Of a stretch of 64,000 nucleotides of DNA, positions 1-64,000 are shown piece after piece. The stretch comes from an uncultured bacterium. GTDB lineage: Bacteria; Patescibacteriota; Minisyncoccia; Phycocordibacterales; UBA5272. Numbering within the stretch: position 1 is the stretch's first letter; every line of letters starts with the position of its first letter. The stretch spans positions 1,535 through 65,534 of the forward strand of contig CAIQWN010000045.1 in assembly GCA_903875555.1 (NCBI GenBank), given 5' to 3'. Made by a program: the position numbers and the translations under genes. Under the pieces are notes generated by a model, which saw only the letters and a program-made list of their open reading frames with translations, made no database searches and was not told where the DNA came from.

Positions 1-996
1 TCTTTCTTTACTTTCTTCGTCAAAATATGAAAGATCACACCCTGAAAACTTCGAATGCTGAGAAAGATCCCAATTACCTCTTGCATGAACCCCTTCGAGC
101 TCCTTAAAACCACCTAACATCGCATAATTATATTCAATATCATAAGCATCGGTTGCATAATGTGCTAACTTTTCATGTTTAAACCAATTTAATCTACTTT
201 CTGGTATTCCATAATTTAAATAGAAAGCCCAACGATATTGATGCCATTCTTCATAAATATTTTTTGTTGCATTTCCACCATCAGTTTTTGGATTAAAAAA
301 ATATTGCATTTCCATTTGTTCAAATTCACGAGTTCTAAAAACAAATTGCTTTGCAACAATTTCATTTCTAAAAGCTTTACCAACTTGTGCAATACCAAAA
401 GGAAGCTTTGGATGAAGAGAATCAACTGTGTTTTTATATTGTAAATAAATACCACCACAAGTTTCTGGGCGAAGATACACAACGTTTTCTTCCGACAAAG
501 TATCAACTGGAGAACCAAGATTCGATTTCACCATCAATGAAAATCTTTTTGCTGGTGTTAAATCTGCACTTTTACAATTAGGACAAACCAGTTTCTTATC
601 GGCACGCAATTTATCAAGTTCTGTGTTTATCCATTCAATAGATTGCTTGTCCGCATTTATTCCAAACTCTTCAAGAACATGATCGGCGCGAAAGCGAGCC
701 TTACATTTACGACAATCAATTTGTGGATCATCAAAACCATCAACATGACCAGAGGCCTTCCAAGTTGTTGGATGCATAAAAATAGCACTATCAAGCAAAA
801 CCACATCCTCCCTCTCTTGTGCCATAGATTTTGTCCAAGCGGATTTAATATTATTTAAAAGTAATGTTCCATAATGACCGTAATCATAAATACCAGAAAG
901 GCCTCCATAAATTTCTGATGACTGATAAACAAAACCTCTACGTTTTAGTAAAGACACAATTGTTTCAAACCTTTCTTTCGGATCAATGTTATTCAT
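1..996 (-). CDS. glyQS: glycyl-tRNA synthetase (class II, alpha2 type), N-terminal ~330 aa; C-terminus lies beyond window start
   Basis: Manual minus-strand translation from the ATG at 996-994 gives MNNIDPKERFETIVSLLKRRGFVYQSSEIYGGLSGIYDYGHYG...FRNEIVAKQFVFRTREFEQMEMQYF, which matches GlyRS. It is not in the ORF track because it has no stop within the window. Confidence 0.8.
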   Translation of the reverse strand, partial: MNNIDPKERFETIVSLLKRRGFVYQSSEIYGGLSGIYDYGHYGTLLLNNIKSAWTKSMAQEREDVVLLDSAIFMHPTTWKASGHVDGFDDPQIDCRKCKARFRADHVLEEFGINADKQSIEWINTELDKLRADKKLVCPNCKSADLTPAKRFSLMVKSNLGSPVDTLSEENVVYLRPETCGGIYLQYKNTVDSLHPKLPFGIAQVGKAFRNEIVAKQFVFRTREFEQMEMQYFFNPKTDGGNATKNIYEEWHQYRWAFYLNYGIPESRLNWFKHEKLAHYATDAYDIEYNYAMLGGFKELEGVHARGNWDLSQHSKFSGCDLSYFDEESKER

Positions 997-1027
997 AAAC
1001 TTATTCTAACACAAAACTATTTATATA

Positions 1028-1363
1028 TTAATTACCAAACCATCCATCAAACATAGAATTAAGTAACTTAATAATTCCAGAAATAGAAAAAATAATAAAC
1101 AAACCTAATCCTCCCCAAAGCATGTGTGATTTCCCTTCATTTAAATCAGAATCTTTGTTTCCTTCTCTCAAACTATAAATAAAAGTAAGCATCCCCCACA
1201 AAAAATAAGTTGTTGTTATAACAATAAGTAATGTGAATATTGGATTTACTAATTGATCCATCACTCTTTCCCAAACAGTGTTGGTTGCACCAGCAATACC
1301 TTGTGCAGCCACAGAAAATATTCTTGATAAAATTAAAACGTAAAGTAAAGCAACTTTTTTCAT
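1028..1363 (-). CDS. small membrane protein: signal peptide followed by two TM helices (pilin-like topology); function unknown
   Basis: 111 aa: MKKVALLYVLILSRIFSVAAQ, then a hydrophilic segment, TM, a charged loop (REGNKDSDLNEGKSH) and a second TM. Topology only. Confidence 0.4.
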   Translation of the reverse strand: MKKVALLYVLILSRIFSVAAQGIAGATNTVWERVMDQLVNPIFTLLIVITTTYFLWGMLTFIYSLREGNKDSDLNEGKSHMLWGGLGLFIIFSISGIIKLLNSMFDGWFGN

Positions 1364-1412
1364 AAATATATTATATCAAATAAAACAAAAATTGTTGTTA
1401 ATAAAATAAAAA

Positions 1413-1440
1413 TCTCGCAACTATGCGAGATTTTTATTTT
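1413..1440 (-). terminator. intrinsic terminator hairpin downstream of rpsL
   Basis: tctcgca-acta-tgcgaga stem-loop flanked by T/A runs on both strands, immediately after the rpsL stop. Confidence 0.5.
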
Positions 1441-1876
1441 ATTTCTTCTTTGCTGCTACTGCTCCTGCCTTTGGACGCTTAGCTCCATAAAGTGATCTAC
1501 CTTGTCTACGAGCATCTACACCTGTTGCGTCTAGTCTTCCGCGAACAATGTGATAACGTACACCAGCCAAGTCCTTCACACGTCCTCCACGTAGCATAAC
1601 TACCGAGTGTTCTTGTAACTTGTGCTTTTCTCCTGGAATATAAGCTGTTACTTCAAGACCATTTGTTAAACGTACACGAGCAATTTTACGAAGAGCTGAG
1701 TTCGGCTTCTTTGGGGTTGTTGTTGTAACTTTTGTACAAACACCTCTCTTGAATGGTGAGTTATAAAAATTTGGACGATTTTGCACAGCATTAAAACCAC
1801 GACCCATAGCAATAGAGCGAGATTTTCTTCTGACTTGTGTGCGTCCTTTTTTAACTAATTGACTTACTGTTGGCAT
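1439..1876 (-). CDS. rpsL: 30S ribosomal protein S12
   Basis: 145 aa, [12 protein letters not shown]...[10 protein letters not shown]...VRYHIVRG: canonical uS12 sequence. Confidence 0.95.
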
Positions 1877-1930
1877 AATTTAATATTTGCAAACTATATC
1901 AAATAATATACATTAATGCAAGAAAACTAT

Positions 1931-2329
1931 TTAATCCTTTACTCCCATTACTTTATCCTTCATAAAATCATAAATAACAATTTTAGTTTTGTATATGATA
2001 ATATAATCCCCAATCTTTATATCCTTATAAAATTCGTTCTGATTTTTAAGTGTTATTGCATCTTGAACACGCTTCACACTTACAAGCCCATCTTGTGGTA
2101 AAATGACCTGTTTACTGACTTTATTCAAAATCTCCGACTCAGAAACGATAACGCTTTCACTAACAGTTTTATGTAAATAAAAATATAAAGACATTAAAAT
2201 TAAAACTAAAACAATACAAAAAATAAAATATTTGACTAGTTTGGGAAAAATTTTAGATAGTAAAAGATTTTTTAATACTTTCTTACCAAAATTCTTTACT
2301 TTAACTTTATAACGATAAAAAATCTTCAT
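1931..2329 (-). CDS. hypothetical membrane-anchored protein (single N-terminal TM)
   Basis: 132-aa ORF with a hydrophobic segment IFCIVLVLILMSLYFYL; no recognisable motif. Confidence 0.35.
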   Translation of the reverse strand: MKIFYRYKVKVKNFGKKVLKNLLLSKIFPKLVKYFIFCIVLVLILMSLYFYLHKTVSESVIVSESEILNKVSKQVILPQDGLVSVKRVQDAITLKNQNEFYKDIKIGDYIIIYKTKIVIYDFMKDKVMGVKD

Positions 2330-2381
2330 TCTCTTTATTATAAGCCATAAAATTAAACATGACTGTTTATAACTGAAGAAT

Positions 2382-3038
2382 TTATGACAGTATCTTCATT
2401 ACAACAGAAAACAAAAAAGGTGCCACATAAGAAAAAATAGTCGAAGCAACAATAATCGCAATAATTAAATACACTGGATTATAAACAACATTCGAAAAAC
2501 TATTTCTCAATCTTGGAAATAATGATTGTAATATAGACATTCCATCAAACGGTGGAATCGGCATCAAGTTAAACAAAGCGAGAGAAATATTTACACCTAT
2601 AATTGTAAACAAGGCACTACTTAATTTCATATCCAACATTCCATTTACAGAAAATACTTTAAAAAATATCATCGCTAATATAGCAAGTAAAATATTAGCG
2701 ATAACACCAGCAGCCGAAACAAATGTTTCTCCATACTTTCCTTCTACATTTCTTATGTTCACTGGTACGGGTTTTGCCCAACCAAGAAACATTCCAGACA
2801 TTGTAAATGAAAGTATCGGCACAAGAATTGAGCCAACAATATCAATGTGTGGAATCGGATTTAAAGTAAGTCGTCCCATTCTATAAGCAGTTTCGTCCCC
2901 TAAGATATAAGCAACGTATCCGTGCGCCACCTCGTGAATAATTATAGAAAATAAAATAACTAATATCGGAAAAATTGACTGAAAAATATTTAATGTGTCT
3001 AACATTCTTAAATAATACCACGAAATGAATTTTGTCAT
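2382..3038 (-). CDS. site-2 protease family zinc metalloprotease (peptidase M50)
   Basis: HEVAHG (HExxH) within a TM helix, polytopic membrane protein, about 218 aa. Confidence 0.75.
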   Translation of the reverse strand: MTKFISWYYLRMLDTLNIFQSIFPILVILFSIIIHEVAHGYVAYILGDETAYRMGRLTLNPIPHIDIVGSILVPILSFTMSGMFLGWAKPVPVNIRNVEGKYGETFVSAAGVIANILLAILAMIFFKVFSVNGMLDMKLSSALFTIIGVNISLALFNLMPIPPFDGMSILQSLFPRLRNSFSNVVYNPVYLIIAIIVASTIFSYVAPFLFSVVMKILS

Positions 3039-3062
3039 TCCTGCGAAAGCAGGAATCTAGTG
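3034..3062. repeat. palindromic dispersed repeat, copy 1 (GTCATTCC-TGC-GAAA-GCA-GGAATCTAGTG)
   Basis: gtcattcctgcgaaagcaggaatctagtg: 8-bp stem with a GAAA loop and conserved flanks gtc / ctagtg. Related copies lie at 5626, 23577, 49601 and 49984. Confidence 0.8.
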
Positions 3063-3162
3063 TGTTTGGTTTTCCTTACTTCGTTCTGCTTACTACACAC
3101 CACTTTTTCTATTGCATCTAAAATAAAATTGTGATAATATACCTAAACTAATCAATAAATCT

Positions 3163-3366
3163 ATGGCAAGCACATGTCCACTATGTCTAAAAGGTTCAAA
3201 AGTTGTTGGAAAATATAGCAACTCTGTTCGTGCTACAAAGTTTAATCCTTGTGGTGATCGTCGCGTATACCCAAACCTACAATGGGCTCGTATTCCAAAT
3301 GGACCTCGTGTAAAGATCTGTACTTCTTGTATGAAGCGCGGTCTACACCTACAGATTAAACTATAA
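3163..3366 (+). CDS. rpmB: probable 50S ribosomal protein L28 (bL28), zinc-ribbon form
   Basis: 67 aa, MASTCPLC...NSVRATKF...PNLQWARIPNGPRVKICTSCMKRG aligns with bL28 (C..TGK..GN.RSHA.N..KR...NLQ.VR....G..KRV.V....LKSG); four Cys. Confidence 0.5.
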   Translation: MASTCPLCLKGSKVVGKYSNSVRATKFNPCGDRRVYPNLQWARIPNGPRVKICTSCMKRGLHLQIKL

Positions 3367-3386
3367 GTTTAATCAACCAAAATTTA

Positions 3387-3413
3387 AAAGCGACACCCAA
3401 CGGTGTCGCTTTT
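3387..3413 (+). terminator. intrinsic terminator after the bL28 gene
   Basis: gcgacacc-caac-ggtgtcgc hairpin followed by ttttaaatttttt. Confidence 0.55.
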
Positions 3414-3428
3414 AAATTTTTTATATAA

Positions 3429-3932
3429 ATGTTAGGATTCCAATATTCGCTCACTTACAAGAAAGGTTGGAAAGGAAATATGAAAAAAATTATTTCTGGT
3501 ATGTTTTTGCAAGAGGTGCTGCTTCCAGCTATTGGATACGACACAGGAATTGGTGAAGTTGTTGTTATTCAACCAAAACAATTACAGCAAATGTTCACTG
3601 GGGTAATTTTCCCAAGGGAAGAGATTCATTTGTACGACGGTGTCAATGGTTATATTTTTGATGCGTATGGCGTTGCTTTTGTTTACAGTTTTGAAGAAAA
3701 CGAGACTTCACTTTCGTTCACAAAACAATATATGAACAGACAAGATTCAATCGACTACCACTTCAACAAGAAAGAAGGTAACGAGTGGATTGGCACATTT
3801 AACGGTAAAGCAACGGGAGCAGGATACTCCAGCTGTGTAATAAATGTCGTGTCGGATAAATTTCTTGATAGTAGCAGATTTGCTGACATACCACTTCCAC
3901 CAACCTCCGTAAATTATGTAAACATCACTTGA
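3429..3932 (+). CDS. hypothetical protein (likely start at MKKIIS, about 3480)
   Basis: 167-aa ORF with no recognisable motif; followed by overlapping hairpins at 3945-3990. Confidence 0.35.
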   Translation: MLGFQYSLTYKKGWKGNMKKIISGMFLQEVLLPAIGYDTGIGEVVVIQPKQLQQMFTGVIFPREEIHLYDGVNGYIFDAYGVAFVYSFEENETSLSFTKQYMNRQDSIDYHFNKKEGNEWIGTFNGKATGAGYSSCVINVVSDKFLDSSRFADIPLPPTSVNYVNIT

Positions 3933-4011
3933 ATTGTATGAGTAAAACCTCGCAACGAAACCACTTGTTGTGAGGTTTCGTTGTTTTTAACTAATTACCA
4001 ATGATCAATTA

Positions 4012-4995
4012 CTAATGACTCCCTCTCACTTCAAAACTTTTTCCATTCAAAATAAATTCAACATCTCCCAAATCAATCGTACTAAAAATTACTTTCCCAT
4101 ATTTCTTCAATCTTTCTATCGTTTCAATATTCGGATGTCCATATTTATTATCTTTTCCTGCACTTATCACCGCATAATAAGGTTTGATATAAGAAAGTAA
4201 TTGTTCACCACTAGAATTTTTACTTCCGTGATGTCCCGCTTTATAAATAGTCACATTCTCAGACAACAAATTACTCTCAATTAATTTATTTTCTCTTACA
4301 CTTGGCAAATCACCAGTAAATAAAAAAGTTTTATCTTGATAAGTGAGTAATATGCAGACCGACGCTTCATTTGTATCAGTCTTTGAAGAAAGATTTTGCA
4401 CAGGATACAAAACTTTTGCAATCACTCCATCATTAAAATCAATCTCATCACCAGTCTTTGCAATATAAACACGTGCCCCGTCGAAGCCTTTAGGCGAAGT
4501 GGGGTTCGCACCACCATTCTTTTCATTCCGTGTCCCGTCGGAGCTTTTAGCGGAGTGGGATTCAATTTCATTATCAAGCAAATTAAAAACCTCAGTCTTT
4601 CCTTTCACTGGCGACTCGATCACATTTTTCACATTATATTTTTCGAAAACCGGAATAAGTCCCGTTATATGATCCGCATCCGCATGAGTTGCCACCACTA
4701 CATCAATATCATTATCAAAAAATCCCATTTTACTATTTAACTTTTGCATCACTTTATTATTCGGACCACCATCGATTAACATTTGCTTGTGACTTGGTGT
4801 CTCGACAAAAATAGAATCCCCCTGTCCAACATCAAAAAATGTAACTGTCAGTTCTCCCTCGTTTGTTTTTATAAAAATAAAATACAAACAAACAAAAAGC
4901 ACAACAACTCCAACCGAAGCAAAAAATATTTTTCCATACTCCTCCAAAAATATCTTAACATTCTCAAACTTTTCTTTAAGCCAGTCATTAAGCAT
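4012..4995 (-). CDS. ComEC-type metallo-beta-lactamase domain protein with an N-terminal TM anchor (corresponds to the ComEC C-terminal domain)
   Basis: FFDVGQGDSIFVETPSHKQMLIDGGP...VVATHADADHITGL...YKAGHHGSKNSS is the ComEC lactamase-domain signature (LDVGQGDA...IDGG...HxDxDH...HHGS). Confidence 0.65.
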   Translation of the reverse strand: MLNDWLKEKFENVKIFLEEYGKIFFASVGVVVLFVCLYFIFIKTNEGELTVTFFDVGQGDSIFVETPSHKQMLIDGGPNNKVMQKLNSKMGFFDNDIDVVVATHADADHITGLIPVFEKYNVKNVIESPVKGKTEVFNLLDNEIESHSAKSSDGTRNEKNGGANPTSPKGFDGARVYIAKTGDEIDFNDGVIAKVLYPVQNLSSKTDTNEASVCILLTYQDKTFLFTGDLPSVRENKLIESNLLSENVTIYKAGHHGSKNSSGEQLLSYIKPYYAVISAGKDNKYGHPNIETIERLKKYGKVIFSTIDLGDVEFILNGKSFEVRGSH

Positions 4996-5049
4996 ACTTT
5001 TAGTATAACTCTCCTTGCTTCTTTATCATTAATCCGTTATCCTTTATTC

Positions 5050-5616
5050 ATGTTTGAACTTGACCTTCACTCCCTCATCTCCACATTCTCATATCTCGCC
5101 ATATTTCTTTTGCTTATCGTAAACGGTGCAGTTAACTTCCCTTCTTCACAAATTATTTATTTAATTGCCGGATATTTTATTGCAACAGGAAAACTTTCTT
5201 TTATTCCAACAATCATATCTGGCTCCATTGGTAACATAATCGGTAATCTAATAACTTATTTTCTAGTTTATAAATACGGAAAAGTTATTGTCACAAAATA
5301 TTTATATATCAAAGAAGATATTTTAAACAAAATGCATAAAGAATTCGAAGGTCGTGGGCTTATATTTTTATACATTGGCAAATTAACACCTTCACTTAAA
5401 GTTTTCATCCCAAGTGTCGCAGGACTTTCAAAAATAAAATATTCTCACGCTCTTTTTTTGTTTTCTATAACCTCAATCATCTGGTCATCAGCTATCGTTT
5501 ACATTGGTTACCTCTTCGGTGAACACATCACTTTCAAAAACTACTCAATCACCATGGGAATAGTCGGCATCGTCATCGCATTCATCGCTTATAAAAAATT
5601 CCAGAGTATAAAATAG
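5050..5616 (+). CDS. DedA/SNARE-associated (TVP38/TMEM64) family membrane protein
   Basis: Starts at the first ATG (5050), MFELDLHSL...; motifs IYLIAGYF...G..SF and ...YIGKLTPSLKVFIPSVAGLSKIKY. The 4783 start in the ORF track is an upstream extension. Confidence 0.65.
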   Translation: MFELDLHSLISTFSYLAIFLLLIVNGAVNFPSSQIIYLIAGYFIATGKLSFIPTIISGSIGNIIGNLITYFLVYKYGKVIVTKYLYIKEDILNKMHKEFEGRGLIFLYIGKLTPSLKVFIPSVAGLSKIKYSHALFLFSITSIIWSSAIVYIGYLFGEHITFKNYSITMGIVGIVIAFIAYKKFQSIK

Positions 5617-5625
5617 TCCTGTTTT

Positions 5626-5654
5626 GTCATTCCTGTGGAAACAGGAATCTAGTG
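5626..5654. repeat. palindromic dispersed repeat, copy 2
   Basis: gtcattcctgtggaaacaggaatctagtg: the stem carries compensatory changes (tgt/aca) relative to copy 1. It lies between convergent gene ends. Confidence 0.8.
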
Positions 5655-5660
5655 TCTAAA

Positions 5661-6107
5661 TTATCTATTATTTTTATAAATCACGTGAATCAGTTCGTTA
5701 TCATCACCCCTAATAATTTCTTTCATTATTTCCGGTCTTAAATCAACATCATCAATTTCCATATCATTAAATTCCTTAAAGTTTGAGCCTAAATTTAATT
5801 CATGTAGTTCCTCTGCTAAATAAACAAAGCAAATTTCATGAAAATATTTATCTGATCCTACACTAAAAAAGTTTTCAATTACAGCTCTCATTTTTACTTT
5901 CTCAAGATTAATCCCAACCTCTTCAAAAACTTCTCTTTTTGCTGCTTGTTCGGAAGACTCGTTTATTTTAACCCTTCCTCCAATAACAAAATAAAATCCT
6001 TCTGGGTTTTTCTCAAAAACATAACCATTTTTTGTTTTAATTAAAACAGCAACGCGTATGTTTAACTTTGTATCACCTAATTCAATTGTCAGATCTGTAT
6101 CTTTCAT
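5661..6107 (-). CDS. NUDIX hydrolase
   Basis: Nudix box GGRVKINESSEQAAKREVFEEVG. Confidence 0.75.
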   Translation of the reverse strand: MKDTDLTIELGDTKLNIRVAVLIKTKNGYVFEKNPEGFYFVIGGRVKINESSEQAAKREVFEEVGINLEKVKMRAVIENFFSVGSDKYFHEICFVYLAEELHELNLGSNFKEFNDMEIDDVDLRPEIMKEIIRGDDNELIHVIYKNNR

Positions 6108-6127
6108 AATACGAATAATATCACAAA

Positions 6128-7636
6128 CTAATACTTAATCACCACAAACTCTTCACCGTCCTCATCTACATATTTCTCTTCTTCCAATTTATTTTTCAAA
6201 ATAAAGTATAAAACCACAACCAAAACATAAATCAAAAACATAAACGATGAGGACAAATTACTTTGTATGTACGAAAACGGAAGTGAAGCAAAAAATGTCG
6301 CAATTAAAATAATAAATTTAAGAAGTAACGTTGTCACAAATCCAAAAATAACAGTAAGAAAAACACTTACAAATGAAAACAAAATCACCAAAGTAGAAAA
6401 TAACATTGCGACAGGAACAATCGGCACAATAATTAAATTCGTAATCAAAGAATAAATAGAAATAAATCCAAATGTGTAAATAATATATGGAAGAGTCGCA
6501 ATTGTTGCAGAAAGTGTCGTACTCAAAACCTCTTTCATAAATCTTAAATGTTTAAATCTCTCTAAAGATTTTGTAATTAATGGTGACAAATAAACAATTC
6601 CTGCTGTCGCCAAAAAAGAAAGATGAAATGAAACATTATCCAAAATAAAACTCGTATCGTAAATCACCATCACAAAAAGTGAAAGTATCAATGCTTGCTT
6701 CGAAACATATTCTCTTCCAGAATAAAGTGCAAGAAGTGAAATAAGGGCCATAACAAAAGCTCGCACAGCACTCGCTTCTGCTCCAACCATAATCACAAAC
6801 ATAAAAGTAAACAATCCGGTAAATAAAATTCTTAAAGTAAAAGGTAGTAAAGAGAACAACAAAAGCAGAAAAGAAACAACAATCGCAATATTAAAACCAG
6901 AAAGAACAACAATGTGCGATATTCCAGCAACACGAAACAAATCTTTCATCTCTTTCGAAAAATCATTACTTCCAAAAAGCATTCCGTTGGCAAGTGGCGA
7001 CACATCAGCACTTATATATTTATTTACACGAGAAATAAAATTATCTTTAACTGTGATTAATTTATAAATAAACTTGTTTGATATTTCTCCTTCCTTGTCT
7101 ATTTTTGGAAAAAACATTTCACCTTTTATTCCACGAGTTTTTAAATAATTATTATAATCAAAAGATTTTTTATTTACTTCTGTTGGAAGCAAAATATCAC
7201 TTTCTTTTATTTCTCCATCGATTGTAATTCTCTCGCCTGCTTTAAATTCTGGATATAAAGAAGTTTTTACTAATACATTAGCATAATTATTATTTTCTTT
7301 ATATAAAGTTATTTCAACTTCTTGATAATTATCTTTTTTAACTGGTGTATCAACTACTTCTCCATAAACAATACATTTGCTTTCGCAACTAAATATTTCT
7401 TTTTCAACCGCAAACTGATGACGAGCAACTCCAAGAAACAAACCAGAGCAAACCAACATTGTAATTAGTGGAACAATATAACTTTTCTCTTTTTTCTTAA
7501 AAACAAAAAATAAAATAGCCTGTACAAGCAAAACAACAAAAGAAAAAATTGCAATCTCCGTCGAGAATTGCAATTTTTCGGAAATAAAAATACCAACAAC
7601 GAAACTTAAAACAAAAATAACTGTTTTAACATGCAT
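6128..7636 (-). CDS. comEC: ComEC/Rec2 DNA-uptake channel, N-terminal DUF4131-like plus competence polytopic membrane domain (no lactamase domain in this ORF)
   Basis: 502 aa; N-terminal TMs, an OB-like region, then a multi-TM competence domain (GISHIVVLSGFNIAIV...). The lactamase domain is encoded separately at 4012-4995. Confidence 0.65.
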   Translation of the reverse strand: MHVKTVIFVLSFVVGIFISEKLQFSTEIAIFSFVVLLVQAILFFVFKKKEKSYIVPLITMLVCSGLFLGVARHQFAVEKEIFSCESKCIVYGEVVDTPVKKDNYQEVEITLYKENNNYANVLVKTSLYPEFKAGERITIDGEIKESDILLPTEVNKKSFDYNNYLKTRGIKGEMFFPKIDKEGEISNKFIYKLITVKDNFISRVNKYISADVSPLANGMLFGSNDFSKEMKDLFRVAGISHIVVLSGFNIAIVVSFLLLLFSLLPFTLRILFTGLFTFMFVIMVGAEASAVRAFVMALISLLALYSGREYVSKQALILSLFVMVIYDTSFILDNVSFHLSFLATAGIVYLSPLITKSLERFKHLRFMKEVLSTTLSATIATLPYIIYTFGFISIYSLITNLIIVPIVPVAMLFSTLVILFSFVSVFLTVIFGFVTTLLLKFIILIATFFASLPFSYIQSNLSSSFMFLIYVLVVVLYFILKNKLEEEKYVDEDGEEFVVIKY

Positions 7637-7655
7637 AAATAAATTATAACATCAA

Positions 7656-7688
7656 AAAAAGCGACTGCTTTGCGGTCGCTTTTTTATA
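7656..7688 (-). terminator. intrinsic terminator after the membrane-protein gene
   Basis: agcgac-tgctttgcg-gtcgct hairpin flanked by A/T runs. Confidence 0.45.
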
Positions 7689-7704
7689 TATGACTCTCTT
7701 TTGT

Positions 7705-8079
7705 CTATCTAATATAAAACAAACAAAGTCCAATTACAACCATTACAACACCATAAATATTAACAACCCCTATTATCTTCTTACTTACAAAATTACGTAG
7801 TATTTCTGGTATAAAAATATATCCCAAACCTTTAAGTAAAGTTAACCACGCAAAAATAGTTACGACTGTTCTCCATGAACCCTCCCAAATATTTCCTTGC
7901 TTGATAATCAAAAGTGATGACAAAAAAACTAATATAACCCCAGTAAGATAAACAATCGCCGGATGATCAAAAAAATCTTTTAATAAATTTGGAACTGTTT
8001 TTCCTCTTGAGATAAGAAACCACCCACTAATAACTAAATATATACCTAACAATTTCGCAGCGATAAGTGAAATTTCCAT
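7705..8079 (-). CDS. hypothetical polytopic membrane protein
   Basis: 124 aa, about 4 hydrophobic helices. Confidence 0.4.
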   Translation of the reverse strand: MEISLIAAKLLGIYLVISGWFLISRGKTVPNLLKDFFDHPAIVYLTGVILVFLSSLLIIKQGNIWEGSWRTVVTIFAWLTLLKGLGYIFIPEILRNFVSKKIIGVVNIYGVVMVVIGLCLFYIR

Positions 8080-8127
8080 AAAAATTTTATTAATTACTAA
8101 TAACTTTATTATATCATTGCTTTTTTA

Positions 8128-8634
8128 TTAAAAAACAATGTTATACCCAGATCTATCTCCACGATACAGTTCTACATTATGTCCATCTGCCAACATCGTA
8201 GCAATTTCGTCAGCTCTTTCATTTAATGCAATACCACAATGTGCTTTAACATACTTCCAAATAATTTTTATTCCAGAGTTTTTTAATCTATCCTCCTCTT
8301 TTTTTAAAGCTTTCCATAAATCTTGATTCATAACTGGTTTTTTTGTTGAACCTTTCCAATCTTTTGCAATCCAACCATCTATCCACTCAGTCATTCCCTT
8401 TTTTACATACTGACTATCAGTACAAACTGTGACTTCTTTTGTTTCTTTTATTATATTACCTTCAATTTCTTTAAGTCCTTCTATACTAGCCAACAATTCC
8501 ATTTTGTTATTTGTTGTCATCTTATCACTACCACCAAGTTCAATCACTTCGTCTTTTGTGATAATAATACTTCCCCATCCCCCCTTTCCAGGATTTCCCC
8601 TACTTGATCCATCTGTCCAAATTTCTATTTTCAT
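8128..8634 (-). CDS. rnhA: ribonuclease HI
   Basis: MKIEIWTDGSSRGNPGKGGWG...CTDSQYV...KAHCG..LNERADE. Confidence 0.85.
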   Translation of the reverse strand: MKIEIWTDGSSRGNPGKGGWGSIIITKDEVIELGGSDKMTTNNKMELLASIEGLKEIEGNIIKETKEVTVCTDSQYVKKGMTEWIDGWIAKDWKGSTKKPVMNQDLWKALKKEEDRLKNSGIKIIWKYVKAHCGIALNERADEIATMLADGHNVELYRGDRSGYNIVF

Positions 8635-8649
8635 AATTCAATTATAACA

Positions 8650-10407
8650 TTAAATTACACCAATAATCCTCAGCCTCAATTCCACTTTTCCTCGCCAATA
8701 ACTCTTTTCTAAATTTGCAATCAGTTTATGTTCCTTTTTTAATTTTTCTTCTAATTCATCATCAACAAAAAATTTAATTGCTTTAATTTGTTTAACTCCA
8801 TCATCACCGCGCCCCGTCGTAGCTTTATGCGAAGTGGGGTAAATCACTTCAATATGCTCACTCTTCTTTCCAAACCTCCTCACACTAATCGCTTTTACTC
8901 TTGGAAATGAAAAAATTGGTTTTGGGTTACCAACACCAAAAGGAGCAAGTACGCTCATTGCTCCATAGGTTATCTCGTTAACATCATTAAAAGAAATTTC
9001 TTCATCAATCAACACTTCTCCATTGCCAATTTCTTTTCTTTTAACACGTTCAATCGCCTCATTCAAAACTTTTAACAATTTATCTTTATTTTCTTTCAAA
9101 AAAGAAAATCCACCTGCCTGCTCATGCCCACCAACACCAATGAAAATATCTCCACACACTCTCATCAAATCAACAACATGAATATCTCCAAGTGAACGAC
9201 AAGATCCCTTCAAAATATTTTCATCTTCCCCTTGCCCCCAAACAAAAGTAGGTTTTCCAGTTTCTTCAATTATTTTTTGTGCAATGAGACCAAGAAGCCC
9301 AGGACCCCAACTAATATCACCAACCACAATTACTTTTTCTTTATAAACAGCATGATCAAAAGAAATCGTAGACAAAATATCTTTTACTCCTCCTTTCCTT
9401 TCATTATTCAAAACCTCAAGATCAAGAACAAGATGCTCAGCAAGCAAATTATCTTTTTCATAAAGCATATTATGCGCTTGCATAGGATGACCCATTCTAC
9501 TTGCTGCATTTATTCTAGGTGCAATAGTAAAAGAAATATCTTCTTCTGTTAAATTATCTTTTATTACTCCTTGATTTCTAAAAATATGATTAAGTCCATA
9601 TCTTTTTGTTTTTTGTAAAACTTTTAATCCAAAATATACGAGTGTTCTGTTTTCTTTCACAAGTGGAACCATGTCGGCCACTGTAGATATAGCAACAAGA
9701 TCAAGCCACCACTTTTCAAAACCTTCTGGAAGTTCATAGACTTTCTGTAAAACAATACTATACGCGTTTTGTTTCTTTCCTTCTTCTAATTTTTTACTTT
9801 TTACTTCCTCTTTCAATTTTACAAGAATCGCACAAGCAAGCTTCCAAACAACCGCACAACCACATAGCATATCATCATAATAATTACATTTATCTTGTTT
9901 CGAATTAAGAATACAATACGCTTCTGGTAATATTTGTTTTTTATTTTCACTCAAAGGCAAATGGTGATCTGTTACTATTACATTTATTCCAAAATCTTCT
10001 GCATATTTAACTTCATCAACATTTGTAATTCCAGAATCAATAGTAATTAACAAAGTCACTTTATCTTTTTTAAATTTATCAATCACTTTTTTGTGTAAGC
10101 CATATCCTTCATTATGACGATGAGGAATATAAATATCTACATTACCATAACCAATTGTATTAAAAAAATCTCGTAGCAAAACACCACCAGGCACACCATC
10201 GCAATCATAATCACTATAAATAACCACCTTCTCTTCATTTTTTATCGCCTTAATAATTCTTTTGACTGCTTTTTCCATTCCATAAATCAAAAATGGATCA
10301 CCAATACCTATTTCATAAGATGGATTTAAAAATTTTTCTATTTTATCACCAACAACCCCCCTATTTTCAAGAAGTTTTAAAGTTAATGGATGTAAATCTT
10401 TTATCAT
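8650..10407 (-). CDS. recJ: single-stranded-DNA-specific exonuclease RecJ
   Basis: DHH motifs (YSDYDCDGV; ITIDSGI; TDHH) plus a DHHA1-like C-terminus. Confidence 0.8.
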   Translation of the reverse strand: MIKDLHPLTLKLLENRGVVGDKIEKFLNPSYEIGIGDPFLIYGMEKAVKRIIKAIKNEEKVVIYSDYDCDGVPGGVLLRDFFNTIGYGNVDIYIPHRHNEGYGLHKKVIDKFKKDKVTLLITIDSGITNVDEVKYAEDFGINVIVTDHHLPLSENKKQILPEAYCILNSKQDKCNYYDDMLCGCAVVWKLACAILVKLKEEVKSKKLEEGKKQNAYSIVLQKVYELPEGFEKWWLDLVAISTVADMVPLVKENRTLVYFGLKVLQKTKRYGLNHIFRNQGVIKDNLTEEDISFTIAPRINAASRMGHPMQAHNMLYEKDNLLAEHLVLDLEVLNNERKGGVKDILSTISFDHAVYKEKVIVVGDISWGPGLLGLIAQKIIEETGKPTFVWGQGEDENILKGSCRSLGDIHVVDLMRVCGDIFIGVGGHEQAGGFSFLKENKDKLLKVLNEAIERVKRKEIGNGEVLIDEEISFNDVNEITYGAMSVLAPFGVGNPKPIFSFPRVKAISVRRFGKKSEHIEVIYPTSHKATTGRGDDGVKQIKAIKFFVDDELEEKLKKEHKLIANLEKSYWRGKVELRLRIIGVI

Positions 10408-10470
10408 TATTAGTAAACATTATATCATTATAAAATTTTGTCTTTTACTAAAAAAATAAAAGACACTGAT

Positions 10471-11961
10471 TTATTTCACCTTAAACTGTTTACGAATTTC
10501 TTTGACCTTTTCAATATTTTTTTCTTCCATTTCTTCTTTTCCTTTCTCCCCTAACTTCTTTAACTCTGAAATATCTAAAGAAATCAATTCTTTTGCGCGA
10601 TTATCCAAATATTCTTCTGTGTTTTTCTTTGGGTTTTCCAAAACCTCATCAAACAATGCATGTAAAACAAACCCAATTTTTGGTCCCGGTGTTTCTTGTG
10701 TAACACTCATTATTCTTTCTCCGTTTGTTTTTAGCATTTTTAACGAAATCGGATCTTGAAGTGCTTGTTCGATCATTGATTCATACATTCTTAATCTGTA
10801 CGGTTCTTCTTTTGGTCTTCCTGTCCCTATTCTATCGCATATACGAAGATTAACTAGATCCCATACCTTGTCTTTACCAACATTTACAATCAATCTGCGA
10901 ACAGCACTTATTGTTATTTGTTCTGTGTCACTAAAAAACATATGCCAACGTACCATAATTGATACAGTATCGATTAACTCCTTAGAAAACTTTAATCTTT
11001 CCATAATTACGCGCGTTACACGTGAACCAACAACCTCGTGACCATAAAACGTGTGTTGTTTTGTGTCTTTTATAAATCTACGTGTTTCTGGTTTAGAAAT
11101 ATCATGAAAAATAGCCGCTAAACGAATATGTAATGCAAGTTTTTTATCAGCAGAATGTTGCAATGTCTTTAAATTATGTTCCCAAACATCAAAACTATGT
11201 GCCTGGTTCTGTGTAACCCCTACTCCACGAAGCAACTCCGGAACAATAAATTGAAGTAAATTTAAATCTTTTAATAAAGTAATCCCTCTCATAGGAAAAT
11301 CTGTCATAATAAGTTTAGAAAATTCATCCCTGATTCTTTCACGTGAAATACTATTAAGTAAATTGGAATTCCTTTCCACACTTTCACGTGTAACAGATTC
11401 TAAATCAAAATCAAGCTGACAAACAAAACGAACAGCACGCATAAGTCTGAGAGAATCTTCTTGGAACCTCTTGTCTGGATCACCAACCGCTCTTAAAACC
11501 TTATTTTCTAAGTCCTTTTTACCACCAAACAGATCTACTGTTTCTTGTGAAATAGGATTATACGCCATTGCATTCACAGTAAAATCACGTCTTTTTAGAT
11601 CATCTTCAATATTTTGACTCCACCCTACTTGATCAGGATGTCTTTTATCTGAATATTCCCCTTCTAAACGATATGGAGTAACTTCAACTATTCTTATGGT
11701 CTCATTAGAACAAATAGTTCCTATCTCTTCTCCACAAGTAACAACACCAACTGTACCATATATATTTTCATAGAAAGTTTTTGGAAACAGGCTTATAATT
11801 TGTTCAGGTGTGGCGTTTGTGGTTACATCATAATCTTTTGGTTTTATACCCATAAACAAATCACGAACACAACCACCAACAAGAAAAGCTTCATAGTCAG
11901 CACCTTGAAGTACCGCAATAACCATACTTATCTCTTTTGGTATTTCGTTATTATTTATCAT
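10471..11961 (-). CDS. cca: CCA-adding tRNA nucleotidyltransferase / poly(A) polymerase family with HD domain
   Basis: GGCVRDLFMG..KDYDV head domain and a C-terminal HD (IFHDISKP). Confidence 0.75.
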   Translation of the reverse strand: MINNNEIPKEISMVIAVLQGADYEAFLVGGCVRDLFMGIKPKDYDVTTNATPEQIISLFPKTFYENIYGTVGVVTCGEEIGTICSNETIRIVEVTPYRLEGEYSDKRHPDQVGWSQNIEDDLKRRDFTVNAMAYNPISQETVDLFGGKKDLENKVLRAVGDPDKRFQEDSLRLMRAVRFVCQLDFDLESVTRESVERNSNLLNSISRERIRDEFSKLIMTDFPMRGITLLKDLNLLQFIVPELLRGVGVTQNQAHSFDVWEHNLKTLQHSADKKLALHIRLAAIFHDISKPETRRFIKDTKQHTFYGHEVVGSRVTRVIMERLKFSKELIDTVSIMVRWHMFFSDTEQITISAVRRLIVNVGKDKVWDLVNLRICDRIGTGRPKEEPYRLRMYESMIEQALQDPISLKMLKTNGERIMSVTQETPGPKIGFVLHALFDEVLENPKKNTEEYLDNRAKELISLDISELKKLGEKGKEEMEEKNIEKVKEIRKQFKVK

Positions 11962-11991
11962 AATTAATGTTATAATATGCTTGTAAAATAA

Positions 11992-12063
11992 GCTTTCGTG
12001 GTGAAATGGATATCACATCGGTCTTCGGAACCGTTGTTCCAGGTTCGAATCCTGGCGAAAGCA
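11992..12063 (+). tRNA. tRNA-Arg (anticodon TCG, tentative)
   Basis: Hand-folded cloverleaf: acceptor gctttcg/cgaaagc, D-stem gtga/tcac, anticodon loop cTTCGga, T-arm ccagg-ttcgaat-cctgg. The anticodon stem has a U27-U43 mismatch. No CCA is encoded. Confidence 0.55.
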
Positions 12064-12141
12064 CAAACTCTTTTTAATTTTTATCCTATTTTTTACTTTC
12101 AATTCTCGTATCTCACACAAATACATCGAATTATTCTTTTG

Positions 12142-12212
12142 TGCGGCGTACGAGAATCGAACTCGTGTCTCATCCTTGGCAAGGACGTATTCTACCACTA
12201 AACCAACACCGC
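12142..12212 (-). tRNA. tRNA-Gly (GCC)
   Basis: Minus strand reads GCGGTGTTGGTTTAGTGGTAGAATACGTCCTTGCCAAGGATGAGACACGAGTTCGATTCTCGTACGCCGCA. Confidence 0.85.
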
Positions 12213-12315
12213 GAATAATAATTATATTATCACAAATAAAAGTAAATAAAAAGCTAATATATTGCTACTGTTTATTTTAAAAACCATTAAAAATAAATAG
12301 TATACTATGAAAAAC

Positions 12316-12346
12316 TGTGGATAAACCTGTGGTAACTGTTGATAAG
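12316..12346 (+). promoter_or_regulatory. cluster of three tandem DnaA-box-like motifs (TGTGGATAA, TGTGGTAA, TGTTGATAA)
   Basis: cTGTGGATAAac cTGTGGTAAc TGTTGATAAg at about 11-bp spacing; the first is a perfect DnaA box. Confidence 0.35.
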
Positions 12347-12505
12347 AGACAGTAAAATACATATGAGGCAAACTATACAGACATTGCCCTTAATTGTGAA
12401 ATATCATTGTAAACTAAGGATATTTCACAAAAAGACTGACTCTTTTATAAAGGAAAATCTATAAACGTGTCACGTGAAACGTTTCATAAGAAACGAATAA
12501 TAAAA

Positions 12506-12892
12506 ATGGCAAAACATAATGAAATAGGTAAAATAGGAGAAAACATAGCAAAAACCTTTTTAATAAGAAGTGGTTTCATTGTGGTGACTATGAACGAAAA
12601 ATTTAAATTTGGTGAAATAGATATAATTGCTGAAAAAGACAATATTTTGCACTTTGTTGAGGTAAAAAGTGTTAAAATAAGAGACAGTTCCAATATAAAA
12701 ACTTTAAAAATAAAACCTGAAGATAATTTAACTTTTTGGAAAAAATTTAAATTCAAAAGAGCAATTAATTTATATTTAATAAACAATAGTAATCTCAAAA
12801 ATAAAAAATTACAAATCGATCTCATTTGTGTTTATATAAATCAAAAAACAAGGGAGGGGAGAGTGAAAATTTTTGAAAACATAGAATTATAA
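12506..12892 (+). CDS. YraN/UPF0102 family endonuclease
   Basis: GKIGENIAKTFL..SGF and ...GEIDIIA...HFVEVK. The first ATG is at 12506; the ORF-track start at 12467 is a GTG. Confidence 0.55.
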   Translation: MAKHNEIGKIGENIAKTFLIRSGFIVVTMNEKFKFGEIDIIAEKDNILHFVEVKSVKIRDSSNIKTLKIKPEDNLTFWKKFKFKRAINLYLINNSNLKNKKLQIDLICVYINQKTREGRVKIFENIEL

Positions 12893-12945
12893 AAAGGTAG
12901 TAATTGTAGAAAAATATGTTAGAATTAGATTTAGTTTAGATATTT

Positions 12946-13018
12946 CGGAGTGTGGTGTAACGGCTAACATTCTGGTTTTGGGTACCAGCGACTCAGGGTT
13001 CGAATCCCTGCACTCCGA
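12946..13018 (+). tRNA. tRNA-Pro (TGG)
   Basis: CGGAGTG acceptor start typical of tRNA-Pro, anticodon loop tTTGGGt, T-arm cagggttcgaatccctg. Confidence 0.8.
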
Positions 13019-13020
13019 CA

Positions 13021-13060
13021 AAATAACAAAAACCCTTCAAACGAAGGGTTTTTGTTATTT
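13021..13060 (+). terminator. 18-bp-stem intrinsic terminator after tRNA-Pro
   Basis: aaataacaaaaacccttc-aaac-gaagggtttttgttattt: a perfect 18-bp stem. Confidence 0.6.
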
Positions 13061-13111
13061 TGTCGACACTAGAAATTTTTCTATAAATAAGATATAATCT
13101 ACTGGTGATTT

Positions 13112-13182
13112 GCGGTGTTGGTTTAGTGGTAGAATGCCTGCCTTCCAAGCAGGAGACAAGAGTTCGATTCTCTTACGCCGCA
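13112..13182 (+). tRNA. tRNA-Gly (TCC)
   Basis: GCGGTGTTGGTTTAGTGGTAGAATGCCTGCCTTCCAAGCAGGAGACAAGAGTTCGATTCTCTTACGCCGCA. Confidence 0.85.
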
Positions 13183-13189
13183 CTAATTT

Positions 13190-13477
13190 ATGGACAACAA
13201 TCCAAAAACAGAATTTAATAAAACCCTTGAAGTTTTGCGTTCTGAGATATTTGAAACTGATAAAGAAATAATAGAACTACTTGCAAAAAGATTTAATTTT
13301 GTTAGAAAAGTCGGACAAATAAAAAAAGAAAACAATATTCCTCCACTTGACCAAACACAGTGGAATAAAGTTCTAAAAACAAGAAAGAGTGTCGCTAGGG
13401 AATTAAATCTAAATGAAAATTTAATAGAAAATGTCTTGGAATTAATACACAAAGAATCACTTAGATTAGAAAAATGA
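13190..13477 (+). CDS. chorismate mutase (AroQ class) domain protein
   Basis: 95 aa; LRSEIFETDKEIIELLAKRF..V.KVGQIK matches the AroQ helix-1 pattern (LR.EID.ID..LL.LL..R...V..IG..K). Confidence 0.5.
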   Translation: MDNNPKTEFNKTLEVLRSEIFETDKEIIELLAKRFNFVRKVGQIKKENNIPPLDQTQWNKVLKTRKSVARELNLNENLIENVLELIHKESLRLEK

Positions 13478-13495
13478 TTTTGTATTATTTACTTA

Positions 13496-13753
13496 TTGTT
13501 AGAAAATAAATTTATGGAATTTGGAAAAGAGGAATTATTTTTACAGACACACCAAGAAAAAATGAACGATGTTCAAATGATTGTTTTTCTTGATGATATT
13601 ATTAACAAATATACACCTGTTGTACTAGACACAAATAACGGTTTAAATACTGAAACACTGAGAAAGATAGAGGGTATTTTACAAACAGCAAGAAAAACTA
13701 AAAAAAGATTAGAGGGAAATATTTTGATTGATCAAAAAGATACTCTGCATTAA
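13496..13753 (+). CDS. hypothetical protein
   Basis: 85-aa ORF with no recognisable motif. Confidence 0.3.
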   Translation: MLENKFMEFGKEELFLQTHQEKMNDVQMIVFLDDIINKYTPVVLDTNNGLNTETLRKIEGILQTARKTKKRLEGNILIDQKDTLH

Positions 13754-13756
13754 AAA

Positions 13757-13792
13757 AACAAAATCGCCCTTAGGGCGATTTTGTTTTTTGCC
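13757..13792. terminator. bidirectional intrinsic terminator between convergent genes
   Basis: aaaatcgccc-ttag-ggcgatttt with A/T runs on both sides. Confidence 0.55.
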
Positions 13793-13803
13793 AAATAAAG
13801 TAA

Positions 13804-14076
13804 TTATGCTACTGCATCCTTAAGTGCCTTTGCGGCTGAGAACTTAGGAGCCTTCTTGGCTGCAACCCTAACAGTTGCTCCTGTTTTTGGGTTACGAGCA
13901 TCACGAGCCTTACGAAGCTTTACAGAAAACTTACCGAATCCTGCAATTGCAACTTCGTCTCCTTTTTTAAGTGTCTTAACAATTGTGTCGAAAATAGTAT
14001 CTACGATTGCTTCTGCTTGTACTTTTGTTGTACCAAGTTCTGCGTTTACCACTTCAACTAGAGCTGCTTTGTTCAT
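13804..14076 (-). CDS. hup: DNA-binding protein HU
   Basis: MNKAALVEVV...GFGKFSV..R.AR.GRNP.TG from the internal ATG; the ORF-track 14115 start is an N-terminal extension. Confidence 0.85.
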   Translation of the reverse strand: MNKAALVEVVNAELGTTKVQAEAIVDTIFDTIVKTLKKGDEVAIAGFGKFSVKLRKARDARNPKTGATVRVAAKKAPKFSAAKALKDAVA

Positions 14077-14222
14077 ATGATGAAATATTTTTAGTGATGG
14101 TTTTCCTAGGAACACACCACTGATTAGTTATTTTATAATTTCACCGCAAAGGGCAAGCCTGGGCGATGTATGTAAACAGTATATAAAATATGGGATTTTT
14201 AGCAAGGGGAGAAAAGGTTGTT

Positions 14223-14316
14223 CGACTTTTAATTAAAACTAACCGATATAATTTTCTACTGAAAATTTATCTCACCCTCAAACCGTAGTCCTGCGACAGT
14301 TAGTTTTAATTAAAAA
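14223..14316 (-). ncRNA. candidate structured leader or small RNA upstream of hup: 19-bp inverted repeat enclosing a ~55-nt loop
   Basis: acttttaattaaaactaac ... gttagttttaattaaaaat (18 of 19 complementary) in a 280-bp ORF-free region. Confidence 0.25.
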
Positions 14317-14356
14317 TCTCACTCTTAGAAATTGATACACTTCGCTCCAAAAACCT

Positions 14357-14758
14357 TTATAAAATAAGGAACTTTTCTAAAACTTCTTTCTGATTTGAAT
14401 ACATTAAATATTTCTCTAGGTCTTCTTTCTTGGAAACCAAAACGAAATCTGATATTTCGTGGTTTATTTTAATTTCTTGATCTGACACGACAGATGCAGT
14501 ATAAAAAATAAAAACTTTTGGAATTTTGTGAATGTTATGAGAAACACTGACTGAAATTAATTTTTGATCAACACAATCAACACCAAGCTCTTCTTTTATC
14601 TCGCGGATTAAACCTTCTTCGAGTTGTTCATCAACATTTAATCTTCCACCTGGAAGTATCCACTCATCTTGTCCTTTTTCTTTCACAATAACAAAAGAAT
14701 TTTTATATTTCAAAATCACCTTTTGTGTTACTTGTCCAAAAAAATGTTCTTCTTTCAT
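14357..14758 (-). CDS. NUDIX hydrolase
   Basis: Nudix box GGRLNVDEQLEEGLIREIKEELGV; probable start at the internal ATG at 14758. Confidence 0.7.
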   Translation of the reverse strand: MKEEHFFGQVTQKVILKYKNSFVIVKEKGQDEWILPGGRLNVDEQLEEGLIREIKEELGVDCVDQKLISVSVSHNIHKIPKVFIFYTASVVSDQEIKINHEISDFVLVSKKEDLEKYLMYSNQKEVLEKFLIL

Positions 14759-14762
14759 AAAT

Positions 14763-15002
14763 TTAATCTGTTTTTCTTCTACCCCAGTGAATGTGTGACC
14801 AGATTCTTTCGTGAAAATAATAAAGTATGGTACTGTAACCATTAACAACTGCAACGATTCCCGCTGAAACAACAACATTATGAGTAAAAAAATATGCAGC
14901 GATAGAATCTGCTGTAATACTTAACATGCGATAAGTAATTGACTTAACTACTGAACGATGATTATTCTCAAGTGTTTTATTTTTAATATAAATTTGTTCC
15001 AT
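14763..15002 (-). CDS. small membrane protein (DUF2061-like)
   Basis: 79 aa with two hydrophobic helices, 4 nt upstream of the NUDIX start. Confidence 0.35.
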   Translation of the reverse strand: MEQIYIKNKTLENNHRSVVKSITYRMLSITADSIAAYFFTHNVVVSAGIVAVVNGYSTILYYFHERIWSHIHWGRRKTD

Positions 15003-15068
15003 GTAAGTCTATATGATAGCAAAAGAAATAAAAATTTAAAAATTATTCAAAAATGAAATATTTTTTGA

Positions 15069-16577
15069 CTAACGAGCGAATTCAATTGAACGAGATTCAC
15101 GTATAACGTTTATTTTTATTTCACCAGGAAAATGTAATTCTTGTTCTATGCGAATTGCAATATTGCGAGCAAGGTCGCGCGCTTCTAAATCAGAAACAAG
15201 GGCAGGGGTTACAAACACGCGAATCTCACGACCTGCTTGAAGTGCATAAACTTTTTCGATTCCAGAAAATGCTAATGCTATAGCTTCTAAATCTTCTAAT
15301 CTTTTGATATATCTTTCTACTGTGTCACGTCTTGCACCAGGACGACCTCCACTTATTGCATCAGCAACTTGCACTATAACACTTTCTGTCGTTTCGTATG
15401 GATATTCTTCGTGGTGAGCCTGCATTGCTTGAATAACACGATTATCAACTCCATACTTCACTAAAATTTTTCTTCCTATTTCGACATGGGTTCCTTGTAT
15501 TTCGTGATCAACAGCCTTTCCAATATCGTGAAGCAATGCTCCTGCTTTTGCAATCTGGATATCTGCACCAAGTTCTGAAGCAAGCATTCCTGCGATATGA
15601 GTCATTTCTATTGAATGATTTAAAACATTTTGACCATACGATGTTCTAAAATATAAACGACCAATAAGTGGAATAATTGATTCTGGAATTGAAAGAAGTC
15701 CACATTCAAGGACAGCTTCTTCTCCTTTCTTCTTCATTATGTTTCCAATTTCCTTTTTTGATTTTTCTAAAAATTCTTCTATTTTTGCTGGCTGAATGCG
15801 ACCATCTTTAATCAGAGCCTGAAGTGCGTTTGTTGCAATCGCACGACGAACAGGATCAAAACAAGAAACAACAATCCCGTTTGGAATTTCATCAACGAGA
15901 AGTTCTACGCCTGAAGATTTCTCAAATGCTTTTATATTTCTTCCTTCTTTACCAATTATTTTTCCTTTTACTTCATCGTTTTCTATTTCTACTGTACTTG
16001 TAGAAAATTCTGCAAGGTCGGAATTTCCTAAACGATGAATTGAACTTATTAAAATATCACGAGCTTTTTCTTCAAGTTTGATTTCTCCGTCACGAGAAAG
16101 TTTTAAGATGCGAGAATTCAGATCTTCTTCGGATTCGAGCGAAATTTTGCGAAGCAAAATTTCGCGAGCGTCTATTTCAGATAGGTTTGCCACTCTTTCT
16201 AGTTCTTTTTCTATATTTTTTTCTTTCTCTTCTAAGATTTCTTTTACCATTTGCAAATCTTTTGCTTTTTGACGAATTGTTTCTGTGTCTTTAGAAAGAA
16301 TTTCTTCTTTTTTTGTAAGTTCTGTGTCACGACGATCAAGACGTTCTTCTTGTTTCTCTACTCTTTCTTCTGCTTTTTCTATCTCTACTCTAATTTCCTT
16401 CGCACGATTAAGTGCCTCATCTTCTATTTCTCTTGCTTTTCTTTTTGCTTCAATTATTTTTTCTTCTATATCATTTTCTATTGTGTCACGACGATACAGT
16501 GCCACATAATGACGAATAAAATAACCAGAAATAATCCCGATCAAAACAAAAATAATTATTTGTATTAATAAATTCAT
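15069..16577 (-). CDS. rny: ribonuclease Y
   Basis: N-terminal TM, long coiled coil, KH domain (GKIIGKEGRNIKAFE) and HD domain (HDIGK). Confidence 0.9.
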   Translation of the reverse strand: MNLLIQIIIFVLIGIISGYFIRHYVALYRRDTIENDIEEKIIEAKRKAREIEDEALNRAKEIRVEIEKAEERVEKQEERLDRRDTELTKKEEILSKDTETIRQKAKDLQMVKEILEEKEKNIEKELERVANLSEIDAREILLRKISLESEEDLNSRILKLSRDGEIKLEEKARDILISSIHRLGNSDLAEFSTSTVEIENDEVKGKIIGKEGRNIKAFEKSSGVELLVDEIPNGIVVSCFDPVRRAIATNALQALIKDGRIQPAKIEEFLEKSKKEIGNIMKKKGEEAVLECGLLSIPESIIPLIGRLYFRTSYGQNVLNHSIEMTHIAGMLASELGADIQIAKAGALLHDIGKAVDHEIQGTHVEIGRKILVKYGVDNRVIQAMQAHHEEYPYETTESVIVQVADAISGGRPGARRDTVERYIKRLEDLEAIALAFSGIEKVYALQAGREIRVFVTPALVSDLEARDLARNIAIRIEQELHFPGEIKINVIRESRSIEFAR

Positions 16578-16630
16578 AAATTTTAAATTTGTAGGGTGAT
16601 TTTTTTATTGTAATAAGTCACCTCTAAAGA

Positions 16631-17215
16631 TTACTTATTCTTTGGTTTCAAAATTTGATCAACAATACCGTATTTCTTTGCTTCATCTGCGGTCATCCAA
16701 TAATCACGATCTTTGTCTTTCTCTACTTTTTTATAATCTTGTCCTGTTGCATCAGAGAGCATCTTTGTAAGTTTCTCCTTTAGTCTTTGAATATGATTGG
16801 CTGTGATTTGTATATCGGAAGCCTGTCCTTCAACACCAGTTAATGGCTGATGAATCATTACTTCTGAATTTGGGAGCATAAATCTTTTTCCTTTTGTTCC
16901 TTGAGATAAAATGATTGCGCCCATAGAAGCAGCCATTCCAGTACAAACTGTAACAACGTCTGGTTTGATGTGATGCATTGTGTCGACAATCGCAAGACCT
17001 GATCCTATTTCTCCGCCAGGGGAGTTTATATAAAGAGTAATATCTTTCTTTGGGTCTTCTGATTCAAGAAATAAAAGTTGTGCAATAACAATGTTTGCAA
17101 CATTAGAATCAATTGGGCCAGCAAGAAAGACAATTCTTTCACGTAAAAGACGCGAGTAAATATCATATGCACGCTCACCAAATTGGCTTTTTTCGATAAC
17201 TGTGGGAATAAGCAT
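16631..17215 (-). CDS. clpP: ATP-dependent Clp protease proteolytic subunit
   Basis: [25 protein letters not shown]...L...I....A....AQLL.L.......I.LYINSPGG...GMAASMG. Confidence 0.95.
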
Positions 17216-17253
17216 AATAATAGATAGTTAGTATAGGGCGGTAAGTAATTCGT

Positions 17254-17280
17254 TTGAAAATTTGCTTCGCAAATTTTCAA
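17254..17280. promoter_or_regulatory. perfect 12-bp inverted repeat (ttgaaaatttgc-ttc-gcaaattttcaa) 40-65 bp upstream of clpP: operator candidate
   Basis: Perfect palindrome with no flanking T-run, so not an intrinsic terminator. It is positioned over the likely clpP promoter. Confidence 0.35.
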
Positions 17281-17323
17281 AATAAAAACAAACAACAATA
17301 CAATTTAATAAATAAAATTCAAA

Positions 17324-17414
17324 ATTCACCCTGTTAAATAAAATTTGAAACATGAAGCCAGTTTCAAATTTTAATTTTAAGATAACGTCTTAAAATTATT
17401 TAACAGGGTAAAAA
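17324..17414. repeat. stem-loop built from the 18-bp motif attcaccctgttaaataa and its inverted partner ttatttaacagggta, with a nested small palindrome
   Basis: Copy A 17324-17341, copy B 17397-17414; a third copy (C) lies at 18337-18354. Confidence 0.6.
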
Positions 17415-17497
17415 ACTTCAACAAAATCAAGTCTTTTCAAAGGTTCTGTCGTGTCCGTATATTTGCAATATATCATGAAAATATATAATTGTAACCA

Positions 17498-17526
17498 TTG
17501 ACAAACAACTATATTTATGCTATATT
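17498..17526 (+). promoter_or_regulatory. sigma70-type promoter candidate (TTGACA-17 nt-TATATT) for the membrane-protein gene
   Basis: TTGACA 17498-17503, 17-nt spacer, TATATT 17521-17526. Confidence 0.4.
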
Positions 17527-17611
17527 TATAAGCGATTACGAACATATCTAAAAGTTCGTGAAAAACACCGTTCTGTAACAACATACAACAATTTTTTCGA
17601 GGAGAATTAAA

Positions 17612-18274
17612 ATGTCTCAAACTCAACAAATAATACAAGAAGAGGGTCCGATTGATTTCTTGGTAAAGTCTTGGAAATGGATACTTTTTTGGTTTACACT
17701 TCTGTGTTTCGTTGGTATTTTTACTTTTGACAACGGAAAAATATCAACATTCTGGGGTGTGGCCACGGTGATTTCCACGATCACGGTGTCTGGATCATGG
17801 AATCGCGTCATAGACCTGATCGCAAAAATTCCTGGACTGTTTATGCTTGCATTGAAAAACTGGAAAGTCGTCTTACCGTCTGTGATGTGTACATACGCAC
17901 TGTGTGTCTGGTTAAATAACAATTTGACCACAAAACTGTTTATTGTGTCTATACTGTCGATACTAATTCCACTTTTTGTGCATTTCAAGTGGTACAACAA
18001 ATTATGGACAATACTCGGCAGCGCAATAAACGGCGGATTCAAGAAATATCCATTGGAAAGCTTTCTGGTTTTGATTGGAGTAATATCATTAGCAATAATT
18101 GTTGTCGCTTTCACATTCGGTGCAAGACCTGAAAGCTCTACTTTAATGTTTGTTGGTGGTATTGGATTATTCGGTAGTGGGTTGTTTCTTGTCTGGCTCG
18201 CTGGAAGATCTATCAAGAAAGCACTAGACCCATACGCAAACAAATATTTCGGAATAGAAGAGAAAAAGAAATAG
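17612..18274 (+). CDS. hypothetical polytopic membrane protein
   Basis: 220 aa, about 6 hydrophobic helices, bracketed by the 18-bp inverted repeats. Confidence 0.5.
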   Translation: MSQTQQIIQEEGPIDFLVKSWKWILFWFTLLCFVGIFTFDNGKISTFWGVATVISTITVSGSWNRVIDLIAKIPGLFMLALKNWKVVLPSVMCTYALCVWLNNNLTTKLFIVSILSILIPLFVHFKWYNKLWTILGSAINGGFKKYPLESFLVLIGVISLAIIVVAFTFGARPESSTLMFVGGIGLFGSGLFLVWLAGRSIKKALDPYANKYFGIEEKKK

Positions 18275-18300
18275 ACACAACAAGCAAGTTGTGTAACACG

Positions 18301-18335
18301 GCGGGATTCTAATCGAATCCCGCTGGTTTTATTTT
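18301..18335 (+). terminator. intrinsic terminator
   Basis: gcgggattc-taatc-gaatcccgc followed by tggttttattttttat. Confidence 0.55.
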
Positions 18336-18336
18336 T

Positions 18337-18354
18337 TATTTAACAGGGTGAATA
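18337..18354. repeat. 18-bp motif copy C (ttatttaacagggtgaat), exact reverse complement of copy A
   Basis: Exact reverse-complement match to 17324-17341. Confidence 0.6.
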
Positions 18355-18438
18355 TTTTATGTTAGTATTTCTTTGATTGTTGCTTATATTAGTTTTATAT
18401 TCCTTAATTTCTATATATTTTGAGAAAGGTGGTACGAA

Positions 18439-18840
18439 ATGAAAAAAATACTTACAAATAATGGTGTTTCTGGATTCGGGTTTGGTGGGCACACAGATCA
18501 CCAAATTCAATCTGACTGTTTCACTCAAGACCAAATTTCATCTGTTGTTGATAGAATCAGATACATTTTAGGAGAGTCTGAACTAAGCCACGACAAACTT
18601 AATGAACCACTTGAAAAGCTTTTTGAAATGATACACTCACAATTTTTACTCGATGTTTGCAGTGTGTGTGATGAAGAAAATTTCAAAATACTTGAGACTT
18701 CAATTGAAAAAAGTGTTGATAATTACGAGGAAACACTGGCACGTCTCGTGCCAAACCACCAAGAAATACTTGAAAGCTCGAGAAGAAAAATCATAACTGA
18801 TGAAATTTATCATTTACTGATACAAAAAGTTCAAGAATAG
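18439..18840 (+). CDS. hypothetical protein, member of a two-copy paralogous family in this window (paralog at 38277-38576)
   Basis: Shared block IHSQFLLDVCSVCDEENFKILETSIEKSVDNYEETLARLVPNHQEIL versus IHTQFLLDAYNVCGEENFKALEASVNMGNEFYETTLKHTIPNYEEIF. Confidence 0.5.
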   Translation: MKKILTNNGVSGFGFGGHTDHQIQSDCFTQDQISSVVDRIRYILGESELSHDKLNEPLEKLFEMIHSQFLLDVCSVCDEENFKILETSIEKSVDNYEETLARLVPNHQEILESSRRKIITDEIYHLLIQKVQE

Positions 18841-19202
18841 GGAGAAAATAATGAAAATAAAAAAGCCCCTGCTTTGTAAATGCGACTAATGATGTCGCAT
18901 ACACAATGCAGGGGCCTTTCGCTTTAGAGATTCTACATAAGTTTCAACAACTTAGATAATTAGTTAAGGACATCTAGGGGATTGTCCTTAAAAGAGCGAA
19001 TAATTTAGAAACAAATTATTAATTTTGGGCGGTCTTAAAAATAAACTCACTATGACCGCAAAATAAAGAACTGTTTTGGTGGAGGATTGTGCGAACTTAA
19101 TATCCCGTTACGCACGGGCGAGCGTTTTCACTACATCTCCTCTACCCTAATTTATATTATAAACGACAGGAATTTTAACACAAGTGTCTTTAATAATTTT
19201 CC

Positions 19203-19211
19203 TGTGGATAA
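19203..19211 (+). promoter_or_regulatory. perfect DnaA box TGTGGATAA inside a 490-bp structured intergenic region
   Basis: cctgtggataactgt, nearly identical to the motif at 12326-12340. Confidence 0.3.
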
Positions 19212-19329
19212 CTGTCTTTTAATAAATTTAGTGTCTTTAATATTTCCTAAAATGTCCTTATAAACAAATAACTTTTTGGCTTTTTATTTTGCTTGCAATG
19301 TCTCTTTGTAATTTATAGAGTATCACTTA

Positions 19330-20073
19330 ATGCGATTACATCGCTTCTATACAACACAACCCCTTGGTGAAGAGATTGTTAAAATAGGTGATCAGAATAT
19401 AATAAATCAATTACTTAATGTCTTTCGATTTAAAGAAGGACAGGAGGTTATTTTGTTTTCACAAGATAATTACGATTATCACTATTTGATAGACTCTTAC
19501 ACAAAAAAAGAAATTACTTTTAAATTAAAAAGTAAAGAACTTAGCATAGTTCCACAAAAGAAAGTGACTTTGTATATGTCGCTTGTGAAAAAAGATACTT
19601 TTGAGACCGTTGTTAGAACTTGCACCGAACTTGGTGTTACACAGATTGTTCCAGTTATGTCTGAAAGATGTGAGAAGAAGAATTTAAACGAGGAAAGATT
19701 AAAAATTATATCAATCGAAGCCTCTGAACAGTGTGGACGGACAAATATTCCTATCATTTCACCAATCATTTCTCTAAAAGAAGCTATCGAAGCGCAGATT
19801 GTCGCAGAACAAACGCAGAATAACGCAGAAGGAACACAAACACGCAACATTGTTGCGTCACTTTTTGGTGAGAAAATTAACAGTGAAGATGTAAAAAAGG
19901 TTATTTCCTCACCTGTACTCAATATTTTTGTAGGACCCGAAGGAGGTTTCACCGATAATGAAGAAAAAATGTTTGACGAATCATGTTTCACTAAAATAAA
20001 ACTCACTGACACCATCCTAAAAGCCGACACCGGCGCCCAGGCAATAGTAGTACTTGCGATGATACTTGGTTAG
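19330..20073 (+). CDS. rsmE: 16S rRNA (uracil1498-N3)-methyltransferase
   Basis: 247 aa, MRLHRFY..., RsmE-like length and layout with a C-terminal SPOUT-like GPEGGF motif. Confidence 0.75.
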   Translation: MRLHRFYTTQPLGEEIVKIGDQNIINQLLNVFRFKEGQEVILFSQDNYDYHYLIDSYTKKEITFKLKSKELSIVPQKKVTLYMSLVKKDTFETVVRTCTELGVTQIVPVMSERCEKKNLNEERLKIISIEASEQCGRTNIPIISPIISLKEAIEAQIVAEQTQNNAEGTQTRNIVASLFGEKINSEDVKKVISSPVLNIFVGPEGGFTDNEEKMFDESCFTKIKLTDTILKADTGAQAIVVLAMILG

Positions 20074-20076
20074 TCA

Positions 20077-20092
20077 TTAGGAAGTTATTCGT
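20077..20092. repeat. short repeat ttaggaagttattcgt (also present in both arms of the 38578-38663 hairpin)
   Basis: 16-nt exact match plus a shared downstream tagttaa. Confidence 0.5.
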
Positions 20093-20202
20093 CGATAGTT
20101 AAATAATCTTAAGAGCTATGATATAATTTAATTATGTTTAAAGAGTCAACCTTGGAATGTTGAATATGGAAGAAAAATTTCTATTGAAGATCTTGAGAAT
20201 GA

Positions 20203-20604
20203 GATGGAATAAATTATGAAATAGTTTATGATAGCGAGAAGTTAGATCATATGTTTGCTAATTTAATTGATAACTCTATTAAATATACAGAGAAAGGAGG
20301 TGTGGTTGTTAAATTATATGGAAATGAATTTTATGTTTTGATAGATGTTGTTGATACTGGGCGAGGTATGTCAAAAACTTTTATCGATACTCAACTTTAT
20401 AAAAAATTTGCTCGTGAAGAAAATGTATCTACGAATGTGGATGGTAATGGTCTTGGTATGTATTTCGTAAAAGAGGTTGTTGAATTACACAAAGGAAAGA
20501 TTTCTGTTGTGTCAGAGCAAGGTAAAGGTTCTACATTTACTGTGGCCATACCAACGAAACTTAAGGAGCAGTCTAGTGAGGTTAAAGTAGGGGAAATCAA
20601 GTAA
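20203..20604 (+). pseudogene. histidine-kinase remnant: HATPase_c domain only (N, G1 and G2 boxes), truncated by an upstream in-frame stop
   Basis: NLIDNSIKYT (N box), DTGRGM (G1) and GNGLGM (G2). The frame continues upstream (DGINYEIVYDSEKLDH) to the TGA at 20200-20202; no HisKA H-box or sensor is present. Confidence 0.5.
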
Positions 20605-20622
20605 ACTGTTTTAATACGACAA

Positions 20623-20701
20623 ACAACAAGAGCGACATCGTAAGATGTCGCTCTTGTTGTTTAGTATTCTCTGAGGAGGAATGTTTACGTCAGCCGAGGC
20701 A
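20623..20701. repeat. composite repeat copy 1: hairpin acaacaagagcgacatcgtaagatgtcgctcttgttgt followed by ggaggaatgtttacgtcagccgaggca
   Basis: Near-identical to 23511-23548 plus 23615-23641. The hairpin probably acts as the convergent-gene terminator. Confidence 0.7.
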
Positions 20702-20782
20702 AATATTAGACGATTCCTACGCTTGCTAGTTTTGTATATCTTCGATACCTCTCTAGATACGAAGCTAATTTTTATTCTTTGT

Positions 20783-21220
20783 CTATATCTTTATAGTATC
20801 TATTGTTGTTGAGAGTTCTATCCAATCAGTTTTTTTAAATCCTATACGCTCATACCAAGAAAGTGGAAAAATATTTTCTTCTGGCGACAACATACTAATA
20901 CTAAAAATATTATTTTTACGAGCTTCATTCACTGTATGTTTTAATAAAGATTTTCCTACGCCATTATTTCTATGCCTATCAATAACCTGCAACGACTCAA
21001 CAATTAATAAGTCACCGTGTTTACTTGTTCCAAGTTTACTAAAAATAGCTCCGAGAATCTCGTTATCTTTATCAACTGCCATAAAACAAAAATCTGGACT
21101 AATCAAATATGATTGCATAAGATATTTTTTAGCATTTTCAATACTCCACTCTGGAAACGAATCAACAAAAGATTCTGTTATTTTATCTAAAGCACGAGGG
21201 TCAAACTTTATTATTTTCAT
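20783..21220 (-). CDS. GNAT family N-acetyltransferase
   Basis: Acetyl-CoA motif R.NNGVGKSLL. Confidence 0.7.
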   Translation of the reverse strand: MKIIKFDPRALDKITESFVDSFPEWSIENAKKYLMQSYLISPDFCFMAVDKDNEILGAIFSKLGTSKHGDLLIVESLQVIDRHRNNGVGKSLLKHTVNEARKNNIFSISMLSPEENIFPLSWYERIGFKKTDWIELSTTIDTIKI

Positions 21221-21222
21221 AT

Positions 21223-22335
21223 TTAATTAGTTATTTTTTTAAAGACTAGTTCCATTTTAGAGGTAATCTGTCCTAGAAGTTCTTCTTGGGTTTTATTTTT
21301 ATGTTTTATAGAAAAATATTTTTTTATTTCATTAACTGTGTCAGGTCTGGCAGTGATTTCTGATTTTACACATTCAAACTTATATCCAGACTGTTTTAGT
21401 TTATCATTAGCGTGAAATAAAATCTTTTCTTTATATTTTTCTGGACTCATCGGACAGAAAGCATCTGAATCAGGATCAGGAATTAAATAACGTTCGTCTA
21501 TTTCTTTCCAATCATTAGCAAAACTAATAATTGTTCCATTTTTAAAATCAGAAACATAATTTCTATAGTGAAGCATTAACTCGGCAGCAGTACCAAATGG
21601 CATTATTACACTTGCTTGGCCTTCTGACAGAATAGGATAATCATCTTGTTTATTTCTTTTGTCTTTCATTTTTTCAACTTCATCTTTATTCCAAGTGTCA
21701 AATGTTCTAAATCTTTCTCTAAAATAACTATAAAAATCTTTTACATCTTGGTCTAAAAAAGATATTTCAATCAGGTCGTTAATCTCTGGCCCAGCAAAAT
21801 CACGCAAAAGCAAGACACCGTTATTAGATAAGGTCATAGAGGCTTCCTGAATCGCTTTTATCCAAGCTATTTTTCCATCTTCTACATAACTATATATTTC
21901 ATGCATTATTGCAGACAGAACAATACCATCCATATAATCATTGGTATATTTGAAAGGCATTTCTACGGCACTACTTTGCACTAACAAAGCCCGCACATTG
22001 TGTTCTGTTAAATATTTACGTGCTGATGATAGGGCTTTTTTAGAAAGATCAACTCCTATTATTTCTGTATGTTTTTCTTTAAACAATTCATATAAAACTC
22101 TTAATTCTAATCCTCCTCCTACACCAACAGAGGCTATCGAATGTGGATTTTTTAAAAAATTAATTATTGGTTCTAATTTTTTTACAAAATTTAAAAATTC
22201 TTCCTCAGAATATTTATTTATCGCTTCAAAGTATTGATTAGGCGCATTGTCTAAATGTTGCCTTGCTGATTCAATATCTATATGTGTTTCTTTTTGTGTC
22301 TCTACATATTCTTGAGTGGAGTTTATTTTTTCCAT
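21223..22335 (-). CDS. class I SAM-dependent methyltransferase with C-terminal extension
   Basis: Motif I VGVGGGLEL, motif II IIGVDLS. Confidence 0.55.
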   Translation of the reverse strand: MEKINSTQEYVETQKETHIDIESARQHLDNAPNQYFEAINKYSEEEFLNFVKKLEPIINFLKNPHSIASVGVGGGLELRVLYELFKEKHTEIIGVDLSKKALSSARKYLTEHNVRALLVQSSAVEMPFKYTNDYMDGIVLSAIMHEIYSYVEDGKIAWIKAIQEASMTLSNNGVLLLRDFAGPEINDLIEISFLDQDVKDFYSYFRERFRTFDTWNKDEVEKMKDKRNKQDDYPILSEGQASVIMPFGTAAELMLHYRNYVSDFKNGTIISFANDWKEIDERYLIPDPDSDAFCPMSPEKYKEKILFHANDKLKQSGYKFECVKSEITARPDTVNEIKKYFSIKHKNKTQEELLGQITSKMELVFKKITN

Positions 22336-22384
22336 TTTGTTTAAGGTTGTTTATATGATACAGTCTAACTTATATATTATAACC

Positions 22385-23032
22385 ATGACAAGAAGTCTAA
22401 AACAAGTACTCATTAAAATAGCCGAGGAGTTACAATCAAGGTCTGATCCTTCACATGATTTTCAACATGTCCTGAGAGTGCTTAACCTGTCTTTAAAATT
22501 AGCAAAAAAAACTAACGCTGATATAGATATAATTATTCCAGCTGTGCTTTTTCATGACATTGTTATCTATCCTAAAAACTCACCTGAAAGTAAAAATGAG
22601 AATACCGAAAGTTCTATTGTCGCTGAAAAAATATTAAATGGTATTAAAAAATATCCCAAAGAAAAAATACCTAGAGCGGTGTCTTGTATAAAAGAGTGTT
22701 CATTTTCTAAAGGACTTAAAGCTAGCAGTTTAGAATCAGAAATCCTTCAAGATGCTGACCGTCTTGAAGCCACTGGCGCAATATCAATTATGCGCACATT
22801 TTCTTCTGGAGGACAAATGAATAAACCTTTTTACCCATCTGAAGACCCGTTGTGTAAAAAAGGTTCTGTTAGATTTAGATCAAGTATAGATCTTTTTTAT
22901 GAGAGATTACTCGTAGTTAAAGATACAATGCACACAGAGTATGCAAAAAAAATAGCTGAACAGAGGACTAATTTTCTAAAAAAATTTTTAAAACAACTAG
23001 AAAAAGAACTGAAAGAATCAAAGGTGATGTAA
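22385..23032 (+). CDS. HD-domain phosphohydrolase
   Basis: H..QHVLRV and LFHDIV metal-binding motifs. The ORF-track start at 22316 overlaps the divergent gene, so the first non-overlapping ATG at 22385 was chosen. Confidence 0.65.
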   Translation: MTRSLKQVLIKIAEELQSRSDPSHDFQHVLRVLNLSLKLAKKTNADIDIIIPAVLFHDIVIYPKNSPESKNENTESSIVAEKILNGIKKYPKEKIPRAVSCIKECSFSKGLKASSLESEILQDADRLEATGAISIMRTFSSGGQMNKPFYPSEDPLCKKGSVRFRSSIDLFYERLLVVKDTMHTEYAKKIAEQRTNFLKKFLKQLEKELKESKVM

Positions 23033-23049
23033 GTCAATAAATAAAAATA

Positions 23050-23499
23050 GTGACGTGGTATAATTCAAATATGAGCCTAGAAATTACTCCACAATATTCG
23101 CATGTTGGTGTGTATGGTGTTTACATTAAAAATAATTCAGTGTTGTTAATCAAAAAATCACGCGGACCATACAAAGGAATGTATGATTTACCAGGAGGAA
23201 GAATTGAGCAAAGGGAGACAATTGAAGAAGGTCTAAGAAGAGAATTTATTGAAGAAGCTGGTGGAGAAATAACGAACCAAACATTTTTATCCGAGAATGA
23301 ATACACCGCCCCTGATTATAAAGGTGAACCATTTCGTCACTTTGGTACATATTTTACAGTCTCTCTTTCATTAGATAATATTAAGATTGATCCTGATGGT
23401 CACGATTCTCTTGGTGCAGAGTTTATTAGCCTTGATAAACTTGATCAAGTAGAAATCTCTCCGATAGTTAAACCAATGATATTGAAAGCAATTTCTTAA
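23050..23499 (+). CDS. NUDIX hydrolase
   Basis: Nudix box GGRIEQRETIEEGLRREFIEEAG. Confidence 0.75.
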   Translation: MTWYNSNMSLEITPQYSHVGVYGVYIKNNSVLLIKKSRGPYKGMYDLPGGRIEQRETIEEGLRREFIEEAGGEITNQTFLSENEYTAPDYKGEPFRHFGTYFTVSLSLDNIKIDPDGHDSLGAEFISLDKLDQVEISPIVKPMILKAIS

Positions 23500-23510
23500 A
23501 TTTAACACAA

Positions 23511-23641
23511 AACACAAGAGCGACATCGTTAGATGTCGCTCTTGTGTTTTATATTTTTTATTTTTAAATTCTAGACACTGGATTCCCGCTTTCGCGGGAA
23601 TGACACCCAATAACGGAGGAATGTTTACGTCAGCCAAGGCA
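23511..23641. repeat. composite repeat copy 2 (hairpin 23511-23548; ggaggaatgtttacgtcagccaaggca 23615-23641), interrupted by palindromic repeat copy 3 (23577-23605)
   Basis: Same two modules as 20623-20701, but the spacer is 66 bp instead of 14 bp and contains cactggattcccgctttcgcgggaatgac. Confidence 0.7.
23577..23605. repeat. palindromic dispersed repeat, copy 3 (reverse orientation; stem attcccgc/gcgggaat)
   Basis: cactggattcccgctttcgcgggaatgac: compensatory T>C and A>G changes keep the 8-bp stem. Confidence 0.8.
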
Positions 23642-23754
23642 GTATTTGGATGGAATTCGAAGTTGTTTTTGTAAAAATATTATGAGGTGTACAAATCGTA
23701 CAGTGAAGAATATTTTTACAAAAACAACAAGAAGTACGCCAAATAATGGCTCGG

Positions 23755-24807
23755 TTATTTATTACCCTCTAAAAATTTGAGAACCTTCTCATTTGTAAGA
23801 ACTTGAAATATATATCCACGGGCGCGTTCCTCATCTAAATCCTGAATTGTAGCAAGTAGGCGAGTTAGTTCTGTTTCAATCTCTTCGTCTGTTGGTTTGA
23901 TTTTTTCAACCAAAGAAATTTCTGCAAGAACAAGTTGTGAAAGGGTTCTCTTTTCTGCGTTTAATCTCCAGTCCTTTTTCAATTCTTCTTCTGTCTTCTT
24001 TGAGTGAGTTAAATAATCTTCCCACTTGCCACCGAAACGAGCAACATCATTTTTCATTTGACCAAGCATTCTTTCGAGTTCTTGCTCGATCATCACCTCT
24101 GGAATTTCTGCTTTACTTTCTTTGATCAAATTTTCGATTATCGCTGTACGAATTTTTTCTGTGTTCTTTTGTGACTTTTCTAATTTTAGATTTTCAGAAA
24201 TTTTCTTTTTCAAATCTTCAAGAGATTTAAATTCTTCGCCGAATGATTGTGCAAATTCGTCGTTCAATTCTGGAAGATTTTTTTCTTCGTCAGTATGTTC
24301 ACATTTTTCTCCATCTTTGTGTTCGTGATCATGATGGTGTTTTTCTGCGCGACCCTTGCGAAGTTCTTCAAGAACATCTGCGATGTCTTTATCAGTTACA
24401 GTTTCCATTGTATGTTCCTTAGATTTTTCTTCTCCAATTTTTTTGTAATTAGGAAGTGTGACCTCTGGCATAACAGGTACAGTGATAGTTAATTCCAAAT
24501 CATTTCCTTTGGCTAATTTTTTAATCACAACATTTGGATCTGCGACTGGAATTATTTTGTGTTCCTTGATTGCTTCCATATAAGCATCACGAAGTGCAAG
24601 GTTCGCCATCTCTTCTAATAGAATCATGTCTCCATAATTTTTTGTTATAGCATCTTCTGGAGCGTTGCCTTTTCTGAAGCCATCAACAGAAACAACTTCT
24701 TGAATTTTTTTAAATCCTTTGTCGTGATATTTTTCAAAATCTTTTGAAGGTATTACAATATCAAATTGAACTTCACTTTTTTCTAATTTTTTAATTTCTA
24801 TTTTCAT
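23755..24807 (-). CDS. tig: trigger factor (short form)
   Basis: GFRKGNAP ribosome-binding signature in the N-terminal domain; 350 aa. Confidence 0.75.
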   Translation of the reverse strand: MKIEIKKLEKSEVQFDIVIPSKDFEKYHDKGFKKIQEVVSVDGFRKGNAPEDAITKNYGDMILLEEMANLALRDAYMEAIKEHKIIPVADPNVVIKKLAKGNDLELTITVPVMPEVTLPNYKKIGEEKSKEHTMETVTDKDIADVLEELRKGRAEKHHHDHEHKDGEKCEHTDEEKNLPELNDEFAQSFGEEFKSLEDLKKKISENLKLEKSQKNTEKIRTAIIENLIKESKAEIPEVMIEQELERMLGQMKNDVARFGGKWEDYLTHSKKTEEELKKDWRLNAEKRTLSQLVLAEISLVEKIKPTDEEIETELTRLLATIQDLDEERARGYIFQVLTNEKVLKFLEGNK

Positions 24808-24846
24808 GAGTTAGTTAGTAGTTAATCGTTAGTAGTTTAAAAATTT

Positions 24847-25383
24847 TTATTTCTTGAACTTGCTCTTATACAACTCCATAGATTCAAGAATAACTTCTTT
24901 CGCCCTTTTCGCATTATTCACTCCGTTTATTTTCACAATTTTATTTTGAAGGTGTTTATATGTTTCGAAGAAATGAATTATTTCTTTTATTGTATGTTGA
25001 TTAACATCTGCTAAATCTTTCACATGCTCAAAACGTGGATCACCAACTGGAACAGCAATAATCTTTGCGTCACTTTCGCCATCATCTATCATATCAACAA
25101 CAGCAACAGGACGAACATCAACTAGCACGCCAGGGAACAATGGATTAGTTGTTAGAAGAACAACATCTAGCGGATCACCATCGTGCCAATTTGTTTGTGG
25201 AACAAATCCGTAATCGAACGGGTAGTCTTGTGACGTATGCATCGCGCGATCAAGTTTGATAAGACCAGTTTCTTTATCTAGTTCATATTTATTTTTTGAA
25301 CCATTATTTATTTCTACAATTGTAGTTATTATATCTGGGACATTTTTTCCTGGACTAATATCGTGAAGTAAATTTAAACTCAT
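24847..25383 (-). CDS. ppa: inorganic pyrophosphatase
   Basis: IEI..GS.NKYE.D...G....DR......YP..YGF.P.T...DGDPLDV. Confidence 0.9.
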   Translation of the reverse strand: MSLNLLHDISPGKNVPDIITTIVEINNGSKNKYELDKETGLIKLDRAMHTSQDYPFDYGFVPQTNWHDGDPLDVVLLTTNPLFPGVLVDVRPVAVVDMIDDGESDAKIIAVPVGDPRFEHVKDLADVNQHTIKEIIHFFETYKHLQNKIVKINGVNNAKRAKEVILESMELYKSKFKK

Positions 25384-25449
25384 AGTGTTTATTAGGTGTT
25401 AGATTTTAGGGACTAGGGACTAGAAAATCCAAAGCCACAAATTAATAAA

Positions 25450-26760
25450 TTATTTTGTTTCTTCTGTTACAGTTTCATCACTTGAAACTTCTGATACATT
25501 TTCTAGTTCAATATTTTTTGGAACGGTTTCTTCTGTTACATTTAATGCTTCAATTATTTCCTCTACTTCTTCATCAATCGTTTCATTGATCATCATACTG
25601 TCGATAACAGCTCCTTCTTCGGAAGCTTCTGCAAGAATTTCTCCACCTGAAACAATATCTATTTTCCAACCTGTAAGTTTTGCAGCAAGACGAACATTCT
25701 GTCCACCTTTACCAATTGCTAATGATTGTTCTTCTGGAGATACAGTAACCACTGCCTTTTTTTCTATTTCATTTGCTTCAATAGATAATGCTTTCGCTGG
25801 TGATAAAGCTGTCGCAATAAATTTACGAATATCATCACTCCACTCAATCACATCAATTTTTTCTCCAGCTAATTCATTTGTAATCGCAGTTACACGAACA
25901 CCACGTTGCCCAACACACGCTCCGATTGGATCGATTCTTTCATCGTTTGATTTTACAGCAATCTTAGAACGACTTCCTGGTTCGCGAGCAACAGAAACAA
26001 TTTCAACTATTCCTTGTGCGATTTCTGAACTTTCGTTTTTGAAAAGTTCAATTAAAAATTTTGGATGTGTGCGTGATAGACGAATAGATAAACCTCTCAT
26101 TCCTTCTTCAATAGAAAATAGATATGCGCGAATTCTTTCTCCGGCACGAAGTCTCTCTGATGGAATTTGTTCTTCGAAAGGAATAATTGCTGTTGTTCTT
26201 CCAAGATCAACAAACACAGAACCTCTTTCGATTCTTTGAACTGTTCCTTGAACAATAGTTCCTTCGCGTGATGCGAATTCTCCAACGATTGATTCTCTTT
26301 CTGCTTCGCGAAGTTTTTGAACAATAACTTGCTTTGCTGTTTGTGCTGCGATACGTCCGAAGTCATCTTGATTATCAAGAGGGAAAATAATTTCTTCTCC
26401 GAGTTCTGCATTTTTCTTAAACATTTTCGCATCTCCAAGCAACATGTGACGCTCTTCATTGAAACGAGGAAGTGCTATTTCTCCTTCCTTCACTTCTTCT
26501 GCTTTTTCAAAAATTTCTTCTTCTCCTTCTACAGGCATTCTAACTGTTGTCTCATCAACAATAACTTTCACTTGCTCAAAAGAAGTTTCACCTGTGTCAA
26601 AATTAATCTGGCAACGAACAATTTGTCCACGCTTGCCGTATTCTTTTTGGTAAGCGGCTGCGAGAGATTTTTCTACCGCATCCACAACTTTTTCGTGTGA
26701 AATTTTCTTTTCGTTTTCTAATTGCTCAAGAGCGATTTTTAAAGCTTTAATATCTAACAT
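25450..26760 (-). CDS. nusA: transcription termination/antitermination factor NusA
   Basis: N-terminal domain followed by S1 and KH domains; 436 aa. Confidence 0.9.
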   Translation of the reverse strand: MLDIKALKIALEQLENEKKISHEKVVDAVEKSLAAAYQKEYGKRGQIVRCQINFDTGETSFEQVKVIVDETTVRMPVEGEEEIFEKAEEVKEGEIALPRFNEERHMLLGDAKMFKKNAELGEEIIFPLDNQDDFGRIAAQTAKQVIVQKLREAERESIVGEFASREGTIVQGTVQRIERGSVFVDLGRTTAIIPFEEQIPSERLRAGERIRAYLFSIEEGMRGLSIRLSRTHPKFLIELFKNESSEIAQGIVEIVSVAREPGSRSKIAVKSNDERIDPIGACVGQRGVRVTAITNELAGEKIDVIEWSDDIRKFIATALSPAKALSIEANEIEKKAVVTVSPEEQSLAIGKGGQNVRLAAKLTGWKIDIVSGGEILAEASEEGAVIDSMMINETIDEEVEEIIEALNVTEETVPKNIELENVSEVSSDETVTEETK

Positions 26761-26989
26761 ATATTTATAAATCTATATTTAATTTTAGTAATTTTATCTA
26801 TTCAAAAATTTAAATGTCGGCTCCTTTCGGGCCGACACACACATCCATTTCTGAATGAACTTATTATACAACAAATAAAATAAAAAGCAAATCTAAAATT
26901 ATGTTGCGAATATTTTAAAAAAGAGTAGAATATTTTTAATTGAACAAAGAGTGTAGTTAAACTAAAACCAAACAACAAGGGGAACAATC

Positions 26990-27334
26990 TTGAATACCAC
27001 AATCACAGCTCTACAAAAAGATGACCCATCGATTTGCCAAGCAAAACTCGAACAATGGCACCTAAGGGTTGGGTCTAATTGTAACCTCATAACTGAGAGA
27101 GATTATCTTCTTTCTCAAAACAAACCCTGTAATGAAAATGGTAATTGTATGGCTGTAGAATTACTCAAACAAAAACCGTTTGACTGTCCTGTTATGGAAG
27201 AATTGCCTGCTGGCAATAAATTAAAAAAATGTGACAGAAATGGTGACAGAATCAATTTTATTTTTGGTGGAAGTGGCACCTGCCACCTAGAAGGAAAATG
27301 TCTGATAGTTGGTAAACTCTACACCAGCAAATAA
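26990..27334 (+). CDS. hypothetical Cys-rich small protein
   Basis: 114 aa with 9 Cys and no signal peptide. Confidence 0.3.
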   Translation: MNTTITALQKDDPSICQAKLEQWHLRVGSNCNLITERDYLLSQNKPCNENGNCMAVELLKQKPFDCPVMEELPAGNKLKKCDRNGDRINFIFGGSGTCHLEGKCLIVGKLYTSK

Positions 27335-27377
27335 ATATCACCAAAAAAATTTATAAATAACATTGATGAGAATAGGA

Positions 27378-27407
27378 GGGCAACCATAAGGTTGCCCGAT
27401 CTTTTTA
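27378..27407 (+). terminator. intrinsic terminator
   Basis: gggcaacc-ataa-ggttgccc followed by gatcttttt. Confidence 0.6.
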
Positions 27408-27426
27408 TAATAGATACTATAATATA

Positions 27427-27435
27427 TGATATAAT
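27427..27435 (+). promoter_or_regulatory. extended -10 element TGATATAAT ending 6 nt before the tpiA ATG (possible leaderless transcript)
   Basis: TGnTATAAT at 27427-27435; tpiA ATG at 27442. Confidence 0.3.
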
Positions 27436-27441
27436 TTTTTA

Positions 27442-28200
27442 ATGAGTAAAATTTCGAAACCTATAATTGTTGGAAATTGGAAGGCAACACCAAAGGATTT
27501 AAAAACTGCTATTTCTTTTGTGAAAGATTTAGAAAAAAAACTATCTAAAAATAAAATTAAGAAAAATTATTTATTGGCTGTACCAGACGTTTACATAAAT
27601 AGCCTATTTAATATTTCTAAGTTTGGTATTATTGGTGCAGAAAATCTAACAGGTAACGAAGAAGGTCAAACAACTGGATTAAATACTCCGTCAATAATTT
27701 CATCAGTTGGCGCAAAATTTATTATTTTAGGTCACAGTGAAGTTAGAAAAAGAGGTGAAACAAATCAAAGTATAAAAGAGAAATTAACAAATACTCTTTC
27801 AAAAAATATAAAAACTATTCTGTGTGTTGGTGAAGAAAAAAGAGAAGTAAATGTTAATTATTTAAAATTCGTCGAAGATGAACTAAAAGAATGTTTAGAA
27901 GTTTCTAAAAAAGAAGATTTTAAAAATTTAATTATTGCATATGAACCAGTGTGGGCAATAGGAGGGATTTCTCCTGCAACAACAAATGAGTGTTTCGAAA
28001 TGGTTATATCTATAAGAAGAACATTGGTTGAACTTATTGGTATGGATAATGCAAAAAAAGTTTCTATACTTTATGGTGGAACAGTCACAAAAGAAAATGC
28101 TCATAGTTTTATAGAAGAAGCTGGTGTTGATGGCTTACTTATTGGTCGTGCTTCACAAAATGTAGATGATTTTTATTCTATAATAAAATCCTGTCTCTAA
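27442..28200 (+). CDS. tpiA: triose-phosphate isomerase
   Basis: GNWK, AYEPVWAIGG and YGG.V motifs. Confidence 0.9.
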   Translation: MSKISKPIIVGNWKATPKDLKTAISFVKDLEKKLSKNKIKKNYLLAVPDVYINSLFNISKFGIIGAENLTGNEEGQTTGLNTPSIISSVGAKFIILGHSEVRKRGETNQSIKEKLTNTLSKNIKTILCVGEEKREVNVNYLKFVEDELKECLEVSKKEDFKNLIIAYEPVWAIGGISPATTNECFEMVISIRRTLVELIGMDNAKKVSILYGGTVTKENAHSFIEEAGVDGLLIGRASQNVDDFYSIIKSCL

Positions 28201-28203
28201 TTT

Positions 28204-29343
28204 ATGATAAATAATTACGAAAAATTTTTTATTAAAGATTTTCAAATATTAAAAGATAAAAGAGTAATTGTTAGACTTGATCTTAATTTGCCAATTAATA
28301 ATGATGGTGGGATTGGTGACACATCAAGACTAGATGAAATCATTCCTTTTCTTAAAGAATTATCTTTTTCTTCCGCAAAAATAATAATACTTTCACATTT
28401 TGGATCAAAAGGTGAAAGTATTGAAAGTGTCGCGAACATTTTATCTTCTCGTTTACCTTTTATTAAATTTATTAGTGGAACGGATTTTAATTTTATAAAA
28501 GGAAAAATTAATGAGATGAAAAGTGGAGATGCTTTAATATTAGAAAACGTAAGACTTTTCCCAGGAGAAACAGAAAACGTAGAAAGTGTGGCTAGAAATT
28601 TTGCATCTTTCGGTGAGGTTTATATAAATGATGCTTTTTCTGTTTCTCATCGTGAACACTCTTCTATTGTTGGTATTCCAAAATATCTCCTCTCCTTTTT
28701 TGGACCAACTTTTGAAAAAGAATTAATAAATTTATCTAAATTACTAACACCAAATAAACCAGCACTACTTATTTTAGGTGGCGCAAAAATTAGTACAAAA
28801 ATTGATTTAATAAAAAGATATTTAGATCAAGATGTTAAAGTTTTTGTTGGTGGAGCACTTGCAAATAATATTTTCAAACAAAGGGGTGTCGAGGTTGGTG
28901 ATAGCCTTGTGGACACAAAAGCAAATCTAATAGCGAGTGTTTTGTTTCATTCTAATTTGATTGTGCCAACAGATGTTGTGCTATCAAACAATGAAGAACG
29001 ACTAATTAATGAATTAAAAAAAGGTGACACTATTGTTGATTGCGGAAAAGAAACAGTAGAAGAATTAAAAAAAATAATAGAAGAATCAAATACTGTAATC
29101 ATGAATGGGCCTGTTGGTCTTTATGAAGAAGGTTTTAATTTTGGAACAGAATCAATACTTACTTTGATTGCAAACAAAAAAAATGGGACGACTTTCATTG
29201 GTGGAGGAGACACTCTTGTTGTTGCCAAAGGTCTTGATATCTTAAAAAGATTTTCCTATGTATCTCTTTCTGGTGGAGCAATGCTTAAATATTTAGCAGA
29301 AGGAACACTGGTGGGAATTGATGCAGTTACGAATGCAAAATAG
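28204..29343 (+). CDS. pgk: phosphoglycerate kinase
   Basis: RLDLNLPI and GGGDT motifs; 379 aa. Confidence 0.9.
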   Translation: MINNYEKFFIKDFQILKDKRVIVRLDLNLPINNDGGIGDTSRLDEIIPFLKELSFSSAKIIILSHFGSKGESIESVANILSSRLPFIKFISGTDFNFIKGKINEMKSGDALILENVRLFPGETENVESVARNFASFGEVYINDAFSVSHREHSSIVGIPKYLLSFFGPTFEKELINLSKLLTPNKPALLILGGAKISTKIDLIKRYLDQDVKVFVGGALANNIFKQRGVEVGDSLVDTKANLIASVLFHSNLIVPTDVVLSNNEERLINELKKGDTIVDCGKETVEELKKIIEESNTVIMNGPVGLYEEGFNFGTESILTLIANKKNGTTFIGGGDTLVVAKGLDILKRFSYVSLSGGAMLKYLAEGTLVGIDAVTNAK

Positions 29344-29370
29344 TAAAAAGAAAACTGGAAATTGCTCACA

Positions 29371-29483
29371 TTTAAAAAGTCAGAATTTGTTTTAGATGCA
29401 AGGAGCCTAGAAAATTTTTAGTGAGACGTATTTAAACATACGGCGAATTAAAAATTTTTGTAGCGACACAGCAGATGAAATAA
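29371..29483. terminator. convergent-gene terminator region: 17-bp inverted repeat (ttaaaaagtcagaattt / aaattctgactttttaa) with nested hairpins
   Basis: Read directly between pgk (+) and xth (-). Confidence 0.4.
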
Positions 29484-29494
29484 ATTCTGACTTT

Positions 29495-30250
29495 TTAAAA
29501 CTCTAGAACCACAGGACAGTGATCACTTCCAAACATATTATCTAATATATTTGCTTTCTTTATTTTCTTTTCTAAAACTTTTGAGATGAAAATATAATCA
29601 ATACGCCAGCCAACATTTCTGTCTCTTGCTCTGGTTTGCATATCCCACCATGTATATTTTATTTTATCTCCATTTATAAAACGAAATGTATCAGTAAAAT
29701 CCTTCACAAAATTTGCAAGACGAGAACGTTCGTCATCTGTACAACCAAGCTTTCCTTTATTTTCTTTTGGACGAGCAAGATCAATGTCGGCAACTGTCGC
29801 ATTTATATCTCCACAAAAAATAACTGGTTTTATTTTTTCTAATTTCTTGGCACGTTTTAAAAATTGATCATAATAATCTAGTTTATATAAAAAATGTTCA
29901 TGCGACTTTCCTCCGTTTGGAAAATAACAATTCATAAAAACAAAATCTTTGAAATATAAAGTAACAAGCCTGCCCTCCATATCCATTTTATCTTTACCTA
30001 ATCCATACTCAACCTTCTCTGGTTTTTCTTTACAATAAACTGCCACACCAGAATATCCTTTTCTAATTTTTGAACTATCGAAATAAGAAAAATATCCTTT
30101 TATGTTTATAATTTCATCAGTGAGTTGCATAGGTTCTGCCTTTGTTTCTTGAATAGCCAATATATCAGGAGACAATTTCAAAACCTCTTTCCAGTTTTCT
30201 TTTTTTGTTACAGCTCGTATTCCGTTCACATTCCAAGAAATAATTTTCAT
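29495..30250 (-). CDS. xth: exodeoxyribonuclease III (AP endonuclease)
   Basis: MKIISWNVNG..., ExoIII/APE1 family length and motifs. Confidence 0.9.
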   Translation of the reverse strand: MKIISWNVNGIRAVTKKENWKEVLKLSPDILAIQETKAEPMQLTDEIINIKGYFSYFDSSKIRKGYSGVAVYCKEKPEKVEYGLGKDKMDMEGRLVTLYFKDFVFMNCYFPNGGKSHEHFLYKLDYYDQFLKRAKKLEKIKPVIFCGDINATVADIDLARPKENKGKLGCTDDERSRLANFVKDFTDTFRFINGDKIKYTWWDMQTRARDRNVGWRIDYIFISKVLEKKIKKANILDNMFGSDHCPVVLEF

Positions 30251-30274
30251 GATTTCATTATAACAAAAAAGAAA

Positions 30275-30293
30275 GCAGGGTGGATAACCCTGC
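30275..30293 (-). terminator. intrinsic terminator for the Cys-rich gene (minus strand)
   Basis: gcagggt-ggata-accctgc; the minus-strand reading is followed by tttctttttt. Confidence 0.5.
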
Positions 30294-30307
30294 CTGAAAA
30301 CAAAAAA

Positions 30308-30683
30308 TTAACAACATAAAATAGGTGGGCGATTGTCTGACAAAAACGAACATACCTGTATTTGATTCATTTGATCTTCATCTTTATCATGATAAGGCGG
30401 ACAATTTACACATCCATCAGTCAGACAAAACATTCCATAAATCCTTGTTGTATAAAAACCACAACCACATTTTGGATTTTCCATATCACTCTCCTGCGTC
30501 AGGAAAACCACATCTTTTACGGAAACATGCTTCTTCTCTATCACAACCAGAGTCCGTACATCTTGGCTGTGTTGTAAAACAAACTGTGTCGTTCTCTATA
30601 TAAAAAAATTTTGAACATTTGTTATTGTTCACATCTTCTCCGCCAGACGTCCCAGTTTTTTCACCTGTCAAATGCCTAAACAT
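30308..30683 (-). pseudogene. Cys-rich small protein gene split by a +1 frameshift (ORFs 30486-30683 and 30308-30544 overlap)
   Basis: The two ORFs overlap on the same DNA in different frames and share an internal repeat: C.TT....C.TD.GC (CFTTQPRCTDSGC versus CGFYTTRIYGMFCLTDGC). Confidence 0.35.
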
Positions 30684-30745
30684 AAAAGAACCTTCTTTCT
30701 TATTGATTTAAGATAAGACAATATTAACATCAACTATAATAAACA

Positions 30746-31705
30746 TCAATCTTTACCTTTTTTCTTTCCATGAAACTTTTCATATTGATCACGAAGGAAT
30801 TTGTTAGTTACGTTGGTATATATTTGTGTGGTGGCAATAGAGGCGTGCCCCAACATTAATTGAACAGTTCTCAAATCAGCTCCGTTATACAAAAGATCTG
30901 TCGCAAATGAGTGACGAAGAACGTGTGGTGTACACTTTTTTGAAATACCTGCCATCACAGAATATTTTTCTACTGTTCTTTCCACACTTCTTGGAGTAAG
31001 CCTAATAGATTCTTCTTTTTGCATTCTACTAATAGCACGAGGGGAATGATCAATAAACATTGCTTCATCGATATCAACTCTTTCTTCTAAATATTTTTTT
31101 ACACATTCATTTGCTGAATGAGAAATAAAAACCACTCGAATTTTTCCACCTTTACCTCGCACAGAGATTTCTCCATTTTTAAAATCAGTATCTCTGTCTA
31201 ATGAACAAAGTTCCGAAACACGAAGACCTGTCGAAAATAAAAGCTCAAGCATTGCTTTATCTCTTTTTCCAGAGATTGTTTTTGTGTCGGGTGCGTTTAA
31301 TAATTCATTTAGTTCTCTGTCAGAAATCAAATCGAGTTCTCTTTGAACAGTTTTGGCAAGTTCGATTCTTTCTGGGTCGTAACACTGTACACCTCTTTTT
31401 CTCATATATTTAAGAAAGGCACGAAGGGCAATCAAGTGATAGTTCTGAGTTTTTTTATTTAAAGTTTCTGTTTGTTGTCCCTTCTTTGCTTCGCGAGCAG
31501 AAAGACGATTTAAATACACACGATACTCTCGCATCATTGCTTCCGTTATATCTTGAGGTGCTTCAACTTTTACAAATTCTAAAAAACGATTTAAATAGTG
31601 ATCATAATTGCGAACAGTTAAGACTGAGCGACCTTTTTCTATTTCTAAATATTGAAGATAATCAAATTTAAGTGAAGGAAGTGAGTGCATACAATAATTA
31701 TACAT
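30746..31705 (-). CDS. tyrosine recombinase XerC/XerD family
   Basis: C-terminal HVLRHSFATDLL...LGHASIATTQIYT catalytic R-H-R-Y region. Confidence 0.8.
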   Translation of the reverse strand: MYNYCMHSLPSLKFDYLQYLEIEKGRSVLTVRNYDHYLNRFLEFVKVEAPQDITEAMMREYRVYLNRLSAREAKKGQQTETLNKKTQNYHLIALRAFLKYMRKRGVQCYDPERIELAKTVQRELDLISDRELNELLNAPDTKTISGKRDKAMLELLFSTGLRVSELCSLDRDTDFKNGEISVRGKGGKIRVVFISHSANECVKKYLEERVDIDEAMFIDHSPRAISRMQKEESIRLTPRSVERTVEKYSVMAGISKKCTPHVLRHSFATDLLYNGADLRTVQLMLGHASIATTQIYTNVTNKFLRDQYEKFHGKKKGKD

Positions 31706-31759
31706 GAATGTCGTAAAATAATAGAAATATCAACACTATTTAAGGGTTATGTTTAGCTC

Positions 31760-31788
31760 TTGCAATTTCTAACAAAGTGTGATACTAT
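31760..31788 (+). promoter_or_regulatory. rpsO promoter candidate (TTGCAA-17 nt-TGaTACTAT, extended -10)
   Basis: TTGCAA 31760-31765, TACTAT 31783-31788; the ATG is 21 nt downstream. Confidence 0.45.
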
Positions 31789-31808
31789 ATGGTGATAATT
31801 AAGAAATT

Positions 31809-32072
31809 ATGTTAACTTCAAGAAAAAAGGCAACTGCAATTAAAAACGCTCAAATACATCCTACAGACACTGGATCACCTGAGGTTCAAGTTTCAGTTCT
31901 TACAAAAAAAATTACTGAACTTACAAATCATTTAAAGACTCACAAGAAAGATAATCATTCTCGTCGTGGTCTTATACAAATGGTGGCTGATCGTCGTTCT
32001 CATTTGAAATATTTAGAAACTTCAAATAAAAAACGTTTCGACGTTATCACAAAAAAGTTAGGTCTAAAATAA
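31809..32072 (+). CDS. rpsO: 30S ribosomal protein S15
   Basis: 87 aa ...HLK.HKKD.HSRRGL..MV..RR.LL.YL. Confidence 0.95.
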   Translation: MLTSRKKATAIKNAQIHPTDTGSPEVQVSVLTKKITELTNHLKTHKKDNHSRRGLIQMVADRRSHLKYLETSNKKRFDVITKKLGLK

Positions 32073-32078
32073 TTTTAT

Positions 32079-32106
32079 AAAACAATCTCTTAATGGAGAT
32101 TGTTTT
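32079..32106 (+). terminator. intrinsic terminator after rpsO
   Basis: aaaacaatctc-ttaatg-gagattgtttt. Confidence 0.6.
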
Positions 32107-32227
32107 ATCTAGTGAAACATAATACAATTAATTATACGCGAATAATCGCACAATTTTAATAATACAATTCTGGCTTAGATTTAAATAATAAAAAATACCT
32201 CTGCCTTTTAATTTTCAATACAAATAT

Positions 32228-32857
32228 ATGTCAATCATTAAACACAATGATCAACGTGTTGCTATTTTTATAGATACACAAAATCTTTATCACAGTGCAA
32301 AAAATTTATACAATTCAAAAGTAAACTTCGGTGCCATAATGGAGAAAGCTGTTGGCAAAAGAAAGCTCATTCGTGCTGTTGCTTATGTAATAACAACAGA
32401 AGCAGGAGACGAAACACAATTCTTTGAAGCATTAACAAAGATTGGAATAGAAACCAAAACAAAGGATTTAAAAATCTTTTATGGTGGAGCAAAGAAAGCA
32501 GACTGGGATGTTTGTATCGCTGTTGATGCAATTCGTTTTGCTCCAAAAGTAGATACCATTGTCTTAGCAACTGGAGATGGAGATTTTGCGCCTCTTGTTA
32601 ATTTCTTAAAACATTTAGGAGTACAGGTAGAGGTTATTTCTTTTGGACGATCAACTTCAGGGGAGCTTCGCGAAGCGTGTGAAGACTTTATCGATATGTG
32701 CGAAAATCCTGATGACTTCCTTATTAATTACAGAAAAACAAACACCCAACCTGGAAGTCAAAAAAAGAAAATTTCTAAAAAACCAAAAAATAAAATTGTA
32801 GAAAATTTTTCTTCAAATGATAACTATGGGGTATTTACTCCTGATGAAGATAATTAA
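32228..32857 (+). CDS. NYN-domain (LabA-like, PIN-fold) protein
   Basis: VAIFIDTQNL...ADWDVCIAVDAI...TIVLATGDGDFAPLV. Confidence 0.75.
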   Translation: MSIIKHNDQRVAIFIDTQNLYHSAKNLYNSKVNFGAIMEKAVGKRKLIRAVAYVITTEAGDETQFFEALTKIGIETKTKDLKIFYGGAKKADWDVCIAVDAIRFAPKVDTIVLATGDGDFAPLVNFLKHLGVQVEVISFGRSTSGELREACEDFIDMCENPDDFLINYRKTNTQPGSQKKKISKKPKNKIVENFSSNDNYGVFTPDEDN

Positions 32858-32928
32858 TTTAGTTTTTTAATAAGAAAATAAATAATACAGGTAAAATAAA
32901 TTTTACCTGTATTATTTTTATTCCTTGC

Positions 32929-33603
32929 TTGTTTCTTCTTTCTTCTTGTATACTTCTGTTTATGAGTGAAATACCAAAAATAGAAACATTTGAGCATGAT
33001 ATAGTTGCAGAGGTTGAAGGTAAAAATTCAAACATTGCGGACATTGCCTCTTATTCTGAAGAATTAAGTAATGAAAAACAGGAAAAAACAAGAAAGATTA
33101 ATTTTATTATTGTTACTGTTTCTATTATTTTAATAGTTTTAAGTATAATAATAATTATAATTTATACCATCTCATCTAATTCTAAACCTGTACAACAAGA
33201 AATTCCTATAGAAAAACTACAAGTAAACCAAGGAAGTAAAGATAAGGTTGTTTATTTGTTTCCAAATTTAAATTCAAATGTTGGTGAGTTTATTTCTAAT
33301 TTTGAAGAAACACCTTTCGGTTATATCATAACGATTTCTGATTTTAAAGAGGTTTATGCTTTTGTTATGAAAAATGAAAGTGTGTTTGCAGAGGATGTTT
33401 TAAATTCTTTTAAGATTAGTTTAGATGCCAATGTCACTAAAGATAATATTGTGTTTAAAGATGTAAATGATTCTAACCAAAATATGAGAGTGTTGGAGAT
33501 TGGTGACAAAACAGTTGTTTACAGTTGGCTCAATGATAATTATTTATTAGTATCTAAAAATATTAACGGTATTTTGTCTATGCGTAGTGCTATAATTAAG
33601 TAA
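32929..33603 (+). CDS. hypothetical membrane-anchored protein
   Basis: Single TM (IIVTVSIILIVLSIIIIIIY) with a C-terminal extracytoplasmic domain; its stop overlaps the comM start. Confidence 0.4.
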   Translation: MFLLSSCILLFMSEIPKIETFEHDIVAEVEGKNSNIADIASYSEELSNEKQEKTRKINFIIVTVSIILIVLSIIIIIIYTISSNSKPVQQEIPIEKLQVNQGSKDKVVYLFPNLNSNVGEFISNFEETPFGYIITISDFKEVYAFVMKNESVFAEDVLNSFKISLDANVTKDNIVFKDVNDSNQNMRVLEIGDKTVVYSWLNDNYLLVSKNINGILSMRSAIIK

Positions 33604-35153
33604 TGAGTGTTGCTCTTATTTTAAGCTCTCACATTGTCGGACTTGATGCGGAACTTGTTTCTGTAGAGACTGACATCTCACATGGTATTTATTCCTTTTC
33701 TATAATTGGTCTCCCAGATAAATCAATAGATGAAAGTAAAGACAGAATAATTTCTGCACTAAAAAATTCTTTTCTTAAAAATCCAAAAAGTGAAAACCAT
33801 AAAGTTATTGTTTCACTTGCACCAGCTGATGTAAAAAAGGAGGGGGCTCATTTTGATTTACCAATAGCTCTTTCTTACTTAATTTCTTCAAAACAAATAG
33901 ATGGTGATTTTAAAAATAAAATGTTTGTTGGTGAACTTTCTTTAAATGGTGAAATAAAACCAATGCAGGGAATACTAGCCATAGCAGAATGTGCTAAGAA
34001 AAATAATATTACAGAACTTTACGTACCAAACCAAAATAAAGAGGAGGCGAGTTTGATTGATGGTATAAAAATTTATGGATGTTCAAGTTTAAAAGAAATT
34101 GTTAAACATTTTGGTGGACTAGTCGAAGATGGTGATATTGATGTTTTTAAAATAAAAGAGACAACTAAAACAAATATAATTTATTCTCGTCCAGATTTCT
34201 TTCTAGATCTTAGAGATATACATGGTCAGGAAACAGCCAAAAGAGCTCTTTCTATTGCTGCTTGTGGCGGACACAACATAGCATTATTTGGACCACCAGG
34301 AACAGGAAAGACGATGCTTGCGAGAGCTTTCACTGGTATTCTTCCACCTCTTTCAAAAGAAGAAATTCTTGAAGTAACAAAAATACATTCTGTCGCTAGT
34401 AAGGAAACAAAATTAATTACACATCCACCATTTAGAAGTCCTCATCATACTTCTTCTTATGTTTCACTTGTTGGTGGTGGAGCAAATCCTAGACCTGGAG
34501 AAGTAACCTTGGCGCATCGTGGGGTTTTATTTTTAGATGAATTTCCAGAATTTGAAAAAAGAGTAATAGAAAGTTTACGACAACCACTTGAAGAAGGAAC
34601 TATTTCTGTGTCGCGTGCAAAAGGAACCTTTTTATTTCCAGCAAATTGTATAACCGTGCTCGCCATGAATCCTTGTCCTTGTGGATTTTTAGGAAGTAAA
34701 ATAAAAAGATGTAACTGTTCTGCTAGTGACATACAAAAATATGCTAAAAAAATATCTGGCCCGATAATGGACAGAATCGATATGTGGATCAAAGTAAGTC
34801 ACATAGACTACGACACACTATCACATTCAAACACTAGTATAAGTAGCGATGAAATAAAAGAAGAAATAATTAATGCTAGAAATTTTGCTAAAAAAAGATT
34901 TGAAACTCTTGGTGATAATATAAATTTAAACAAAAATATATCAGCAAAAAATATTTCTAAACATATTCCACTAAGTGATAGTGTTTACAGTTTAATGAAA
35001 AAAATATCTACAAATAATTCTCTATCTCCAAGGGCGTATCACCGCACACTTAGAGTTGCAAGAACCATTGCTGATCTGGAAGGAAAAGAAAATGTAAATG
35101 AATCACACATACTAGAAGCTTTTCAGTATCGAGGAAAGGGGTTTGAGGAATAG
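33603..35153 (+). CDS. comM: Mg-chelatase-like AAA ATPase YifB/ComM
   Basis: Lon-like N-terminal domain, Walker A GPPGTGKT, Walker B LFLDEFPEF; 516 aa. Confidence 0.85.
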   Translation: MSVALILSSHIVGLDAELVSVETDISHGIYSFSIIGLPDKSIDESKDRIISALKNSFLKNPKSENHKVIVSLAPADVKKEGAHFDLPIALSYLISSKQIDGDFKNKMFVGELSLNGEIKPMQGILAIAECAKKNNITELYVPNQNKEEASLIDGIKIYGCSSLKEIVKHFGGLVEDGDIDVFKIKETTKTNIIYSRPDFFLDLRDIHGQETAKRALSIAACGGHNIALFGPPGTGKTMLARAFTGILPPLSKEEILEVTKIHSVASKETKLITHPPFRSPHHTSSYVSLVGGGANPRPGEVTLAHRGVLFLDEFPEFEKRVIESLRQPLEEGTISVSRAKGTFLFPANCITVLAMNPCPCGFLGSKIKRCNCSASDIQKYAKKISGPIMDRIDMWIKVSHIDYDTLSHSNTSISSDEIKEEIINARNFAKKRFETLGDNINLNKNISAKNISKHIPLSDSVYSLMKKISTNNSLSPRAYHRTLRVARTIADLEGKENVNESHILEAFQYRGKGFEE

Positions 35154-35294
35154 TATTTTTTGTCTCACTTTTTATTTCAAAAATGTTTCAGGTTCAAGGC
35201 GTAAGAAATTTTTATGACTAAAATGTACATGTCGTACATTGCAGGAAGGAAAATTTCTTACAACGAAAAAGATGAAATGTTCTTGGAACAAAAA

Positions 35295-36275
35295 CTAAAA
35301 AGGATTAACGGCTCCACGCACCTCAAAGTGTAAATGAGGTCCTGTTGAATGACCAGTATTTCCTGTTGCACCAATAACCTCTCCTTGTGATACTGTTTGA
35401 CCAATTGAAACATTTACTTTACTTAAATGAGCATAAACTGTTTGTATATTATTGTCGTGAGCAATAATAATCATGTTTCCATAACCTCCATTATAACCAC
35501 TTGTTTTTGTAAGAATAATTCTTCCGTTACCAGACGCCATAACAGGTGATCCCGTAGGTATACCGATATCAATACCATTATAACCATGCAGACCTTGTGT
35601 TTTTCTTCCGCCAGTAACAGGCCTTATCAAAAATCCATCCGCAAAAGTATTAGAATAAGATTTTACTAATTTACTATAACCATTTGCTAATTTAGAACTT
35701 GATGTTTTTGGTACAGACACACTTATTTCACCTTCCGGAACAAGAATAACATCGCCAACTGTAAGTTCTGTGTCTTTTGTTATTCCGTTAAATTTGGACA
35801 CATCATTAATATCTGCTTTATACTTTTTAACAATAGATAAAAGTGTTTCTCCTTTTTTAACTGTGTGTTTAATACCAGTTATCGGCAAAATAACTATTGT
35901 GTCTCCAACAGTAAGACTGTTTGATTTCAAATCATTCGCCCACACAATTGTATTTTTAGAAACACCAAACATTTTTGCAACACTCGCAAGAGTATCTCCC
36001 TTTTTAACTTCATAAACAGAAATCTGATCTGTTGTAGGAAAATCAACATCCTCTGTAGACAATCGAAGCATGCCGGTAGTTGCAGATAAACTATTAGAAG
36101 TTGAAGCGTCTTCTATAACAGCTTCATTTAATTCTTGAGCATCAACCACGTTTGGTTTCAAAACATCCATCATTTGAGAATTTTTGTTTGAATCTTCTTC
36201 CGATCCACTACCCCCAACAATTATAAATTTAACCCTATCTACTAAATTAGAAAAAACGGAAGCCTCCGCTTGCAA
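35295..36275 (-). CDS. LysM-repeat plus M23 family metallopeptidase (cell-wall hydrolase)
   Basis: Two LysM repeats (KKGDTLASVAKMFGVS; KKGETLLSIVKKY) and M23 motifs (GIDIG...; HLHFEV). The annotated start is a TTG; a signal-peptide-like sequence continues in-frame upstream. Confidence 0.8.
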   Translation of the reverse strand: MQAEASVFSNLVDRVKFIIVGGSGSEEDSNKNSQMMDVLKPNVVDAQELNEAVIEDASTSNSLSATTGMLRLSTEDVDFPTTDQISVYEVKKGDTLASVAKMFGVSKNTIVWANDLKSNSLTVGDTIVILPITGIKHTVKKGETLLSIVKKYKADINDVSKFNGITKDTELTVGDVILVPEGEISVSVPKTSSSKLANGYSKLVKSYSNTFADGFLIRPVTGGRKTQGLHGYNGIDIGIPTGSPVMASGNGRIILTKTSGYNGGYGNMIIIAHDNNIQTVYAHLSKVNVSIGQTVSQGEVIGATGNTGHSTGPHLHFEVRGAVNPF

Positions 36276-36566
36276 AGGAAAAAGTACCAGTGATACCGGT
36301 ATTACAGAAACTATATTTCGTAAAGCTTTGCTTTTGATTATTTTTACTAAAATAGATTTGATGAAAAGATATATTTCTTCTCTTTTTTACTTGTTTTCAG
36401 AATAAAACTCTCAGGAATATCAGTATTAGTTTCCACAAACATTTCGTGTGGGGGATTAAGTAATACTAGCAAAAAATGATCACAAAAACAAATAGACAAA
36501 CACACAGAAAATTGTGTATAAGTTATGAAAAATAAATAAAATATAGGGTATAATTAAATAAATATT

Positions 36567-38258
36567 ATGGATGATGGCACAAATACAACAACAATAGACA
36601 AAAAAACTTTTCCTATTCCTGTTTTAGAAAAAGAAGACCTAGATTCTGAACTTAAAGAATTGGATACTAAACTGAAAGAACTAGGTACTTCTATTACTTC
36701 TGGTAATGCTGATTTAAAAAAAGAAACAGACGCTTTGTCTACCTTAGAAAAGAAAAGAGGTGTGTTACTTGAGGGAATGGTTTTAAAAAATGAAGAACTT
36801 AAACTTTTAGATGAGAGTAAGTCGGAAAACAAACAAAAAGTAGCCACTTTAAAACAAGAAATTATTAAAATAGAAAAAGAATCAAACGAATTACTGGAAT
36901 CTATTAATAAACTAAATCCTGAAAAAACACAAGAATCTTTAATTGTGTTAGAAAAAACCAAAGATTCTGTTTTAAAAAGATCTTCTGAAGTAGATTTTAC
37001 TTTAAAAAATGCTGAAGTCCTAAGACCTTTTCCAAAGAAACTAAAAACTAGCAGGGATTTAAAAGACCTCTCTAAATATTCACAGTCTTCAAACAAGGGC
37101 GAGAGAATAGAGTTATATAACGATGTAAAAGATGATCCTAATGCTGCAAATCTATTAAGCAACATGTTTAGAGATGATCAGCTTTCTGCCGAGAAAGAGC
37201 ATATTGAAAAAAAGATAGATGAAAAAGCAAAAAATGTTGTGGACGAAGCAAAAAAAGAAATGGAAAGAAGGGCTGAAGAAGCTAAAAAAGTTGTTAAAGA
37301 CATAATGAATGGAAAATCAGTAGGTAAGGAAATTATTTCTCTTCCTATATTAAATGATGTGGTTAATTCAGTAGAAATACCTCTACAAATTGAAAGAAGT
37401 AAAGGTTTGGTTTCTAAAATTTTAGAAGGTCTAAAAAAGAAAAGTGATTTTTTAAAAATGACTCCACACAACAGAAACATTCTTCTAGTTGGTTTACTTA
37501 TGACAATAGGGGTTGGTGTCGTTGTTCGTGCCAATAAAGACACAGAGCTTCCTAATGCTCCACAAAAAAAAGAAGCACTCGTTAAGGAACCTGAAAAATT
37601 AATTTTGCCTGTGCTAATCGAGAAAAAAGAAGCAATAAAAGATGAACCAAAAATAACACCACTTCCAGTAGAAAAGATGGTACCTGTAACTGCACCAGAA
37701 ATAAAAACTGAAAGATTCTTAACATATGACCCAAAACAAAATTGGATGCTTGCAATGGTTCTTGCTGAAAAAATACCAAAAAAGAGCCCAGAAGAGTTAA
37801 ACAGTTTAGTAAAATTTAGAGAGGAAATCAAAAATCTAAAAAATGATGACAATATTAAAAATTATATAAAAAAATATCTAGAAGAAAAAGGTTATCATGG
37901 TTTTGATGATTCAGGCTATGCTTTACTCTCATCAAAAATAAGCACAGACCACACTGACGATGTTGTAATGTATAAAAAAAATACAGTAATGGAGATAATT
38001 GATGAAAAAAAGATTCCACTAACAAAAGCAAGAGCTCTTTCAGTTCTTCAAATGTTCAGAGGTGATGTAGAAAGATCAATAAAAATAGGGGACAGTGAAG
38101 CAATTAGTTCTATAGAACTTCAACCATTGCTTGAAAAATTATATTTATTATCAATAGTAGATAAATTAAATCCCGAAAAACTTTCTGATGAAAAATTACA
38201 AGAAACTAGTTACGTGGAATTTATTAAAACAATTGCCGAAGAAGAAAGAACAAAATAA
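36567..38258 (+). CDS. hypothetical bitopic membrane protein: N-terminal coiled-coil region, one TM, C-terminal extracytoplasmic domain
   Basis: 563 aa, K/E-rich heptad-like N-terminus, TM ILLVGLLMTIGVGVVV; a TATAAT (36549-36554) lies 12 nt upstream of the ATG. Confidence 0.45.
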   Translation: MDDGTNTTTIDKKTFPIPVLEKEDLDSELKELDTKLKELGTSITSGNADLKKETDALSTLEKKRGVLLEGMVLKNEELKLLDESKSENKQKVATLKQEIIKIEKESNELLESINKLNPEKTQESLIVLEKTKDSVLKRSSEVDFTLKNAEVLRPFPKKLKTSRDLKDLSKYSQSSNKGERIELYNDVKDDPNAANLLSNMFRDDQLSAEKEHIEKKIDEKAKNVVDEAKKEMERRAEEAKKVVKDIMNGKSVGKEIISLPILNDVVNSVEIPLQIERSKGLVSKILEGLKKKSDFLKMTPHNRNILLVGLLMTIGVGVVVRANKDTELPNAPQKKEALVKEPEKLILPVLIEKKEAIKDEPKITPLPVEKMVPVTAPEIKTERFLTYDPKQNWMLAMVLAEKIPKKSPEELNSLVKFREEIKNLKNDDNIKNYIKKYLEEKGYHGFDDSGYALLSSKISTDHTDDVVMYKKNTVMEIIDEKKIPLTKARALSVLQMFRGDVERSIKIGDSEAISSIELQPLLEKLYLLSIVDKLNPEKLSDEKLQETSYVEFIKTIAEEERTK

Positions 38259-38276
38259 ATTTTTAAAATTAAAAAC

Positions 38277-38576
38277 ATGGATCAAGAAATACTATACAAA
38301 CAAATAATAGAGGAATGGGAACTAGAAAATGTACCAGAAGATGATAGAACAGAAATTCTAGAAGAAATTGCTAAAACAATACATACACAATTTTTACTTG
38401 ATGCTTATAACGTGTGTGGTGAAGAAAATTTCAAAGCACTAGAGGCTTCTGTTAATATGGGAAATGAGTTTTATGAAACAACCCTCAAACACACAATTCC
38501 AAACTACGAAGAAATTTTTCAGAGAGCAAAAGAAAAAGTGTACATCTCCTTCAAAAAACAAGCACACCTTAGTTAA
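38277..38576 (+). CDS. hypothetical protein, paralog of 18439-18840
   Basis: About 45% identity over a ~70-aa shared block (see 18439-18840). Confidence 0.5.
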   Translation: MDQEILYKQIIEEWELENVPEDDRTEILEEIAKTIHTQFLLDAYNVCGEENFKALEASVNMGNEFYETTLKHTIPNYEEIFQRAKEKVYISFKKQAHLS

Positions 38577-38577
38577 T

Positions 38578-38663
38578 CGTTAGGAAGTTATTCGTTATTA
38601 GTTAACACAAGTCCAGTTTCGCTTTGCGAAACTGGACTTACGACTAACGAATAACTTCCTAAC
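38578..38663. repeat. 86-bp perfect composite hairpin (outer 20-bp stem cgttaggaagttattcgtta, inner hairpin agtccagtttcgc-tttgc-gaaactggact); likely terminator
   Basis: The outer arms contain the ttaggaagttattcgt motif shared with 20077-20092. Confidence 0.6.
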
Positions 38664-38695
38664 GAACAACGAAACGATTATGTTAAACTCTTTTA

Positions 38696-40633
38696 ATGAC
38701 AAAATACGTAATCGGACTTAACGAAAGACAAAAAGACGCTATTAAATACACTGAAGGACCATTACTTATTTTGGCTGGGGCTGGGGCTGGGAAAACTAAA
38801 ACCATAACTGAAAGAATTGTTCAAATAATTAAAAACGGGGTAAACCCAACAAATGTTTTAGCGGTAACTTTTACAAATAAAGCCGCAAGTGAGATGCGTG
38901 AAAGAATTACTCATCGATTAATAGAAGAAAAAATTGCTGAAATTAATCAATACGTTGAAAAACCTATAATAAAAACTTTTCACTCTCTCGGACTTATGAT
39001 GTTATCTGAACAAAGTGAAAATGTGGGATTACACAAACACCCAACAATACTCGATTCGTCTGATTCTCTTTCTATAATAAAATCTGCTTGTGAAAAATTA
39101 GGAGTTGATACTAAGACACATGACCCATCAAAAATAAGAAACATTATCTCACGAGAGAAAGGTGACTTTACTTCTGTGTCTGAATACGAAAAAAAGGTAG
39201 TGAGCGCACAAATGGAAATAGTATTATCTGTGTGGCGACTTTATGAGGAGGAATTAAAAAATCAAAAAGCAGTAGATTTCGATGATTTAATTATAAAAAC
39301 TGTTTTAATGTTAGAAAAATACAAAAATATAAGAGATTACTATCAAGATAGATTTAAATATATACATATAGACGAGTATCAGGATACCAATGCTGCACAA
39401 TATGCTTTGGTTAAATTATTGGTCAACGAAAAAACAAATAATCTTTGTGTGGTGGGGGACACTGATCAAAATATTTATTCTTGGCGAGGAGCAAATCTAA
39501 AAAACATAATGAATTTCGAACATGATTTTCATAATACAAAAATTGTTTTACTTGAAGAAAATTATCGCTCTACAAAAAATATTCTTTCTCTTGCTAATAA
39601 TACAATTAAAAAAAATACTGTTCGTAAAGATAAAAATTTATTCACTTCAAAAGAAGAAGGGGACAAAATAGAAATTTGTCCTGCGTGGGATGAGGGAAGT
39701 GAGGCAGAAATGATTGCCAAAAAATGTAAAGATTTATTAGACAGGGGTGTTGATGGGAAAAATATAGCTATTTTATATAGAGCAAATTTTCAATCGCGAG
39801 TTCTTGAAGAGTTTTTTATAAAAGAAGGGGTTGAATATAACTTATTAGGAACAAAATTTTTTGAGAGAAAAGAAATTAAAGATGTAATGAGTTATTTACG
39901 TGCAGCACTCAACAGGGATTCACAGCCAGATTTAAAAAGAGTTTTTGATACACCCAAAAAGGGAATAGGTAAGACGAGTGTGTTAAAAATTTTTACAGGT
40001 GAGGAGTTACCGCCAAAAACACAAATAAAAATAAATAATGTTTATGAGTTTTTAGATAAAATAAAAACACTACTCGACACAGAAAAACTTTCTCATATCA
40101 TGCAAATGATAATTGTTGATTCTGGAATGGAAAAAGAAATGTTGGAAGGAAGTGACGAAGACAAAGAAAGACTAGAGAACGCGCGCGAACTTGTTTCTTT
40201 CACTTTAAAATATGATGAAAAGGTGGCAAGTGAAATCATTCATGAGTTTCTAGAAGAGGTAGGACTTATGAGTGACCAAGACAATGACAAAAAGGAGCAT
40301 AATGGGGTCAGACTTATGACTGTTCATTCATCTAAAGGACTCGAGTATGATTATATTTTTATTTCTGGGTTAGAACAAGATTTATTCCCACATAAAAATA
40401 TCGGTAATAAAAAAAGAGGTGTTGAGGAAGAGGAAGAAGAGAGAAGATTATTTTATGTGGCGGTTACTCGTGCTAAAAAAGTTCTGTATCTTTGTTATGC
40501 GGAATTAAGAACAATATTCGGGCAAAAACAAATTAATGCTCCGAGTGAATTTCTAGAAGATGTACCAGAAGAAATTAGAAATGACAACGATTTGTATTAT
40601 AAACAAAACGGTGGTAAGGTGGTTTACATATAA
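38696..40633 (+). CDS. UvrD/PcrA/Rep family ATP-dependent DNA helicase
   Basis: Walker A AGAGAGKT; motifs TFTNKAA, DEYQDTN, VGDTDQNIYSWRGA and VHSSKGLEYD. Confidence 0.85.
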   Translation: MTKYVIGLNERQKDAIKYTEGPLLILAGAGAGKTKTITERIVQIIKNGVNPTNVLAVTFTNKAASEMRERITHRLIEEKIAEINQYVEKPIIKTFHSLGLMMLSEQSENVGLHKHPTILDSSDSLSIIKSACEKLGVDTKTHDPSKIRNIISREKGDFTSVSEYEKKVVSAQMEIVLSVWRLYEEELKNQKAVDFDDLIIKTVLMLEKYKNIRDYYQDRFKYIHIDEYQDTNAAQYALVKLLVNEKTNNLCVVGDTDQNIYSWRGANLKNIMNFEHDFHNTKIVLLEENYRSTKNILSLANNTIKKNTVRKDKNLFTSKEEGDKIEICPAWDEGSEAEMIAKKCKDLLDRGVDGKNIAILYRANFQSRVLEEFFIKEGVEYNLLGTKFFERKEIKDVMSYLRAALNRDSQPDLKRVFDTPKKGIGKTSVLKIFTGEELPPKTQIKINNVYEFLDKIKTLLDTEKLSHIMQMIIVDSGMEKEMLEGSDEDKERLENARELVSFTLKYDEKVASEIIHEFLEEVGLMSDQDNDKKEHNGVRLMTVHSSKGLEYDYIFISGLEQDLFPHKNIGNKKRGVEEEEEERRLFYVAVTRAKKVLYLCYAELRTIFGQKQINAPSEFLEDVPEEIRNDNDLYYKQNGGKVVYI

Positions 40634-40639
40634 CTATTT

Positions 40640-41425
40640 ATGAAACCAAAAAAGTCATTTGGGCAAAACTTTTTAACATCTATTCCGGCAAGGAACGAGA
40701 TTGTAAAAGCGGGAGATTTAAAATTGGGAGATGTTGTTTTAGAAATTGGTCCAGGAAAAGGAATTCTTACAGAAAAAATGTTAGAGGAGGGAGCAACAGT
40801 TTACGCGGTTGAAAAAGACAGGGAGTTAATACCAATACTTACAGAAAAATTTGCGAAGAACATTAAGGAAAGTAAGCTAATTTTAATAAACGACGATATT
40901 TTGAATTTTAGTTTTGAAAACTTAAAATTAAAAATTATAAATTATAAATTAATTGCTAATATTCCATACAACATAACTGGTGCAATCATAGAAAAATTTT
41001 TAAGCGAGGAAAACAAACCAAATTTGATGGTTATACTTGTGCAAAAGGAAGTTGCAGAAAGGGTCGTGGCACGAGACAATAAAGAATCTATACTTTCTCT
41101 TTCGGTAAAAGTTTATGGTGAACCAAAAATTATTTATAAAGTAAACAAAGGGAGTTTTTTTCCTATTCCAAAAGTAGATAGTGCTGTTTTAAAAATTTCT
41201 AACATATCGGACAGAAATTTTGAAAATAAAAAACACAAAAAAAACTTTTTCAAAGTTGTTAAAGCCGGGTTTTCTCATAAAAGAAAGTTTTTGATTAGTA
41301 ATTTGAAAGAAAAGATTCCTGAAATAAATTGGTATGAGGCATTTACTAAAAATAATTTAAATGAAAAAACAAGAGCCGAAGATATAACTTTAAAAAACTG
41401 GCTCATGATTTCTAAAAATATTTAA
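40640..41425 (+). CDS. rsmA: 16S rRNA (adenine1518/1519-N6)-dimethyltransferase
   Basis: FGQNFL and LEIGPGKG motifs; 261 aa. Confidence 0.9.
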   Translation: MKPKKSFGQNFLTSIPARNEIVKAGDLKLGDVVLEIGPGKGILTEKMLEEGATVYAVEKDRELIPILTEKFAKNIKESKLILINDDILNFSFENLKLKIINYKLIANIPYNITGAIIEKFLSEENKPNLMVILVQKEVAERVVARDNKESILSLSVKVYGEPKIIYKVNKGSFFPIPKVDSAVLKISNISDRNFENKKHKKNFFKVVKAGFSHKRKFLISNLKEKIPEINWYEAFTKNNLNEKTRAEDITLKNWLMISKNI

Positions 41426-41450
41426 TTACAGGCCCGGCCTGTAATTTCTT
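41424..41450 (+). terminator. intrinsic terminator
   Basis: ttacaggcc-cg-ggcctgtaa followed by tttctt. Confidence 0.5.
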
Positions 41451-41486
41451 AGGACTGTGGAAAAGAAAAGGGGATTAAAGTGATCG

Positions 41487-42458
41487 GTGGTTTATAATGA
41501 GTCTATGGACATGACAAATATTAAAAATAGAATTCTTTTAGTGTGTGGATTTTTTGTAATAGTTTTAATAATTGTTTTTTTGTTTTCAAAAAACTTATTT
41601 GGTAGTAAAAAAGTGACGAACACTAATTTAGGACAACAGAATGATTTGTTGGTTATCCAAAAAATAGAGGGAGGGGATTTGAATGCCGACACCGACGGTG
41701 ACGGACTTAAAAATTGGGAAGAAGCTTTGCTGGGAACAAATCCTAATATTAAAGATAATCCAAATCAAAACATAGAAGGTTCGACTAGTCCTCAATTCAC
41801 TCCGATTGCAAAAGATGATCCATTAAATGATGTAAACAACCTAACGGCACAATTTTCAAAAAATGCATACACAATGGCTAGTTATTTAAACTCAAATGGT
41901 GTGAGTGATAATCAAACCATAGACGAAGTAAGTAAAGGTTTAATTTCTGGAGAAATAACAAAGTTGCTTATCAAAAAATACACAGTAGATGATTTAAAAA
42001 ATGTAGACAAAAACGATACAACAACCTTAAAAAATTATGGCAATCAACTAGCAAATTATGTTGATACCTCTTTCAAGATTATCTTAAACATAGACGAAGA
42101 AAAAATTCTAAACACTTACACTCAAAGTAAAGACGCAAAAGATCTTAGTAAATTAAAAACAAAAATTGATTCTTTGGAAACATTACAAAGTAATTTGAAA
42201 AATATGATCGTTCCAAAAGTTGCTGCCCAAAATCATTTGAATATTTTAAATAGCACAGCATCTTATATCGCTATTTTAAAAAATATAAACACCGTAAACA
42301 CAGACCCTATAAGAGCAGTTGTTGGATATAAAGCGCTTCCACAAATTCTTTTAAATTTCTTTAATAATTTTATTGATCTTAATAAATTCTTTAAAGAAAA
42401 TAAAGTTACTTTTTCAAATAATGAAAAATGGTTCGTGTTTATTAATAAAACAAAATAA
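41487..42458 (+). CDS. membrane-anchored secreted protein with a Ca-binding-like DTDGDGLKNWEE motif (T4SS-like locus)
   Basis: N-terminal signal anchor, D.DGDG..N.EE.L.GTNP thrombospondin-type-3-like repeat, Asn/Thr-rich. Confidence 0.4.
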   Translation: MVYNESMDMTNIKNRILLVCGFFVIVLIIVFLFSKNLFGSKKVTNTNLGQQNDLLVIQKIEGGDLNADTDGDGLKNWEEALLGTNPNIKDNPNQNIEGSTSPQFTPIAKDDPLNDVNNLTAQFSKNAYTMASYLNSNGVSDNQTIDEVSKGLISGEITKLLIKKYTVDDLKNVDKNDTTTLKNYGNQLANYVDTSFKIILNIDEEKILNTYTQSKDAKDLSKLKTKIDSLETLQSNLKNMIVPKVAAQNHLNILNSTASYIAILKNINTVNTDPIRAVVGYKALPQILLNFFNNFIDLNKFFKENKVTFSNNEKWFVFINKTK

Positions 42459-42464
42459 AATTAT

Positions 42465-44546
42465 ATGAAAAAAATTCTTCCAATTTTAATAATTACATTA
42501 TCTATGTCTGTTGGTTTTACACCAACAAAAGCACTTGGAGATATAGTTGAGTGTGTAAACTGTTCTGAGGTTGGTACACAAAATACTTCTTGGTTTGAAC
42601 AAAAACTACAATCTATTCAAGACAAAATGAACATGGGGGCTAACGTTGAAAAAAATGTAAAAAGTAGTATTACCGATCCAATAATGAACGCGCTTCTCTC
42701 TTCTGCGATAGACACAACAAAACAATCACTAAATAATTGGATACAAGGAGGTTTCCAAGGTAACCCGCTCGTAGCTATAAAACCAGAAACTTATTTAAAC
42801 AATGTTGGGAAGAATGTAATCAGAATTAAAATAGGGGAAATATCTAATTCTACAGACAAAAATAAGGGGACTGTTATAAAAAATATTGTTTATAGTGAAA
42901 GAGCAAAACAAAAAAGTATAACAGAGAGAACACAGTCTACACTCGCATCAGATATTAGACAAGACACCTGTACGGATTCAAATCTTAGTAACTACGCAAC
43001 CAAATCTATTACATCACTAGCGGATACTAATTCTCTTTTCTATAAAAACTGTATAAACAATGGAGGAAGTGCAGATACTTGTGATCAAGGTCGTGCTAAT
43101 TTAAACGCTGAAAGTGATGCAACACTTAGTAGTCGCATAGCAGCAAGAAAAAAACAGCTCTATGACAGTCTGTGTCCGCCAGATAAAGAACAAGCCCTGC
43201 TTGATTGTTACTATAATGATAGAAGTGGTCTATGTTTTTCTATGACTGCTTGGGTAGATACCAATCCAAACAACACAGTAGATGGACACACTGCCGAAGT
43301 TGCAAGACTTACAGACGAAGCTGCAGCTGCAAAAGTTGCTCTTGCTGCAAACGATACAAAAGATGGATACATTTCTCAAAAAGATTCTAACGGAAACATT
43401 ATTACACCAGCAGCCATCGTAGCAGAAACTGATAAAATAATTTCTACTGAGTCATCAAAAAGTGCTTTCTATAAAAGTGGTAGTGATTTAACTACTTCAC
43501 TTATTAATAAATTAATAAAAGGTGGACTTAGTTTTCTTAGTAAACAAACAAAGGGGACACTTGCTCAAAGTGGTATAAACAGTACTGTTTTAGATAATTT
43601 TGGTGATTTTGGTAACCTTAATGGGATAGATCTCAATAAAATATTACTATCGGGACAAACCCAAAGTACAGTAAAAGCAATTTATCCAGCAGGAAGCTGT
43701 GGTGCTGACGATCAATGTTATTCAGGATGTATACAAAGCGGACAAATTATTTATCCAGACGGAGTATGTGACACGGTGACGAGTTCTGGTGGTTATAGTT
43801 GTAAATCACAAGATTGTATAACAAAATGTTCCGGTATGATGCAACTTGTAAATAATATTTGTTCTATAAAACCAGCAAGCACCACAGGAAATGACTCTGG
43901 GTCAAACATGTTAGCAGATATGACAAACGATGAGCACGACGCTTTAATTAGTCCAATGCTTAATCGTTTAACATTAGACATCAAAACATTTTCAGCGATA
44001 GTGAATGCTTATGGCACATACACAAGTGATGTTGGTAATTATGTTAATCAAATACAAAACGCTGCTTTGGTTGGATGTTATACACAAATACAAAATGGTG
44101 CTGATACTTATAAAAACCAAGTTGATCAATATAAGAAAAAACAAGTAACCGATCATTACAACTCGCTACTATCAACTTACCAAGGAAATATAAGTGGTTG
44201 GAAATCAAATCTGGATAATCGTTTAAATTATTTAAAAAATATAAAAGCTGGTATAGACGACACAATAAATCAAAGCAATAATGGTATTTCTCGTGCAAAC
44301 AGCACTATTCAAAAATTAATCACATCACGAAACAAAGAAGAAATTAATACTACCTACTTCTCATATAATGACACAACTGGAAACTCTCCAACTGCTGGCT
44401 CTGAAGGTCTTGTTGAACCAAAAAAATTAGAATTGCAATATAATGTCTCAACTTATAACACAGACACTTTGGCACCGATGACTAATAGTTGTAATCAAAT
44501 TAAAAATACAATAGACCAAGATATGGCGAGTTTCATACAACATTAA
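42465..44546 (+). CDS. large secreted Cys-rich protein (T4SS-like locus)
   Basis: Signal peptide MKKILPILIITLSMSVGFTPTKALG; 693 aa with about 30 Cys and a Ser/Thr/Asn-rich composition. Confidence 0.45.
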   Translation: MKKILPILIITLSMSVGFTPTKALGDIVECVNCSEVGTQNTSWFEQKLQSIQDKMNMGANVEKNVKSSITDPIMNALLSSAIDTTKQSLNNWIQGGFQGNPLVAIKPETYLNNVGKNVIRIKIGEISNSTDKNKGTVIKNIVYSERAKQKSITERTQSTLASDIRQDTCTDSNLSNYATKSITSLADTNSLFYKNCINNGGSADTCDQGRANLNAESDATLSSRIAARKKQLYDSLCPPDKEQALLDCYYNDRSGLCFSMTAWVDTNPNNTVDGHTAEVARLTDEAAAAKVALAANDTKDGYISQKDSNGNIITPAAIVAETDKIISTESSKSAFYKSGSDLTTSLINKLIKGGLSFLSKQTKGTLAQSGINSTVLDNFGDFGNLNGIDLNKILLSGQTQSTVKAIYPAGSCGADDQCYSGCIQSGQIIYPDGVCDTVTSSGGYSCKSQDCITKCSGMMQLVNNICSIKPASTTGNDSGSNMLADMTNDEHDALISPMLNRLTLDIKTFSAIVNAYGTYTSDVGNYVNQIQNAALVGCYTQIQNGADTYKNQVDQYKKKQVTDHYNSLLSTYQGNISGWKSNLDNRLNYLKNIKAGIDDTINQSNNGISRANSTIQKLITSRNKEEINTTYFSYNDTTGNSPTAGSEGLVEPKKLELQYNVSTYNTDTLAPMTNSCNQIKNTIDQDMASFIQH

Positions 44547-44611
44547 ACACAAACAACGGTTCAGGGTACAGTAATTACTACAACCCTAGATAGCAACTAA
44601 GAATAAGAAAC

Positions 44612-44659
44612 AAAATAATACTAGTGGCGAAAGATTACTTTCGCCACTAGTATTATTTT
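44612..44659. terminator. perfect 22-bp-stem hairpin (aaaataatactagtggcgaaag-atta-ctttcgccactagtattatttt)
   Basis: Read directly between two operons of the T4SS-like locus. Confidence 0.55.
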
Positions 44660-44716
44660 GTTTCAACCAACCATTTCTCTAACATTTCCCTAATATTTTT
44701 ATGTTACAATAATGAA

Positions 44717-47485
44717 ATGAAAAAGGGTTTTATTTTCCTTCTTTTAGTCATATCTTTTGGTGTGTTTGGTGTGGGGAAGGTGAATGCAGATGCAACACTA
44801 GATACATTAAACGAGAAATTAGACTGGAATCGTGGTACCTATAATAGTTGTATACAAAATAGAGTCAAACTTGAAACTAACTGTGCTGCACAACTTACTG
44901 CTTTTACTACAGCATATAACAATGTTTTAAATTATGATGGTGTGTCTGCGTCTTTGAAAGACACTATGTCTATGTCTCTAAAAACTTACACTGACTGTAT
45001 GGATCGTAACAAACAAGATATCAGTAAATGCCAAAACGAACTTAACCATCTTCAAAATGTTAACACTGCTATTAATAATGTAGAAGGAACAAATAATGCG
45101 CCTAAAGATATCTATGCTGACTGTAACAATAAAACGGGAGCAGAGGCCTCGTCATGTAGAGCAAACGCTCTCGCTTTAGATTGTAGAAACAGTAATTACG
45201 GTAGTAATATTCCAAAAGCTTGCAAAACTATACTAGAAGGTCAAGACAATGCAACAAAGACACTACTCAACGAGCAATTAATAGCAAATAAAAAAAATAA
45301 TCCTTGTGGTGTAAGTTTTATTCCTGGCATAGACTCTTTTAACCTAATAGACTGTGCTGATTCTCTTGTTACTAAATTCATACAATCAACCCTAATCAAA
45401 TACGCACAAATCCTTCTTTATTTTGCCGCCATGACACTTAATGAATCTATACGTTTTGCAATTTTTGATGCTAACGGTAGTGTGTCTCATGTTATTACAG
45501 AACTATATCCTGTGTGGCAATTAATAAGACAACTGGTTGATTATTGTGTTTTGTTTGCGACTCTTTATCTTGGGGCAATGTACATTATGAATATTGAAGC
45601 AGGAAAACAATTTATAGAAAAGCATGTCCCTTGGCTTATTTTGTTCGCTTTGTTTGTTAACTTTTCATATCCAGCAACAAAGGCCATGAAAGACGTCTCT
45701 AATATTATTTCTCTAAAAATTTATGCTTCAACTGTTGGTGGGGAAGTGCTGAATGATAGATTTGGTGCGGGTAATATTATAATGAGTAGTCTTGGTTTGC
45801 CAAGCTTAGTTGGCACAGTAACAGACTCAGGAGGAACATTAGGAAGTAGTGGTGCTGATATTTTAAAAAACACAACAAGCACAATACCATCGCTACTAGT
45901 GTTTGTTATGATAATGTTTATTGCTTTTATTTTTATAATTATTGCTTTCCTAATGATTATGAGTAGTATTGTTTGTGTTTTTATAATTACAGTCTCTCCT
46001 ATTTTATTAATACAAAAAATAATACCAAAACTGGACAACCTTGCTTCAAAAATAAGAGAAGAATTTTTTAATGCTCTTGCCCTACCTGTTGTTTTTACTT
46101 TAATGTTTTTCTTAACAACACAAGTAATAACAAAACTTGCACCATCTCTTCCAAGTTCGTCAGGAGCAGGAGGGCCTACTCTTGTTGTACAAATATTTAA
46201 TGTGGTTTTGATGACTATTTCCTTATGGATAATGTTTAAGGCTACAAAATCTGTAAGCGGAACATTTGGTAAGACAGTAGAAGAATGGGGAGGGAAAGCA
46301 GCTGGTCTTGCCATGATGGCAACACCCGCCATGGCAATGAGAGCAACCGCAGGAAGACTGGGCGCAGGAATGTTAAATTCAAACACAGCTATTGGTGGAT
46401 GGATTGATAAAAACAGAGGAACAATGCTTGGAGACTCATTTCATAAACTTGGCGGAGGTCTTGCGACTAGCACTTTTGATATGAGAAATGCTAAAGGTAT
46501 GCGAGAGTTGGGAGGCATGGGAGGAATTAAAGAAATGGGAACAATGGGAAGTAAAGAAACATTTAAAAACACACTAGACACAAAAGGAAGAAAGCTCGCA
46601 AAAAATGTTGGAGAAACAAAGAGCGAAGAAGGGAAGGAGAGACTACTTAGAAATGTAGGGAAGTATTCTTTGATGTCTCACGAACAAGATTATCTTCGAG
46701 AACAATTAAATAAAAACACAAACATAGTAACTGGGGAGAAAAAACGTGCTAATTATGACAAATCTTCGGTAGGCGAACAATATAAAATATTAAGTGACGA
46801 CCAAGAAGAAGCAATGAAAATAAACAAAGGAATAAAGGATGGAAAAATTACTACAGCCGAAGCTTCAAACGGACCAAAAACAAATTCAGGTTACAAAATG
46901 GGCAATGTCGTTCTTCCGGAAGATAGAAAAAAAGAAGAAAATCAAAAAGAAAAACTAAATAAAAAAATAGAAAATATTTCAGAAGAATATAAAAAAGCAG
47001 CAGGGGAAGACAAACAAAAAATTTATGAAAAACATTCAAATTACAGCGACTCAAAAGACATCCACGAGGCCTTGCAAAACATAGATAGAAACGACACAAA
47101 AAACACTTTCGAATATGACAACAAGAACACATTCGAGGGAAATATAGGGACTGTGCACGATGAAGCAAACAAAGAACATGAAGAGAGAAGAAGAGAAGAG
47201 GTGCAAAATAAATATAACGAGCTTTCTGGTGAAAATAAACAAACATACCACGAATCTCTTTCTCCTGAGGACAAAGAGATGTTAAAATCAAATGACGAAG
47301 AAGAAGCGCATAACACTACTGATAGTTCTTGGGATATGAAGCAAGAAGCTAAACACGATTATCTTTCTCATTTACAAAAACTTCATAAAGAAAATGAATC
47401 AGTTAAAAAAGAAAGTGAAGACTTTGCAACAAAATTTGTAAAAGGAGCACCAAGCGAAAGAAACAGCTTCGAAAAAGCAGCTTAA
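44717..47485 (+). CDS. VirB6/TrbL-like (PrgH/TcpH-type) polytopic membrane protein with N-terminal secreted Cys-rich domain and C-terminal charged tail
   Basis: Signal peptide, ~180-aa Cys-rich extracytoplasmic domain, at least 6 TM helices, Gly-rich segment (GGMGGIKEMGTMG), then a K/E-rich ~300-aa tail. Confidence 0.5.
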   Translation: MKKGFIFLLLVISFGVFGVGKVNADATLDTLNEKLDWNRGTYNSCIQNRVKLETNCAAQLTAFTTAYNNVLNYDGVSASLKDTMSMSLKTYTDCMDRNKQDISKCQNELNHLQNVNTAINNVEGTNNAPKDIYADCNNKTGAEASSCRANALALDCRNSNYGSNIPKACKTILEGQDNATKTLLNEQLIANKKNNPCGVSFIPGIDSFNLIDCADSLVTKFIQSTLIKYAQILLYFAAMTLNESIRFAIFDANGSVSHVITELYPVWQLIRQLVDYCVLFATLYLGAMYIMNIEAGKQFIEKHVPWLILFALFVNFSYPATKAMKDVSNIISLKIYASTVGGEVLNDRFGAGNIIMSSLGLPSLVGTVTDSGGTLGSSGADILKNTTSTIPSLLVFVMIMFIAFIFIIIAFLMIMSSIVCVFIITVSPILLIQKIIPKLDNLASKIREEFFNALALPVVFTLMFFLTTQVITKLAPSLPSSSGAGGPTLVVQIFNVVLMTISLWIMFKATKSVSGTFGKTVEEWGGKAAGLAMMATPAMAMRATAGRLGAGMLNSNTAIGGWIDKNRGTMLGDSFHKLGGGLATSTFDMRNAKGMRELGGMGGIKEMGTMGSKETFKNTLDTKGRKLAKNVGETKSEEGKERLLRNVGKYSLMSHEQDYLREQLNKNTNIVTGEKKRANYDKSSVGEQYKILSDDQEEAMKINKGIKDGKITTAEASNGPKTNSGYKMGNVVLPEDRKKEENQKEKLNKKIENISEEYKKAAGEDKQKIYEKHSNYSDSKDIHEALQNIDRNDTKNTFEYDNKNTFEGNIGTVHDEANKEHEERRREEVQNKYNELSGENKQTYHESLSPEDKEMLKSNDEEEAHNTTDSSWDMKQEAKHDYLSHLQKLHKENESVKKESEDFATKFVKGAPSERNSFEKAA

Positions 47486-47494
47486 AAAAATAAT

Positions 47495-48220
47495 ATGAGC
47501 ACAGAAATATTAAATAAAATAAAAGACTCATTTATAAAAGCTTCTCCGGAAATAAGGGGAGTAATTTTGAGTGATGATTTAAATAATGTTGCCAAAGAAC
47601 TTGGTGAAAAATATAAAATTGGAATAAATCTTTATGTTGATCTAAAAAATATCACCATACTTGCATTGCTTGGAGAAATAAAAATGGAGGATCTTGCAAA
47701 TGAAATTAAAACAAAAATTGAAGTTGATGATAAAACAGCCGATGAAATAATTAAATACTTAGATCAAACTATTTTTGAAAAAGCTCGTATCTCTGTTGGG
47801 ACAAGTGAAGCAAAGCCAGAAACAAAACCCGTTGTTATTAAAGAAATAAAAATTGTAAATGATCCAATAAAAGCAAAACTACGCGAGCAATTAATGAATC
47901 ATCCTTTACCAAAAAATGAAAACACTGGAAAGAAAACAACTGGGGACGGCAATAGAGAGCATTTACTAGAAAAATTAAAAACTCTTTCAGAAATACCAAG
48001 CGACGAAAACATTGCTTCTAGATTAGAAAAAATTAGAGAACAAATAAAAACAATAAATTCTGAAACAAAAAAAACTGACTCTCCAGAATTAAAAGAGGAA
48101 GCTGTTGTTATGTTAGAAAAAGAAAGTGGAAGTGCTGTTGAAAATAAAATAAAAACTGCTCCATATAGTAAGCCACCAATTTCTTACAATATAGACCCCT
48201 ATAGAGAAGTTACTGAATAA
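47495..48220 (+). CDS. hypothetical cytoplasmic protein (T4SS-like locus)
   Basis: 241 aa, hydrophilic, no motif; starts 10 nt after the VirB6-like stop. Confidence 0.35.
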   Translation: MSTEILNKIKDSFIKASPEIRGVILSDDLNNVAKELGEKYKIGINLYVDLKNITILALLGEIKMEDLANEIKTKIEVDDKTADEIIKYLDQTIFEKARISVGTSEAKPETKPVVIKEIKIVNDPIKAKLREQLMNHPLPKNENTGKKTTGDGNREHLLEKLKTLSEIPSDENIASRLEKIREQIKTINSETKKTDSPELKEEAVVMLEKESGSAVENKIKTAPYSKPPISYNIDPYREVTE

Positions 48221-48325
48221 TATTTGACATTTCTATAAAAAATAGTAGTATAACGATTGGGCTTTAAATTTTAAAGACTGCTTTTTCAAATAACCCAGAT
48301 GTAAAACCAAACCGAGGGGGGTGAC

Positions 48326-49066
48326 ATGCCGAAAGACAATGTTATACCTCTCTTTGGGAGAGGTAAACCACAAGTACGTTCGACAAACAATAGAGATGAA
48401 CAAATAACTACAGCGTTAAGCAATCAACGATCTTTTAATTCTCTTGACGCTGCGTTTAGAATAGTAACCTCGAGCTCGTCACGATTAGATCTGGACGAGA
48501 CTGGACTTGGTACTGTAAAAATACTAAGCGAATCCACACTCGGGAAAATTCTTGATTTTTCATCAGAAAGGAGTAGGTTTGCTATTTTATGCGAACTTTG
48601 GAGTTTAAAAGAGTTCTTTACGATAGACGAGTCCAACAAACTTCTTGACTGTTTAAAAAGCAATGTACAACCAGACGAGAAGTTGACCAAAAAGTTTTTC
48701 GATAGTGATGTTTTTGCACAACTCTTGTGGTTAATGAAAAAACCAGGGTCTCATTTTCCTGTGGAGCGTTGTATTTCTGCAAACGAGATGAGAATTGATG
48801 TTTGCGACAAATTTGAAATAGCTTGTTACCAAACAACTCTTTATTACGAAAGAATGAACGGAGGAGTTAAAAACCCTGAAGATTTGTTTGTTAGCTCCTT
48901 GCTAGACTGGAACATTAAAAAAAGAATTCTTGCTGGCTTGGAACACAGTAGCTCTCCATTCATAGACGAAAAAACGTACCCTTCAGTGCAGTCTCAACTA
49001 AAAAACAACAAGGATGTGGTGCTGTCAGTAAGAAGCAACTACTTTATTGTTACAAAGAAACCCTGA
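48326..49066 (+). CDS. hypothetical protein with atypical (higher GC) composition
   Basis: 246 aa; a visibly GC-richer codon set (ccg, cga, ctc, gag), a strong gagggggg SD and a GC-rich terminator (cgccacctg...caggtggcg) at 49066-49100. Confidence 0.4.
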   Translation: MPKDNVIPLFGRGKPQVRSTNNRDEQITTALSNQRSFNSLDAAFRIVTSSSSRLDLDETGLGTVKILSESTLGKILDFSSERSRFAILCELWSLKEFFTIDESNKLLDCLKSNVQPDEKLTKKFFDSDVFAQLLWLMKKPGSHFPVERCISANEMRIDVCDKFEIACYQTTLYYERMNGGVKNPEDLFVSSLLDWNIKKRILAGLEHSSSPFIDEKTYPSVQSQLKNNKDVVLSVRSNYFIVTKKP

Positions 49067-49149
49067 CCGCCACCTGAATACCACAGGTGGCGATATTTTT
49101 ATGTGAACTCTCCACTTTCTAAGACTCTCTTTCTTGTTATACTATAATA

Positions 49150-49587
49150 ATGCAATTTAGGGTTCCACAATTCATTGATGTTGAAGATAAAATAATCGGC
49201 CCACTTACATTAAAACAGTTTGCTTATATTTTAGGTGCTGGTGGTTTTGCTTTTATTATTTGGACTTTTATAAGCATAAAAATTCTAGCGGTTATACTTA
49301 TAATTCCTCTTTCTGGATTATTTTTGTCGTTTGCTTTTCTAAAAGTAAACGGTAGGCCATCTATAGATGTTTTGGAACATGCTTTTAAATATTTTACTAA
49401 TGCTAAAATTTATACATGGAAACAACCAATACCAGAAACAAGAATAAAACAACCTGTTTCTCATTCAGAAAAAGCTGTTGCTGATATATCAAGAGAACTA
49501 TTAACAAAAAAAGTTGATTCTAACAAACTACACGATATATCATTTGGTCTTGATGTGTTAGACCGTAACCCACAAGAAAAAGAATAG
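49150..49587 (+). CDS. PrgI/TcpE (VirB3-like) family small membrane protein
   Basis: VPQFIDVEDKIIGPLTLKQFAYILGAGG followed by two TM helices matches the PrgI family N-terminal pattern. Confidence 0.45.
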   Translation: MQFRVPQFIDVEDKIIGPLTLKQFAYILGAGGFAFIIWTFISIKILAVILIIPLSGLFLSFAFLKVNGRPSIDVLEHAFKYFTNAKIYTWKQPIPETRIKQPVSHSEKAVADISRELLTKKVDSNKLHDISFGLDVLDRNPQEKE

Positions 49588-49600
49588 ACCGACTCCCTCT

Positions 49601-49662
49601 GTCATCCCTGCGAAGGCCGTCCACAGGTATCGACTCCTAATCAGTCGATCAGGGATCTGGTG
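49601..49662. repeat. palindromic dispersed repeat, copy 5 (long variant with internal 30-bp insert that is itself palindromic)
   Basis: gtcatccctgcgaagg...atcgactcctaatcagtcgat...cagggatctggtg. Confidence 0.65.
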
Positions 49663-49672
49663 TATTTTTGAA

Positions 49673-49957
49673 CTATAAATCAAAATATAAATCTCTCCAT
49701 TGTAAATTTGTCTTTTCAATTAATTTTACTTTCCATTCTCTTTTCCATGCTTTAAGTTGTTTTTCTTTTTTAATAGCACTTTCAATATTTTCTGTTTGTT
49801 CATACCAAACTAAATTAGTTATGTTGTATTCTTTTGTAAAACCTTCAACTACTTTTTCTTTGTGTTCATAAACCCTTCTTTTTAAATCATTGGTAACACC
49901 CACATATAAAGTTCCGTATCTTTTACTAGCTAAAATATATACACAGCATTGTTTCAT
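49673..49957 (-). CDS. small GIY-YIG nuclease family protein
   Basis: Starts at MKQCCVYILASKRYGTLYVGVTNDLKRRVYEHK...GFT (GIY-YIG core). The ORF-track N-terminal extension to 50068 runs through repeat copy 4. Confidence 0.7.
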   Translation of the reverse strand: MKQCCVYILASKRYGTLYVGVTNDLKRRVYEHKEKVVEGFTKEYNITNLVWYEQTENIESAIKKEKQLKAWKREWKVKLIEKTNLQWRDLYFDL

Positions 49958-49983
49958 TTTTATATTGTAACAAAATAATAAAC

Positions 49984-50012
49984 ACTGGATCCCTGCCTTC
50001 GCAGGAATGACA
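49984..50012. repeat. palindromic dispersed repeat, copy 4 (reverse orientation)
   Basis: cactggatccctgccttcgcaggaatgac. Confidence 0.8.
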
Positions 50013-50126
50013 AAAAGAAAAGCAGGGATAACACCCAGAGATTCCAGTAAAACACTTACGACATTCAATTCACAAGAAAAAGAATAAATGAAAAGTTTTT
50101 AAAATTAAATAGGATATAATAAAGGT

Positions 50127-50768
50127 ATGAATCCTTCATCAGCAACACAACAATTTGTTCCAATAGAAAAAATTCGTGACGGTATAATTACTTTAAAAAA
50201 TGGAGAGTTGCGTGCTATCCTTATGACCAATTCACTTAACCTGTCTTTAAAAGGTCAAGACGAGCAACTGGCGATACTTTCTCAATTTCAAAATTTCTTT
50301 AACTCACTAGAGTTTCCTGTTCAATTATTTATTCAATCAAGAAGATTAAATATTAAACCTTATATAACATTACTTGAAGAAAGAGAAAAAGAGGTTCGTG
50401 AAGATTTAATTAAATTACAAATCAGAGAGTATAATAAATTTATAAAATCATTCACGGACAACGCAAATATTATGACAAAACATTTTTTTGTTACTGTTCC
50501 ATATTTAGCACCAACAACTAGTGGCGGGGGAATGTTTCCTTTTGGAGATAAAAAAGATGTTATGTCTGAAGAAAACAGAAACTTTGAAACAGCTAGAATG
50601 CAACTAGAACAAAGACTTTCTGTTGTATCACAAGGTCTTTCACGTTTTGGTGTTCGTTCACAAAAATTAAACACTGAAGAGGTGGTAGAATTATTTTATA
50701 AAATATTTAATCCAAGCGAACAAGATCACTCGGCTCCTAAATTAACTAAGGAAATGATGGAAAAATAA
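50127..50768 (+). CDS. VirB4/TraE-family N-terminal domain, encoded as a separate ORF
   Basis: ITLKNGELRAILMTNSLNLSLKGQDEQLAILSQFQNFFNSLEFPVQLFI resembles the N-terminal domain of Gram-positive VirB4 (TraE/PrgJ). It ends at TAA 4 nt before the ATPase ORF, which is in the +1 frame. Confidence 0.5.
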   Translation: MNPSSATQQFVPIEKIRDGIITLKNGELRAILMTNSLNLSLKGQDEQLAILSQFQNFFNSLEFPVQLFIQSRRLNIKPYITLLEEREKEVREDLIKLQIREYNKFIKSFTDNANIMTKHFFVTVPYLAPTTSGGGMFPFGDKKDVMSEENRNFETARMQLEQRLSVVSQGLSRFGVRSQKLNTEEVVELFYKIFNPSEQDHSAPKLTKEMMEK

Positions 50769-50772
50769 ACAT

Positions 50773-52593
50773 ATGGGATTATTAGATTTTTTAAATACAA
50801 CAAAAAAAGAAAGTAGTATCAGGCCAATTCTTCCAGAACAGGTTTATCAAATGGCGGAAATGCAACTGAAAGACATAATCGCCCCTTCAGCTCTTGGTGT
50901 TACCCCAAAGTTACTCAACCTAGGAACAACAGTGGTTCGTAATTATTTTGTTATTTCTTATCCTCATTATTTAACAGATAACTGGTTAAGCCCAATCATT
51001 AACCTCGATAAAGTTTTTGATATTGCTATACATGTTATACCTCTCGACACAGGTAAGGTTATGCGTGAATTCCAAAGAAAAGTTGCTGAGGTGGAAAGTC
51101 AAATAATGCAAAGAGAAGAAAAAGGACTTGTTCGTGATCCACAACTTGATATTGCTTATAAAGACCTCGAAGATTTACGTGATGGACTTACTCAAGCTCA
51201 GGAAAAAATGTTTGATGTGTCTCTTTATATTTCTATTTATGGAGCAGATGAAAATGAAGTAGAAAAAGTAGAAAACGAAATAAAAACAATACTAGAAAGT
51301 GGTATGGTTTATGTAAAACCTGCACTCTTCCAACAAGAAGCTGGTTTCCTTAGTACTATCCCTCTAGGAAATGATATCTTGCAAATAAAAAATAAAATAA
51401 ACACGTCTCCTCTTTCTTCTTTCTTTCCTTTCGTTTCTTTCGATCTCTCTTCCGATAGTGGAATTCTCTATGGTATAAATCGTCACAACGGATCGCTTGT
51501 TTTATTTGATAGATTTTCACTAGAAAACTACAATTCTATTATTTTTGCTAAATCAGGTTCTGGTAAAAGTTATTCTACTAAACTCGAAATACTAAGAACT
51601 TTAATGTTCGACACCGAAGTAATTATTATAGACCCAGAAAAAGAATATGAGTATCTAGCGGAATCAGTAGGGGGAAGATATTTTAATATTTCGTTGACGT
51701 CGGATCACCACATCAATCCATTTGATCTACCTGCACCAAATGAGGATGAGTCTCATTCTGAAGTATTACGATCAAACATCATCGGTCTCGTTGGTTTGTT
51801 TCGTGTGATGCTTGGAGGATTAACACCGGAAGAAGACGCAATCATTGATCAAGCTTTAACTGAAACCTATGCTCTAAAAGACATCACAGGAGACACTGAC
51901 TTTACAAAACTCGACCCACCACTACTTTCGGATTTCGAAATGGTTTTGGGTGGAATAGATGGATCAGAAAACATTCTTTCTCGTCTTGCAAAATACACAA
52001 AAGGAACGTGGTCTGGTTTCATTAATCAAGCATCTAATGTTGATATAAACAAAAAATTAGTTTGTTTTTCTATTCGTGACATGGAAGACGAACTTAAGCC
52101 TGTGGCGATGTATTTAATTACACATTATATTTGGAACGCTGTTAGAAAAAACATTAAAAAGAGATTACTCGTGGTGGATGAAGCTTGGATTATGATGAAA
52201 AATGAAGACACTGCTTCTTTCCTATTCGGACTTGCTAAGCGTGGAAGAAAATATTTCTTAGGGCTTGCCACAATTACTCAAGACGTTGGCGACTTCCTTC
52301 GTTCTCCATATGGTTTACCAATTATCACCAACTCTTCTATACAAATCTTATTAAAACAATCTCCTTCTTCTATCGACGTGGTTCAAAAAACTTTCGGACT
52401 AACAGACGAAGAAAAATATTTACTTCTAGAGTCGAACGTCGGGGAGGGAATATTCTTTGCTGGACTTAAACACGTTGCTATAAAAATTATTGCCTCTTAC
52501 ACAGAAGATCAAATTATCACTTCTGACCCTTCACAATTACTCAAAATTAAAAAAGAAAAAGATGAACTTAGTAATATAGAAACAACAAAATGA
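50773..52593 (+). CDS. VirB4/TraE/CagE family type IV secretion ATPase (C-terminal ~600 aa)
   Basis: Walker A FAKSGSGKSYST, Walker B LLVVDEAW, TITQDV motif. Confidence 0.8.
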   Translation: MGLLDFLNTTKKESSIRPILPEQVYQMAEMQLKDIIAPSALGVTPKLLNLGTTVVRNYFVISYPHYLTDNWLSPIINLDKVFDIAIHVIPLDTGKVMREFQRKVAEVESQIMQREEKGLVRDPQLDIAYKDLEDLRDGLTQAQEKMFDVSLYISIYGADENEVEKVENEIKTILESGMVYVKPALFQQEAGFLSTIPLGNDILQIKNKINTSPLSSFFPFVSFDLSSDSGILYGINRHNGSLVLFDRFSLENYNSIIFAKSGSGKSYSTKLEILRTLMFDTEVIIIDPEKEYEYLAESVGGRYFNISLTSDHHINPFDLPAPNEDESHSEVLRSNIIGLVGLFRVMLGGLTPEEDAIIDQALTETYALKDITGDTDFTKLDPPLLSDFEMVLGGIDGSENILSRLAKYTKGTWSGFINQASNVDINKKLVCFSIRDMEDELKPVAMYLITHYIWNAVRKNIKKRLLVVDEAWIMMKNEDTASFLFGLAKRGRKYFLGLATITQDVGDFLRSPYGLPIITNSSIQILLKQSPSSIDVVQKTFGLTDEEKYLLLESNVGEGIFFAGLKHVAIKIIASYTEDQIITSDPSQLLKIKKEKDELSNIETTK

Positions 52594-53570
52594 TTAAACC
52601 AACTGGTAAAAAAATAATATTCTCACTTTTTATTTTTATATTTTTAAATAGTTTCTCTTTTGCTCAGTTAACTGACACAATTGAAGTGTCTCCAGAAAAC
52701 CCCGGAGCTTTTCAAGATGTTACTCTCACTATTAGATCTTATGCTTTTGATGTTGATACTGTCTCTATAACTTGGGACATTAATAATAAAGTTGTTTTAA
52801 GTGGTGTTGGTGAAAAAAAATTATTAACAAAAACTGGTGGTGTTGGATTACAAAAAATAGTCCATGTTATAGCAATGAAGGGCAGTCAAAAAGTTTTTGA
52901 TCAAGTAATTTCACTAAACCCTCAATCTGTCGATTTAATCTGGGAATCAAAAGAAAGTTATGTTCCTCCTTTTTATGAGGGTAAGGCTCTGCCAGGGGAA
53001 AGCTCTCTCGTTTCTGTTGTGGCACTACCAAACTTTATTTATAATGGAAAAACAGTAGATCCAAAAACTATTTCTTATGCTTGGTATTTAAACGATGAAA
53101 TAATAAAAGACGCTAGTGGTTTTAATAAGCAGAATTTAATAATGAATCTTGATTATCTTTCAGAAAAAAATATAATCAGGGTTGCGGCACGTGACCAAAA
53201 CGGAAACATTGCTGAAAAAGAAATTGTTATTGCCCCAGAACAAATAGACCCTGTTTTTTATTTAAACGATCCACTTTTTGGAATAGATTTAAATAGGGCA
53301 ATACAAGACAGATTTGAAACAAATAAAGAATTTACTTTAAACTTTGTACCATATTATTTATCAACAAAAAATATTCCTGATGACCAAATAAAATCTTCTT
53401 GGTCTCTAGACGGGCTTCCTTTAACAAACATAAAAAATAATTCTATTTCTTTAAAACCATTAGCCGACAGTTACGGTTCAAAAGTTTTAAGAATAAACAT
53501 AGAAAACACAAGTAGAATATTGCAAGAAATAAAAACTAGTTTGGAAATAATTTTTGACACAAGAAAATAA
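52590..53570 (+). CDS. secreted protein (T4SS-like locus)
   Basis: Signal peptide MIKPTGKKIIFSLFIFIFLNSFSFAQ; its ATG overlaps the VirB4 stop (ATGA). Confidence 0.45.
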   Translation: MIKPTGKKIIFSLFIFIFLNSFSFAQLTDTIEVSPENPGAFQDVTLTIRSYAFDVDTVSITWDINNKVVLSGVGEKKLLTKTGGVGLQKIVHVIAMKGSQKVFDQVISLNPQSVDLIWESKESYVPPFYEGKALPGESSLVSVVALPNFIYNGKTVDPKTISYAWYLNDEIIKDASGFNKQNLIMNLDYLSEKNIIRVAARDQNGNIAEKEIVIAPEQIDPVFYLNDPLFGIDLNRAIQDRFETNKEFTLNFVPYYLSTKNIPDDQIKSSWSLDGLPLTNIKNNSISLKPLADSYGSKVLRINIENTSRILQEIKTSLEIIFDTRK

Positions 53571-53571
53571 C

Positions 53572-54438
53572 ATGAACACAACAGGATCAAAAGAAAAATA
53601 CACATTAATGGTGCCTGAGCTAAATCAGTTTCTTGGGACAGAAACAAATAAAACACCCCTTGGTTTCAACACCACCGACCTAAGCAATACCGGTTGGATG
53701 AATTTTTTAATTTGGATGCTTTATATATCTATTTTTATATTTGCAGCATACAGATCTGTTGTTGTCGCCGGACTATTTGTAACAGGTATCCCAGAGAAAA
53801 GAAAAGAGGGTAAAGAGGCCTTAAAAAAAGTTGTTCTCGGTGTTATCTTTGTGCTAGCTATGTCACCACTTCTTAATTGGTTAAGACCGTCAATGCAATT
53901 AAATACCTTAGTTTTTCCTGGAACAAAAATATTTTCTCCGCAAATATCTACGCAAACAAACCAAGACCAAACAATAATCACTGACCCTGGGACATCACCA
54001 ACAGTAGTTATTGGTGATACAACAAACAGACAAACACTCAAAAACGCCGGAATAAACATCAAAAAAGACAACTGTACTTTTGCTCAGTGGCAAGAACTAA
54101 AACCTTCCTGTACGAGCTTAGAGGAACTTCCACAAGAAACTGTGAACATGCTTATTGATTTAAAAAATAAATGTAAATGTAGCATACAAATAACAGGAGG
54201 AACAGAGCCAGGCCACTCAACACACGGAAGAAGCAGATACCCTGTTGATTTACACTACGACACAAATTCTGATTTAAATAAATATCTTACTGGGCCAGAC
54301 CTAAACAAAAACCCTTATTTAAGTTTTTGTTATAACACTTATGGTTCAGTCGACGGCTATGTTTTTTGTGATGAAAAATCAACAGACAGACACTGGCATG
54401 TTTGTAACTGGAATAAAAACAGCTGCACAAACGGTTAA
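53572..54438 (+). CDS. membrane protein with pilin-like TM hairpin and Cys/His-rich C-terminal domain (possible cell-wall hydrolase in the PrgK/TcpG position)
   Basis: Two TM segments separated by PEKRKEGKEALKK, then a domain with 10 Cys and the motifs GHSTHGRSRYPVDLH and RHWHVC. The first ATG is at 53572; the ORF-track start at 53554 is a TTG. Confidence 0.4.
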   Translation: MNTTGSKEKYTLMVPELNQFLGTETNKTPLGFNTTDLSNTGWMNFLIWMLYISIFIFAAYRSVVVAGLFVTGIPEKRKEGKEALKKVVLGVIFVLAMSPLLNWLRPSMQLNTLVFPGTKIFSPQISTQTNQDQTIITDPGTSPTVVIGDTTNRQTLKNAGINIKKDNCTFAQWQELKPSCTSLEELPQETVNMLIDLKNKCKCSIQITGGTEPGHSTHGRSRYPVDLHYDTNSDLNKYLTGPDLNKNPYLSFCYNTYGSVDGYVFCDEKSTDRHWHVCNWNKNSCTNG

Positions 54439-54459
54439 TCTCTCTGTTATACTTAATCT

Positions 54460-55779
54460 ATGGATGAAAACTTTCGTAAAAAAATAATTATCTTTTTTAT
54501 AGTAGCGGTAATTTTTGCTGTTTCTGTTTTAATTTATTTTTTCTTTATAAAAAAACCTACGGGTGTCCCTGTGTATACAGATAAAACAAAAACTGTTTTA
54601 AACAATGAAGGAAAAACCTATAAGAAACCACAGCAGGGAAACAACCAAGACGGGAACCAAAATAATTATACAGAAATACAGCAACCTGAGGAGAAAAAAC
54701 TTTCTAAAATCTGGGACAAACCAACGGCTGGTTTTTCTTTTGTTGATCAAACAATAATTACAACAGCAACGACCAGTAAAATAATTAAAGGAACTTCGAC
54801 TGTTGTTATTGTTCAAAATAAATCAACCTCTACAAAAATTTACTTTGTAGACAGCATGACTGGTTTTATTTACTCTTATGACCTTAAAAAGAAAAACATC
54901 TATCAGATAACAAACACAACCATTCCGTCTGTTCATGATGCTTATATTTTTAATAATGGTGGAGAGGTTTTAATGAGATATGCAGATGGGGATGTAATTA
55001 AATCATTAACTGCACAAATACCAACCGTTAGTGAAGGAAATTCACCTTTGTCTTTGGTTGATATTTCTTATTTACCAAACGATGTTTCTTCTGTTTCTAC
55101 AAATTTGTTTGATAAAAATCTAAGCTATGTTTTAACAAATAAAAACGGGAGTACTATCAAAACCATTTCAAACAAAACAACAAACGGTCTCTACTCTTCT
55201 TTGTTTTCTGGTTGGAATATTTCCTACGGGGGGAACACTGTTCATTTAACAACCAAACCCTCATCTTACATATCTGGAACAAGCTTAAACTTAAATTCAG
55301 GTGAAATTCTTCTAAGAGATAAAACTGGGCTAAACATTCTTCCTTCAAAAACAGATGAAAATATTTTTGGAAGCTTCTTTTCTAGTTTGGGTATAAAAGA
55401 TTTTATAATGTCTACAAAAACTGGTGATGTTTCATACCTGACTTTTCAAACGCTGTCAGAAAAATGTGAGTGGGGGATGAAGGATAGATTTATTTTGTGT
55501 GGTGTTCCACAACTAATAGAAAACAATAACGACGGCTTACCTGACGCGTGGTACAAAGGAAAAATGACTTTTAACGATAATCTTTATATTAAGAATCTTA
55601 AAGATTCAAAAGAAAGTGTGTTTTTTAGATTTGAATACGAGACCGATGAAAAAATAGATATGATTAAACTAAAACTAAACCAAACAGAAAATTATTTAGG
55701 TTTTATAAACAAAAAAGATAAAAACTTTTGGTTAATGAAAACAGACTATTTAACAACAGTTGACAGTGTTGTTGATTAA
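54460..55779 (+). CDS. membrane-anchored extracytoplasmic protein (T4SS-like locus)
   Basis: Signal anchor IIIFFIVAVIFAVSVLIYFFFI; 439 aa, Thr/Asn-rich. Confidence 0.4.
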   Translation: MDENFRKKIIIFFIVAVIFAVSVLIYFFFIKKPTGVPVYTDKTKTVLNNEGKTYKKPQQGNNQDGNQNNYTEIQQPEEKKLSKIWDKPTAGFSFVDQTIITTATTSKIIKGTSTVVIVQNKSTSTKIYFVDSMTGFIYSYDLKKKNIYQITNTTIPSVHDAYIFNNGGEVLMRYADGDVIKSLTAQIPTVSEGNSPLSLVDISYLPNDVSSVSTNLFDKNLSYVLTNKNGSTIKTISNKTTNGLYSSLFSGWNISYGGNTVHLTTKPSSYISGTSLNLNSGEILLRDKTGLNILPSKTDENIFGSFFSSLGIKDFIMSTKTGDVSYLTFQTLSEKCEWGMKDRFILCGVPQLIENNNDGLPDAWYKGKMTFNDNLYIKNLKDSKESVFFRFEYETDEKIDMIKLKLNQTENYLGFINKKDKNFWLMKTDYLTTVDSVVD

Positions 55780-55782
55780 GAT

Positions 55783-56502
55783 TTATTTTTTCTCTTTTTT
55801 AATTCTATCTTTAATATAAACATCTTGTAAAAAAGAAAGAATGTTGTTTGTTGTCCAATAAAGACCTAGCGCCGCTGGTAAAACGTATGATGAAACACCA
55901 ATTATCACAGGCAAAACGTAAAGCATTTGGACTCGCATTGATTTCATAAAATGATCTTGAAAATTTTCTTCCTTGTTTTCTTTTTTGTTCGCCACCATAC
56001 TAGACGTCTGTCTTCTTGCAAGTATATAAGCTGTTATGCCGGTAGAGATCGCAATAAAAATATTCTTCTTTGTAACATCAAGAATACCGAAAGCTTGTGT
56101 GTGTAATATTTCTGGAAAAGAAACAAAAGAATAAATTGAACTACCGTCGAACTTCATTCCTTTTGAAAAAACAAAGTATAGGGCGATAAACACTGGTATT
56201 TGTATAAGCATAGCAATAAGCGATGACAGTGGATTTATTTTTTCTCTTTTATAAACCTCCACTAGTTTGCGAGAAAGTTCTTGCGGTTTGTCTTTGTGGT
56301 TATCCCTAATTACTTTTATTTCATCTTCAACAGCCTTCATCAAATGTTGTGTTCTTGTTGCTTTTAAATTAATAGGCAAAAGAATTGTTTTTACTGTGAC
56401 AGTAACCAAAACAATAGACGCCCCTATATCATGGAGGGGAACGATCTGTAAAAACAAAACTAATAGATTATAAACTGGTTCGTAAAAAATTATATGAAAC
56501 AT
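55783..56502 (-). CDS. yidC: membrane protein insertase YidC (short Gram-positive type)
   Basis: 239 aa, 5 TM helices with a conserved C-terminal region. Confidence 0.85.
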   Translation of the reverse strand: MFHIIFYEPVYNLLVLFLQIVPLHDIGASIVLVTVTVKTILLPINLKATRTQHLMKAVEDEIKVIRDNHKDKPQELSRKLVEVYKREKINPLSSLIAMLIQIPVFIALYFVFSKGMKFDGSSIYSFVSFPEILHTQAFGILDVTKKNIFIAISTGITAYILARRQTSSMVANKKENKEENFQDHFMKSMRVQMLYVLPVIIGVSSYVLPAALGLYWTTNNILSFLQDVYIKDRIKKEKK

Positions 56503-56504
56503 GA

Positions 56505-56819
56505 TTATTGTATTTTAACAGACATTTCTAAAATGTTTAACTTTAATTTTTCATAAGGCAAATACAAAACCTCTTTTTTTGGGTAAAAAATTATAAAACA
56601 AGAGTCTTTTAATTTTATTTCTCTGAAAATATTAAATATTTTTCTTTTGATTTTGTTTCTGTCTACCGCTCTTTTTGATATTTTTTTAGAAACAACAACA
56701 GCACACTTTGTTTTTGAAGACAAAAGATAGCCAATATCTAAATATTGACCTCTTAAGATTTTTTTATTTGAGATTGCGGAAAAATCCTTTTTAGAGAGCC
56801 TTTCCGATTTTTTTAACAT
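56505..56819 (-). CDS. rnpA: ribonuclease P protein component
   Basis: 104 aa, basic, RLSKKDF...; its position between rpmH and yidC is canonical. Confidence 0.8.
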   Translation of the reverse strand: MLKKSERLSKKDFSAISNKKILRGQYLDIGYLLSSKTKCAVVVSKKISKRAVDRNKIKRKIFNIFREIKLKDSCFIIFYPKKEVLYLPYEKLKLNILEMSVKIQ

Positions 56820-56822
56820 AAA

Positions 56823-56957
56823 TTAAACAGATAATTTCTTGCGACCAACAGCTCTACGACGAGCAAGCACCTTTCTTCCTCCTGAAGTTTTAGTACGAGC
56901 CAAAAATCCGTGGGTTGTAAATCTCTTCTTTCTTTTTGGTTGATATGTTTGTGACAT
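56823..56957 (-). CDS. rpmH: 50S ribosomal protein L34
   Basis: Manual translation gives [44 protein letters not shown] (44 aa), which is below the ORF-track size cutoff. Confidence 0.85.
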
Positions 56958-57087
56958 AACGAGTATTCTATATTAAAACCAAACATAAATCAAATCATGT
57001 GTTTTTGTCTTTAACACAAGTCAATTTGCTTAACATGTTGTCTAGTTGATTGCTTTTTTGAGAAGTGTATACTTAAAAACAATTACT

Positions 57088-58428
57088 ATGGATTATCAAC
57101 AGTTATGGAACAGTGCTTTATCTCAAGTAGAACTTGAACTATCTAGAGTTAATTTTAATACTTGGTTTAAGAACACACGTATAGTTGACTATAAAGACGG
57201 TGAAGTGATTATTGGTGTTCCGAATGAATTCGTAAAGGATTGGCTTACTCAAAAATATCATAAATTTATTTTACGCATTCTTCGTTCTATACACGAAAGT
57301 GTGCGCTCTGTTTCCTTTTCTGTTGTTAAACCCGAATCCCTACAAAAAAAAGCTCAGAGTATACAAATTTCTGGAAACAACACACTTCCTCTTAACGATC
57401 TCTATGTAAATAAGGACGACGGACTTAATCCTAGGTATAATTTTGATAATTTTGTTGTTGGTTCTTTTAATGATATTGCTTTTGCTACCTCTCAGGCGGT
57501 AATAAACAATCTTGGGGTTTTATATAATCCTTTTTTTGTGTACGGAAACACAGGGCTCGGAAAAACACACATGATGCAAGCGATTGGAAATACAATCAAA
57601 AAAAACCATCCTGAGAAAAAAATCTTTTTTACTTCTTTGGAAAAATTTTATATGGATCTTGTTAATTCAACAAACCTAAACAAAATAAACAGTTTTAAAG
57701 AAAAATACAGAAAATATGATGTTTTTATTTTAGACGACATACAGTTTATAACAGGTAAAGAAAAAACCCAGGACGAACTTTTCCATTTATTTAATTCTTT
57801 ATACGAAACAAATAAGCAGATTATATTTTCTTCTGACCGCCACCCTAATTTTATAACGGGACTAGAAGACAGACTTAAATCGAGATTCAGTCAGGGGATG
57901 ATTGTTGATGTGTCTTTACCTGATTTTGAATCACGGTTTGCAATAATTAAAACAAAAACCACTGAGTTTAAAGATAAAATCCCCCAAGAGGTGCTCGAAT
58001 ACGTTGCCGAAACAGTGCACGGAAACATAAGGGAACTTGAGGGTGTTATGAATCTCTTAATTAATTATATAAACATAAAAAAACAGGCAATTTCTTTAAA
58101 CGATGCTAAAGTTTTATTAAAAAATAGCATTCGTTCTCGAAAAAATGTTTCTGTTCCAGAAATAGTAAAAGTTATTTGTGATTATTATAATATTTCTGAT
58201 TCTTTTATCTATAATAAAACAAGAAGGAAAGATGTTGTTAAGCCTCGCCAAATAATTATGTATATACTTAGAGAGGTTTTTGATATTTCTTACCCTGTTA
58301 TAGGGGAAAGACTTGGTGGAAGAGATCACACAACAGTAATCCATTCCTATGAAAAAATTAAGACGAATATTAAAACAAATCCTGAATTAAATAAGGAAAT
58401 TGAAGATATTAAAAACCTTATAAACTAG
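57088..58428 (+). CDS. dnaA: chromosomal replication initiator DnaA
   Basis: Walker A GNTGLGKTH, AAA+ and C-terminal DNA-binding domain. The first ATG is at 57088; the ORF-track 57046 start is a TTG. Confidence 0.9.
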   Translation: MDYQQLWNSALSQVELELSRVNFNTWFKNTRIVDYKDGEVIIGVPNEFVKDWLTQKYHKFILRILRSIHESVRSVSFSVVKPESLQKKAQSIQISGNNTLPLNDLYVNKDDGLNPRYNFDNFVVGSFNDIAFATSQAVINNLGVLYNPFFVYGNTGLGKTHMMQAIGNTIKKNHPEKKIFFTSLEKFYMDLVNSTNLNKINSFKEKYRKYDVFILDDIQFITGKEKTQDELFHLFNSLYETNKQIIFSSDRHPNFITGLEDRLKSRFSQGMIVDVSLPDFESRFAIIKTKTTEFKDKIPQEVLEYVAETVHGNIRELEGVMNLLINYINIKKQAISLNDAKVLLKNSIRSRKNVSVPEIVKVICDYYNISDSFIYNKTRRKDVVKPRQIIMYILREVFDISYPVIGERLGGRDHTTVIHSYEKIKTNIKTNPELNKEIEDIKNLIN

Positions 58429-58651
58429 GGCTGTTAATAAACCTGTTAATAAGATAATAATATCTTATTAACAACCCCTCTCTTATTATAAAAATTTTTT
58501 AATTTTTATAATATATTAACAAATTAAAAAAGCTTGTTATTTTTATTTTAAAATTAAAACCTTATATTTCCTTTGTTTTGTTAGGGTTTTTAATATATAC
58601 ACATAATTAACATCACTATACTTATTATTATCTTTTATATATACTATTACT
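58429..58651. other. candidate oriC/DUE: AT-rich dnaA-dnaN intergenic region with repeated TGTTAATAA motifs and a 13-bp perfect inverted repeat
   Basis: tgttaataa x2 direct (58432, 58444) plus inverted ttattaaca (58465); IR tgttaataagata-ataa-tatcttattaaca at 58444-58473; then about 150 bp of nearly pure A/T. Confidence 0.4.
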
Positions 58652-59743
58652 ATGAAATTCGAATGTAAAAGTAGAAACCTGATTAATACCATTAATCAAA
58701 TAAGTAGAGCTCGTAGTAAAAGTTTATCCCAAGAATATCTTCAAGATATATATCTACAACTAGAAGAACACCAACTAACTTTAAGGGCCACTAACTTAGA
58801 AATTTTTTGTGAAAAAAGTATTTCTGTTAAAGGAATACAAAACGGAAAATGTGTTTTAAAAGGAGAGACTTTAATAAAAATAACAAACTTTTTACAAAAA
58901 GAAGAAATTAATTTAATTTGCGAATTAAATGAAAACATTTTTATAATAAAAAGTGAAAAAGAAAATATAGAAATAAAAACAATACCTTTTGAAGATTTTC
59001 CAGCCTTACCACAACAAGGGGAGAGTGTTGGCGAAATAAAAACTGAGAATTTAATATCTTTAATTAAAAGTGTTTCGTTTTGTTGTGCAACAACAGAAAT
59101 AAAACCAGAAATCTCATCAGTTTTTATTTATTCAAAAGAAGACAATCTTTATTCTGTTGCAACAGACTCATATCGATTAGCGGAAAAACACATAAACAAT
59201 GAATCAAAATTAAATATTTCTATTTTAATTCCTCAAAAAAACATAAGCGAAATAGTTTCTATTTTATCAGAAGAAGAGGGTGTTATTAATATTTATAAAA
59301 ACGAAGGACTATTAACATTAAATATTAACAGTTTAACTTTATGTATAAATATAATATTAGGACAATTCCCAGACTACAAACAACTTTTTCCAAAAGAATA
59401 TACAACAACTTGTTATTTAAACAAAAACGAATTACAAAAAGCTTTAACATTAACAACTTGTTTTACAGAACAATACTCACAAGTTAAATTTTTAATAGAA
59501 GATGAAAAACTAACACTACATAGTAAAAATGAACAAATAGGACAAGTGACAAATATTGTAGACATTAAAAAAGAAGGGGAAAATATAGAAGTAAACTATA
59601 ACAATAAATATTTTTTAGAAGTAATACCACACCTAGCAAAAGAAAAAATAAAACTATCTTTTACAACAGCACAAAAACCTGTGTTTTTACAAAGTGAAAG
59701 CGATATAAGTTTCGTTTATTTACTTATGCCACTAAACAGATAA
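58652..59743 (+). CDS. dnaN: DNA polymerase III beta sliding clamp
   Basis: 363 aa with a three-domain beta-clamp layout, directly downstream of dnaA. Confidence 0.9.
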   Translation: MKFECKSRNLINTINQISRARSKSLSQEYLQDIYLQLEEHQLTLRATNLEIFCEKSISVKGIQNGKCVLKGETLIKITNFLQKEEINLICELNENIFIIKSEKENIEIKTIPFEDFPALPQQGESVGEIKTENLISLIKSVSFCCATTEIKPEISSVFIYSKEDNLYSVATDSYRLAEKHINNESKLNISILIPQKNISEIVSILSEEEGVINIYKNEGLLTLNINSLTLCINIILGQFPDYKQLFPKEYTTTCYLNKNELQKALTLTTCFTEQYSQVKFLIEDEKLTLHSKNEQIGQVTNIVDIKKEGENIEVNYNNKYFLEVIPHLAKEKIKLSFTTAQKPVFLQSESDISFVYLLMPLNR

Positions 59744-59746
59744 AAT

Positions 59747-59977
59747 ATGGACAACTCACTTTTTAAAAAACATCTAAAAATTTTTAATGAAAGAGATAAA
59801 GATAAAAACACAATAATAGAACATATTAAAAACAAAACAAAAATTGTTTTAAATGAAAACGAGATAAAAATAGAAAAAAAGAAGGTGTCTTTAAATATTT
59901 CTTCAATTAAAAAAGCAGAGCTATATAAACACAAACTAGAAGAAAGACTAGAAGAAATTGGTTTTTATTATAAATAA
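59747..59977 (+). CDS. hypothetical small protein
   Basis: 76 aa, K/E-rich. Confidence 0.3.
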   Translation: MDNSLFKKHLKIFNERDKDKNTIIEHIKNKTKIVLNENEIKIEKKKVSLNISSIKKAELYKHKLEERLEEIGFYYK

Positions 59978-59978
59978 T

Positions 59979-62138
59979 TTAATCAGACAAAGATGTTTTT
60001 GTTTGTGGAGAGTGAGAACATCCACCGTTTTTGTTTAACCAGTCTTGTATAGACGTTTCCCAAGATTTGTACTGGGGGTCAGAGTCAGGGTTAGAAGGGG
60101 TCGGTCCTTGTACGTTGTCTTTGTCTACATATTTTAATATTGAATGAGCTCCGTCATCAGCACACCACACACCCCTCAAAATTGGTTTATTAGAGGTGTT
60201 TGGTAGTGGATCAGGAAAGTATTCTACTGGTTGATCTTTTAAAACAACAAGCATAGCTTTTTTCCAAACGGGCGAGAGTACTGTTCCGGCGGTTTTTTTA
60301 TTAAGAGGGGTGTTGTTGTTGTTTCCTGCCCACATGCCTAACACCGCCGACGGAGTATATCCAAGAACCCAAACATCTTTATAGTCGTTCGTTGTTCCTG
60401 TTTTTGATGCAACAGGCCTGTCTTTAAAAAAGAGAGGAGAGTTTACACCGTACACAGGAGCTTTTGCTTGGTTATCAGAAAGAACAGACGACACCAAAGA
60501 AGAAACCGTTTCAGGGAGCACATTTTTTTGGTCCTGTGTATATTTTTCAAGTAAATCTCCATTATGATCTCTGACCTCAAGTATCCCAACAGGTTTGTTG
60601 TAGTTTCCGTTATTTGCTAACACACCATAGGCATTAGTTAGTTCAAGCAAGGACACTTCTCCGCCACCAAGAACCAAAGGAAGTCCGTAGTGATCGGGGT
60701 CGTTTATTGTAGATAGTCCCATTTTTTGTGCAAGACCAACAACATTTTTTATTCCAGTCAGATAAAGTAATTTTACTGCAGGAACGTTAAGTGATTGTGC
60801 AAGAGCATTACGTAAAGACACCGGACCCCTGAATTTATCATCGTAGTTTCCTGGCATATAACAAACAGAAGTGTCTGTTCCAACAAAAGGTTTCCCGTAT
60901 GCATCACACCTTAAATCAAATTGTGTTTCTGAATCAAACAAAACAGTTTCTGGGGTAAAGCCTTTTTCAAAAGCAGCAGCATACACAACAGGTTTTATGG
61001 CGGATCCAGGCTGTCTTAAGGCTGTGGTTATATTATATTGCCCTGGTATTTTTGTATCAAAAAAATCCCTTGATCCAACCATAGAAAGTATTTGTCCTGT
61101 TTTTGGATCTATTACAACAAGCCCAGCGTTGGTTGCACCATATTTTTCCTCACTTTCTTTTGCGTTGCTTTTAATGATTTCCTCTAATTGTTTTTGAAGA
61201 TCAAAATTAAGAGTGGTTATTACTTTAAGTCCACCGTTTCGAACAACATCATCACCATATTTTTCTACTAAATATTCTTTTATATACATAACAAAATGTA
61301 AAGCCTTTCCACTGTTCGTTTCATCTCTTTCAAAATCTATTTGTTCGTTTTGGGAAGATTTTTTCACTGATTCAGATATATATCCAAGTTCAAACATTTT
61401 TTCTAACACTAGATTTTTTCTTTTTTCTAGTTCATCTCTATGTTTTCCGAAAGGAGAGAAGTATGTAGGTGATTGTGGCAGAGAAGCAAGATAGGCTGCT
61501 TCTGTTAGGCTCACATCTTTTGCCCTCTTATTAAAGTATGTGAGAGAAGCTTCTTCCACACCATAAATTGTTCCTCCGTAAGGGCTTTCGTTTAAATAAA
61601 TTTGAAGTATTGTTTTTTTGTCTAATGTTTTATCAAGTTTTATAGCAAGAAGAATTTCTTTTATTTTTCTAGAGATTGTTTTTTCACGAGTAAGTAGAGC
61701 GTTTTTAATAACCTGTTGATCAATTGTTGAACCACCTTGAGAGAAACCACCCTGTTGAATGTTTGCAAACAGTGCTCTTACGAAAGAGGTTGGACGAAAA
61801 CCATTGTGTTCGTAGAAATGAGAGTCCTCAATAGAAATGGTTGCTTCTTGTATATATGGGTTAATTTGGTCTATGCTAATAGAGGTTCTTTTTATGTTGT
61901 CGTTTAAGCTGTACAGAACAACATTTCCGGTACTGTCGTATATTTTTGTTGAATTAGAAATATTTCTATTTTCAAAATTATTAAAATCAGGTAAATCTAA
62001 ACTAGACAACCACACAGCAAGAGCCGTTACAAAAAGAACCGCCAAAGAAAAAGAAACCAAAATAAGCTCCCTAAGAGCTTTTTTTCTAAAGTTTCTTTTT
62101 TTAATATGTTCAGTCATTTTTATAATATAACACAACAC
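59979..62138 (-). CDS. class A penicillin-binding protein (glycosyltransferase GT51 plus transpeptidase)
   Basis: GT51 motifs EDSHFYEHNGF and GGSTIDQQ; transpeptidase motifs S..K (SAIKP), SLN and KTG. Confidence 0.85.
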   Translation of the reverse strand: MLCYIIKMTEHIKKRNFRKKALRELILVSFSLAVLFVTALAVWLSSLDLPDFNNFENRNISNSTKIYDSTGNVVLYSLNDNIKRTSISIDQINPYIQEATISIEDSHFYEHNGFRPTSFVRALFANIQQGGFSQGGSTIDQQVIKNALLTREKTISRKIKEILLAIKLDKTLDKKTILQIYLNESPYGGTIYGVEEASLTYFNKRAKDVSLTEAAYLASLPQSPTYFSPFGKHRDELEKRKNLVLEKMFELGYISESVKKSSQNEQIDFERDETNSGKALHFVMYIKEYLVEKYGDDVVRNGGLKVITTLNFDLQKQLEEIIKSNAKESEEKYGATNAGLVVIDPKTGQILSMVGSRDFFDTKIPGQYNITTALRQPGSAIKPVVYAAAFEKGFTPETVLFDSETQFDLRCDAYGKPFVGTDTSVCYMPGNYDDKFRGPVSLRNALAQSLNVPAVKLLYLTGIKNVVGLAQKMGLSTINDPDHYGLPLVLGGGEVSLLELTNAYGVLANNGNYNKPVGILEVRDHNGDLLEKYTQDQKNVLPETVSSLVSSVLSDNQAKAPVYGVNSPLFFKDRPVASKTGTTNDYKDVWVLGYTPSAVLGMWAGNNNNTPLNKKTAGTVLSPVWKKAMLVVLKDQPVEYFPDPLPNTSNKPILRGVWCADDGAHSILKYVDKDNVQGPTPSNPDSDPQYKSWETSIQDWLNKNGGCSHSPQTKTSLSD

Positions 62139-62174
62139 TTAATTAAAACATCTGTATATGTTAGTATAATATTT

Positions 62175-63368
62175 ATGGACAAAGTAATAACCGACGAAAA
62201 CAAAATAGACGAAATACTTTCACGAGGAGTGGAAGACATTATAGTTAAAGAAGAATTAAAAAAAGAACTAATGTCCGGTAAGGTTTTACGTATTAAACTA
62301 GGAATAGATCCAACAGGACCGAAAATTCATTTAGGTAGAGCCATACCAATTCGTAAACTTCGCGAGTTTCAAAAACTAGGACACCAAATAGTTTTTATTG
62401 TTGGAGATTTTACAGCACAAATAGGAGACGCTTCTGATAAAACAGAGAAACGCCCAATGCTTACACGTGCCACCATTGATGAAAACATTAAAGACTATAA
62501 AAATCAAATAGGAAAGATTATAGATGTTTCAAAAACAGAGTTTGTTTACAACAATGACTGGCTCGCCAAACTTACTTTTGCTGATGTTGTAAAAATGTCA
62601 GACTGTTTTTCTGTACAACAAATGCTTTCTCGTCGTAATTTTAAAGATCGCCATGAGGCAGGAACAGAAATATCTTTGCGTGAGTTTTTGTATCCAATGA
62701 TGCAAGGATATGATTCTGTTGAAGTAAAAGCAGATATAGAGATAGGGGGTTTTGATCAGTTGTTTAATTTAAAAGCAGGGAGAATAATGCAAGAGTTTTT
62801 TGGTCAACAAAAACAAAACATTATAACTTTCTCCATGCTTGAAGGAACAGACGGAAGAAAAATGTCTACGTCTTGGGGAAATGTAATAACAATAGTGGAT
62901 GAGCCTTATGATATGTTTGGAAAAATAATGTCGGTTAGAGACGATTTAATAATTAAATATATGAGTTTGTGTACGGATATAACACAAGAAGAAATAGAAG
63001 ACACTGAAAAGAAAATGAAAGAAGGGGCAAACCCAATGGAGTTTAAAATGAGACTTGGTTCGGAATTGGTTCGTATGTATCACAGTGAACAAGATGCCAC
63101 TTTTGCAAAAAATGAATGGACAAAAACTTTTCAAAAAGGAGGGGTCCCAGATGACGTAAAAGAAATAAAAACAAAAGAAAAAGAAGAAATGGGGAGCGTT
63201 TTAGTAGAAAATAAAATTGTATCTTCAAAAACAGACTGGCGTCGTTTAGTTGAAGATGGAAGTATTAGTGACAAAGATGGAAAAAAAATAACAGAAATAA
63301 AACAAAAAGTTTACTCAAACACATTTAAAATAGGAAAAAGACGCTTTGTAAAAATAATAGTTGAATAA
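62175..63368 (+). CDS. tyrS: tyrosyl-tRNA synthetase
   Basis: GIDPTGPKIHLGRAIPIRKLREFQKLGHQIVFIVGDFTAQIGD matches the TyrRS HIGH region; KMSTS motif. The first ATG at 62175 avoids overlap with the PBP start. Confidence 0.75.
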   Translation: MDKVITDENKIDEILSRGVEDIIVKEELKKELMSGKVLRIKLGIDPTGPKIHLGRAIPIRKLREFQKLGHQIVFIVGDFTAQIGDASDKTEKRPMLTRATIDENIKDYKNQIGKIIDVSKTEFVYNNDWLAKLTFADVVKMSDCFSVQQMLSRRNFKDRHEAGTEISLREFLYPMMQGYDSVEVKADIEIGGFDQLFNLKAGRIMQEFFGQQKQNIITFSMLEGTDGRKMSTSWGNVITIVDEPYDMFGKIMSVRDDLIIKYMSLCTDITQEEIEDTEKKMKEGANPMEFKMRLGSELVRMYHSEQDATFAKNEWTKTFQKGGVPDDVKEIKTKEKEEMGSVLVENKIVSSKTDWRRLVEDGSISDKDGKKITEIKQKVYSNTFKIGKRRFVKIIVE

Positions 63369-63372
63369 ATAA

Positions 63373-63400
63373 TAAATCTGCCCAACGGCAGATTTATTGT
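63373..63400. terminator. bidirectional intrinsic terminator
   Basis: ataaatctgcc-caac-ggcagatttat. Confidence 0.55.
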
Positions 63401-63410
63401 TTATTACACA

Positions 63411-63599
63411 TTACCAATACTTTTCATCGTTGGCGTGAAAAGCAATGTCTATTTCATCGTCATCATCATTAAAAGAAGTGGTTACAATAATATCATCTTC
63501 TTCTGTTAAAACAACCTCATCACCAAGAACCTCTTCTATTACGTCTAGGTTTATTTCTGTTGAAATTCCTTTTGTTTGTGATTCATCTTCGTCTTGCAT
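63411..63599 (-). CDS. hypothetical small acidic protein
   Basis: 62 aa, about 45% Asp/Glu. Confidence 0.3.
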   Translation of the reverse strand: MQDEDESQTKGISTEINLDVIEEVLGDEVVLTEEDDIIVTTSFNDDDDEIDIAFHANDEKYW

Positions 63600-63650
63600 A
63601 TTTTATTTAAGAAAGATTATCATCTTCTTTTGTTTTATGCAAGTGGTTTT

Positions 63651-64000
63651 TTATAGACTATTTTTAACTGTGGCACTGTGCGTTAGTGCAACGGCAATAG
63701 CATCGAATTCATCATCAATAATTTTTACAGCACTATTTATTTTTAATATGCGAGAAACCATTAAAGAAACAGCTTCTTTGTTAGATTTTCCATAGCCGGT
63801 AACCGCTAGTTTTATTTGTGGTGGAGAATATTCAAATATCTTTAGGTTATGTTTTTTGGCCACATATATACAAACGCCTCTAGATTCAGAAACATGCATA
63901 ACGGTCATTTGATTGTTTGTTATAAATAATTTTTCTATAGAGAGATGGTCTGGTTTGTGTTTTAAAATAATTTTTTCTAAATCTGTTCCTATTTGAAAAA
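63651..64000 (-). CDS. ruvC: crossover junction endodeoxyribonuclease RuvC, C-terminal ~115 aa (N-terminus beyond window end)
   Basis: ...FEYSPPQIKLAVTGYGKSNKEAVSLMV...DAIAVALTH is the RuvC C-terminal signature. The frame stays open upstream to position 64000. Confidence 0.75.
   Translation of the reverse strand, partial: FQIGTDLEKIILKHKPDHLSIEKLFITNNQMTVMHVSESRGVCIYVAKKHNLKIFEYSPPQIKLAVTGYGKSNKEAVSLMVSRILKINSAVKIIDDEFDAIAVALTHSATVKNSL

Follow-up and report, generated by a model that had tools for sequence, protein, structure and literature searches.

The tail and terminator of a structured element downstream of tig are probably duplicated around an accessory gene block in a Patescibacterium

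Results

Organisation of the tig-rsmE locus

We analysed a 64-kb stretch of DNA (hereafter, the window) from a Patescibacterium (Paceibacteria). Between its tig and rsmE genes, direct repeats flank about 2.9 kb of accessory genes, comprising an HD-methyltransferase-GNAT cassette and a NUDIX gene. The features of the locus are as follows.

20251-20604, plus strand: histidine-kinase remnant, HATPase_c domain only, with stop codons upstream
20621-20662 (core 20626-20657), no strand assigned: hairpin module copy 1, a bidirectional intrinsic-terminator-like palindrome between the histidine-kinase remnant (plus) and the GNAT gene (minus)
20675-20701, minus strand: motif copy 1, which repeats the final 11 nt of the basal stem and the 16-nt tail of the tig 3' element, detached from any element body
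20783-21220, minus strand: GNAT acetyltransferase, cargo
21223-22335, minus strand: class I SAM methyltransferase, cargo; rare, with 47 homologs at E<=1e-20
22316-23032, plus strand: HD-domain protein, cargo
23050-23499, plus strand: NUDIX hydrolase, cargo, outside the HD-methyltransferase-GNAT block seen elsewhere
23509-23550, no strand assigned: hairpin module copy 2, predicted intrinsic terminator of the tig 3' element
23578-23605, minus strand: palindrome copy 3, an NTS/SRM hairpin, TGTCATTCCCGCGAAAGCGGGAATCCAG
23615-23641, minus strand: motif copy 2, the basal-stem 3' strand and single-stranded tail of the tig 3' element
23615-23757, minus strand: rod-like hairpin element of ~141 nt, beginning at the tig stop codon and conserved after tig in the relatives L004, L007 and L008
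23755-24807, minus strand: tig (trigger factor), the gene upstream of the element, with the stop codon TAA at 23755-23757

In the direction of the minus strand, tig is followed at the native locus by the ~141-nt rod-like element, its 16-nt tail, the NTS/SRM hairpin, an A-rich spacer and an intrinsic terminator.

A hairpin and a 27-nt motif occur as a pair at two sites

The original prediction described a composite repeat of a hairpin and a downstream motif at two loci, one of them carrying a palindrome, and the searches bore this out: each module occurs exactly twice in the window. The hairpin core ACAAGAGCGACATCGTWAGATGTCGCTCTTGT lies at 20626-20657 and 23514-23545, with no third site in the window at up to 3 mismatches (0 expected from shuffles), and the motif GGAGGAATGTTTACGTCAGCCRAGGCA was found at 20675-20701 and 23615-23641 only (0 expected). 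The motif copies are identical at 26 of 27 positions, and the terminator stems are identical. The predicted hairpin starts, 20623 and 23511, are right once a 3-nt extension of the palindrome is counted, and the predicted spacers of 14 and 66 nt between the modules hold when measured from this extended palindrome, being equivalent to 17 and 69 nt from the core hairpin.

The two spacers differ in length by 52 nt, and palindrome copy 3 lies inside this difference. The extra sequence is not the one clean insert that had been proposed; it falls into two indels (~39 nt and ~13 nt). The larger piece is made up of the 28-nt palindrome plus 9 nt flanking it 5' and 2 nt flanking it 3', and the smaller is an A/T-rich spacer of ~12-14 nt. 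Alignment of the two loci detected no significant similarity outside both modules. A contiguous segmental duplication with one insertion was dropped on these two grounds, the two indels and the lack of significant similarity beyond the modules. An exact 21-mer of the motif had no match in two large DNA collections (genome_contigs and metagenome_contigs). Identical contigs were limited to short ones that end inside the hairpin loop.

The hairpin corresponds to the tig terminator of related Paceibacteria

The hairpin of the original prediction is a transcription terminator. Copy 1 has a 19-pair stem with 8 G-C pairs and a T-run, and a terminator scan detected both copies on both strands, among 6 sites versus 1.3 expected. 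The orthologous tig terminators of relatives have the form ACAAAAGCG..CC-TTAC-GG..CGCTTTTGT, and both terminator and spacer are orthologous across species at the tig locus. We class the hairpin as a bidirectional intrinsic terminator and as an ortholog of the tig terminator found in related Paceibacteria.

The motif is the end of a conserved rod-like element

What the original prediction called the downstream module makes up the final 27 nt of the tig 3' element; it had been read on the wrong strand. The whole 3' region of tig folds with a z score of -11.6. In a four-species alignment of orthologs, 14 of the 45 pairs carry compensatory changes, and the G-U pairs favour the tig (mRNA) strand; besides the compensated pairing, the orthologous copies retain a conserved U-C mismatch. 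Compensatory changes also affect 18 of 28 pairs among 10 candidate-phyla-radiation (CPR) copies and 12 of 21 pairs among 30 CPR and gut copies. From this covariation, the element is taken to be a conserved structured single-strand element and a candidate new family. At gathering scores, Rfam matched only 4 tRNAs in the window and no family in five gut/CPR loci; an Rfam E-value search returned weak, chance-level matches only, mostly to plant microRNA models. Readings of the element as SRP RNA, 6S RNA, a hammerhead-like RNA or an integron attC site were dropped, as the conserved motifs were absent on inspection and no Rfam match was obtained. Our literature search found no paper on the element's end sequences, and a search for palindromic repeats in Patescibacteria gave other topics only.

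The original prediction had the motif open a short ORF (MFTSA...) behind a GGAGG; on this reading a small protein gene, equipped with a ribosome-binding site, would have been duplicated along with the terminator. GGAGG and ATG are indeed present in both copies, and the ATG is retained in L004 and L008, where the motif likewise lies ~113-120 nt after tig. However, the arrangement is not GGAGG, 4 nt and ATG as described; a single base separates GGAGG from ATG (GGAGGAATG). The ORFs (43, 17 and 24 codons) part ways after residue 7 and are unrelated from there on, and in L007 the ATG is replaced by ACG. These bases also pair with the element's 5' strand, and the pairs show compensatory changes. Since covariation of the motif columns points to a stem of RNA or single-stranded nucleic acid on the opposite strand, and given the spacing, the ORF divergence and the ACG in L007, the ORF is not supported, and a protein-coding role for the motif is highly improbable.

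The palindrome matches the Neisseria NTS repeat

Palindrome copy 3, a 28-mer, is identical at 27 of 28 positions to the Neisseria NTS consensus CGTCATTCCCGCGMAVGCGGGAATCYRG. It contains the dRS3 core ATTCCC-N8-GGGAAT at 23582-23601, is predicted to fold as a hairpin, and has GTC in front of the palindrome and C behind it, the bases that define its orientation. It also matches the search pattern for Ssn-related motifs (SRMs), HGTCWYN(0-2)YYVSBRHN(0-5)WNVSBRGN(0-2)RNCYNB (PMC11893778), for which 0.07 chance matches are expected per window. We thus assign the palindrome, by its sequence, to the SRMs. The further copies in the window and an associated gene are listed below.

3033-3060, plus strand: SRM hairpin, palindrome copy 1; differs from NTS by 3 mismatches, among them one compensatory pair; fails the strict SRM pattern
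5625-5652, plus strand: SRM hairpin, palindrome copy 2; fills the 44 nt between two convergent genes; 6 mismatches; fails the strict SRM pattern
49601-49656, plus strand: SRM in inverted orientation, its loop holding a nested hairpin; lies a short way downstream of the ssn-like gene, giving an SRM-gene-SRM layout
49673-49957, minus strand: single-domain GIY-YIG protein of 94 aa (PF01541, E 3.5e-14), candidate Ssn nuclease
49985-50012, minus strand: SRM hairpin, palindrome copy 4, 27 nt upstream of the ssn-like ATG

As described by Chenal et al. (2025, PMC11893778), the small GIY-YIG Ssn nucleases (cd10448) bind the hairpin as single-stranded DNA only and cleave 3 nt upstream of the repeat. In the 94-aa protein, Y7, Y18 and E65 align with Y6, Y17 and E64 of Neisseria meningitidis SsnA; searches of NCBIfam and of PDB sequences with this protein gave nothing useful. 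The gene is a candidate Ssn nuclease gene flanked by SRMs.

The SRM is present or absent as a unit at the tig locus

At the tig locus, the SRM is present in L008, L082 and L085 as well as in window copy 2, and absent in L004, L006 and L007 as well as in copy 1, and the flanks of the relatives can be aligned. A second filled/empty pair is provided by the close relatives L085 (filled) and L087 (empty) in the spacer between the PPase gene and tig. With three relatives carrying the palindrome at this site and three lacking it, it behaves as a discrete unit of presence or absence, and this part of the original view of it as an inserted element stands; the window pair itself gives no direction of change. 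Neither do the two window loci represent one site before and after an event, as had been thought, since copy 2 is the native 3' end of the element and copy 1 a detached duplicate of its last 27 nt with the terminator. The target-site duplication that might mark the insertion boundaries was not recognisable in the alignments. The SRM varies at this junction as a separate unit, and appears to have been gained and lost there in different lineages.

The accessory block occupies a variable slot

The HD-methyltransferase-GNAT block recurs at ~80% nucleotide identity in L209 and L211, in other neighbourhoods, and is a portable cassette. The content of the tig-rsmE slot differs in every relative. The order in relatives is tig, element with terminator, DoxX and RsmE, and different cargo lies between them in L082, L085, L008, L009, L010 and L012. 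L082 offers a parallel case, in which a YafQ/RelB cassette lies between 59-nt direct repeats, each with a terminator hairpin. No integrase or transposase was detected in or beside the 2.9-kb block, where Pfam matched only GNAT, methyltransferase, HD and NUDIX domains. An empty cargo site for the window lineage was not available, since no relative above 70% trigger-factor identity was found (best, 69%).

Copy 1 consists of the tail and terminator only, without the element body and without an SRM. We consider it probable that the tail and terminator of the tig 3' element were duplicated around the ~2.9-kb accessory block, and that the palindrome is a separate NTS/SRM unit. The duplication may have occurred as cargo entered or was rearranged at the hot spot by homology-driven recombination, for which Campbell-type integration or unequal exchange via the 3' end of the element and the terminator would be a plausible route. 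It can be observed, against duplication by cargo entry, that near-identical short modules with a scrambled spacer could also be products of gene conversion between terminator regions.

Two other histories were weighed against this one. In the first, which follows the original prediction, the tail and terminator were duplicated and the palindrome then transposed into copy 2, leaving copy 1 as an unoccupied target. The absence of the SRM from copy 1 despite the nearly identical motif and identical stems fits this, as do the shift in occupancy between L085 and L087, the three SRMs in L085 where the window has one, and a cross-species indel at the tig locus of about the size of a 28-30-nt SRM. However, the junction is already filled in L008, L082 and L085, whose trigger factors are 58-69% identical, so that one would have to assume separate, independent hits at a hot spot, or else an old insertion predating the duplication. 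With the filled state common to relatives at this distance, the SRM may predate the near-identical duplication, and its deletion from copy 1 explains the difference equally well. The two indels in place of one, the extra 9 nt 5' of the SRM, which this history leaves without explanation, and the lack of a visible target-site duplication also speak against it, and L087 retains a 9-nt stretch resembling the 3' end of an SRM, which suggests a deletion rather than a virgin site. Transposition into copy 2 is accordingly unlikely in our estimate.

In the other history, copy 1 is what is left of an independent hairpin element after the GNAT gene, gene conversion with the tig locus later made its 3' end and terminator alike, and the repeats are not a by-product of cargo insertion. 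Family elements follow many genes in relatives; moreover, the minus strand upstream of motif copy 1, GCAAGCGUAGGAAUCGUCUAAUAUUU, loosely resembles the 3' half of the family, GCUUCGCGUAUAUUCAUCAAUUU, and the tig-only model gave a marginal match at 20675-20746 (18.6 bits, E 0.06). Against this, the broader family model scored copy 1 at 10.6 bits only, and the region does not adopt a rod fold (z +1.0); a full third element at copy 1 was rejected on these two results. The GNAT gene in L209, L211 and L212 is followed by neither element nor motif, and one would expect a conversion tract to include the SRM. We regard an independent origin of copy 1 as quite improbable, less so than a coding role for the motif, and prefer duplication of the tail and terminator around the block.

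Members of the element family elsewhere

The window contains two further copies of the element, and many more were found in related Paceibacteria and human-gut Clostridia, with some in gut phage records.

29356-29501, minus strand: second family member, which starts where an exonuclease III-like gene has its stop codon and fills a convergent intergenic region; 46 bits with the tig-only model
35155-35299, minus strand: probable third family member, starting at the TAG of a LysM/M23 peptidase gene; 26 bits, z -5.2

The tig-only model recovers paralogs and gut copies at 35-78 bits. In the window and the gut loci, family members lie in sense orientation and abut a stop codon, their own TAA often being the stop. 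Among the gut loci, an ORF of at least 100 aa ends at the 5' end of the element in 51 of 94 copies; on the other strand, 1 of 91 copies has such an ORF ending at the 3' end. In relatives, occupancy varies between species; the 3' end of the PPase gene is filled by an element in L006, L085, L087 and L088 and empty in the window. The element bears terminal inverted repeats, AAAAGTCA(T)AAWTT ... AAWTT(C)TGACTTTT, and TA at both ends, which is self-complementary, so that a target-site duplication would look the same as a longer inverted repeat. The element occurs in multiple copies, nested and partial ones among them, and is physically associated with SRM-type hairpins. A plasmid search with a gut element gave no match. 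In the fetched loci, no autonomous parent element or transposase with the same ends was found, and pairs of ends 1.7-2.2 kb apart enclose ordinary genes; an autonomous transposon was thus discarded as a candidate.

These properties could mean that the rod-like element has no RNA role and is a DNA-level repeat, either a MITE or, like SRMs and REPs, a single-stranded DNA hairpin for a nuclease or transposase, its post-stop position reflecting target choice only. The inverted repeats with TA at both ends, the multiple, nested and partial copies, the occupancy that differs between species, the presence in gut phage records, and the association with SRM-type hairpins, which are active only as single-stranded DNA, all agree with such a repeat. 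On the other side stand the absence of a transposase between distant element ends in the fetched loci, the near-strict sense orientation with its 51/94 versus 1/91 bias, the maintenance of pairing in orthologs by compensatory changes together with the U-C mismatch, and the G-U pairs that favour the mRNA strand. We judge a purely DNA-level nature rather doubtful. We also tentatively propose, as a possibility that we rate slightly higher without expecting it to hold, that the ~145-nt element represents an undescribed, cross-phylum, strand-specific class shared by Patescibacteria, human-gut Clostridia and some gut phage records, which docks in sense orientation onto stop codons, often supplying the TAA, and which with Ssn-type hairpins forms mosaic 3' ends at which accessory cassettes also recombine.

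Discussion

The palindrome resembles the NTS/Ssn system of Neisseria (PMC11893778), in which the shorter dRS3 repeat is part of the NTS/SRM repeat, in its near-complete consensus match, dRS3 core and GTC/C orientation marks, in the 94-aa GIY-YIG gene lying between repeats as in NTS-ssnA-NTS, and in the variable gene content that adjoins the window repeats. The differences are the host, a phylum not named in the main text of PMC11893778, and the small number of copies, just 5 in 64 kb, three of which deviate at 3-6 positions, partly in compensatory pairs. In the window, a nuclease activity and any role in transformation would be putative. A near-canonical NTS with a candidate Ssn gene in a tiny-genome Patescibacterium bears on how the repeat spread and on its role outside Neisseria, and the alignable filled and empty sites across species are material for working out an insertion/deletion rule for SRMs.

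Integrating genomic islands duplicate the 3' end of a tRNA or tmRNA gene, and Neisseria carries "minimal mobile elements". The tig-rsmE locus is similar to both in that its accessory genes lie between direct repeats derived from a structured element's 3' end, and in that a slot between conserved genes holds lineage-specific cassettes. Unlike them, the window block lacks an integrase, the repeat includes a terminator, and the duplicated element is not a tRNA; the mechanism here is one that we infer. The direct repeats around the HD-methyltransferase-GNAT cassette suggest that accessory genes can be exchanged in streamlined genomes without dedicated recombinases. The hairpins share with ordinary rho-independent terminators a G+C-rich stem of 14-19 pairs, a 4-nt loop, flanking A-runs and T-runs and a position between convergent genes, but the window copies have the identical stem sequence, which ordinary terminators of unrelated genes do not.

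Several families of short repeats, namely ERIC/IRU, Correia (CREE/NEMIS), RUP, BOX and REP/BIME/NIME, invite comparison with the rod-like element, here by their described features and not by sequence. Like them, it is an imperfect palindrome (125-147 nt) that is multi-copy and lies in transcribed gene-end regions. Correia elements have TA at both ends, as it does, and BIMEs and NIMEs are mosaics of short hairpin modules, much as the element forms mosaics with other such modules. It departs from these families in its near-strict sense orientation, in abutting the stop codon and often providing the TAA, in being common to Patescibacteria, gut Clostridia and gut phages, in the covariation among orthologous copies, and in that no parent insertion sequence was found. 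If the proposed element class is real, the near-absolute orientation would imply either an RNA function at translation termination or at the mRNA 3' end, or a gene-end-targeting insertion mechanism new for bacterial repeats. The flagged motif is the tip of an unannotated family of hairpin elements common to CPR bacteria and abundant gut Clostridia, whose gene-end bias of 51 versus 1 in the gut loci is checkable in existing gut metatranscriptomes.

The two-module repeat

The original prediction described a composite repeat present twice, one copy carrying a palindromic element, and this arrangement was confirmed: the hairpin ACAAGAGCGACATCGTWAGATGTCGCTCTTGT and the 27-nt motif GGAGGAATGTTTACGTCAGCCRAGGCA each occur exactly twice in the window, whose G+C content is 32%. 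No third copy of either module was found elsewhere in the window at up to three mismatches, and shuffled sequences also gave an expectation of none. The features of the two loci are as follows.

20251-20604, plus strand: histidine-kinase (HK) remnant, C-terminal HATPase_c part, with stop codons upstream
20626-20657: hairpin 1
20675-20701: motif 1
23514-23545: hairpin 2
23578-23605, minus strand: palindrome
23615-23641: motif 2
23615-23757, minus strand: rod-like element
23755-24807, minus strand: tig (trigger factor)

Both copies lie between convergent genes, in the order HK remnant (+), hairpin 1, motif 1 and GNAT (-) for copy 1, and NUDIX (+), hairpin 2, palindrome, motif 2 and tig (-) for copy 2; the genes encoding GNAT, a SAM methyltransferase, an HD protein and NUDIX separate them. 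The distance from the core hairpin to the motif is 17 nt in copy 1 versus 69 nt in copy 2 (14 versus 66 nt from the extended palindrome), and the copy 2 spacer is longer by 52 nt, the palindrome included. Outside the modules, the similarity between the copies was not above chance.

Both hairpin copies scored as intrinsic-terminator-like on either strand. An alignable hairpin, ACAAAAGCG..CC-TTAC-GG..CGCTTTTGT, closes the tig region of seven related loci, and hairpin 2 is therefore the orthologous tig terminator. The closest trigger factors are from MAGs and are 57-69% identical, the host being a Paceibacteria/Nomurabacteria-type Patescibacterium. A separate assembly of this organism (L001, ENA ERZ18648719) breaks off at its own position 3231, exactly in the hairpin 2 loop, consistent with the repeat or the palindrome confusing assemblers.

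A rod-like element beginning at stop codons

The motif had been read as a GGAGG, 4 nt and ATG arrangement opening a plus-strand ORF that begins MFTSA. We rejected this reading, since only one base separates GGAGG from ATG and the ORF is not conserved, with lengths of 43, 17 and 24 codons and an ACG in place of ATG in L007, a locus of a relative. The motif is instead the 3' end of a hairpin element on the opposite (minus) strand. A fuzzy search located it 113-120 nt past tig in two other relatives, L004 and L008, and comparison of the regions after tig revealed, in the window as well as in L004, L007 and L008, an element of ~141 nt that begins at the stop codon of tig. The motif comprises 11 nt of the 3' strand of the basal stem and a 16-nt tail. 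RNAalifold placed 45 pairs in the element, 14 of them with compensatory changes, and its G-U pairs suit the tig strand; the entire tig 3' region folds with z = -11.6. No matching family was found in Rfam 15 and the end sequences of the element had no match in the searchable literature; as far as these sources show, the element is undescribed.

Two models were used to find further members: R1, built from the four tig copies only, and R2, built from ten sequences, with which the entire window was scanned unfiltered.

Rod-like elements detected with the R1 and R2 models
Window, 29356-29496, minus strand: second element, R1, 46 bits
Window, 35162-35289, minus strand: probable third member, R2, 26 bits
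L082: element after tig, R1, 58 bits
L004: second element, R1, 31.5 bits
L006: second element, R1, 28.7 bits

The copy 1 region reached just 10.6 bits under R2. Each of the three window members fills a convergent intergenic region and begins at the stop codon of a gene: tig for the first, an exonuclease III-like gene for the second and, for the third, a LysM/M23 peptidase gene. The density is about one family member per 4-7 kb in the 12 closest Paceibacteria loci, with occupancy varying between species; no member was found in the more distant loci examined. Another hairpin repeat beginning at a stop codon, a palindrome of ~105 nt at 38569-38673, follows the gene at 38277-38576, and its 5' arm alone, 84% identical, occurs at 20065-20102 directly after the rsmE stop (20073). 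This pair probably corresponds to the first composite repeat of the original prediction.

The element in gut Clostridia and phages

What stands out most in this analysis is that the rod-like element sits against stop codons almost strictly in sense orientation, and does so in two phyla. A degenerate end-to-end pattern retrieved over 120 loci, most of them on long contigs from the human gut; their copies score 35-54 bits with the tig-only R1 although R1 lacks the search pattern. Named relatives of the MnmA of this gut host occur among MAGs of Clostridia and Christensenellales, and the element is also present in seven records of uncultured gut phages. Enough upstream sequence was available for 94 gut copies, and in 51 of them a same-strand ORF of 100 aa or more stops at the element 5' end, the stop being the element's own TAA in 43 of these; an opposite-strand ORF ends at the 3' end in 1 of 91. 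Judged by translated sequence, the upstream genes are housekeeping genes (PEP carboxykinase, RNase J, RNase E/G, MnmA and P-type ATPase). All copies share the basal stem, a conserved U-C mismatch and an apical GUAC hairpin, and no transposase with the ends of the element was found in the retrieved loci.

Hairpins of the form GTCATTGCGAGG...GCAATC are enriched downstream, within 65 nt of ~18 of 125 copies versus ~0.4 expected by our own count. More repeated modules follow the element in the gut loci (L089-L208), such as GGGGACCCCGCGGGATACTGTGTACCCGTGGGG hairpins, AATTCTCGCCGTTTT stretches, tandem or partial element ends and GTCATTGCGAGG...GCAATCTCCCGGAAGGG hairpins, and together these make up mosaics.

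The palindrome and an Ssn-like gene

According to Chenal et al. 2025 (PMC11893778), the Neisseria repeat NTS has the sequence CGTCATTCCCGCGMAVGCGGGAATCYRG, with dRS3 enclosed in it. The nuclease SsnA, a GIY-YIG protein of 94 aa, binds NTS solely in the form of single-stranded DNA, shows no binding to RNA, and cleaves 3 nt upstream of the repeat. The SsnA/NTS system modulates natural transformation, and the repeats typically flank ssnA genes (PMC11893778). The palindrome, TGTCATTCCCGCGAAAGCGGGAATCCAG on the minus strand, equals NTS at 27 of 28 positions and fits the search pattern for Ssn-related motifs (SRMs); it belongs to the NTS/SRM family, described in 2025.

The window also encodes a candidate Ssn, a 94-aa single-domain GIY-YIG protein (49673-49957, minus strand), in which the tyrosines and the glutamate lie one position off the residues mutated in SsnA of Neisseria meningitidis (Nm). 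An SRM lies 27 nt upstream of this gene, and an inverted, nested SRM downstream. A PrgI-family gene (49150-49587), from a family linked to type IV secretion and conjugation, adjoins the ssn-like gene and its SRMs. Overlapping the SRM at copy 2, 23564-23625 (minus strand) gave a match to the Francisella sRNA FtrB, weak by Rfam E-value (20.8 bits). The string GCGGGAATGAC is present in a Francisella sRNA paper (PMC3091763), so some annotated sRNAs may be mere carriers of SRM hairpins.

Empty and filled SRM sites

In a multi-species alignment spanning the element tail to the terminator, the SRM is present in window copy 2, L008, L082 and L085, and absent from window copy 1 and from L004, L006 and L007. 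Of the SRM-less loci, L004 and L006 do have the A-rich spacer, and the L007 spacer is short, like that of copy 1. At the tail-terminator junction the SRM therefore forms a discrete unit, roughly 30 nt long. The original prediction is right in part: the palindrome is discrete and dynamic, with both states at orthologous tig loci of different species. The two window loci do not serve as a before-and-after pair; their spacers differ by two indels.

In L085, SRMs also lie in the spacer from NusA to PPase and in the one from PPase to tig; L087, closely related to it, is without the PPase-tig SRM and retains a 9-nt stretch like the SRM 3' end. No target-site duplication was visible at the insertion boundaries in the L085/L087 and tig-locus comparisons. 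After the pyrophosphatase gene, L085 has a rod-like element and then an SRM (7798-7970), and L087 has the element with no SRM behind it (7835-7981); the order stop codon, rod-like element, SRM therefore recurs at a second locus.

A cargo slot bounded by copy 1

In relatives, the gene order is NusA, PPase, tig, element plus terminator, then DoxX and RsmE on the opposite strand, and several carry variable cargo between the terminator and DoxX.

Cargo in relatives
L082: ABC ATPase, YafQ/RelB
L085: 210-aa ORF
L008: about 7 kb
L009, L010 and L012: 2-3 kb

The window is without DoxX, and its slot holds NUDIX, HD, methyltransferase, GNAT and the truncated HK. The HD-methyltransferase-GNAT block (20766-23022) is ~80% identical at the nucleotide level to L209 and L211 and 69% to L212, where its neighbours are PemK toxins and SecD or RelA_SpoT genes. 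These three loci are SRM-rich, and the motif and the hairpin are absent around their blocks. The three genes form a portable cassette, present with other neighbours in these Paceibacteria contigs. The methyltransferase belongs to a rare family, two homologs of which (P0250 and P0262) also have a NUDIX domain (PF00293); this hints at a functional link of the adjacent NUDIX gene in the window. A 52-aa HATPase_c remnant also lies beside the GNAT of the related cassette in L209 (2911-3069), in the opposite orientation.

The repeat-bounded cargo of the window has a parallel in L082, where a YafQ/RelB toxin-antitoxin cassette lies between 59-nt direct repeats (11300-11358 and 12005-12063, 83% identical), each with a terminator hairpin. 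Homology-driven recombination may have duplicated the tail plus terminator as cargo entered or was rearranged; we infer this step, since no recombinase is present at the window cargo and no empty cargo site was found for this lineage.

Elsewhere in the window, inverted repeat arms of 93 nt (12138-12230 and 13094-13186, 83% complementary) lie in a four-tRNA cluster and cover two glycine tRNA genes, the minus-strand tRNA-Gly(GCC) and the plus-strand tRNA-Gly(UCC). At 58001-60000, G+C falls to 24%, versus ~32% in the rest of the window.

Follow-up and report, generated by a model that had tools for sequence, protein, structure and literature searches.

A type IV secretion-like locus, probably of the non-conjugative Patescibacteria clade, between ksgA and dnaA of an uncultured patescibacterium

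Introduction

Relaxase-less machines resembling type IV secretion systems (T4SS) and encoded near the replication origin of ultra-small Patescibacteria are of a kind already published (Wang 2023; Quinonero-Coronel 2025), and the locus reported here is therefore a further example. The VirB4 proteins of the Patescibacteria clade are nested in MPF_FATA and encoded near dnaA, mostly without a relaxase, and the gene set and the dnaA/ksgA/rnpA neighbourhood of the clade have been described (PMC12102498). Patescibacteria commonly encode homologues of VirD4, with the genes mostly far from virB4, and 3,035 of their genomes yielded only 109 relaxases (PMC12102498). T4SS genes are essential to the epibiotic growth of Southlakia epibionticum (PMC10633639; PMC12857230), for which coupling and relaxase proteins were noted to be missing (PMC10633639) and the T4CP is non-essential (PMC12102498). 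This essentiality is independent of comEC, whose deletion abolishes competence and leaves viability intact (PMC12857230). Such essentiality data come from Saccharimonadia, which differ in class and in locus layout from the Paceibacteria-type locus described below. Saccharibacteria adhere via type IV pili (PMC12857230), and tubular structures seen at a parasite-host interface may be T4SS pili (bioRxiv 10.64898/2026.06.21.733656).

Materials and methods

The window, i.e. the whole stretch of DNA analysed, comprises 64,000 nucleotides. Pfam was scanned with 36 of its ORFs (among them every ORF from 500 aa upwards, the whole locus and the flanks), and nine mid-size ORFs were assigned by reading their translations only (RNase H, ClpP, RsmE, trigger factor, pyrophosphatase, NusA, TIM, PGK, DnaN). 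Synteny was compared in 80 retrieved contigs, each from a different species, out of at least 497 relatives found, and the enzyme modules at the position of K were surveyed in 55 positional homologues.

Results

The features of the locus and its right flank are as follows (TM, transmembrane segment, in residues):

41487-42458, plus strand: A, bitopic membrane protein with TM 9-27, at the start of the conserved locus
42465-44546, plus strand: B, 693 aa, signal-peptide-like N-terminus, 18 Cys
44614-44657, terminator-like on both strands: palindrome between B and C, with a perfect 20-bp stem and a T-run after it
44717-47485, plus strand: C, tentatively VirB6-like polytopic membrane protein (sub-threshold matches, position, topology)
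47495-48220, plus strand: D, 241 aa, no predicted TM segment
48326-49066, plus strand: E, lineage-specific ORFan between D and PrgI
49150-49587, plus strand: F, PrgI/VirB3-like two-TM protein (PF12666)
49571-50086, minus strand: GIY-YIG mobile insertion of about 500 bp (nuclease gene 49673-50068)
50127-50768, plus strand: H, TrsD-like, encoded on its own and homologous to the N-terminal ~120 residues of VirB4
50773-52593, plus strand: I, VirB4 ATPase, remainder of the N-domain and RecA-like ATPase domain
52590-53570, plus strand: J, signal-peptide or anchor-like N-terminus (TM 7-25)
53554-54438 (alternative ATG 53572), plus strand: K, VirB2-like hairpin and LAS-type zinc-peptidase domain
54460-55779, plus strand: L, N-terminal TM helix, disordered linker (37-75) and beta-propeller (81-430), last gene of the locus
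55783-58428: conserved right flank with yidC (55783-56502, minus), rnpA (56505-56819, minus) and dnaA (57046-58428, plus)

Eleven plus-strand ORFs, named A-F and H-L, fill positions 41487-55779, the number of co-directional genes given in the original prediction; the uniform direction holds for these eleven but not for the GIY-YIG gene, a twelfth on the minus strand within the locus. The segment 41487-44546, formerly read as one Cys-rich secreted product, contains two ORFs (A and B), of which B has the expected signal-peptide-like N-terminus and Cys content. Two terminator-like hairpins (44614-44657 and 49068-49092) are compatible with a putative division into sub-operons.

The gene order ksgA-A-B-VirB6-D-PrgI-TrsD-VirB4-J-K-L-yidC-rnpA-dnaA is common to nearly all of the 80 relatives, so that the neighbours of VirB4 keep their order in the synteny check that had been proposed. 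The contigs are labelled as Patescibacteria/CPR or unclassified bacterium (79/80) or binned as Nitrospira (1/80). The predicted proximity to yidC and dnaA was borne out by a PF02096 match of the yidC product (1.4e-39) and by the translation of dnaA, which like rnpA was recognised from the translation alone; yidC is retained in 57/80 and dnaA in 54/80 relatives, and this flank marks an origin-proximal position. The GC content of locus and flanks is uniform. Together with the shared gene order and housekeeping flanks, this supports vertical inheritance and fixation of the locus. The median identity of VirB4 (72.5%) exceeds that of DnaA (55.3%), with VirB4 higher in 54/54 loci, which suggests strong constraint on VirB4; predicted extracytoplasmic parts reach identities of only 23-31%.

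A VirB4 ATPase had been predicted at 50127-52593. Its identity and motifs stand (Walker A SGSGKS, Walker B LLVVDEAW and TITQDV, all in I), but the interval comprises two ORFs, H and I, in different frames, with a TAA stop and 4 nt between them. The product of 50773-52593, for which comparison with VirB4-family models had been set as a test, matched NCBIfam NF045971 (conju_CD1110) with 368.6 bits (cutoff 325) over model positions 182-733, as well as P-loop_TraG (1e-27, Pfam) and, in the PDB, the VirB4 C-domain 4ag5 (7e-40) and TrwK (2e-8); its identity across the 80 species is 70-86%. H matched NF045975 (VirB4_plasma) at positions 101-230 (6.9e-12), NF045971 at positions 1-119 (1.9e-8) and TrsD (NF041427) under the cutoff (2.4e-4), with a median identity of 53% among relatives. 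H is a separate ORF immediately upstream of VirB4 in 80/80 relatives, with mixed frames and TAA or TAG stops, and the division of VirB4 into two genes is thus genuine; an adjacent two-gene arrangement of this type also occurs in Firmicutes megaplasmids.

F lies directly upstream of H in 78/80 relatives, and its designation as a PrgI/VirB3-like protein with two TM segments (23-41 and 42-60) agrees with its PF12666 match (3.6e-9, 37.5 bits; gathering score 27). For C, the proposed VirB6/TrbL-like layout was recovered, i.e. a signal-peptide-like N-terminus, an N-domain rich in Cys (10 within residues 1-215), five further TM segments in a crude hydropathy scan (six to eight in relatives) and a tail of ~360 aa (residues 561-922) that is 37% charged, but the family matches are weak (TrbL PF04610, E=0.0047, below cutoff; NF046089 CD3337/EF1877, 1.3e-4). 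Among 37 relatives, C matched TrbL in four (best 5e-5), ICE_Mbov_0396_TM in three (best 1e-7) and MMCAP2_0566 in two, and its position upstream of PrgI is conserved; sub-threshold matches, position and topology tentatively point to a VirB6-like protein. Profile comparisons with PrgH, the PrgJ N-terminus and PrgL of pCF10 gave no match, nor was any VirB8-like component recognised. D matched no known family; it has a conserved N-terminal region of ~100 aa and a C-terminal D-P-Y(-R-E) motif, with D234, P235 and Y236 invariant in an alignment of 34 positional homologues.

K matched T4SS_pilin (PF18895; 26.9 bits, gathering 26.6), as did 47/55 positional homologues, in line with the pilin topology predicted for 53572-54438. 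Its two membrane helices (about residues 45-115) form the VirB2-like hairpin, and a local model of this hairpin matched 61/63 proteins. The prediction that a hydrolase occupies this place was strengthened by the LAS zinc-peptidase motif and fold of the C-terminal domain (about residues 157-284; His221, His224, Asp232, His280, His282; alignment columns H, H, D and HxH invariant), which lies C-terminal of the hairpin in 20/20 cases detected with the local model. At the orthologous positions we found VanY (8, best 2e-11), M15_4 (2.8e-18), YkuD (3, best 1.7e-15), SLT (1.6e-9) and NlpC/P60 (4.7e-7). In relatives the enzyme module is exchanged for VanY, YkuD, SLT or NlpC/P60, and K is the probable cell-wall hydrolase of the apparatus; the fusion of a 'pilin' gene to a cell-wall enzyme is the twist seen in this locus.

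A, which adjoins ksgA and was detected by tblastn in 26/80 relatives, carries, outside the cytoplasm, a Ca-binding motif rich in Asp (DxDxDG..DWEE) that Pfam TSP3_bac matches above its cutoff (2.4e-6), and the sole matches of a profile of 26 homologues were calmodulin Ca-loops (8e-4). B has no known domain or family in Pfam or NCBIfam, and its position is occupied by a single ORF of 314-816 aa in 21/22 relatives; it is a possible surface or adhesin component. A PDB profile match of B to a coiled-coil adhesin chimera was biased and is not trusted. J (76/80 relatives) may be Ig-like, as weakly suggested by Pfam matches of its members (BiPBP_C 3, aBig_2 2, PKD_6 2, Ig_3 2) and by weak PDB profile matches to Hoc and Fab. 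L (63/80 relatives) is predicted to be a membrane-anchored beta-propeller facing outward: the AF2 model (63 sequences, mean pLDDT 89, pTM 0.79) resembles generic WD40/TolB-like propellers in the PDB (Foldseek, E~1e-8 to 4e-9), and some homologues contain PD40 or PG_binding_1. The earlier statement that most components carry no recognisable annotation was thus overstated for H, K and L.

The Pfam scan of 36 ORFs detected neither T4CP nor relaxase nor VirB11 domains, as anticipated for the window. Because only 64 kb are visible, the rest of the genome may still encode a VirD4-like protein, and the lack of a coupling protein holds only for this window.

Discussion

We consider it likely that the locus is a Paceibacteria-type T4SS of the Patescibacteria clade, a vertically inherited, origin-proximal derivative of monoderm MPF_FATA machinery (CD1110/Mbov_0397-like) that is no longer tied to conjugation and serves epibiosis. 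Synteny, GC content and the higher conservation of VirB4 than of DnaA agree with the original view of a chromosomally fixed, minimised, Gram-positive-type, non-conjugative apparatus, and its suggested central role in a reduced-genome lifestyle gains from the 72.5% median identity of VirB4 and from the essential T4SS of S. epibionticum (PMC10633639, PMC12857230). Judged from sequence, C, F, H and I make up a membrane core, surrounded by the conserved proteins A, B, J, K and L with predicted exported or membrane-anchored features. In such a machine, H would link PrgI at the membrane to the hexamer of VirB4, and VirB4 would drive the building of a channel across the envelope or of a short pilus. 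The hairpin of K may polymerise into a pilus or act just as a membrane anchor, its enzyme module would open or remodel peptidoglycan at the site, and A, B, J and L would provide the wall-spanning, host-contacting part. Protein or nucleic acid may then be moved across the host-cell contact in service of the epibiotic lifestyle, and conjugation of the cell's own DNA would not be the task of the machine.

An import machine of the ComB/Ced type, supplying a cell unable to make nucleotides with DNA, RNA or further macromolecules of its host, is unlikely, and overlaps with the epibiosis reading, from which it differs only in transport direction and substrate. It draws on partial NCBIfam matches of I to the archaeal DNA importers CedB (7e-10) and CedD, on the reduced genome, on the competence genes ComEC and ComM within the window and on a 2026 preprint that proposes host-RNA feeding and ties VirB4 to macromolecule transfer; however, the match to CedB covers a short stretch of the P-loop only (38 bits, cutoff 700), none of the components recognised in the locus binds nucleic acid, and the T4SS of S. 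epibionticum is essential although competence is dispensable there (PMC12857230). Adhesion and wall remodelling alone, with VirB4 building a surface fibre or anchor complex and no substrate translocated, would suit the many surface-type parts (Ca-binding motif, weak Ig-like matches, beta-propeller, Cys-rich protein), the fusion of the hairpin to wall enzymes, in some species the synthetic L,D-transpeptidase YkuD, and the lack of a local coupling ATPase. We find this quite improbable, since conservation beside VirB4 extends to PrgI and a VirB6-like channel protein. In known systems, these constitute the translocon. Adhesion is, moreover, already served by type IV pili in Saccharibacteria (PMC12857230).

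A conjugative or mobilising apparatus with its coupling protein, relaxase and oriT elsewhere in the genome is very unlikely: the nearest families are conjugation ATPases (CD1110, Mbov_0397 ICE) and a T4CP is often distant from virB4 (PMC12102498), but the position between ksgA and yidC/dnaA is fixed in nearly all of the 80 species, the locus borders contain no integrase or relaxase, relaxases are rare in Patescibacteria, and in S. epibionticum the T4SS genes and not the T4CP are essential (PMC12102498). The idea of a decaying remnant, in which the split VirB4 (two frames, internal stop), the GIY-YIG element and the ORFan reflect a pseudogenised former mobile element, is effectively refuted by the presence of the split in 80/80 species and the conservation of both halves (53% and 72.5% median identity); the remaining genes are all intact ORFs, and both lineage-specific insertions lie in intergenic space. 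E, probably outside the machine core, has its own promoter-like site (48224-48251) in addition to the hairpin at 49068-49092; tblastn gave no match in the 80 relatives, and a single distant relative (29% identity, 1.9e-10) was found among 1.84 billion representatives. The GIY-YIG insertion (Pfam GIY-YIG, 3.5e-14) does not belong to the machine; a perfect 16-bp direct repeat (CACAAGAAAAAGAATA) flanks it, 18-nt inverted repeats lie within it at 49600-49617 and 49995-50012, and it regenerates the stop codon of PrgI. It is absent from this site in relatives, and a copy with 78% identity is located at another site in one relative (L007).

Locus organization

The locus for the T4SS (type IV secretion system) is flanked by uvrD and ksgA on the left and by yidC (-), rnpA (-), dnaA and dnaN on the right.

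Features of the locus (window coordinates, strand, description)
41487-42458, +, A (323 aa), membrane-anchored protein with a Ca-binding motif
42465-44546, +, B (693 aa), Cys-rich exported protein
44614-44657, both strands, perfect palindrome with a 20-bp stem (AATAATACTAGTGGCGAAAG...CTTTCGCCACTAGTATTATT), terminator-like, between B and C
44717-47485, +, C (922 aa), candidate VirB6-like protein
47495-48220, +, D (241 aa), protein with an invariant C-terminal end
48326-49066, +, E (246 aa), ORFan
49068-49092, terminator-like GC-rich hairpin 3' of E
49150-49587, +, F (145 aa), PrgI/VirB3 protein
49571-50086, insertion of about 500 bp between F and H
49673-50068, -, GIY-YIG nuclease gene in this insertion, the sole opposite-strand ORF of the locus
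50127-50768, +, H (213 aa), VirB4 N-terminal piece, TrsD-like
50773-52593, +, I (606 aa), VirB4 ATPase
52590-53570, +, J (326 aa), protein with weak Ig-like matches
53554-54438, +, K (294 aa), predicted pilin-type hairpin with a putative LAS zinc-peptidase domain
54460-55779, +, L (439 aa), predicted beta-propeller

Eleven plus-strand ORFs lie at 41487-55779, and this layout, together with the hairpins after B and E, makes the original prediction, eleven genes all running one way and packed into a small number of units, accurate. The G + C content is about 0.32 throughout the window and 0.31-0.34 in the locus, as in its neighbours. A promoter scan returned 57 sites against 63.7 expected from shuffled sequences; as this is not above the shuffles, no promoter claims are made. 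Rfam and tRNA scans matched only four tRNAs, all far from the locus, which form a cluster at 11992-13183 (Arg-TCG, Gly-GCC (-), Pro-TGG, Gly-TCC) with no long ORFs.

Split VirB4 motor

The product of 50773-52593 (I) had been called a VirB4 ATPase, and it clears the cutoff of the NCBIfam CD1110 family found in Firmicutes systems (NF045971; 368.6 bits, cutoff 325; model positions 182-733 aligned). It also matches Pfam P-loop_TraG (PF19044; 1e-27), the C-domain of Thermoanaerobacter VirB4 (PDB 4ag5; 7e-40) and TrwK (2e-8). With SGSGKS (Walker A), LLVVDEAW (Walker B) and TITQDV in its translation, I is a VirB4-family ATPase carrying both Walker motifs.

The preceding gene, H, matches ~120 positions at the start of two VirB4 models, CD1110 (positions 1-119, 1.9e-8) and Mbov_0397 (positions 101-230, 6.9e-12). 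A profile search of H against PDB sequences gave no credible match. As a small homologue of the VirB4 N-terminus just upstream of the ATPase, H resembles TrsD in the TrsD + TrsE pair of pGO1/pSK41 (PMC12102498, main text), from which it differs in its score against TrsD (NF041427; 2.4e-4, 21 bits versus a cutoff of 200), below the TrsD/TraD family threshold. Despite this sub-cutoff score its homology to the VirB4 N-terminus is clear at 6.9e-12, and for H the description as an N-terminal fragment of a CD1110/Mbov_0397-type VirB4 is better than that as TrsD.

At the H/I junction a TAA stop is followed by 4 nt and a new frame. Because H and I are separate ORFs in all 80 related loci compared (the best 80 of at least 497), where the stop is TAA or TAG and the frames are mixed, the split is real and not an error or a pseudogene; together the two genes are a split VirB4 in a genuine two-gene arrangement. 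A recoded stop or frameshift in VirB4 was rejected on the TAA stop, the differing frames and the split in 80/80 relatives.

Conservation and synteny

Relatives of I were scanned in one genome per species; at least 497 were found, and the best 80 contigs, with VirB4 proteins 70-86% identical to I (versus 29-36% for the best plasmid homologues listed), were compared. All but one of these 80 are labelled Patescibacteria/CPR or unclassified bacterium, and one was binned as Nitrospira. The gene order around VirB4, the conservation of which the original prediction had proposed to examine, is kept in the relatives: tblastn and ORF maps give uvrD-ksgA-A-B-C-D-F-H-I-J-K-L-yidC-rnpA-dnaA, and the housekeeping flanks are the same in nearly all of the best 80 of at least 497 species. 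Inheritance of the locus is vertical.

Median identities were 72.5% for I (VirB4), 55.3% for DnaA, 53.7% for KsgA, 53.4% for H, 39.2% for F (PrgI), 35.3% for YidC and 23.5-30.6% for A, B, C, J, K and L. VirB4 (50773-52593) was more conserved than DnaA (57046-58428) in each of the 54 comparable loci among the 80. To judge from these alignments, the pattern is that of a highly constrained, putatively cytoplasmic motor with fast-evolving, presumably exposed parts.

PrgI/VirB3 and a candidate VirB6-like protein

F is the small PrgI/VirB3 partner of VirB4, with two transmembrane (TM) segments and a PF12666 score of 37.5 bits (threshold 27), and it was found in 78 of the best 80 of at least 497 relatives. 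For C, the topology originally described for the 44717-47485 product (a VirB6/TrbL-like polytopic membrane protein with an N-terminal secreted Cys-rich domain and a long charged tail) is present. The window protein gave sub-threshold matches to TrbL (0.0047) and CD3337/EF1877 (1.3e-4), and its 37 homologues matched TrbL in four cases, the Mbov_0396 ICE TM protein in three (best 1e-7) and MMCAP2_0566 in two. Its position upstream of PrgI is conserved among relatives, and its profile had no credible match among PDB sequences. The sub-threshold matches, topology and position weakly suggest that C is VirB6-like.

Pilin hairpin and putative wall-enzyme domain of K

The N-terminal part of K narrowly passed PF18895 (T4SS_pilin; 26.9 bits versus 26.6), a model matched by 47/55 of its positional homologues (best 8e-9; TrbC/VirB2 in 4), and the AF2 model places two helices at 47-76 and 80-115. 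K contains the two-helix hydrophobic hairpin of the VirB2/TrbC-type pilin models (PF18895/PF04956).

The C-terminal ~140 of its 294 residues form a conserved, putatively enzymatic domain. When 16 domains of this kind are aligned, five columns (H-H-D...H-H) do not vary, the pattern being TGGTE..H..tHxxGxxVD ... HWH, and the zinc motif H-x(6-7)-D plus H-x-H is invariant in all 16. We take H-x(n)-D/H-x-H in this domain to be the signature of LAS zinc peptidases, and K has the H-x(3-7)-D and H-x-H zinc ligands on a LAS fold by which the LAS group (MD clan) is recognised. By sequence profile, the sole PDB match was the Sonic hedgehog N-domain across the zinc motif (E=0.14). Homologues of K individually match Peptidase_M15_4, M15_3 and HH_signal; the window protein itself passed no Pfam M15 or VanY model. 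In the AlphaFold model of K (9 sequences; pLDDT 63.7 overall) the C-domain is confident (mostly 65-94), and its predicted fold matches Shh-N, VanX and MepA. These tests agree modestly with the LAS assignment. In zinc motif and predicted fold the domain resembles the LAS peptidases VanX/VanY and MepA and the Hedgehog N-domain; unlike these, it is rich in Cys and is fused to a preceding hairpin of the T4SS pilin type.

The strongest support for K as a putative wall enzyme comes from comparison across species. A Pfam search of 55 K-position proteins, which gives the presence of modules and not their order relative to the hairpin in each protein, found VanY in 8 (best 2e-11), M15_4 (2.8e-18), YkuD L,D-transpeptidase in 3 (best 1.7e-15), SLT-type lytic transglycosylases (1.6e-9) and NlpC/P60 (4.7e-7). 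With a local HMM the hairpin was detected in 61/63 K-position proteins and the window-type LAS domain in 20/63, C-terminal of the hairpin in every case. Neither the window nor 65 related loci yielded a free hairpin ORF of <180 aa. Since the enzyme at this position is swapped and the hairpin conserved, K is most readily described as a pilin-type hairpin carrying a swappable, putative peptidoglycan enzyme. Its LAS motif and predicted fold would give it the cell-wall hydrolase role (VirB1/PrgK) in the cluster; this fits the earlier idea that K occupies the hydrolase position, as do the wall enzymes at orthologous positions.

The main text of PMC12102498 nowhere names M15, hedgehog or propeller, and a hairpin/wall-enzyme fusion was not found stated there. 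A literature search on Patescibacteria, VirB2 and peptidoglycan hydrolase together led to no papers beyond the two T4SS studies cited here (PMC12102498; PMC10633639). Such a modular fusion in Paceibacteria is one lead worth following. That the sole VirB2-like pilin near virB4 in this class is a carrier for a set of exchangeable modules acting on peptidoglycan (LAS peptidase, VanY, L,D-transpeptidase, lytic transglycosylase, NlpC/P60), and not a plain pilin, is a bolder reading that we consider improbable. If it were true and the hairpin polymerised under VirB4, the product would be an enzyme-studded fibre that cuts or re-stitches the host wall at the contact site; module swapping and the fast divergence of K (27% median identity versus 72.5% for VirB4) would be adaptation to differing host walls, and published VirB2 pilin counts for the class would partly include wall enzymes.

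A second pilin-hairpin protein occurs in 8/65 related loci; in one of these (L003) a 342-aa K paralogue with 14 Cys follows gene L at 14963-15991. These second proteins hint at local duplication of the hairpin-enzyme gene.

Other conserved proteins

L is predicted to begin with a TM helix that a disordered linker joins to a beta-propeller (pLDDT 89; 63 sequences), the fold matching only generic WD40 and TolB-like propellers in the PDB. For J, all Ig-like matches are weak (PDB profile search and hits of individual members). A combines a TM anchor with a Ca-binding TSP3 motif, and Ca-loops were the only PDB matches of its profile. No VirB8-like bitopic protein (PrgL/TcpC, NTF2-fold) emerged from searches with the A and J profiles against the PDB, which we take to contain VirB8-like structures, and hhalign detected no similarity between J and PrgL. 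In the published survey a VirB8-like protein is rarely found outside class ABY1 (PMC12102498, main text). In B, an exported protein rich in Cys, no domain could be recognised; its PDB profile match, a biased coiled-coil, was set aside. D has no predicted TM segment, and its 34 aligned positional homologues average 17% column identity and end in an invariant Asp-Pro-Tyr, DPY(RE), a conservation that suggests a docking peptide for some partner.

Lineage-specific insertions

E is absent from all of the best 80 of at least 497 related loci and has one distant relative (29% identity) among 1.84 billion representative proteins; it was rejected as a T4SS part on this ORFan distribution. Its unit (48224-49092) has its own promoter-like site, in a scan that overall did not exceed shuffles, and a terminator hairpin. 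Absence from relatives and these signals together give E the look of an inserted cassette.

The insertion at 49571-50086 has at its borders a 16-bp direct repeat without mismatches, CACAAGAAAAAGAATA, which duplicates the end of prgI, and contains 18-nt inverted repeats at 49600-49617 and 49995-50012. In one related locus (L007), a 78%-identical GIY-YIG gene lies at another intergenic site (about 8359). The insertion resembles a small mobile element that has duplicated its target site.

Comparison with known systems

The locus is the system described in the main text of Quinonero-Coronel et al. 2025 (PMC12102498), where a monophyletic Patescibacteria VirB4 clade, found in 2,407/3,035 genomes and nested in MPF_FATA, has TrsD, VirB3, VirB6 and PF18895 pilins near virB4 and, in Paceibacteria, dnaA, dnaN, rnpA and ksgA as neighbours. 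Like the published loci (PMC12102498, main text; PMC10633639, SEML1_0006-0019), it has a VirB4 that by sequence would belong to the CPR-specific clade, of monoderm type, an adjoining TrsD-like gene, genes for PrgI/VirB3, a candidate VirB6-like protein and a PF18895 pilin domain, neither relaxase nor T4CP in the vicinity, and exactly the Paceibacteria neighbourhood. The interpretation first offered, a chromosomally fixed, minimised secretion or adhesion apparatus and not a conjugative element, is right, yet already in the literature (PMC12102498; PMC10633639), and the locus itself is not new as a discovery. The beta-propeller (L), Ig-like (J) and Ca-binding (A) proteins are not named in the main text of PMC12102498 or in PMC10633639. 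In Saccharimonadia the small pilins are separate and form an array, and peptidase and lysozyme have genes of their own; in contrast, the window and 65 related loci have no detected free small pilin near virB4 and one pilin-domain protein, which is fused to a putative peptidoglycan enzyme.

Members of the same family trio occur in Mollicutes T4SSs, parts of integrative conjugative elements going by the NCBIfam family names: K matches the pilin-like Mbov_0395 (0.028), the C family Mbov_0396, and H and I Mbov_0397 (VirB4; I at 2.8e-75), all below the equivalog cutoffs. The Mbov_0397 model (894 positions) has VirB4 as one polypeptide, versus the split H + I here.

The predicted likeness to pCF10 (prgH-I-J-K-L) holds for the order of VirB6 position, PrgI, VirB4 and wall hydrolase. 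Unlike the window, pCF10 encodes VirB4 as one chain of 796 aa, along with PcfC/VirD4, a relaxase and LPXTG adhesins, and its hydrolase PrgK is large and annotated as a lysozyme, with no pilin annotation. With hhalign, C/PrgH (3.6% probability), H/PrgJ N-terminus and J/PrgL gave no detectable profile similarity, so one-to-one equivalence with pCF10 parts is shown no further than for PrgI and PrgJ.

Adjacent TrsD-like and VirB4 genes also occur on Firmicutes megaplasmids. In Pontibacillus sp. (NZ_CP062975, record 351801-361354) the module comprises a pilin-like gene, genes for a 779-aa and a small protein, a TrsD-like gene of its own, VirB4 and an M23 metalloendopeptidase of 1050 aa; the plasmid is typed non-mobilizable, and the module adjoins flagellar genes, the annotation showing no relaxase close by. 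The machine may therefore exist in relaxase-less versions outside Patescibacteria too.

A secreted LysM + Peptidase_M23 protein is encoded at 35295-36275 (-), 5 kb upstream of the locus. The survey associates M23/LysM-containing VirB1 homologues with virB4 in Paceibacteria (PMC12102498, main text). The 35295-36275 product may therefore be a second wall hydrolase of the system.

Proposed function

Much of bacterial diversity belongs to the Patescibacteria, which spend their lives attached to other microbes. In the mechanism that we propose, H would link PrgI to the VirB4 hexamer, VirB4 would power the building, through C, of a channel or short fibre, the enzyme of K would open or remodel peptidoglycan, and A, B, J and L would build the outward, host-facing part of a machine that moves protein or nucleic acid between epibiont and host.

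Of three rival readings, the likeliest is a machine for import; an apparatus purely for adhesion is less likely, and conjugation with distant genes is the least likely. On the last, no T4CP (VirD4/TcpA), relaxase or VirB11 domain was found in the 36 window ORFs scanned with Pfam, nine further mid-size ORFs being recognised from their translations (RNase H, ClpP, RsmE, trigger factor, pyrophosphatase, NusA, TIM, PGK, DnaN); the first description had likewise noted no coupling protein, relaxase or VirB11. Nor does the locus have the variable location, integrase or foreign composition of a mobile element, the sole tyrosine recombinase of the window being Xer-like and 10 kb away. In the published survey, relaxases are rare and T4CPs lie mostly elsewhere in the genome (PMC12102498, main text). 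A decayed remnant was excluded.

Exchange between epibiont and host, our preferred reading, concerns a machine that is among the very few with demonstrated essentiality for the epibiotic lifestyle: Tn-seq showed that epibiotic growth requires the Saccharibacteria T4SS genes as essential genes, and the same study noted that coupling and relaxase proteins could not be recognised (Wang et al. 2023; PMC10633639). A 2026 preprint describes tubular structures, possibly T4SS pili, at a parasite-host interface. The window shows the Paceibacteria layout cleanly and in full, with its parts listed gene by gene. Testable hypotheses follow from the universally split VirB4, its conservation above that of DnaA, the hairpin with swappable wall enzymes and the membrane-anchored beta-propeller, and these observations narrow the choice of proteins that probably face the host and of those that probably make up the conserved motor.

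The essentiality of the T4SS is independent of comEC (2025 review; PMC12857230). In the window, ComEC is encoded by two separate ORFs at 4012-4995 (-) and 6128-7636 (-), about 1.1 kb apart, with the metallo-beta-lactamase domain on one and DUF4131 + Competence on the other; a VTT/DedA-family gene (4783-5616, +) overlaps the gap between them, and ComM is encoded at 33603-35153.

Follow-up and report, generated by a model that had tools for sequence, protein, structure and literature searches.

Quiñonero-Coronel et al. (2025, Microb Genom; PMC12102498) have described TrsD, a protein of the patescibacterial T4SS, as remotely homologous to the N-terminal portion of VirB4. The passages of their article drawn on here count 2,272 TrsD homologues in Patescibacteria, the criterion being a hit by the CONJScan/MacSyFinder MPF_FATA TrsD profile, and place 1,664 of these beside virB4; TrsD is given as the most abundant T4SS component in these bacteria, the T4SS gene clusters are placed near dnaA, and TrsD is reported to be essential in S. 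epibionticum ML1. We cite the homology from this article alone, as the main text of Guglielmini et al. 2014 does not contain the term 'TrsD', and the essentiality second-hand, as the main text of Wang et al. 2023 contains neither 'VirB4' nor 'TrsD'; our search of the literature for a split form of VirB4 brought up no paper. The abstract, the one section and the term-searched passages of PMC12102498 used here hold no account of junction anatomy, of spacer or frame statistics, of the TrsE break point or of a trsD -10 box. Two further kinds of described system are compared with our locus below: the TrsD/TraD and TrsE/TraE proteins of pSK41/pGO1 (MPF_FATA, pGO1 subclass), and full-length VirB4 proteins such as TrwK of R388 (823 aa), the CD1110-type VirB4 (~750 aa) and the VirB4 of the Mycoplasma ICE (~890 aa).

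The window, by which we mean the whole stretch of 64,000 nucleotides that was analysed, carries a trsD-virB4 pair within the following set of features:

44717-47485, + strand: candidate VirB6-like membrane protein, 922 aa, with weak family matches
49150-49587, + strand: prgI (VirB3-like), Pfam PrgI E 3.6e-9, above cut-off
50115-50120, + strand: TATAAT, a -10-like hexamer and putative promoter, 7 nt upstream of the trsD ATG
50127-50768, + strand: trsD-like ORF1, ATG at 50127, TAA at 50766-50768, 213 aa, homologue of the N-terminal portion of VirB4
50766-50775, + strand: junction of the two cistrons (TAA of ORF1, spacer ACAT, ATG of ORF2), a putative termination-reinitiation site
50773-52593, + strand: virB4 (TrsE-like) ORF2, ATG at 50773, stop at 52591-52593, a 606-aa T4SS ATPase
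50773-50793, + strand: ORF2 N-terminal motif MGLLDFL, conserved among orthologues
51547-51570, + strand: Walker A, AKSGSGKS, ORF2 residues 259-266
52165-52188, + strand: Walker B, LLVVDEAW, ORF2 residues 465-472
52590-53570, + strand: 326-aa gene of no assigned family, a conserved neighbour whose ATG overlaps the virB4 stop (ATGA)
53554-54438, + strand: VirB2-like T4SS pilin, Pfam T4SS_pilin PF18895, E 5.1e-6

The T4SS gene order around ORF2 is the same in relatives. The weak matches of the 922-aa product are to TrbL/VirB6 (Pfam, E 0.0047) and to the CD3337/EF1877 mobilome membrane protein (NCBIfam, E 1.3e-4), and at the related locus L001 its counterpart by position is a gene of 990 aa; there prgI also keeps its place, as it does at L086, and a 324-aa gene overlaps the virB4 stop just as the 326-aa gene does here. 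Pfam and NCBIfam scans returned no match for the 326-aa product; the pilin scores 26.9 bits against the PF18895 cut-off of 26.6. No relaxase or VirD4 was found in a family-library screen of the ORFs from 33603 onward. The cluster adjoins yidC, rnpA, dnaA and dnaN and its closest relatives are Paceibacteria/Parcubacteria MAGs: it is a chromosomal, origin-proximal T4SS cluster of a Paceibacteria-type patescibacterium (CPR).

The layout of the pair is as the sequence-only reading had given it, with the 213-aa ORF1 ending at TAA and the 606-aa ATPase ORF beginning in the +1 frame after a spacer of 4 nt (ACAT, 50769-50772), the two totalling 819 aa. ORF2 exceeds the cut-off of the NCBIfam model for the CD1110-family VirB4-like ATPase (NF045971; 368.6 bits against 325, E 6.5e-110), and also matches Pfam P-loop_TraG (E 1e-27; 97.3 bits against a cut-off of 25.8), the C-terminal domain of VirB4 from T. 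pseudethanolicus (PDB 4AG5, E 7.4e-40) and TrwK (7O41, E 2.1e-8); both of its Walker motifs, A and B, are intact. By itself ORF2 is not a single-chain full-length VirB4, for it covers positions 182-733 of the 752 in the CD1110 model, while ORF1 carries positions 1-119 (E 1.9e-8); the two are thus complementary parts of one VirB4. ORF2 is the rest of that protein, comprising the later part of the N-terminal region and the Walker A/B ATPase domain, as is TrsE of pSK41/pGO1, with whose residues 2-617 (pSK41) its residues 3-572 align end to end (E 1e-36).

ORF1 is a TrsD-like protein that corresponds to the N-terminal ~200 residues of full-length VirB4 ATPases, and a resemblance to the VirB4 N-terminal domain, already suspected from the sequence, was found alike with NCBIfam, with BLASTP against a fused relative and with Foldseek. 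Besides the CD1110 match, ORF1 matches positions 101-230 of the 894 in the NCBIfam VirB4_plasma model (E 6.9e-12), and NCBIfam matches to the VirB4 N-terminus were obtained for all 49 members of the ORF1 family that were scanned. In BLASTP, ORF1 aligns to residues 3-210 (E 5e-44) and ORF2 to residues 230-796 of P0254, a relative of 797 aa in which the two parts are fused. When the AlphaFold model of ORF1 (of moderate quality, mean pLDDT 70.8) was compared by Foldseek, the top 14 PDB matches were all R388 TrwK/VirB4 chains, at probability 0.98-1.0. It might be argued that the 213-aa ORF is simply an unrelated upstream gene with no kinship to VirB4, as the local Pfam-A scan, whose library may lack the PF26593 model, assigned it to no family, its phmmer search of PDB sequences found no VirB4 (the sole match, at E 0.035, being spurious), and the profile of 49 homologues had no match there either, so that the link of ORF1 to solved VirB4 structures is one of fold comparison only. 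The NCBIfam, BLASTP and Foldseek results all contradict this, as do the precomputed Pfam label PF26593 (TraC-like), carried by the identical protein P0001 and by all 120 listed homologues, and the published homology of TrsD to the VirB4 N-terminus (PMC12102498); we give the unrelated-gene idea practically no chance.

The assignment to TrsD itself is one of remote homology. ORF1 scores far below the curated cut-off of the NCBIfam TrsD model (NF041427; 21 bits against 200, E 2.4e-4), and 40 of 49 diverse members of its family reach E <= 1e-3 with that model (best 1.4e-11), these being E-values only, of a size which implies scores far below 200 bits. ORF1 is thus a TrsD-like remote homologue that lies outside the narrow NCBIfam subfamily. 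With hhalign, the diverse 49-sequence family profile gave near full-length homology to pSK41 TrsD (probability 79.8%, E 1.4e-5, 173 columns, 8-198 against 34-217), and a shallow alignment was uninformative (probability 1.3%, E 0.041). A trsD-like gene lies directly upstream of virB4, on the same strand, both in the window and in all of the analysable relatives.

The junction invites the suspicion of a single virB4 broken by error. A run of five A at 50761-50765 is such that the loss of one A would fuse the two frames (...MMENKHMGLL...), and the concern that a sequencing or assembly indel here had split one 819-aa gene was therefore reasonable on sequence alone. It did not survive comparison: two other metagenome assemblies, each independent, match the junction without a single difference over 141 nt, and relatives that have no homopolymer at this point keep the layout of stop, spacer and ATG (TAA-TTCT-ATG at L001, for example; at L005, also with two genes, the junction is TAA-TAT-ATG). 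We examined relatives among GTDB species genomes, taking the best 80 of 268 matching stretches, which gave 80 analysable loci from Paceibacteria/Parcubacteria-type Patescibacteria; all 80 have two separate genes with a stop codon and a separate ATG between them. An indel is, on these grounds, about as improbable as such an explanation can be.

The same survey bears on the suggestion that virB4 in this genome is a pseudogene, recently inactivated by a frameshift, for which nothing speaks except the frame change itself. Both ORFs are intact and conserved across the 80 species, always as two genes. ORF1 is 202-220 aa long in these loci, with 51-69% identity; ORF2 is of ~600-623 aa in nearly all complete loci (the exceptions include two intein-containing versions of 1264 aa) and has 64-86% identity to almost all orthologues, with one truncated match at 51%. 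Its ATG and an MGLFDFL head are conserved among relatives, the ATPase motifs are undamaged, and TrsD homologues are reported essential in S. epibionticum (PMC12102498). A recent inactivation has, we believe, next to nothing to recommend it, and of the three explanations that the sequence-only reading put forward (indel, inactivation or a genuine split) it is the genuine split that stands.

Wider sampling of ORF1 homologues gives a similar picture. A word-indexed search found ~1,000 of them, and the 120 listed (90%-identity clusters; 61-100% identity) are all of 202-239 aa. Of the best 150 representatives of 50%-identity clusters, 149 are short (132-443 aa), none of those being full-length, and a single one is fused, namely P0254 (locus L086), in which the point corresponding to the ORF1/ORF2 junction falls in a poorly conserved linker of ~20 aa. 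The split, we conclude, is of ancient date, and purifying selection on it shows in 80 invariant columns among 26 orthologues and in the ORF2 identities given above.

A different way of rescuing a full-length VirB4 would be a programmed +1 ribosomal frameshift, or read-through of the stop. The gap is a short one of 4 nt and, since the TGA at 50755-50757 closes the ORF2 frame upstream and that frame is open from 50758, both frames are open across an 11-nt window (50758-50768). Against this, the shift that would be needed varies among relatives, with frame offsets of 0, +1 and +2 in 17, 33 and 30 loci, so that 17 loci are in frame, and spacers range from -4 to 445 nt; the spacer sequences of the 80 loci are mutually unrelated and share no slippery sequence, and in every case ORF2 starts with a conserved ATG and N-terminal motif of its own. 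We judge programmed frameshifting or read-through to be extremely improbable. Because all three offsets are common and spacers vary, the +1 frame seen here is incidental, and we are highly confident that ORF1 and ORF2 are real genes in their own right, each translated separately, within a patescibacterial T4SS, and that they are the products of an ancient split.

How the two genes are expressed is a question on which our data go beyond the literature, and here trsD appears to be leaderless (or nearly so) and virB4 to be translationally coupled to it, judging by sequence patterns at the orthologous loci. In 64 of the 80 loci, against 2.5 expected from shuffling, the motif TATA[AC]T lies within -22 to -4 of the trsD ATG, mostly starting at -15 to -12; elsewhere in the window, too, many genes have such a box at -12. 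A sigma-70 consensus scan of 49000-56000 listed 18 promoter-like sites (27 in shuffles), among which the TATAAT at 50115-50120, which has no -35 match, does not figure. A Shine-Dalgarno core precedes ORF2 in 4 of 79 loci and is found at 4 of 40 genes in the window. The spacer between the genes peaks strongly at 1-8 nt (58 of 80 loci), 4 nt being the commonest length (19 loci) and 5 nt the next (13); the ORF1 stop is TAA in 75 loci and the ORF2 start is ATG in 79. Short spacers, a TAA stop followed by an ATG start and a leaderless first cistron are typical of coupled cistrons.

These short spacers, together with the rarity of Shine-Dalgarno motifs and the leaderless look of the first cistron, make reinitiation at the ATG at 50773, as had been suggested from the sequence, plausible. 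We propose that the -10 box 7 nt upstream of the trsD ATG may direct transcription to start at that codon or right beside it, to give a leaderless mRNA, and that ribosomes terminating at the trsD TAA may begin again at the virB4 ATG 4 nt further on, with the consequence that TrsD and VirB4 would be made in roughly equimolar amounts. TrsD would then associate non-covalently with the VirB4 hexamer, where the free protein would take the place of the covalent N-terminal segment of TrwK/VirB4, making contact with VirB3/PrgI and the membrane complex. Coupling by reinitiation is not obligatory across the clade, for both genes are kept in some relatives whose spacers measure 64-445 nt (one of these spacers seems to contain an inserted ORF). 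Such loci would suit a scheme in which the split is genuine but virB4 initiates independently, de novo, on an A/U-rich and unstructured intercistronic region; starts without a Shine-Dalgarno sequence are apparently general in this genome. The strong peak of short spacers, the near-uniform TAA and ATG and the apparently leaderless first cistron argue the other way, and we regard independent initiation as credible but rather unlikely.

A bolder form of the coupling proposal is that in Patescibacteria, largely free of Shine-Dalgarno sequences and users of leaderless mRNAs in this scheme, the split is functionally exploited and not neutral: trsD would be translated by 70S ribosomes from a leaderless transcript, virB4 solely by reinitiation 1-8 nt downstream, in a 1:1 ratio, and the MGLFDFL peptide would dock TrsD, recruiting the free protein, and via it PrgI/VirB3, to the hexamer. 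The one fused relative lacks this peptide, which is similar to the N-terminus of TrsE. This scheme is tentative and in our view somewhat doubtful; were it true, the pGO1-type MPF_FATA systems would share a single fission event with the entire T4SS clade of Patescibacteria.

For annotation, our results mean that pairs of this kind are not frameshifted or pseudogenised virB4 genes and should not be 'repaired' by merging. To describe the locus as one VirB4 divided by a stop codon and a shift to the +1 frame gives the layout correctly but misleads in its framing: these are ordinary adjacent cistrons in an arrangement that is already published (PMC12102498, in the parts cited), the standard trsD-virB4 pair of the T4SS in Patescibacteria, which has been reported as essential to the epibiotic growth of Saccharibacteria. 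What we add is modest detail, namely the break point shared with pSK41 TrsD/TrsE, the linker in the fused relative, and an operon in which a leaderless trsD seems to come first, with tightly coupled cistrons after it; this leaves the current picture of T4SS biology unchanged.

Compared with full-length VirB4, the models of which ORF1 and ORF2 together cover, the locus has the Walker A and B motifs in common (in ORF2), and the predicted fold of ORF1 matches a region of TrwK; the difference is that the N-terminal segment is covalently joined in those proteins, and in the rare fused patescibacterial form, whereas here it is a separate polypeptide. The pSK41/pGO1 systems share the two-gene layout, with a trsD of 227 aa, a 14-nt spacer and a TrsE of 672 aa in pSK41 (213 aa, 4 nt and 606 aa here), and they share the break point, ORF2 residue 3 aligning with TrsE residue 2. 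The similarity is very remote, at 17% identity for TrsD and 24% for TrsE, and pSK41 is a staphylococcal conjugative plasmid with a relaxase and a coupling protein, whereas our locus lies on the chromosome, beside the replication origin. It is the patescibacterial TrsD-VirB4 pair, as described in the cited parts of PMC12102498, that matches most fully: the same stand-alone homologue of the VirB4 N-terminus lies immediately upstream of virB4, with the same PrgI/VirB3, VirB6-like and VirB2-like pilin genes, on the chromosome beside dnaA. From that pair the locus differs in no substantive way, and it is one more instance of it.

The trsD-like ORF1 runs from an ATG at 50127 to a TAA at 50766-50768 (213 aa) and is separated by the spacer ACAT from the virB4 (TrsE-like) ORF2, which starts with an ATG at 50773, ends at 52593 (606 aa) and lies in the +1 frame relative to ORF1; on re-reading the window sequence, we found the coordinates given for both ORFs by the sequence-only reading to be exact. 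A TGA at 50755-50757 closes the ORF2 frame on the upstream side. That reading had offered three explanations for the junction (a sequencing or assembly indel, a recent inactivating frameshift, or a genuine split with reinitiation), and an indel was a fair worry from sequence alone because loss of one A from the A5 run at 50761-50765 would fuse both frames.

ORF1 and ORF2 are both parts of VirB4. ORF2 matches the NCBIfam CD1110-type VirB4 model with 368.6 bits (curated cut-off 325; E 6.5e-110), spanning only positions 182-733 of 752; it contains Pfam P-loop_TraG, with Walker A and Walker B both intact. Among solved structures, ORF2 matches the VirB4 C-terminal domain 4AG5 (E 7.4e-40) as well as TrwK. 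ORF1 matches positions 1-119 of the same CD1110-type model (E 1.9e-8), and positions 101-230 of 894 in the Mycoplasma ICE VirB4 model (E 6.9e-12); its match to the NCBIfam TrsD/TraD model is weak. When its AlphaFold2 model (mean pLDDT 70.8) was searched against the PDB with Foldseek, the best 14 matches were R388 TrwK/VirB4 chains (probability 0.98-1.0, E 1e-3 to 2e-2, TM ~0.41), the next match having a probability of 0.35. The NCBIfam VirB4 and Foldseek TrwK matches bear out the proposed resemblance of ORF1 to the VirB4 N-terminal domain, and rule out that it is unrelated to VirB4. A precomputed table labels the ORF1 protein PF26593 (TraC-like); our local Pfam-A copy, which may lack this model, gave nothing at E <= 0.01.

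Two other independently assembled metagenomes carry an identical ORF1 protein, and over 141 nt surrounding the junction all three assemblies are 100% identical. A word-indexed search gave ~1,000 ORF1 homologues, those among the matches listed (120, at 61-100% identity) being 202-239 aa long, and HMMER, run exhaustively against 1.84 billion cluster representatives, gave 2,005 matches, the best 150 of which comprised 149 short proteins (132-443 aa, none full-length) and one 797-aa fusion. From 268 matching stretches in GTDB species genomes we took the best 80 and mapped in each where the ORF1 orthologue stops and the ORF2 orthologue starts: two separate genes were present in 80/80 analysable loci, with ORF1 orthologues of 202-220 aa and, in almost every complete case, ORF2 orthologues of ~600-623 aa. 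Spacers ranged from -4 to 445 nt, most frequently 4 nt (19 loci) and then 5 nt (13 loci), and showed no kinship of sequence among relatives (for example TAA-TTCT-ATG in L001); relative to ORF1, ORF2 was shifted by +1 at 33 loci and by +2 at 30, and shared its frame at 17. The stop was TAA in 75/80 and the start ATG in 79/80, and no conserved slippery site was found across the 80 loci. Since the split is present at all 80 loci while spacers and frames vary, it is old and maintained, and the frame relation accidental. Thus a sequencing or assembly indel is excluded, the junction being identical in three assemblies and split in all 80 relatives, as are a recent pseudogene, by the two separate genes at every locus, and programmed frameshifting, by the varying frames and absent slippery site; of the three original explanations, only the genuine split survives.

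The one fusion among those best 150 representatives, P0254, is the product of a rare fused trsD-virB4 gene in a patescibacterial MAG (locus L086, 544-2937), which directly follows prgI and lies ~2.4 kb from dnaA. Its residues 3-210 align with ORF1 residues 2-197 (E 5e-44) and residues 230-796 with ORF2 residues 32-598 (54% identity), therefore the break sits in a linker of ~20 residues. ORF1 ends in a variable tail (198-213) with predicted disorder, and the ORF2 head has a conserved MG(L/I)FDFL, then a variable K/S/T-rich stretch, then a conserved LPEQVYK.AEMQLKDI.

The trsD ATG is preceded by a TATAAT box (50115-50120) ending 7 nt ahead of it, and TATA[AC]T occurs within -22..-4 in 64/80 orthologous loci (2.5 expected), starting mostly at -15 to -12. 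Of 47 window ORFs of >= 150 aa, 14 have an extended -10-like box (commonly TGTTATAAT or TATACT) that begins at precisely -12 from the ATG and 19 have one beginning between -18 and -10, examples lying upstream of 6128-7636 (minus), 8128-8634 (minus), 27442, 33603, 44717, 50127, 54460 and 58652. Shine-Dalgarno cores are rare (4/40 window genes; 4/79 ORF2 leaders). This suggests widespread leaderless mRNAs in the source organism; a literature search on leaderless mRNAs or Shine-Dalgarno sequences in the Candidate Phyla Radiation found no title devoted to the topic. Our comparisons show two conserved cistrons, both VirB4 pieces, and the -10 boxes and rare Shine-Dalgarno cores suggest that trsD may head a leaderless transcript and that termination-reinitiation at the ATG next to its stop could drive virB4 translation, with both products made in near-equimolar amounts. 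Coupling cannot be obligatory in every relative, since spacers measure 64-445 nt in some, and these spacers favour a live, if rather doubtful, rival for the translation step, in which virB4 is translated by independent initiation. In the R388 structure of Macé et al. 2022 (PDB 7O41) the VirB4 N-terminal region reportedly contacts VirB3 and the tails of VirB8 at the membrane; by analogy, TrsD may supply this contact in trans.

The T4SS cluster adjoins the presumed replication origin region (yidC, rnpA, dnaA, dnaN; 55783-59743).

Features around the junction in the window
49150-49587: prgI, T4SS cluster
49600-49617 and 49995-50012: 18-nt inverted repeats (94% complementary), bracketing the next gene
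49673-49957 (minus): GIY-YIG nuclease-domain gene, 94 aa (Pfam E 1.4e-14), between prgI and trsD
after virB4, overlap by ATGA: conserved 326-aa gene
53554-54438: VirB2-like pilin, T4SS cluster
55783-56502 (minus): yidC
56505-56819 (minus): rnpA
57046-58428: dnaA
58652-59743: dnaN

The GIY-YIG gene, with its repeats (49600-50012), looks like a small inserted cassette, and widens the space between prgI and trsD to 539 nt, versus 180 nt in L001. It is flanked by two copies of the palindromic motif CCTGCYTTCGCAGGAATGAC, which has five window copies at <= 3 mismatches (3034-3053, 5626-5645, 23585-23604, 49601-49620, 49992-50011) versus 0 expected (100 shuffles) and may represent a REP- or MITE-like element dispersed in these genomes; by eye, a similar hairpin, GGATTCCCGTTTTCACGGGAATGACA, lies in the 64-nt trsD-virB4 spacer of L057. 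Spacers of 64-131 nt occur in L057, L060, L061, L074 and L078, some with an inverted-repeat look, and in L076 a 445-nt insert (2975-3419), with an apparent small ORF of ~130 aa (by eye; start MGEIESEKIK...), separates the two genes; trsD-virB4 uncoupling is evidently tolerated in these relatives. The virB4 ORF is 1264 aa in L056 (4635-8426; titled Zambryskiibacteriota) and L081 (Parcubacteria group); a Pfam scan of L056 alone found an intein (Intein_splicing and LAGLIDADG_3 homing endonuclease) between the TraC_F_IV (residues 105-198) and P-loop_TraG (residues 913-1215) matches.

Quiñonero-Coronel et al. 2025 (PMC12102498) describe TrsD as remotely homologous to the N-terminal portion of VirB4 and as more abundant in Patescibacteria than any other T4SS component (2,272 homologues, 1,664 with virB4), report that the TrsD homologue of S. 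epibionticum ML1 is listed as essential and place dnaA often close to patescibacterial T4SS clusters. The trsD-virB4 arrangement is thus already known from that account; the origin-proximal placement in the window agrees with it, and the gene order fits its description, making the window an instance of the published arrangement. What is mildly new is confined to the statistics on the junction, the coincidence of its break point with that of TrsE and the apparently leaderless and coupled expression. In hhalign, a profile of 49 ORF1-family sequences aligns with TrsD of the staphylococcal conjugative plasmid pSK41 (173 columns, probability 79.8%, E 1.4e-5); all 49 members match the N-terminal part of VirB4_plasma, 40 match TrsD, 36 the CD1110 VirB4 model and 18 the TIGR00929 VirB4 model. 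In pSK41, a trsD of 227 aa is followed, after a 14-nt spacer, by the 672-aa TrsE ATPase, with which ORF2 aligns from residue 3 against 2 through 572 against 617 (E 1e-36), and therefore the two systems share the same break point.
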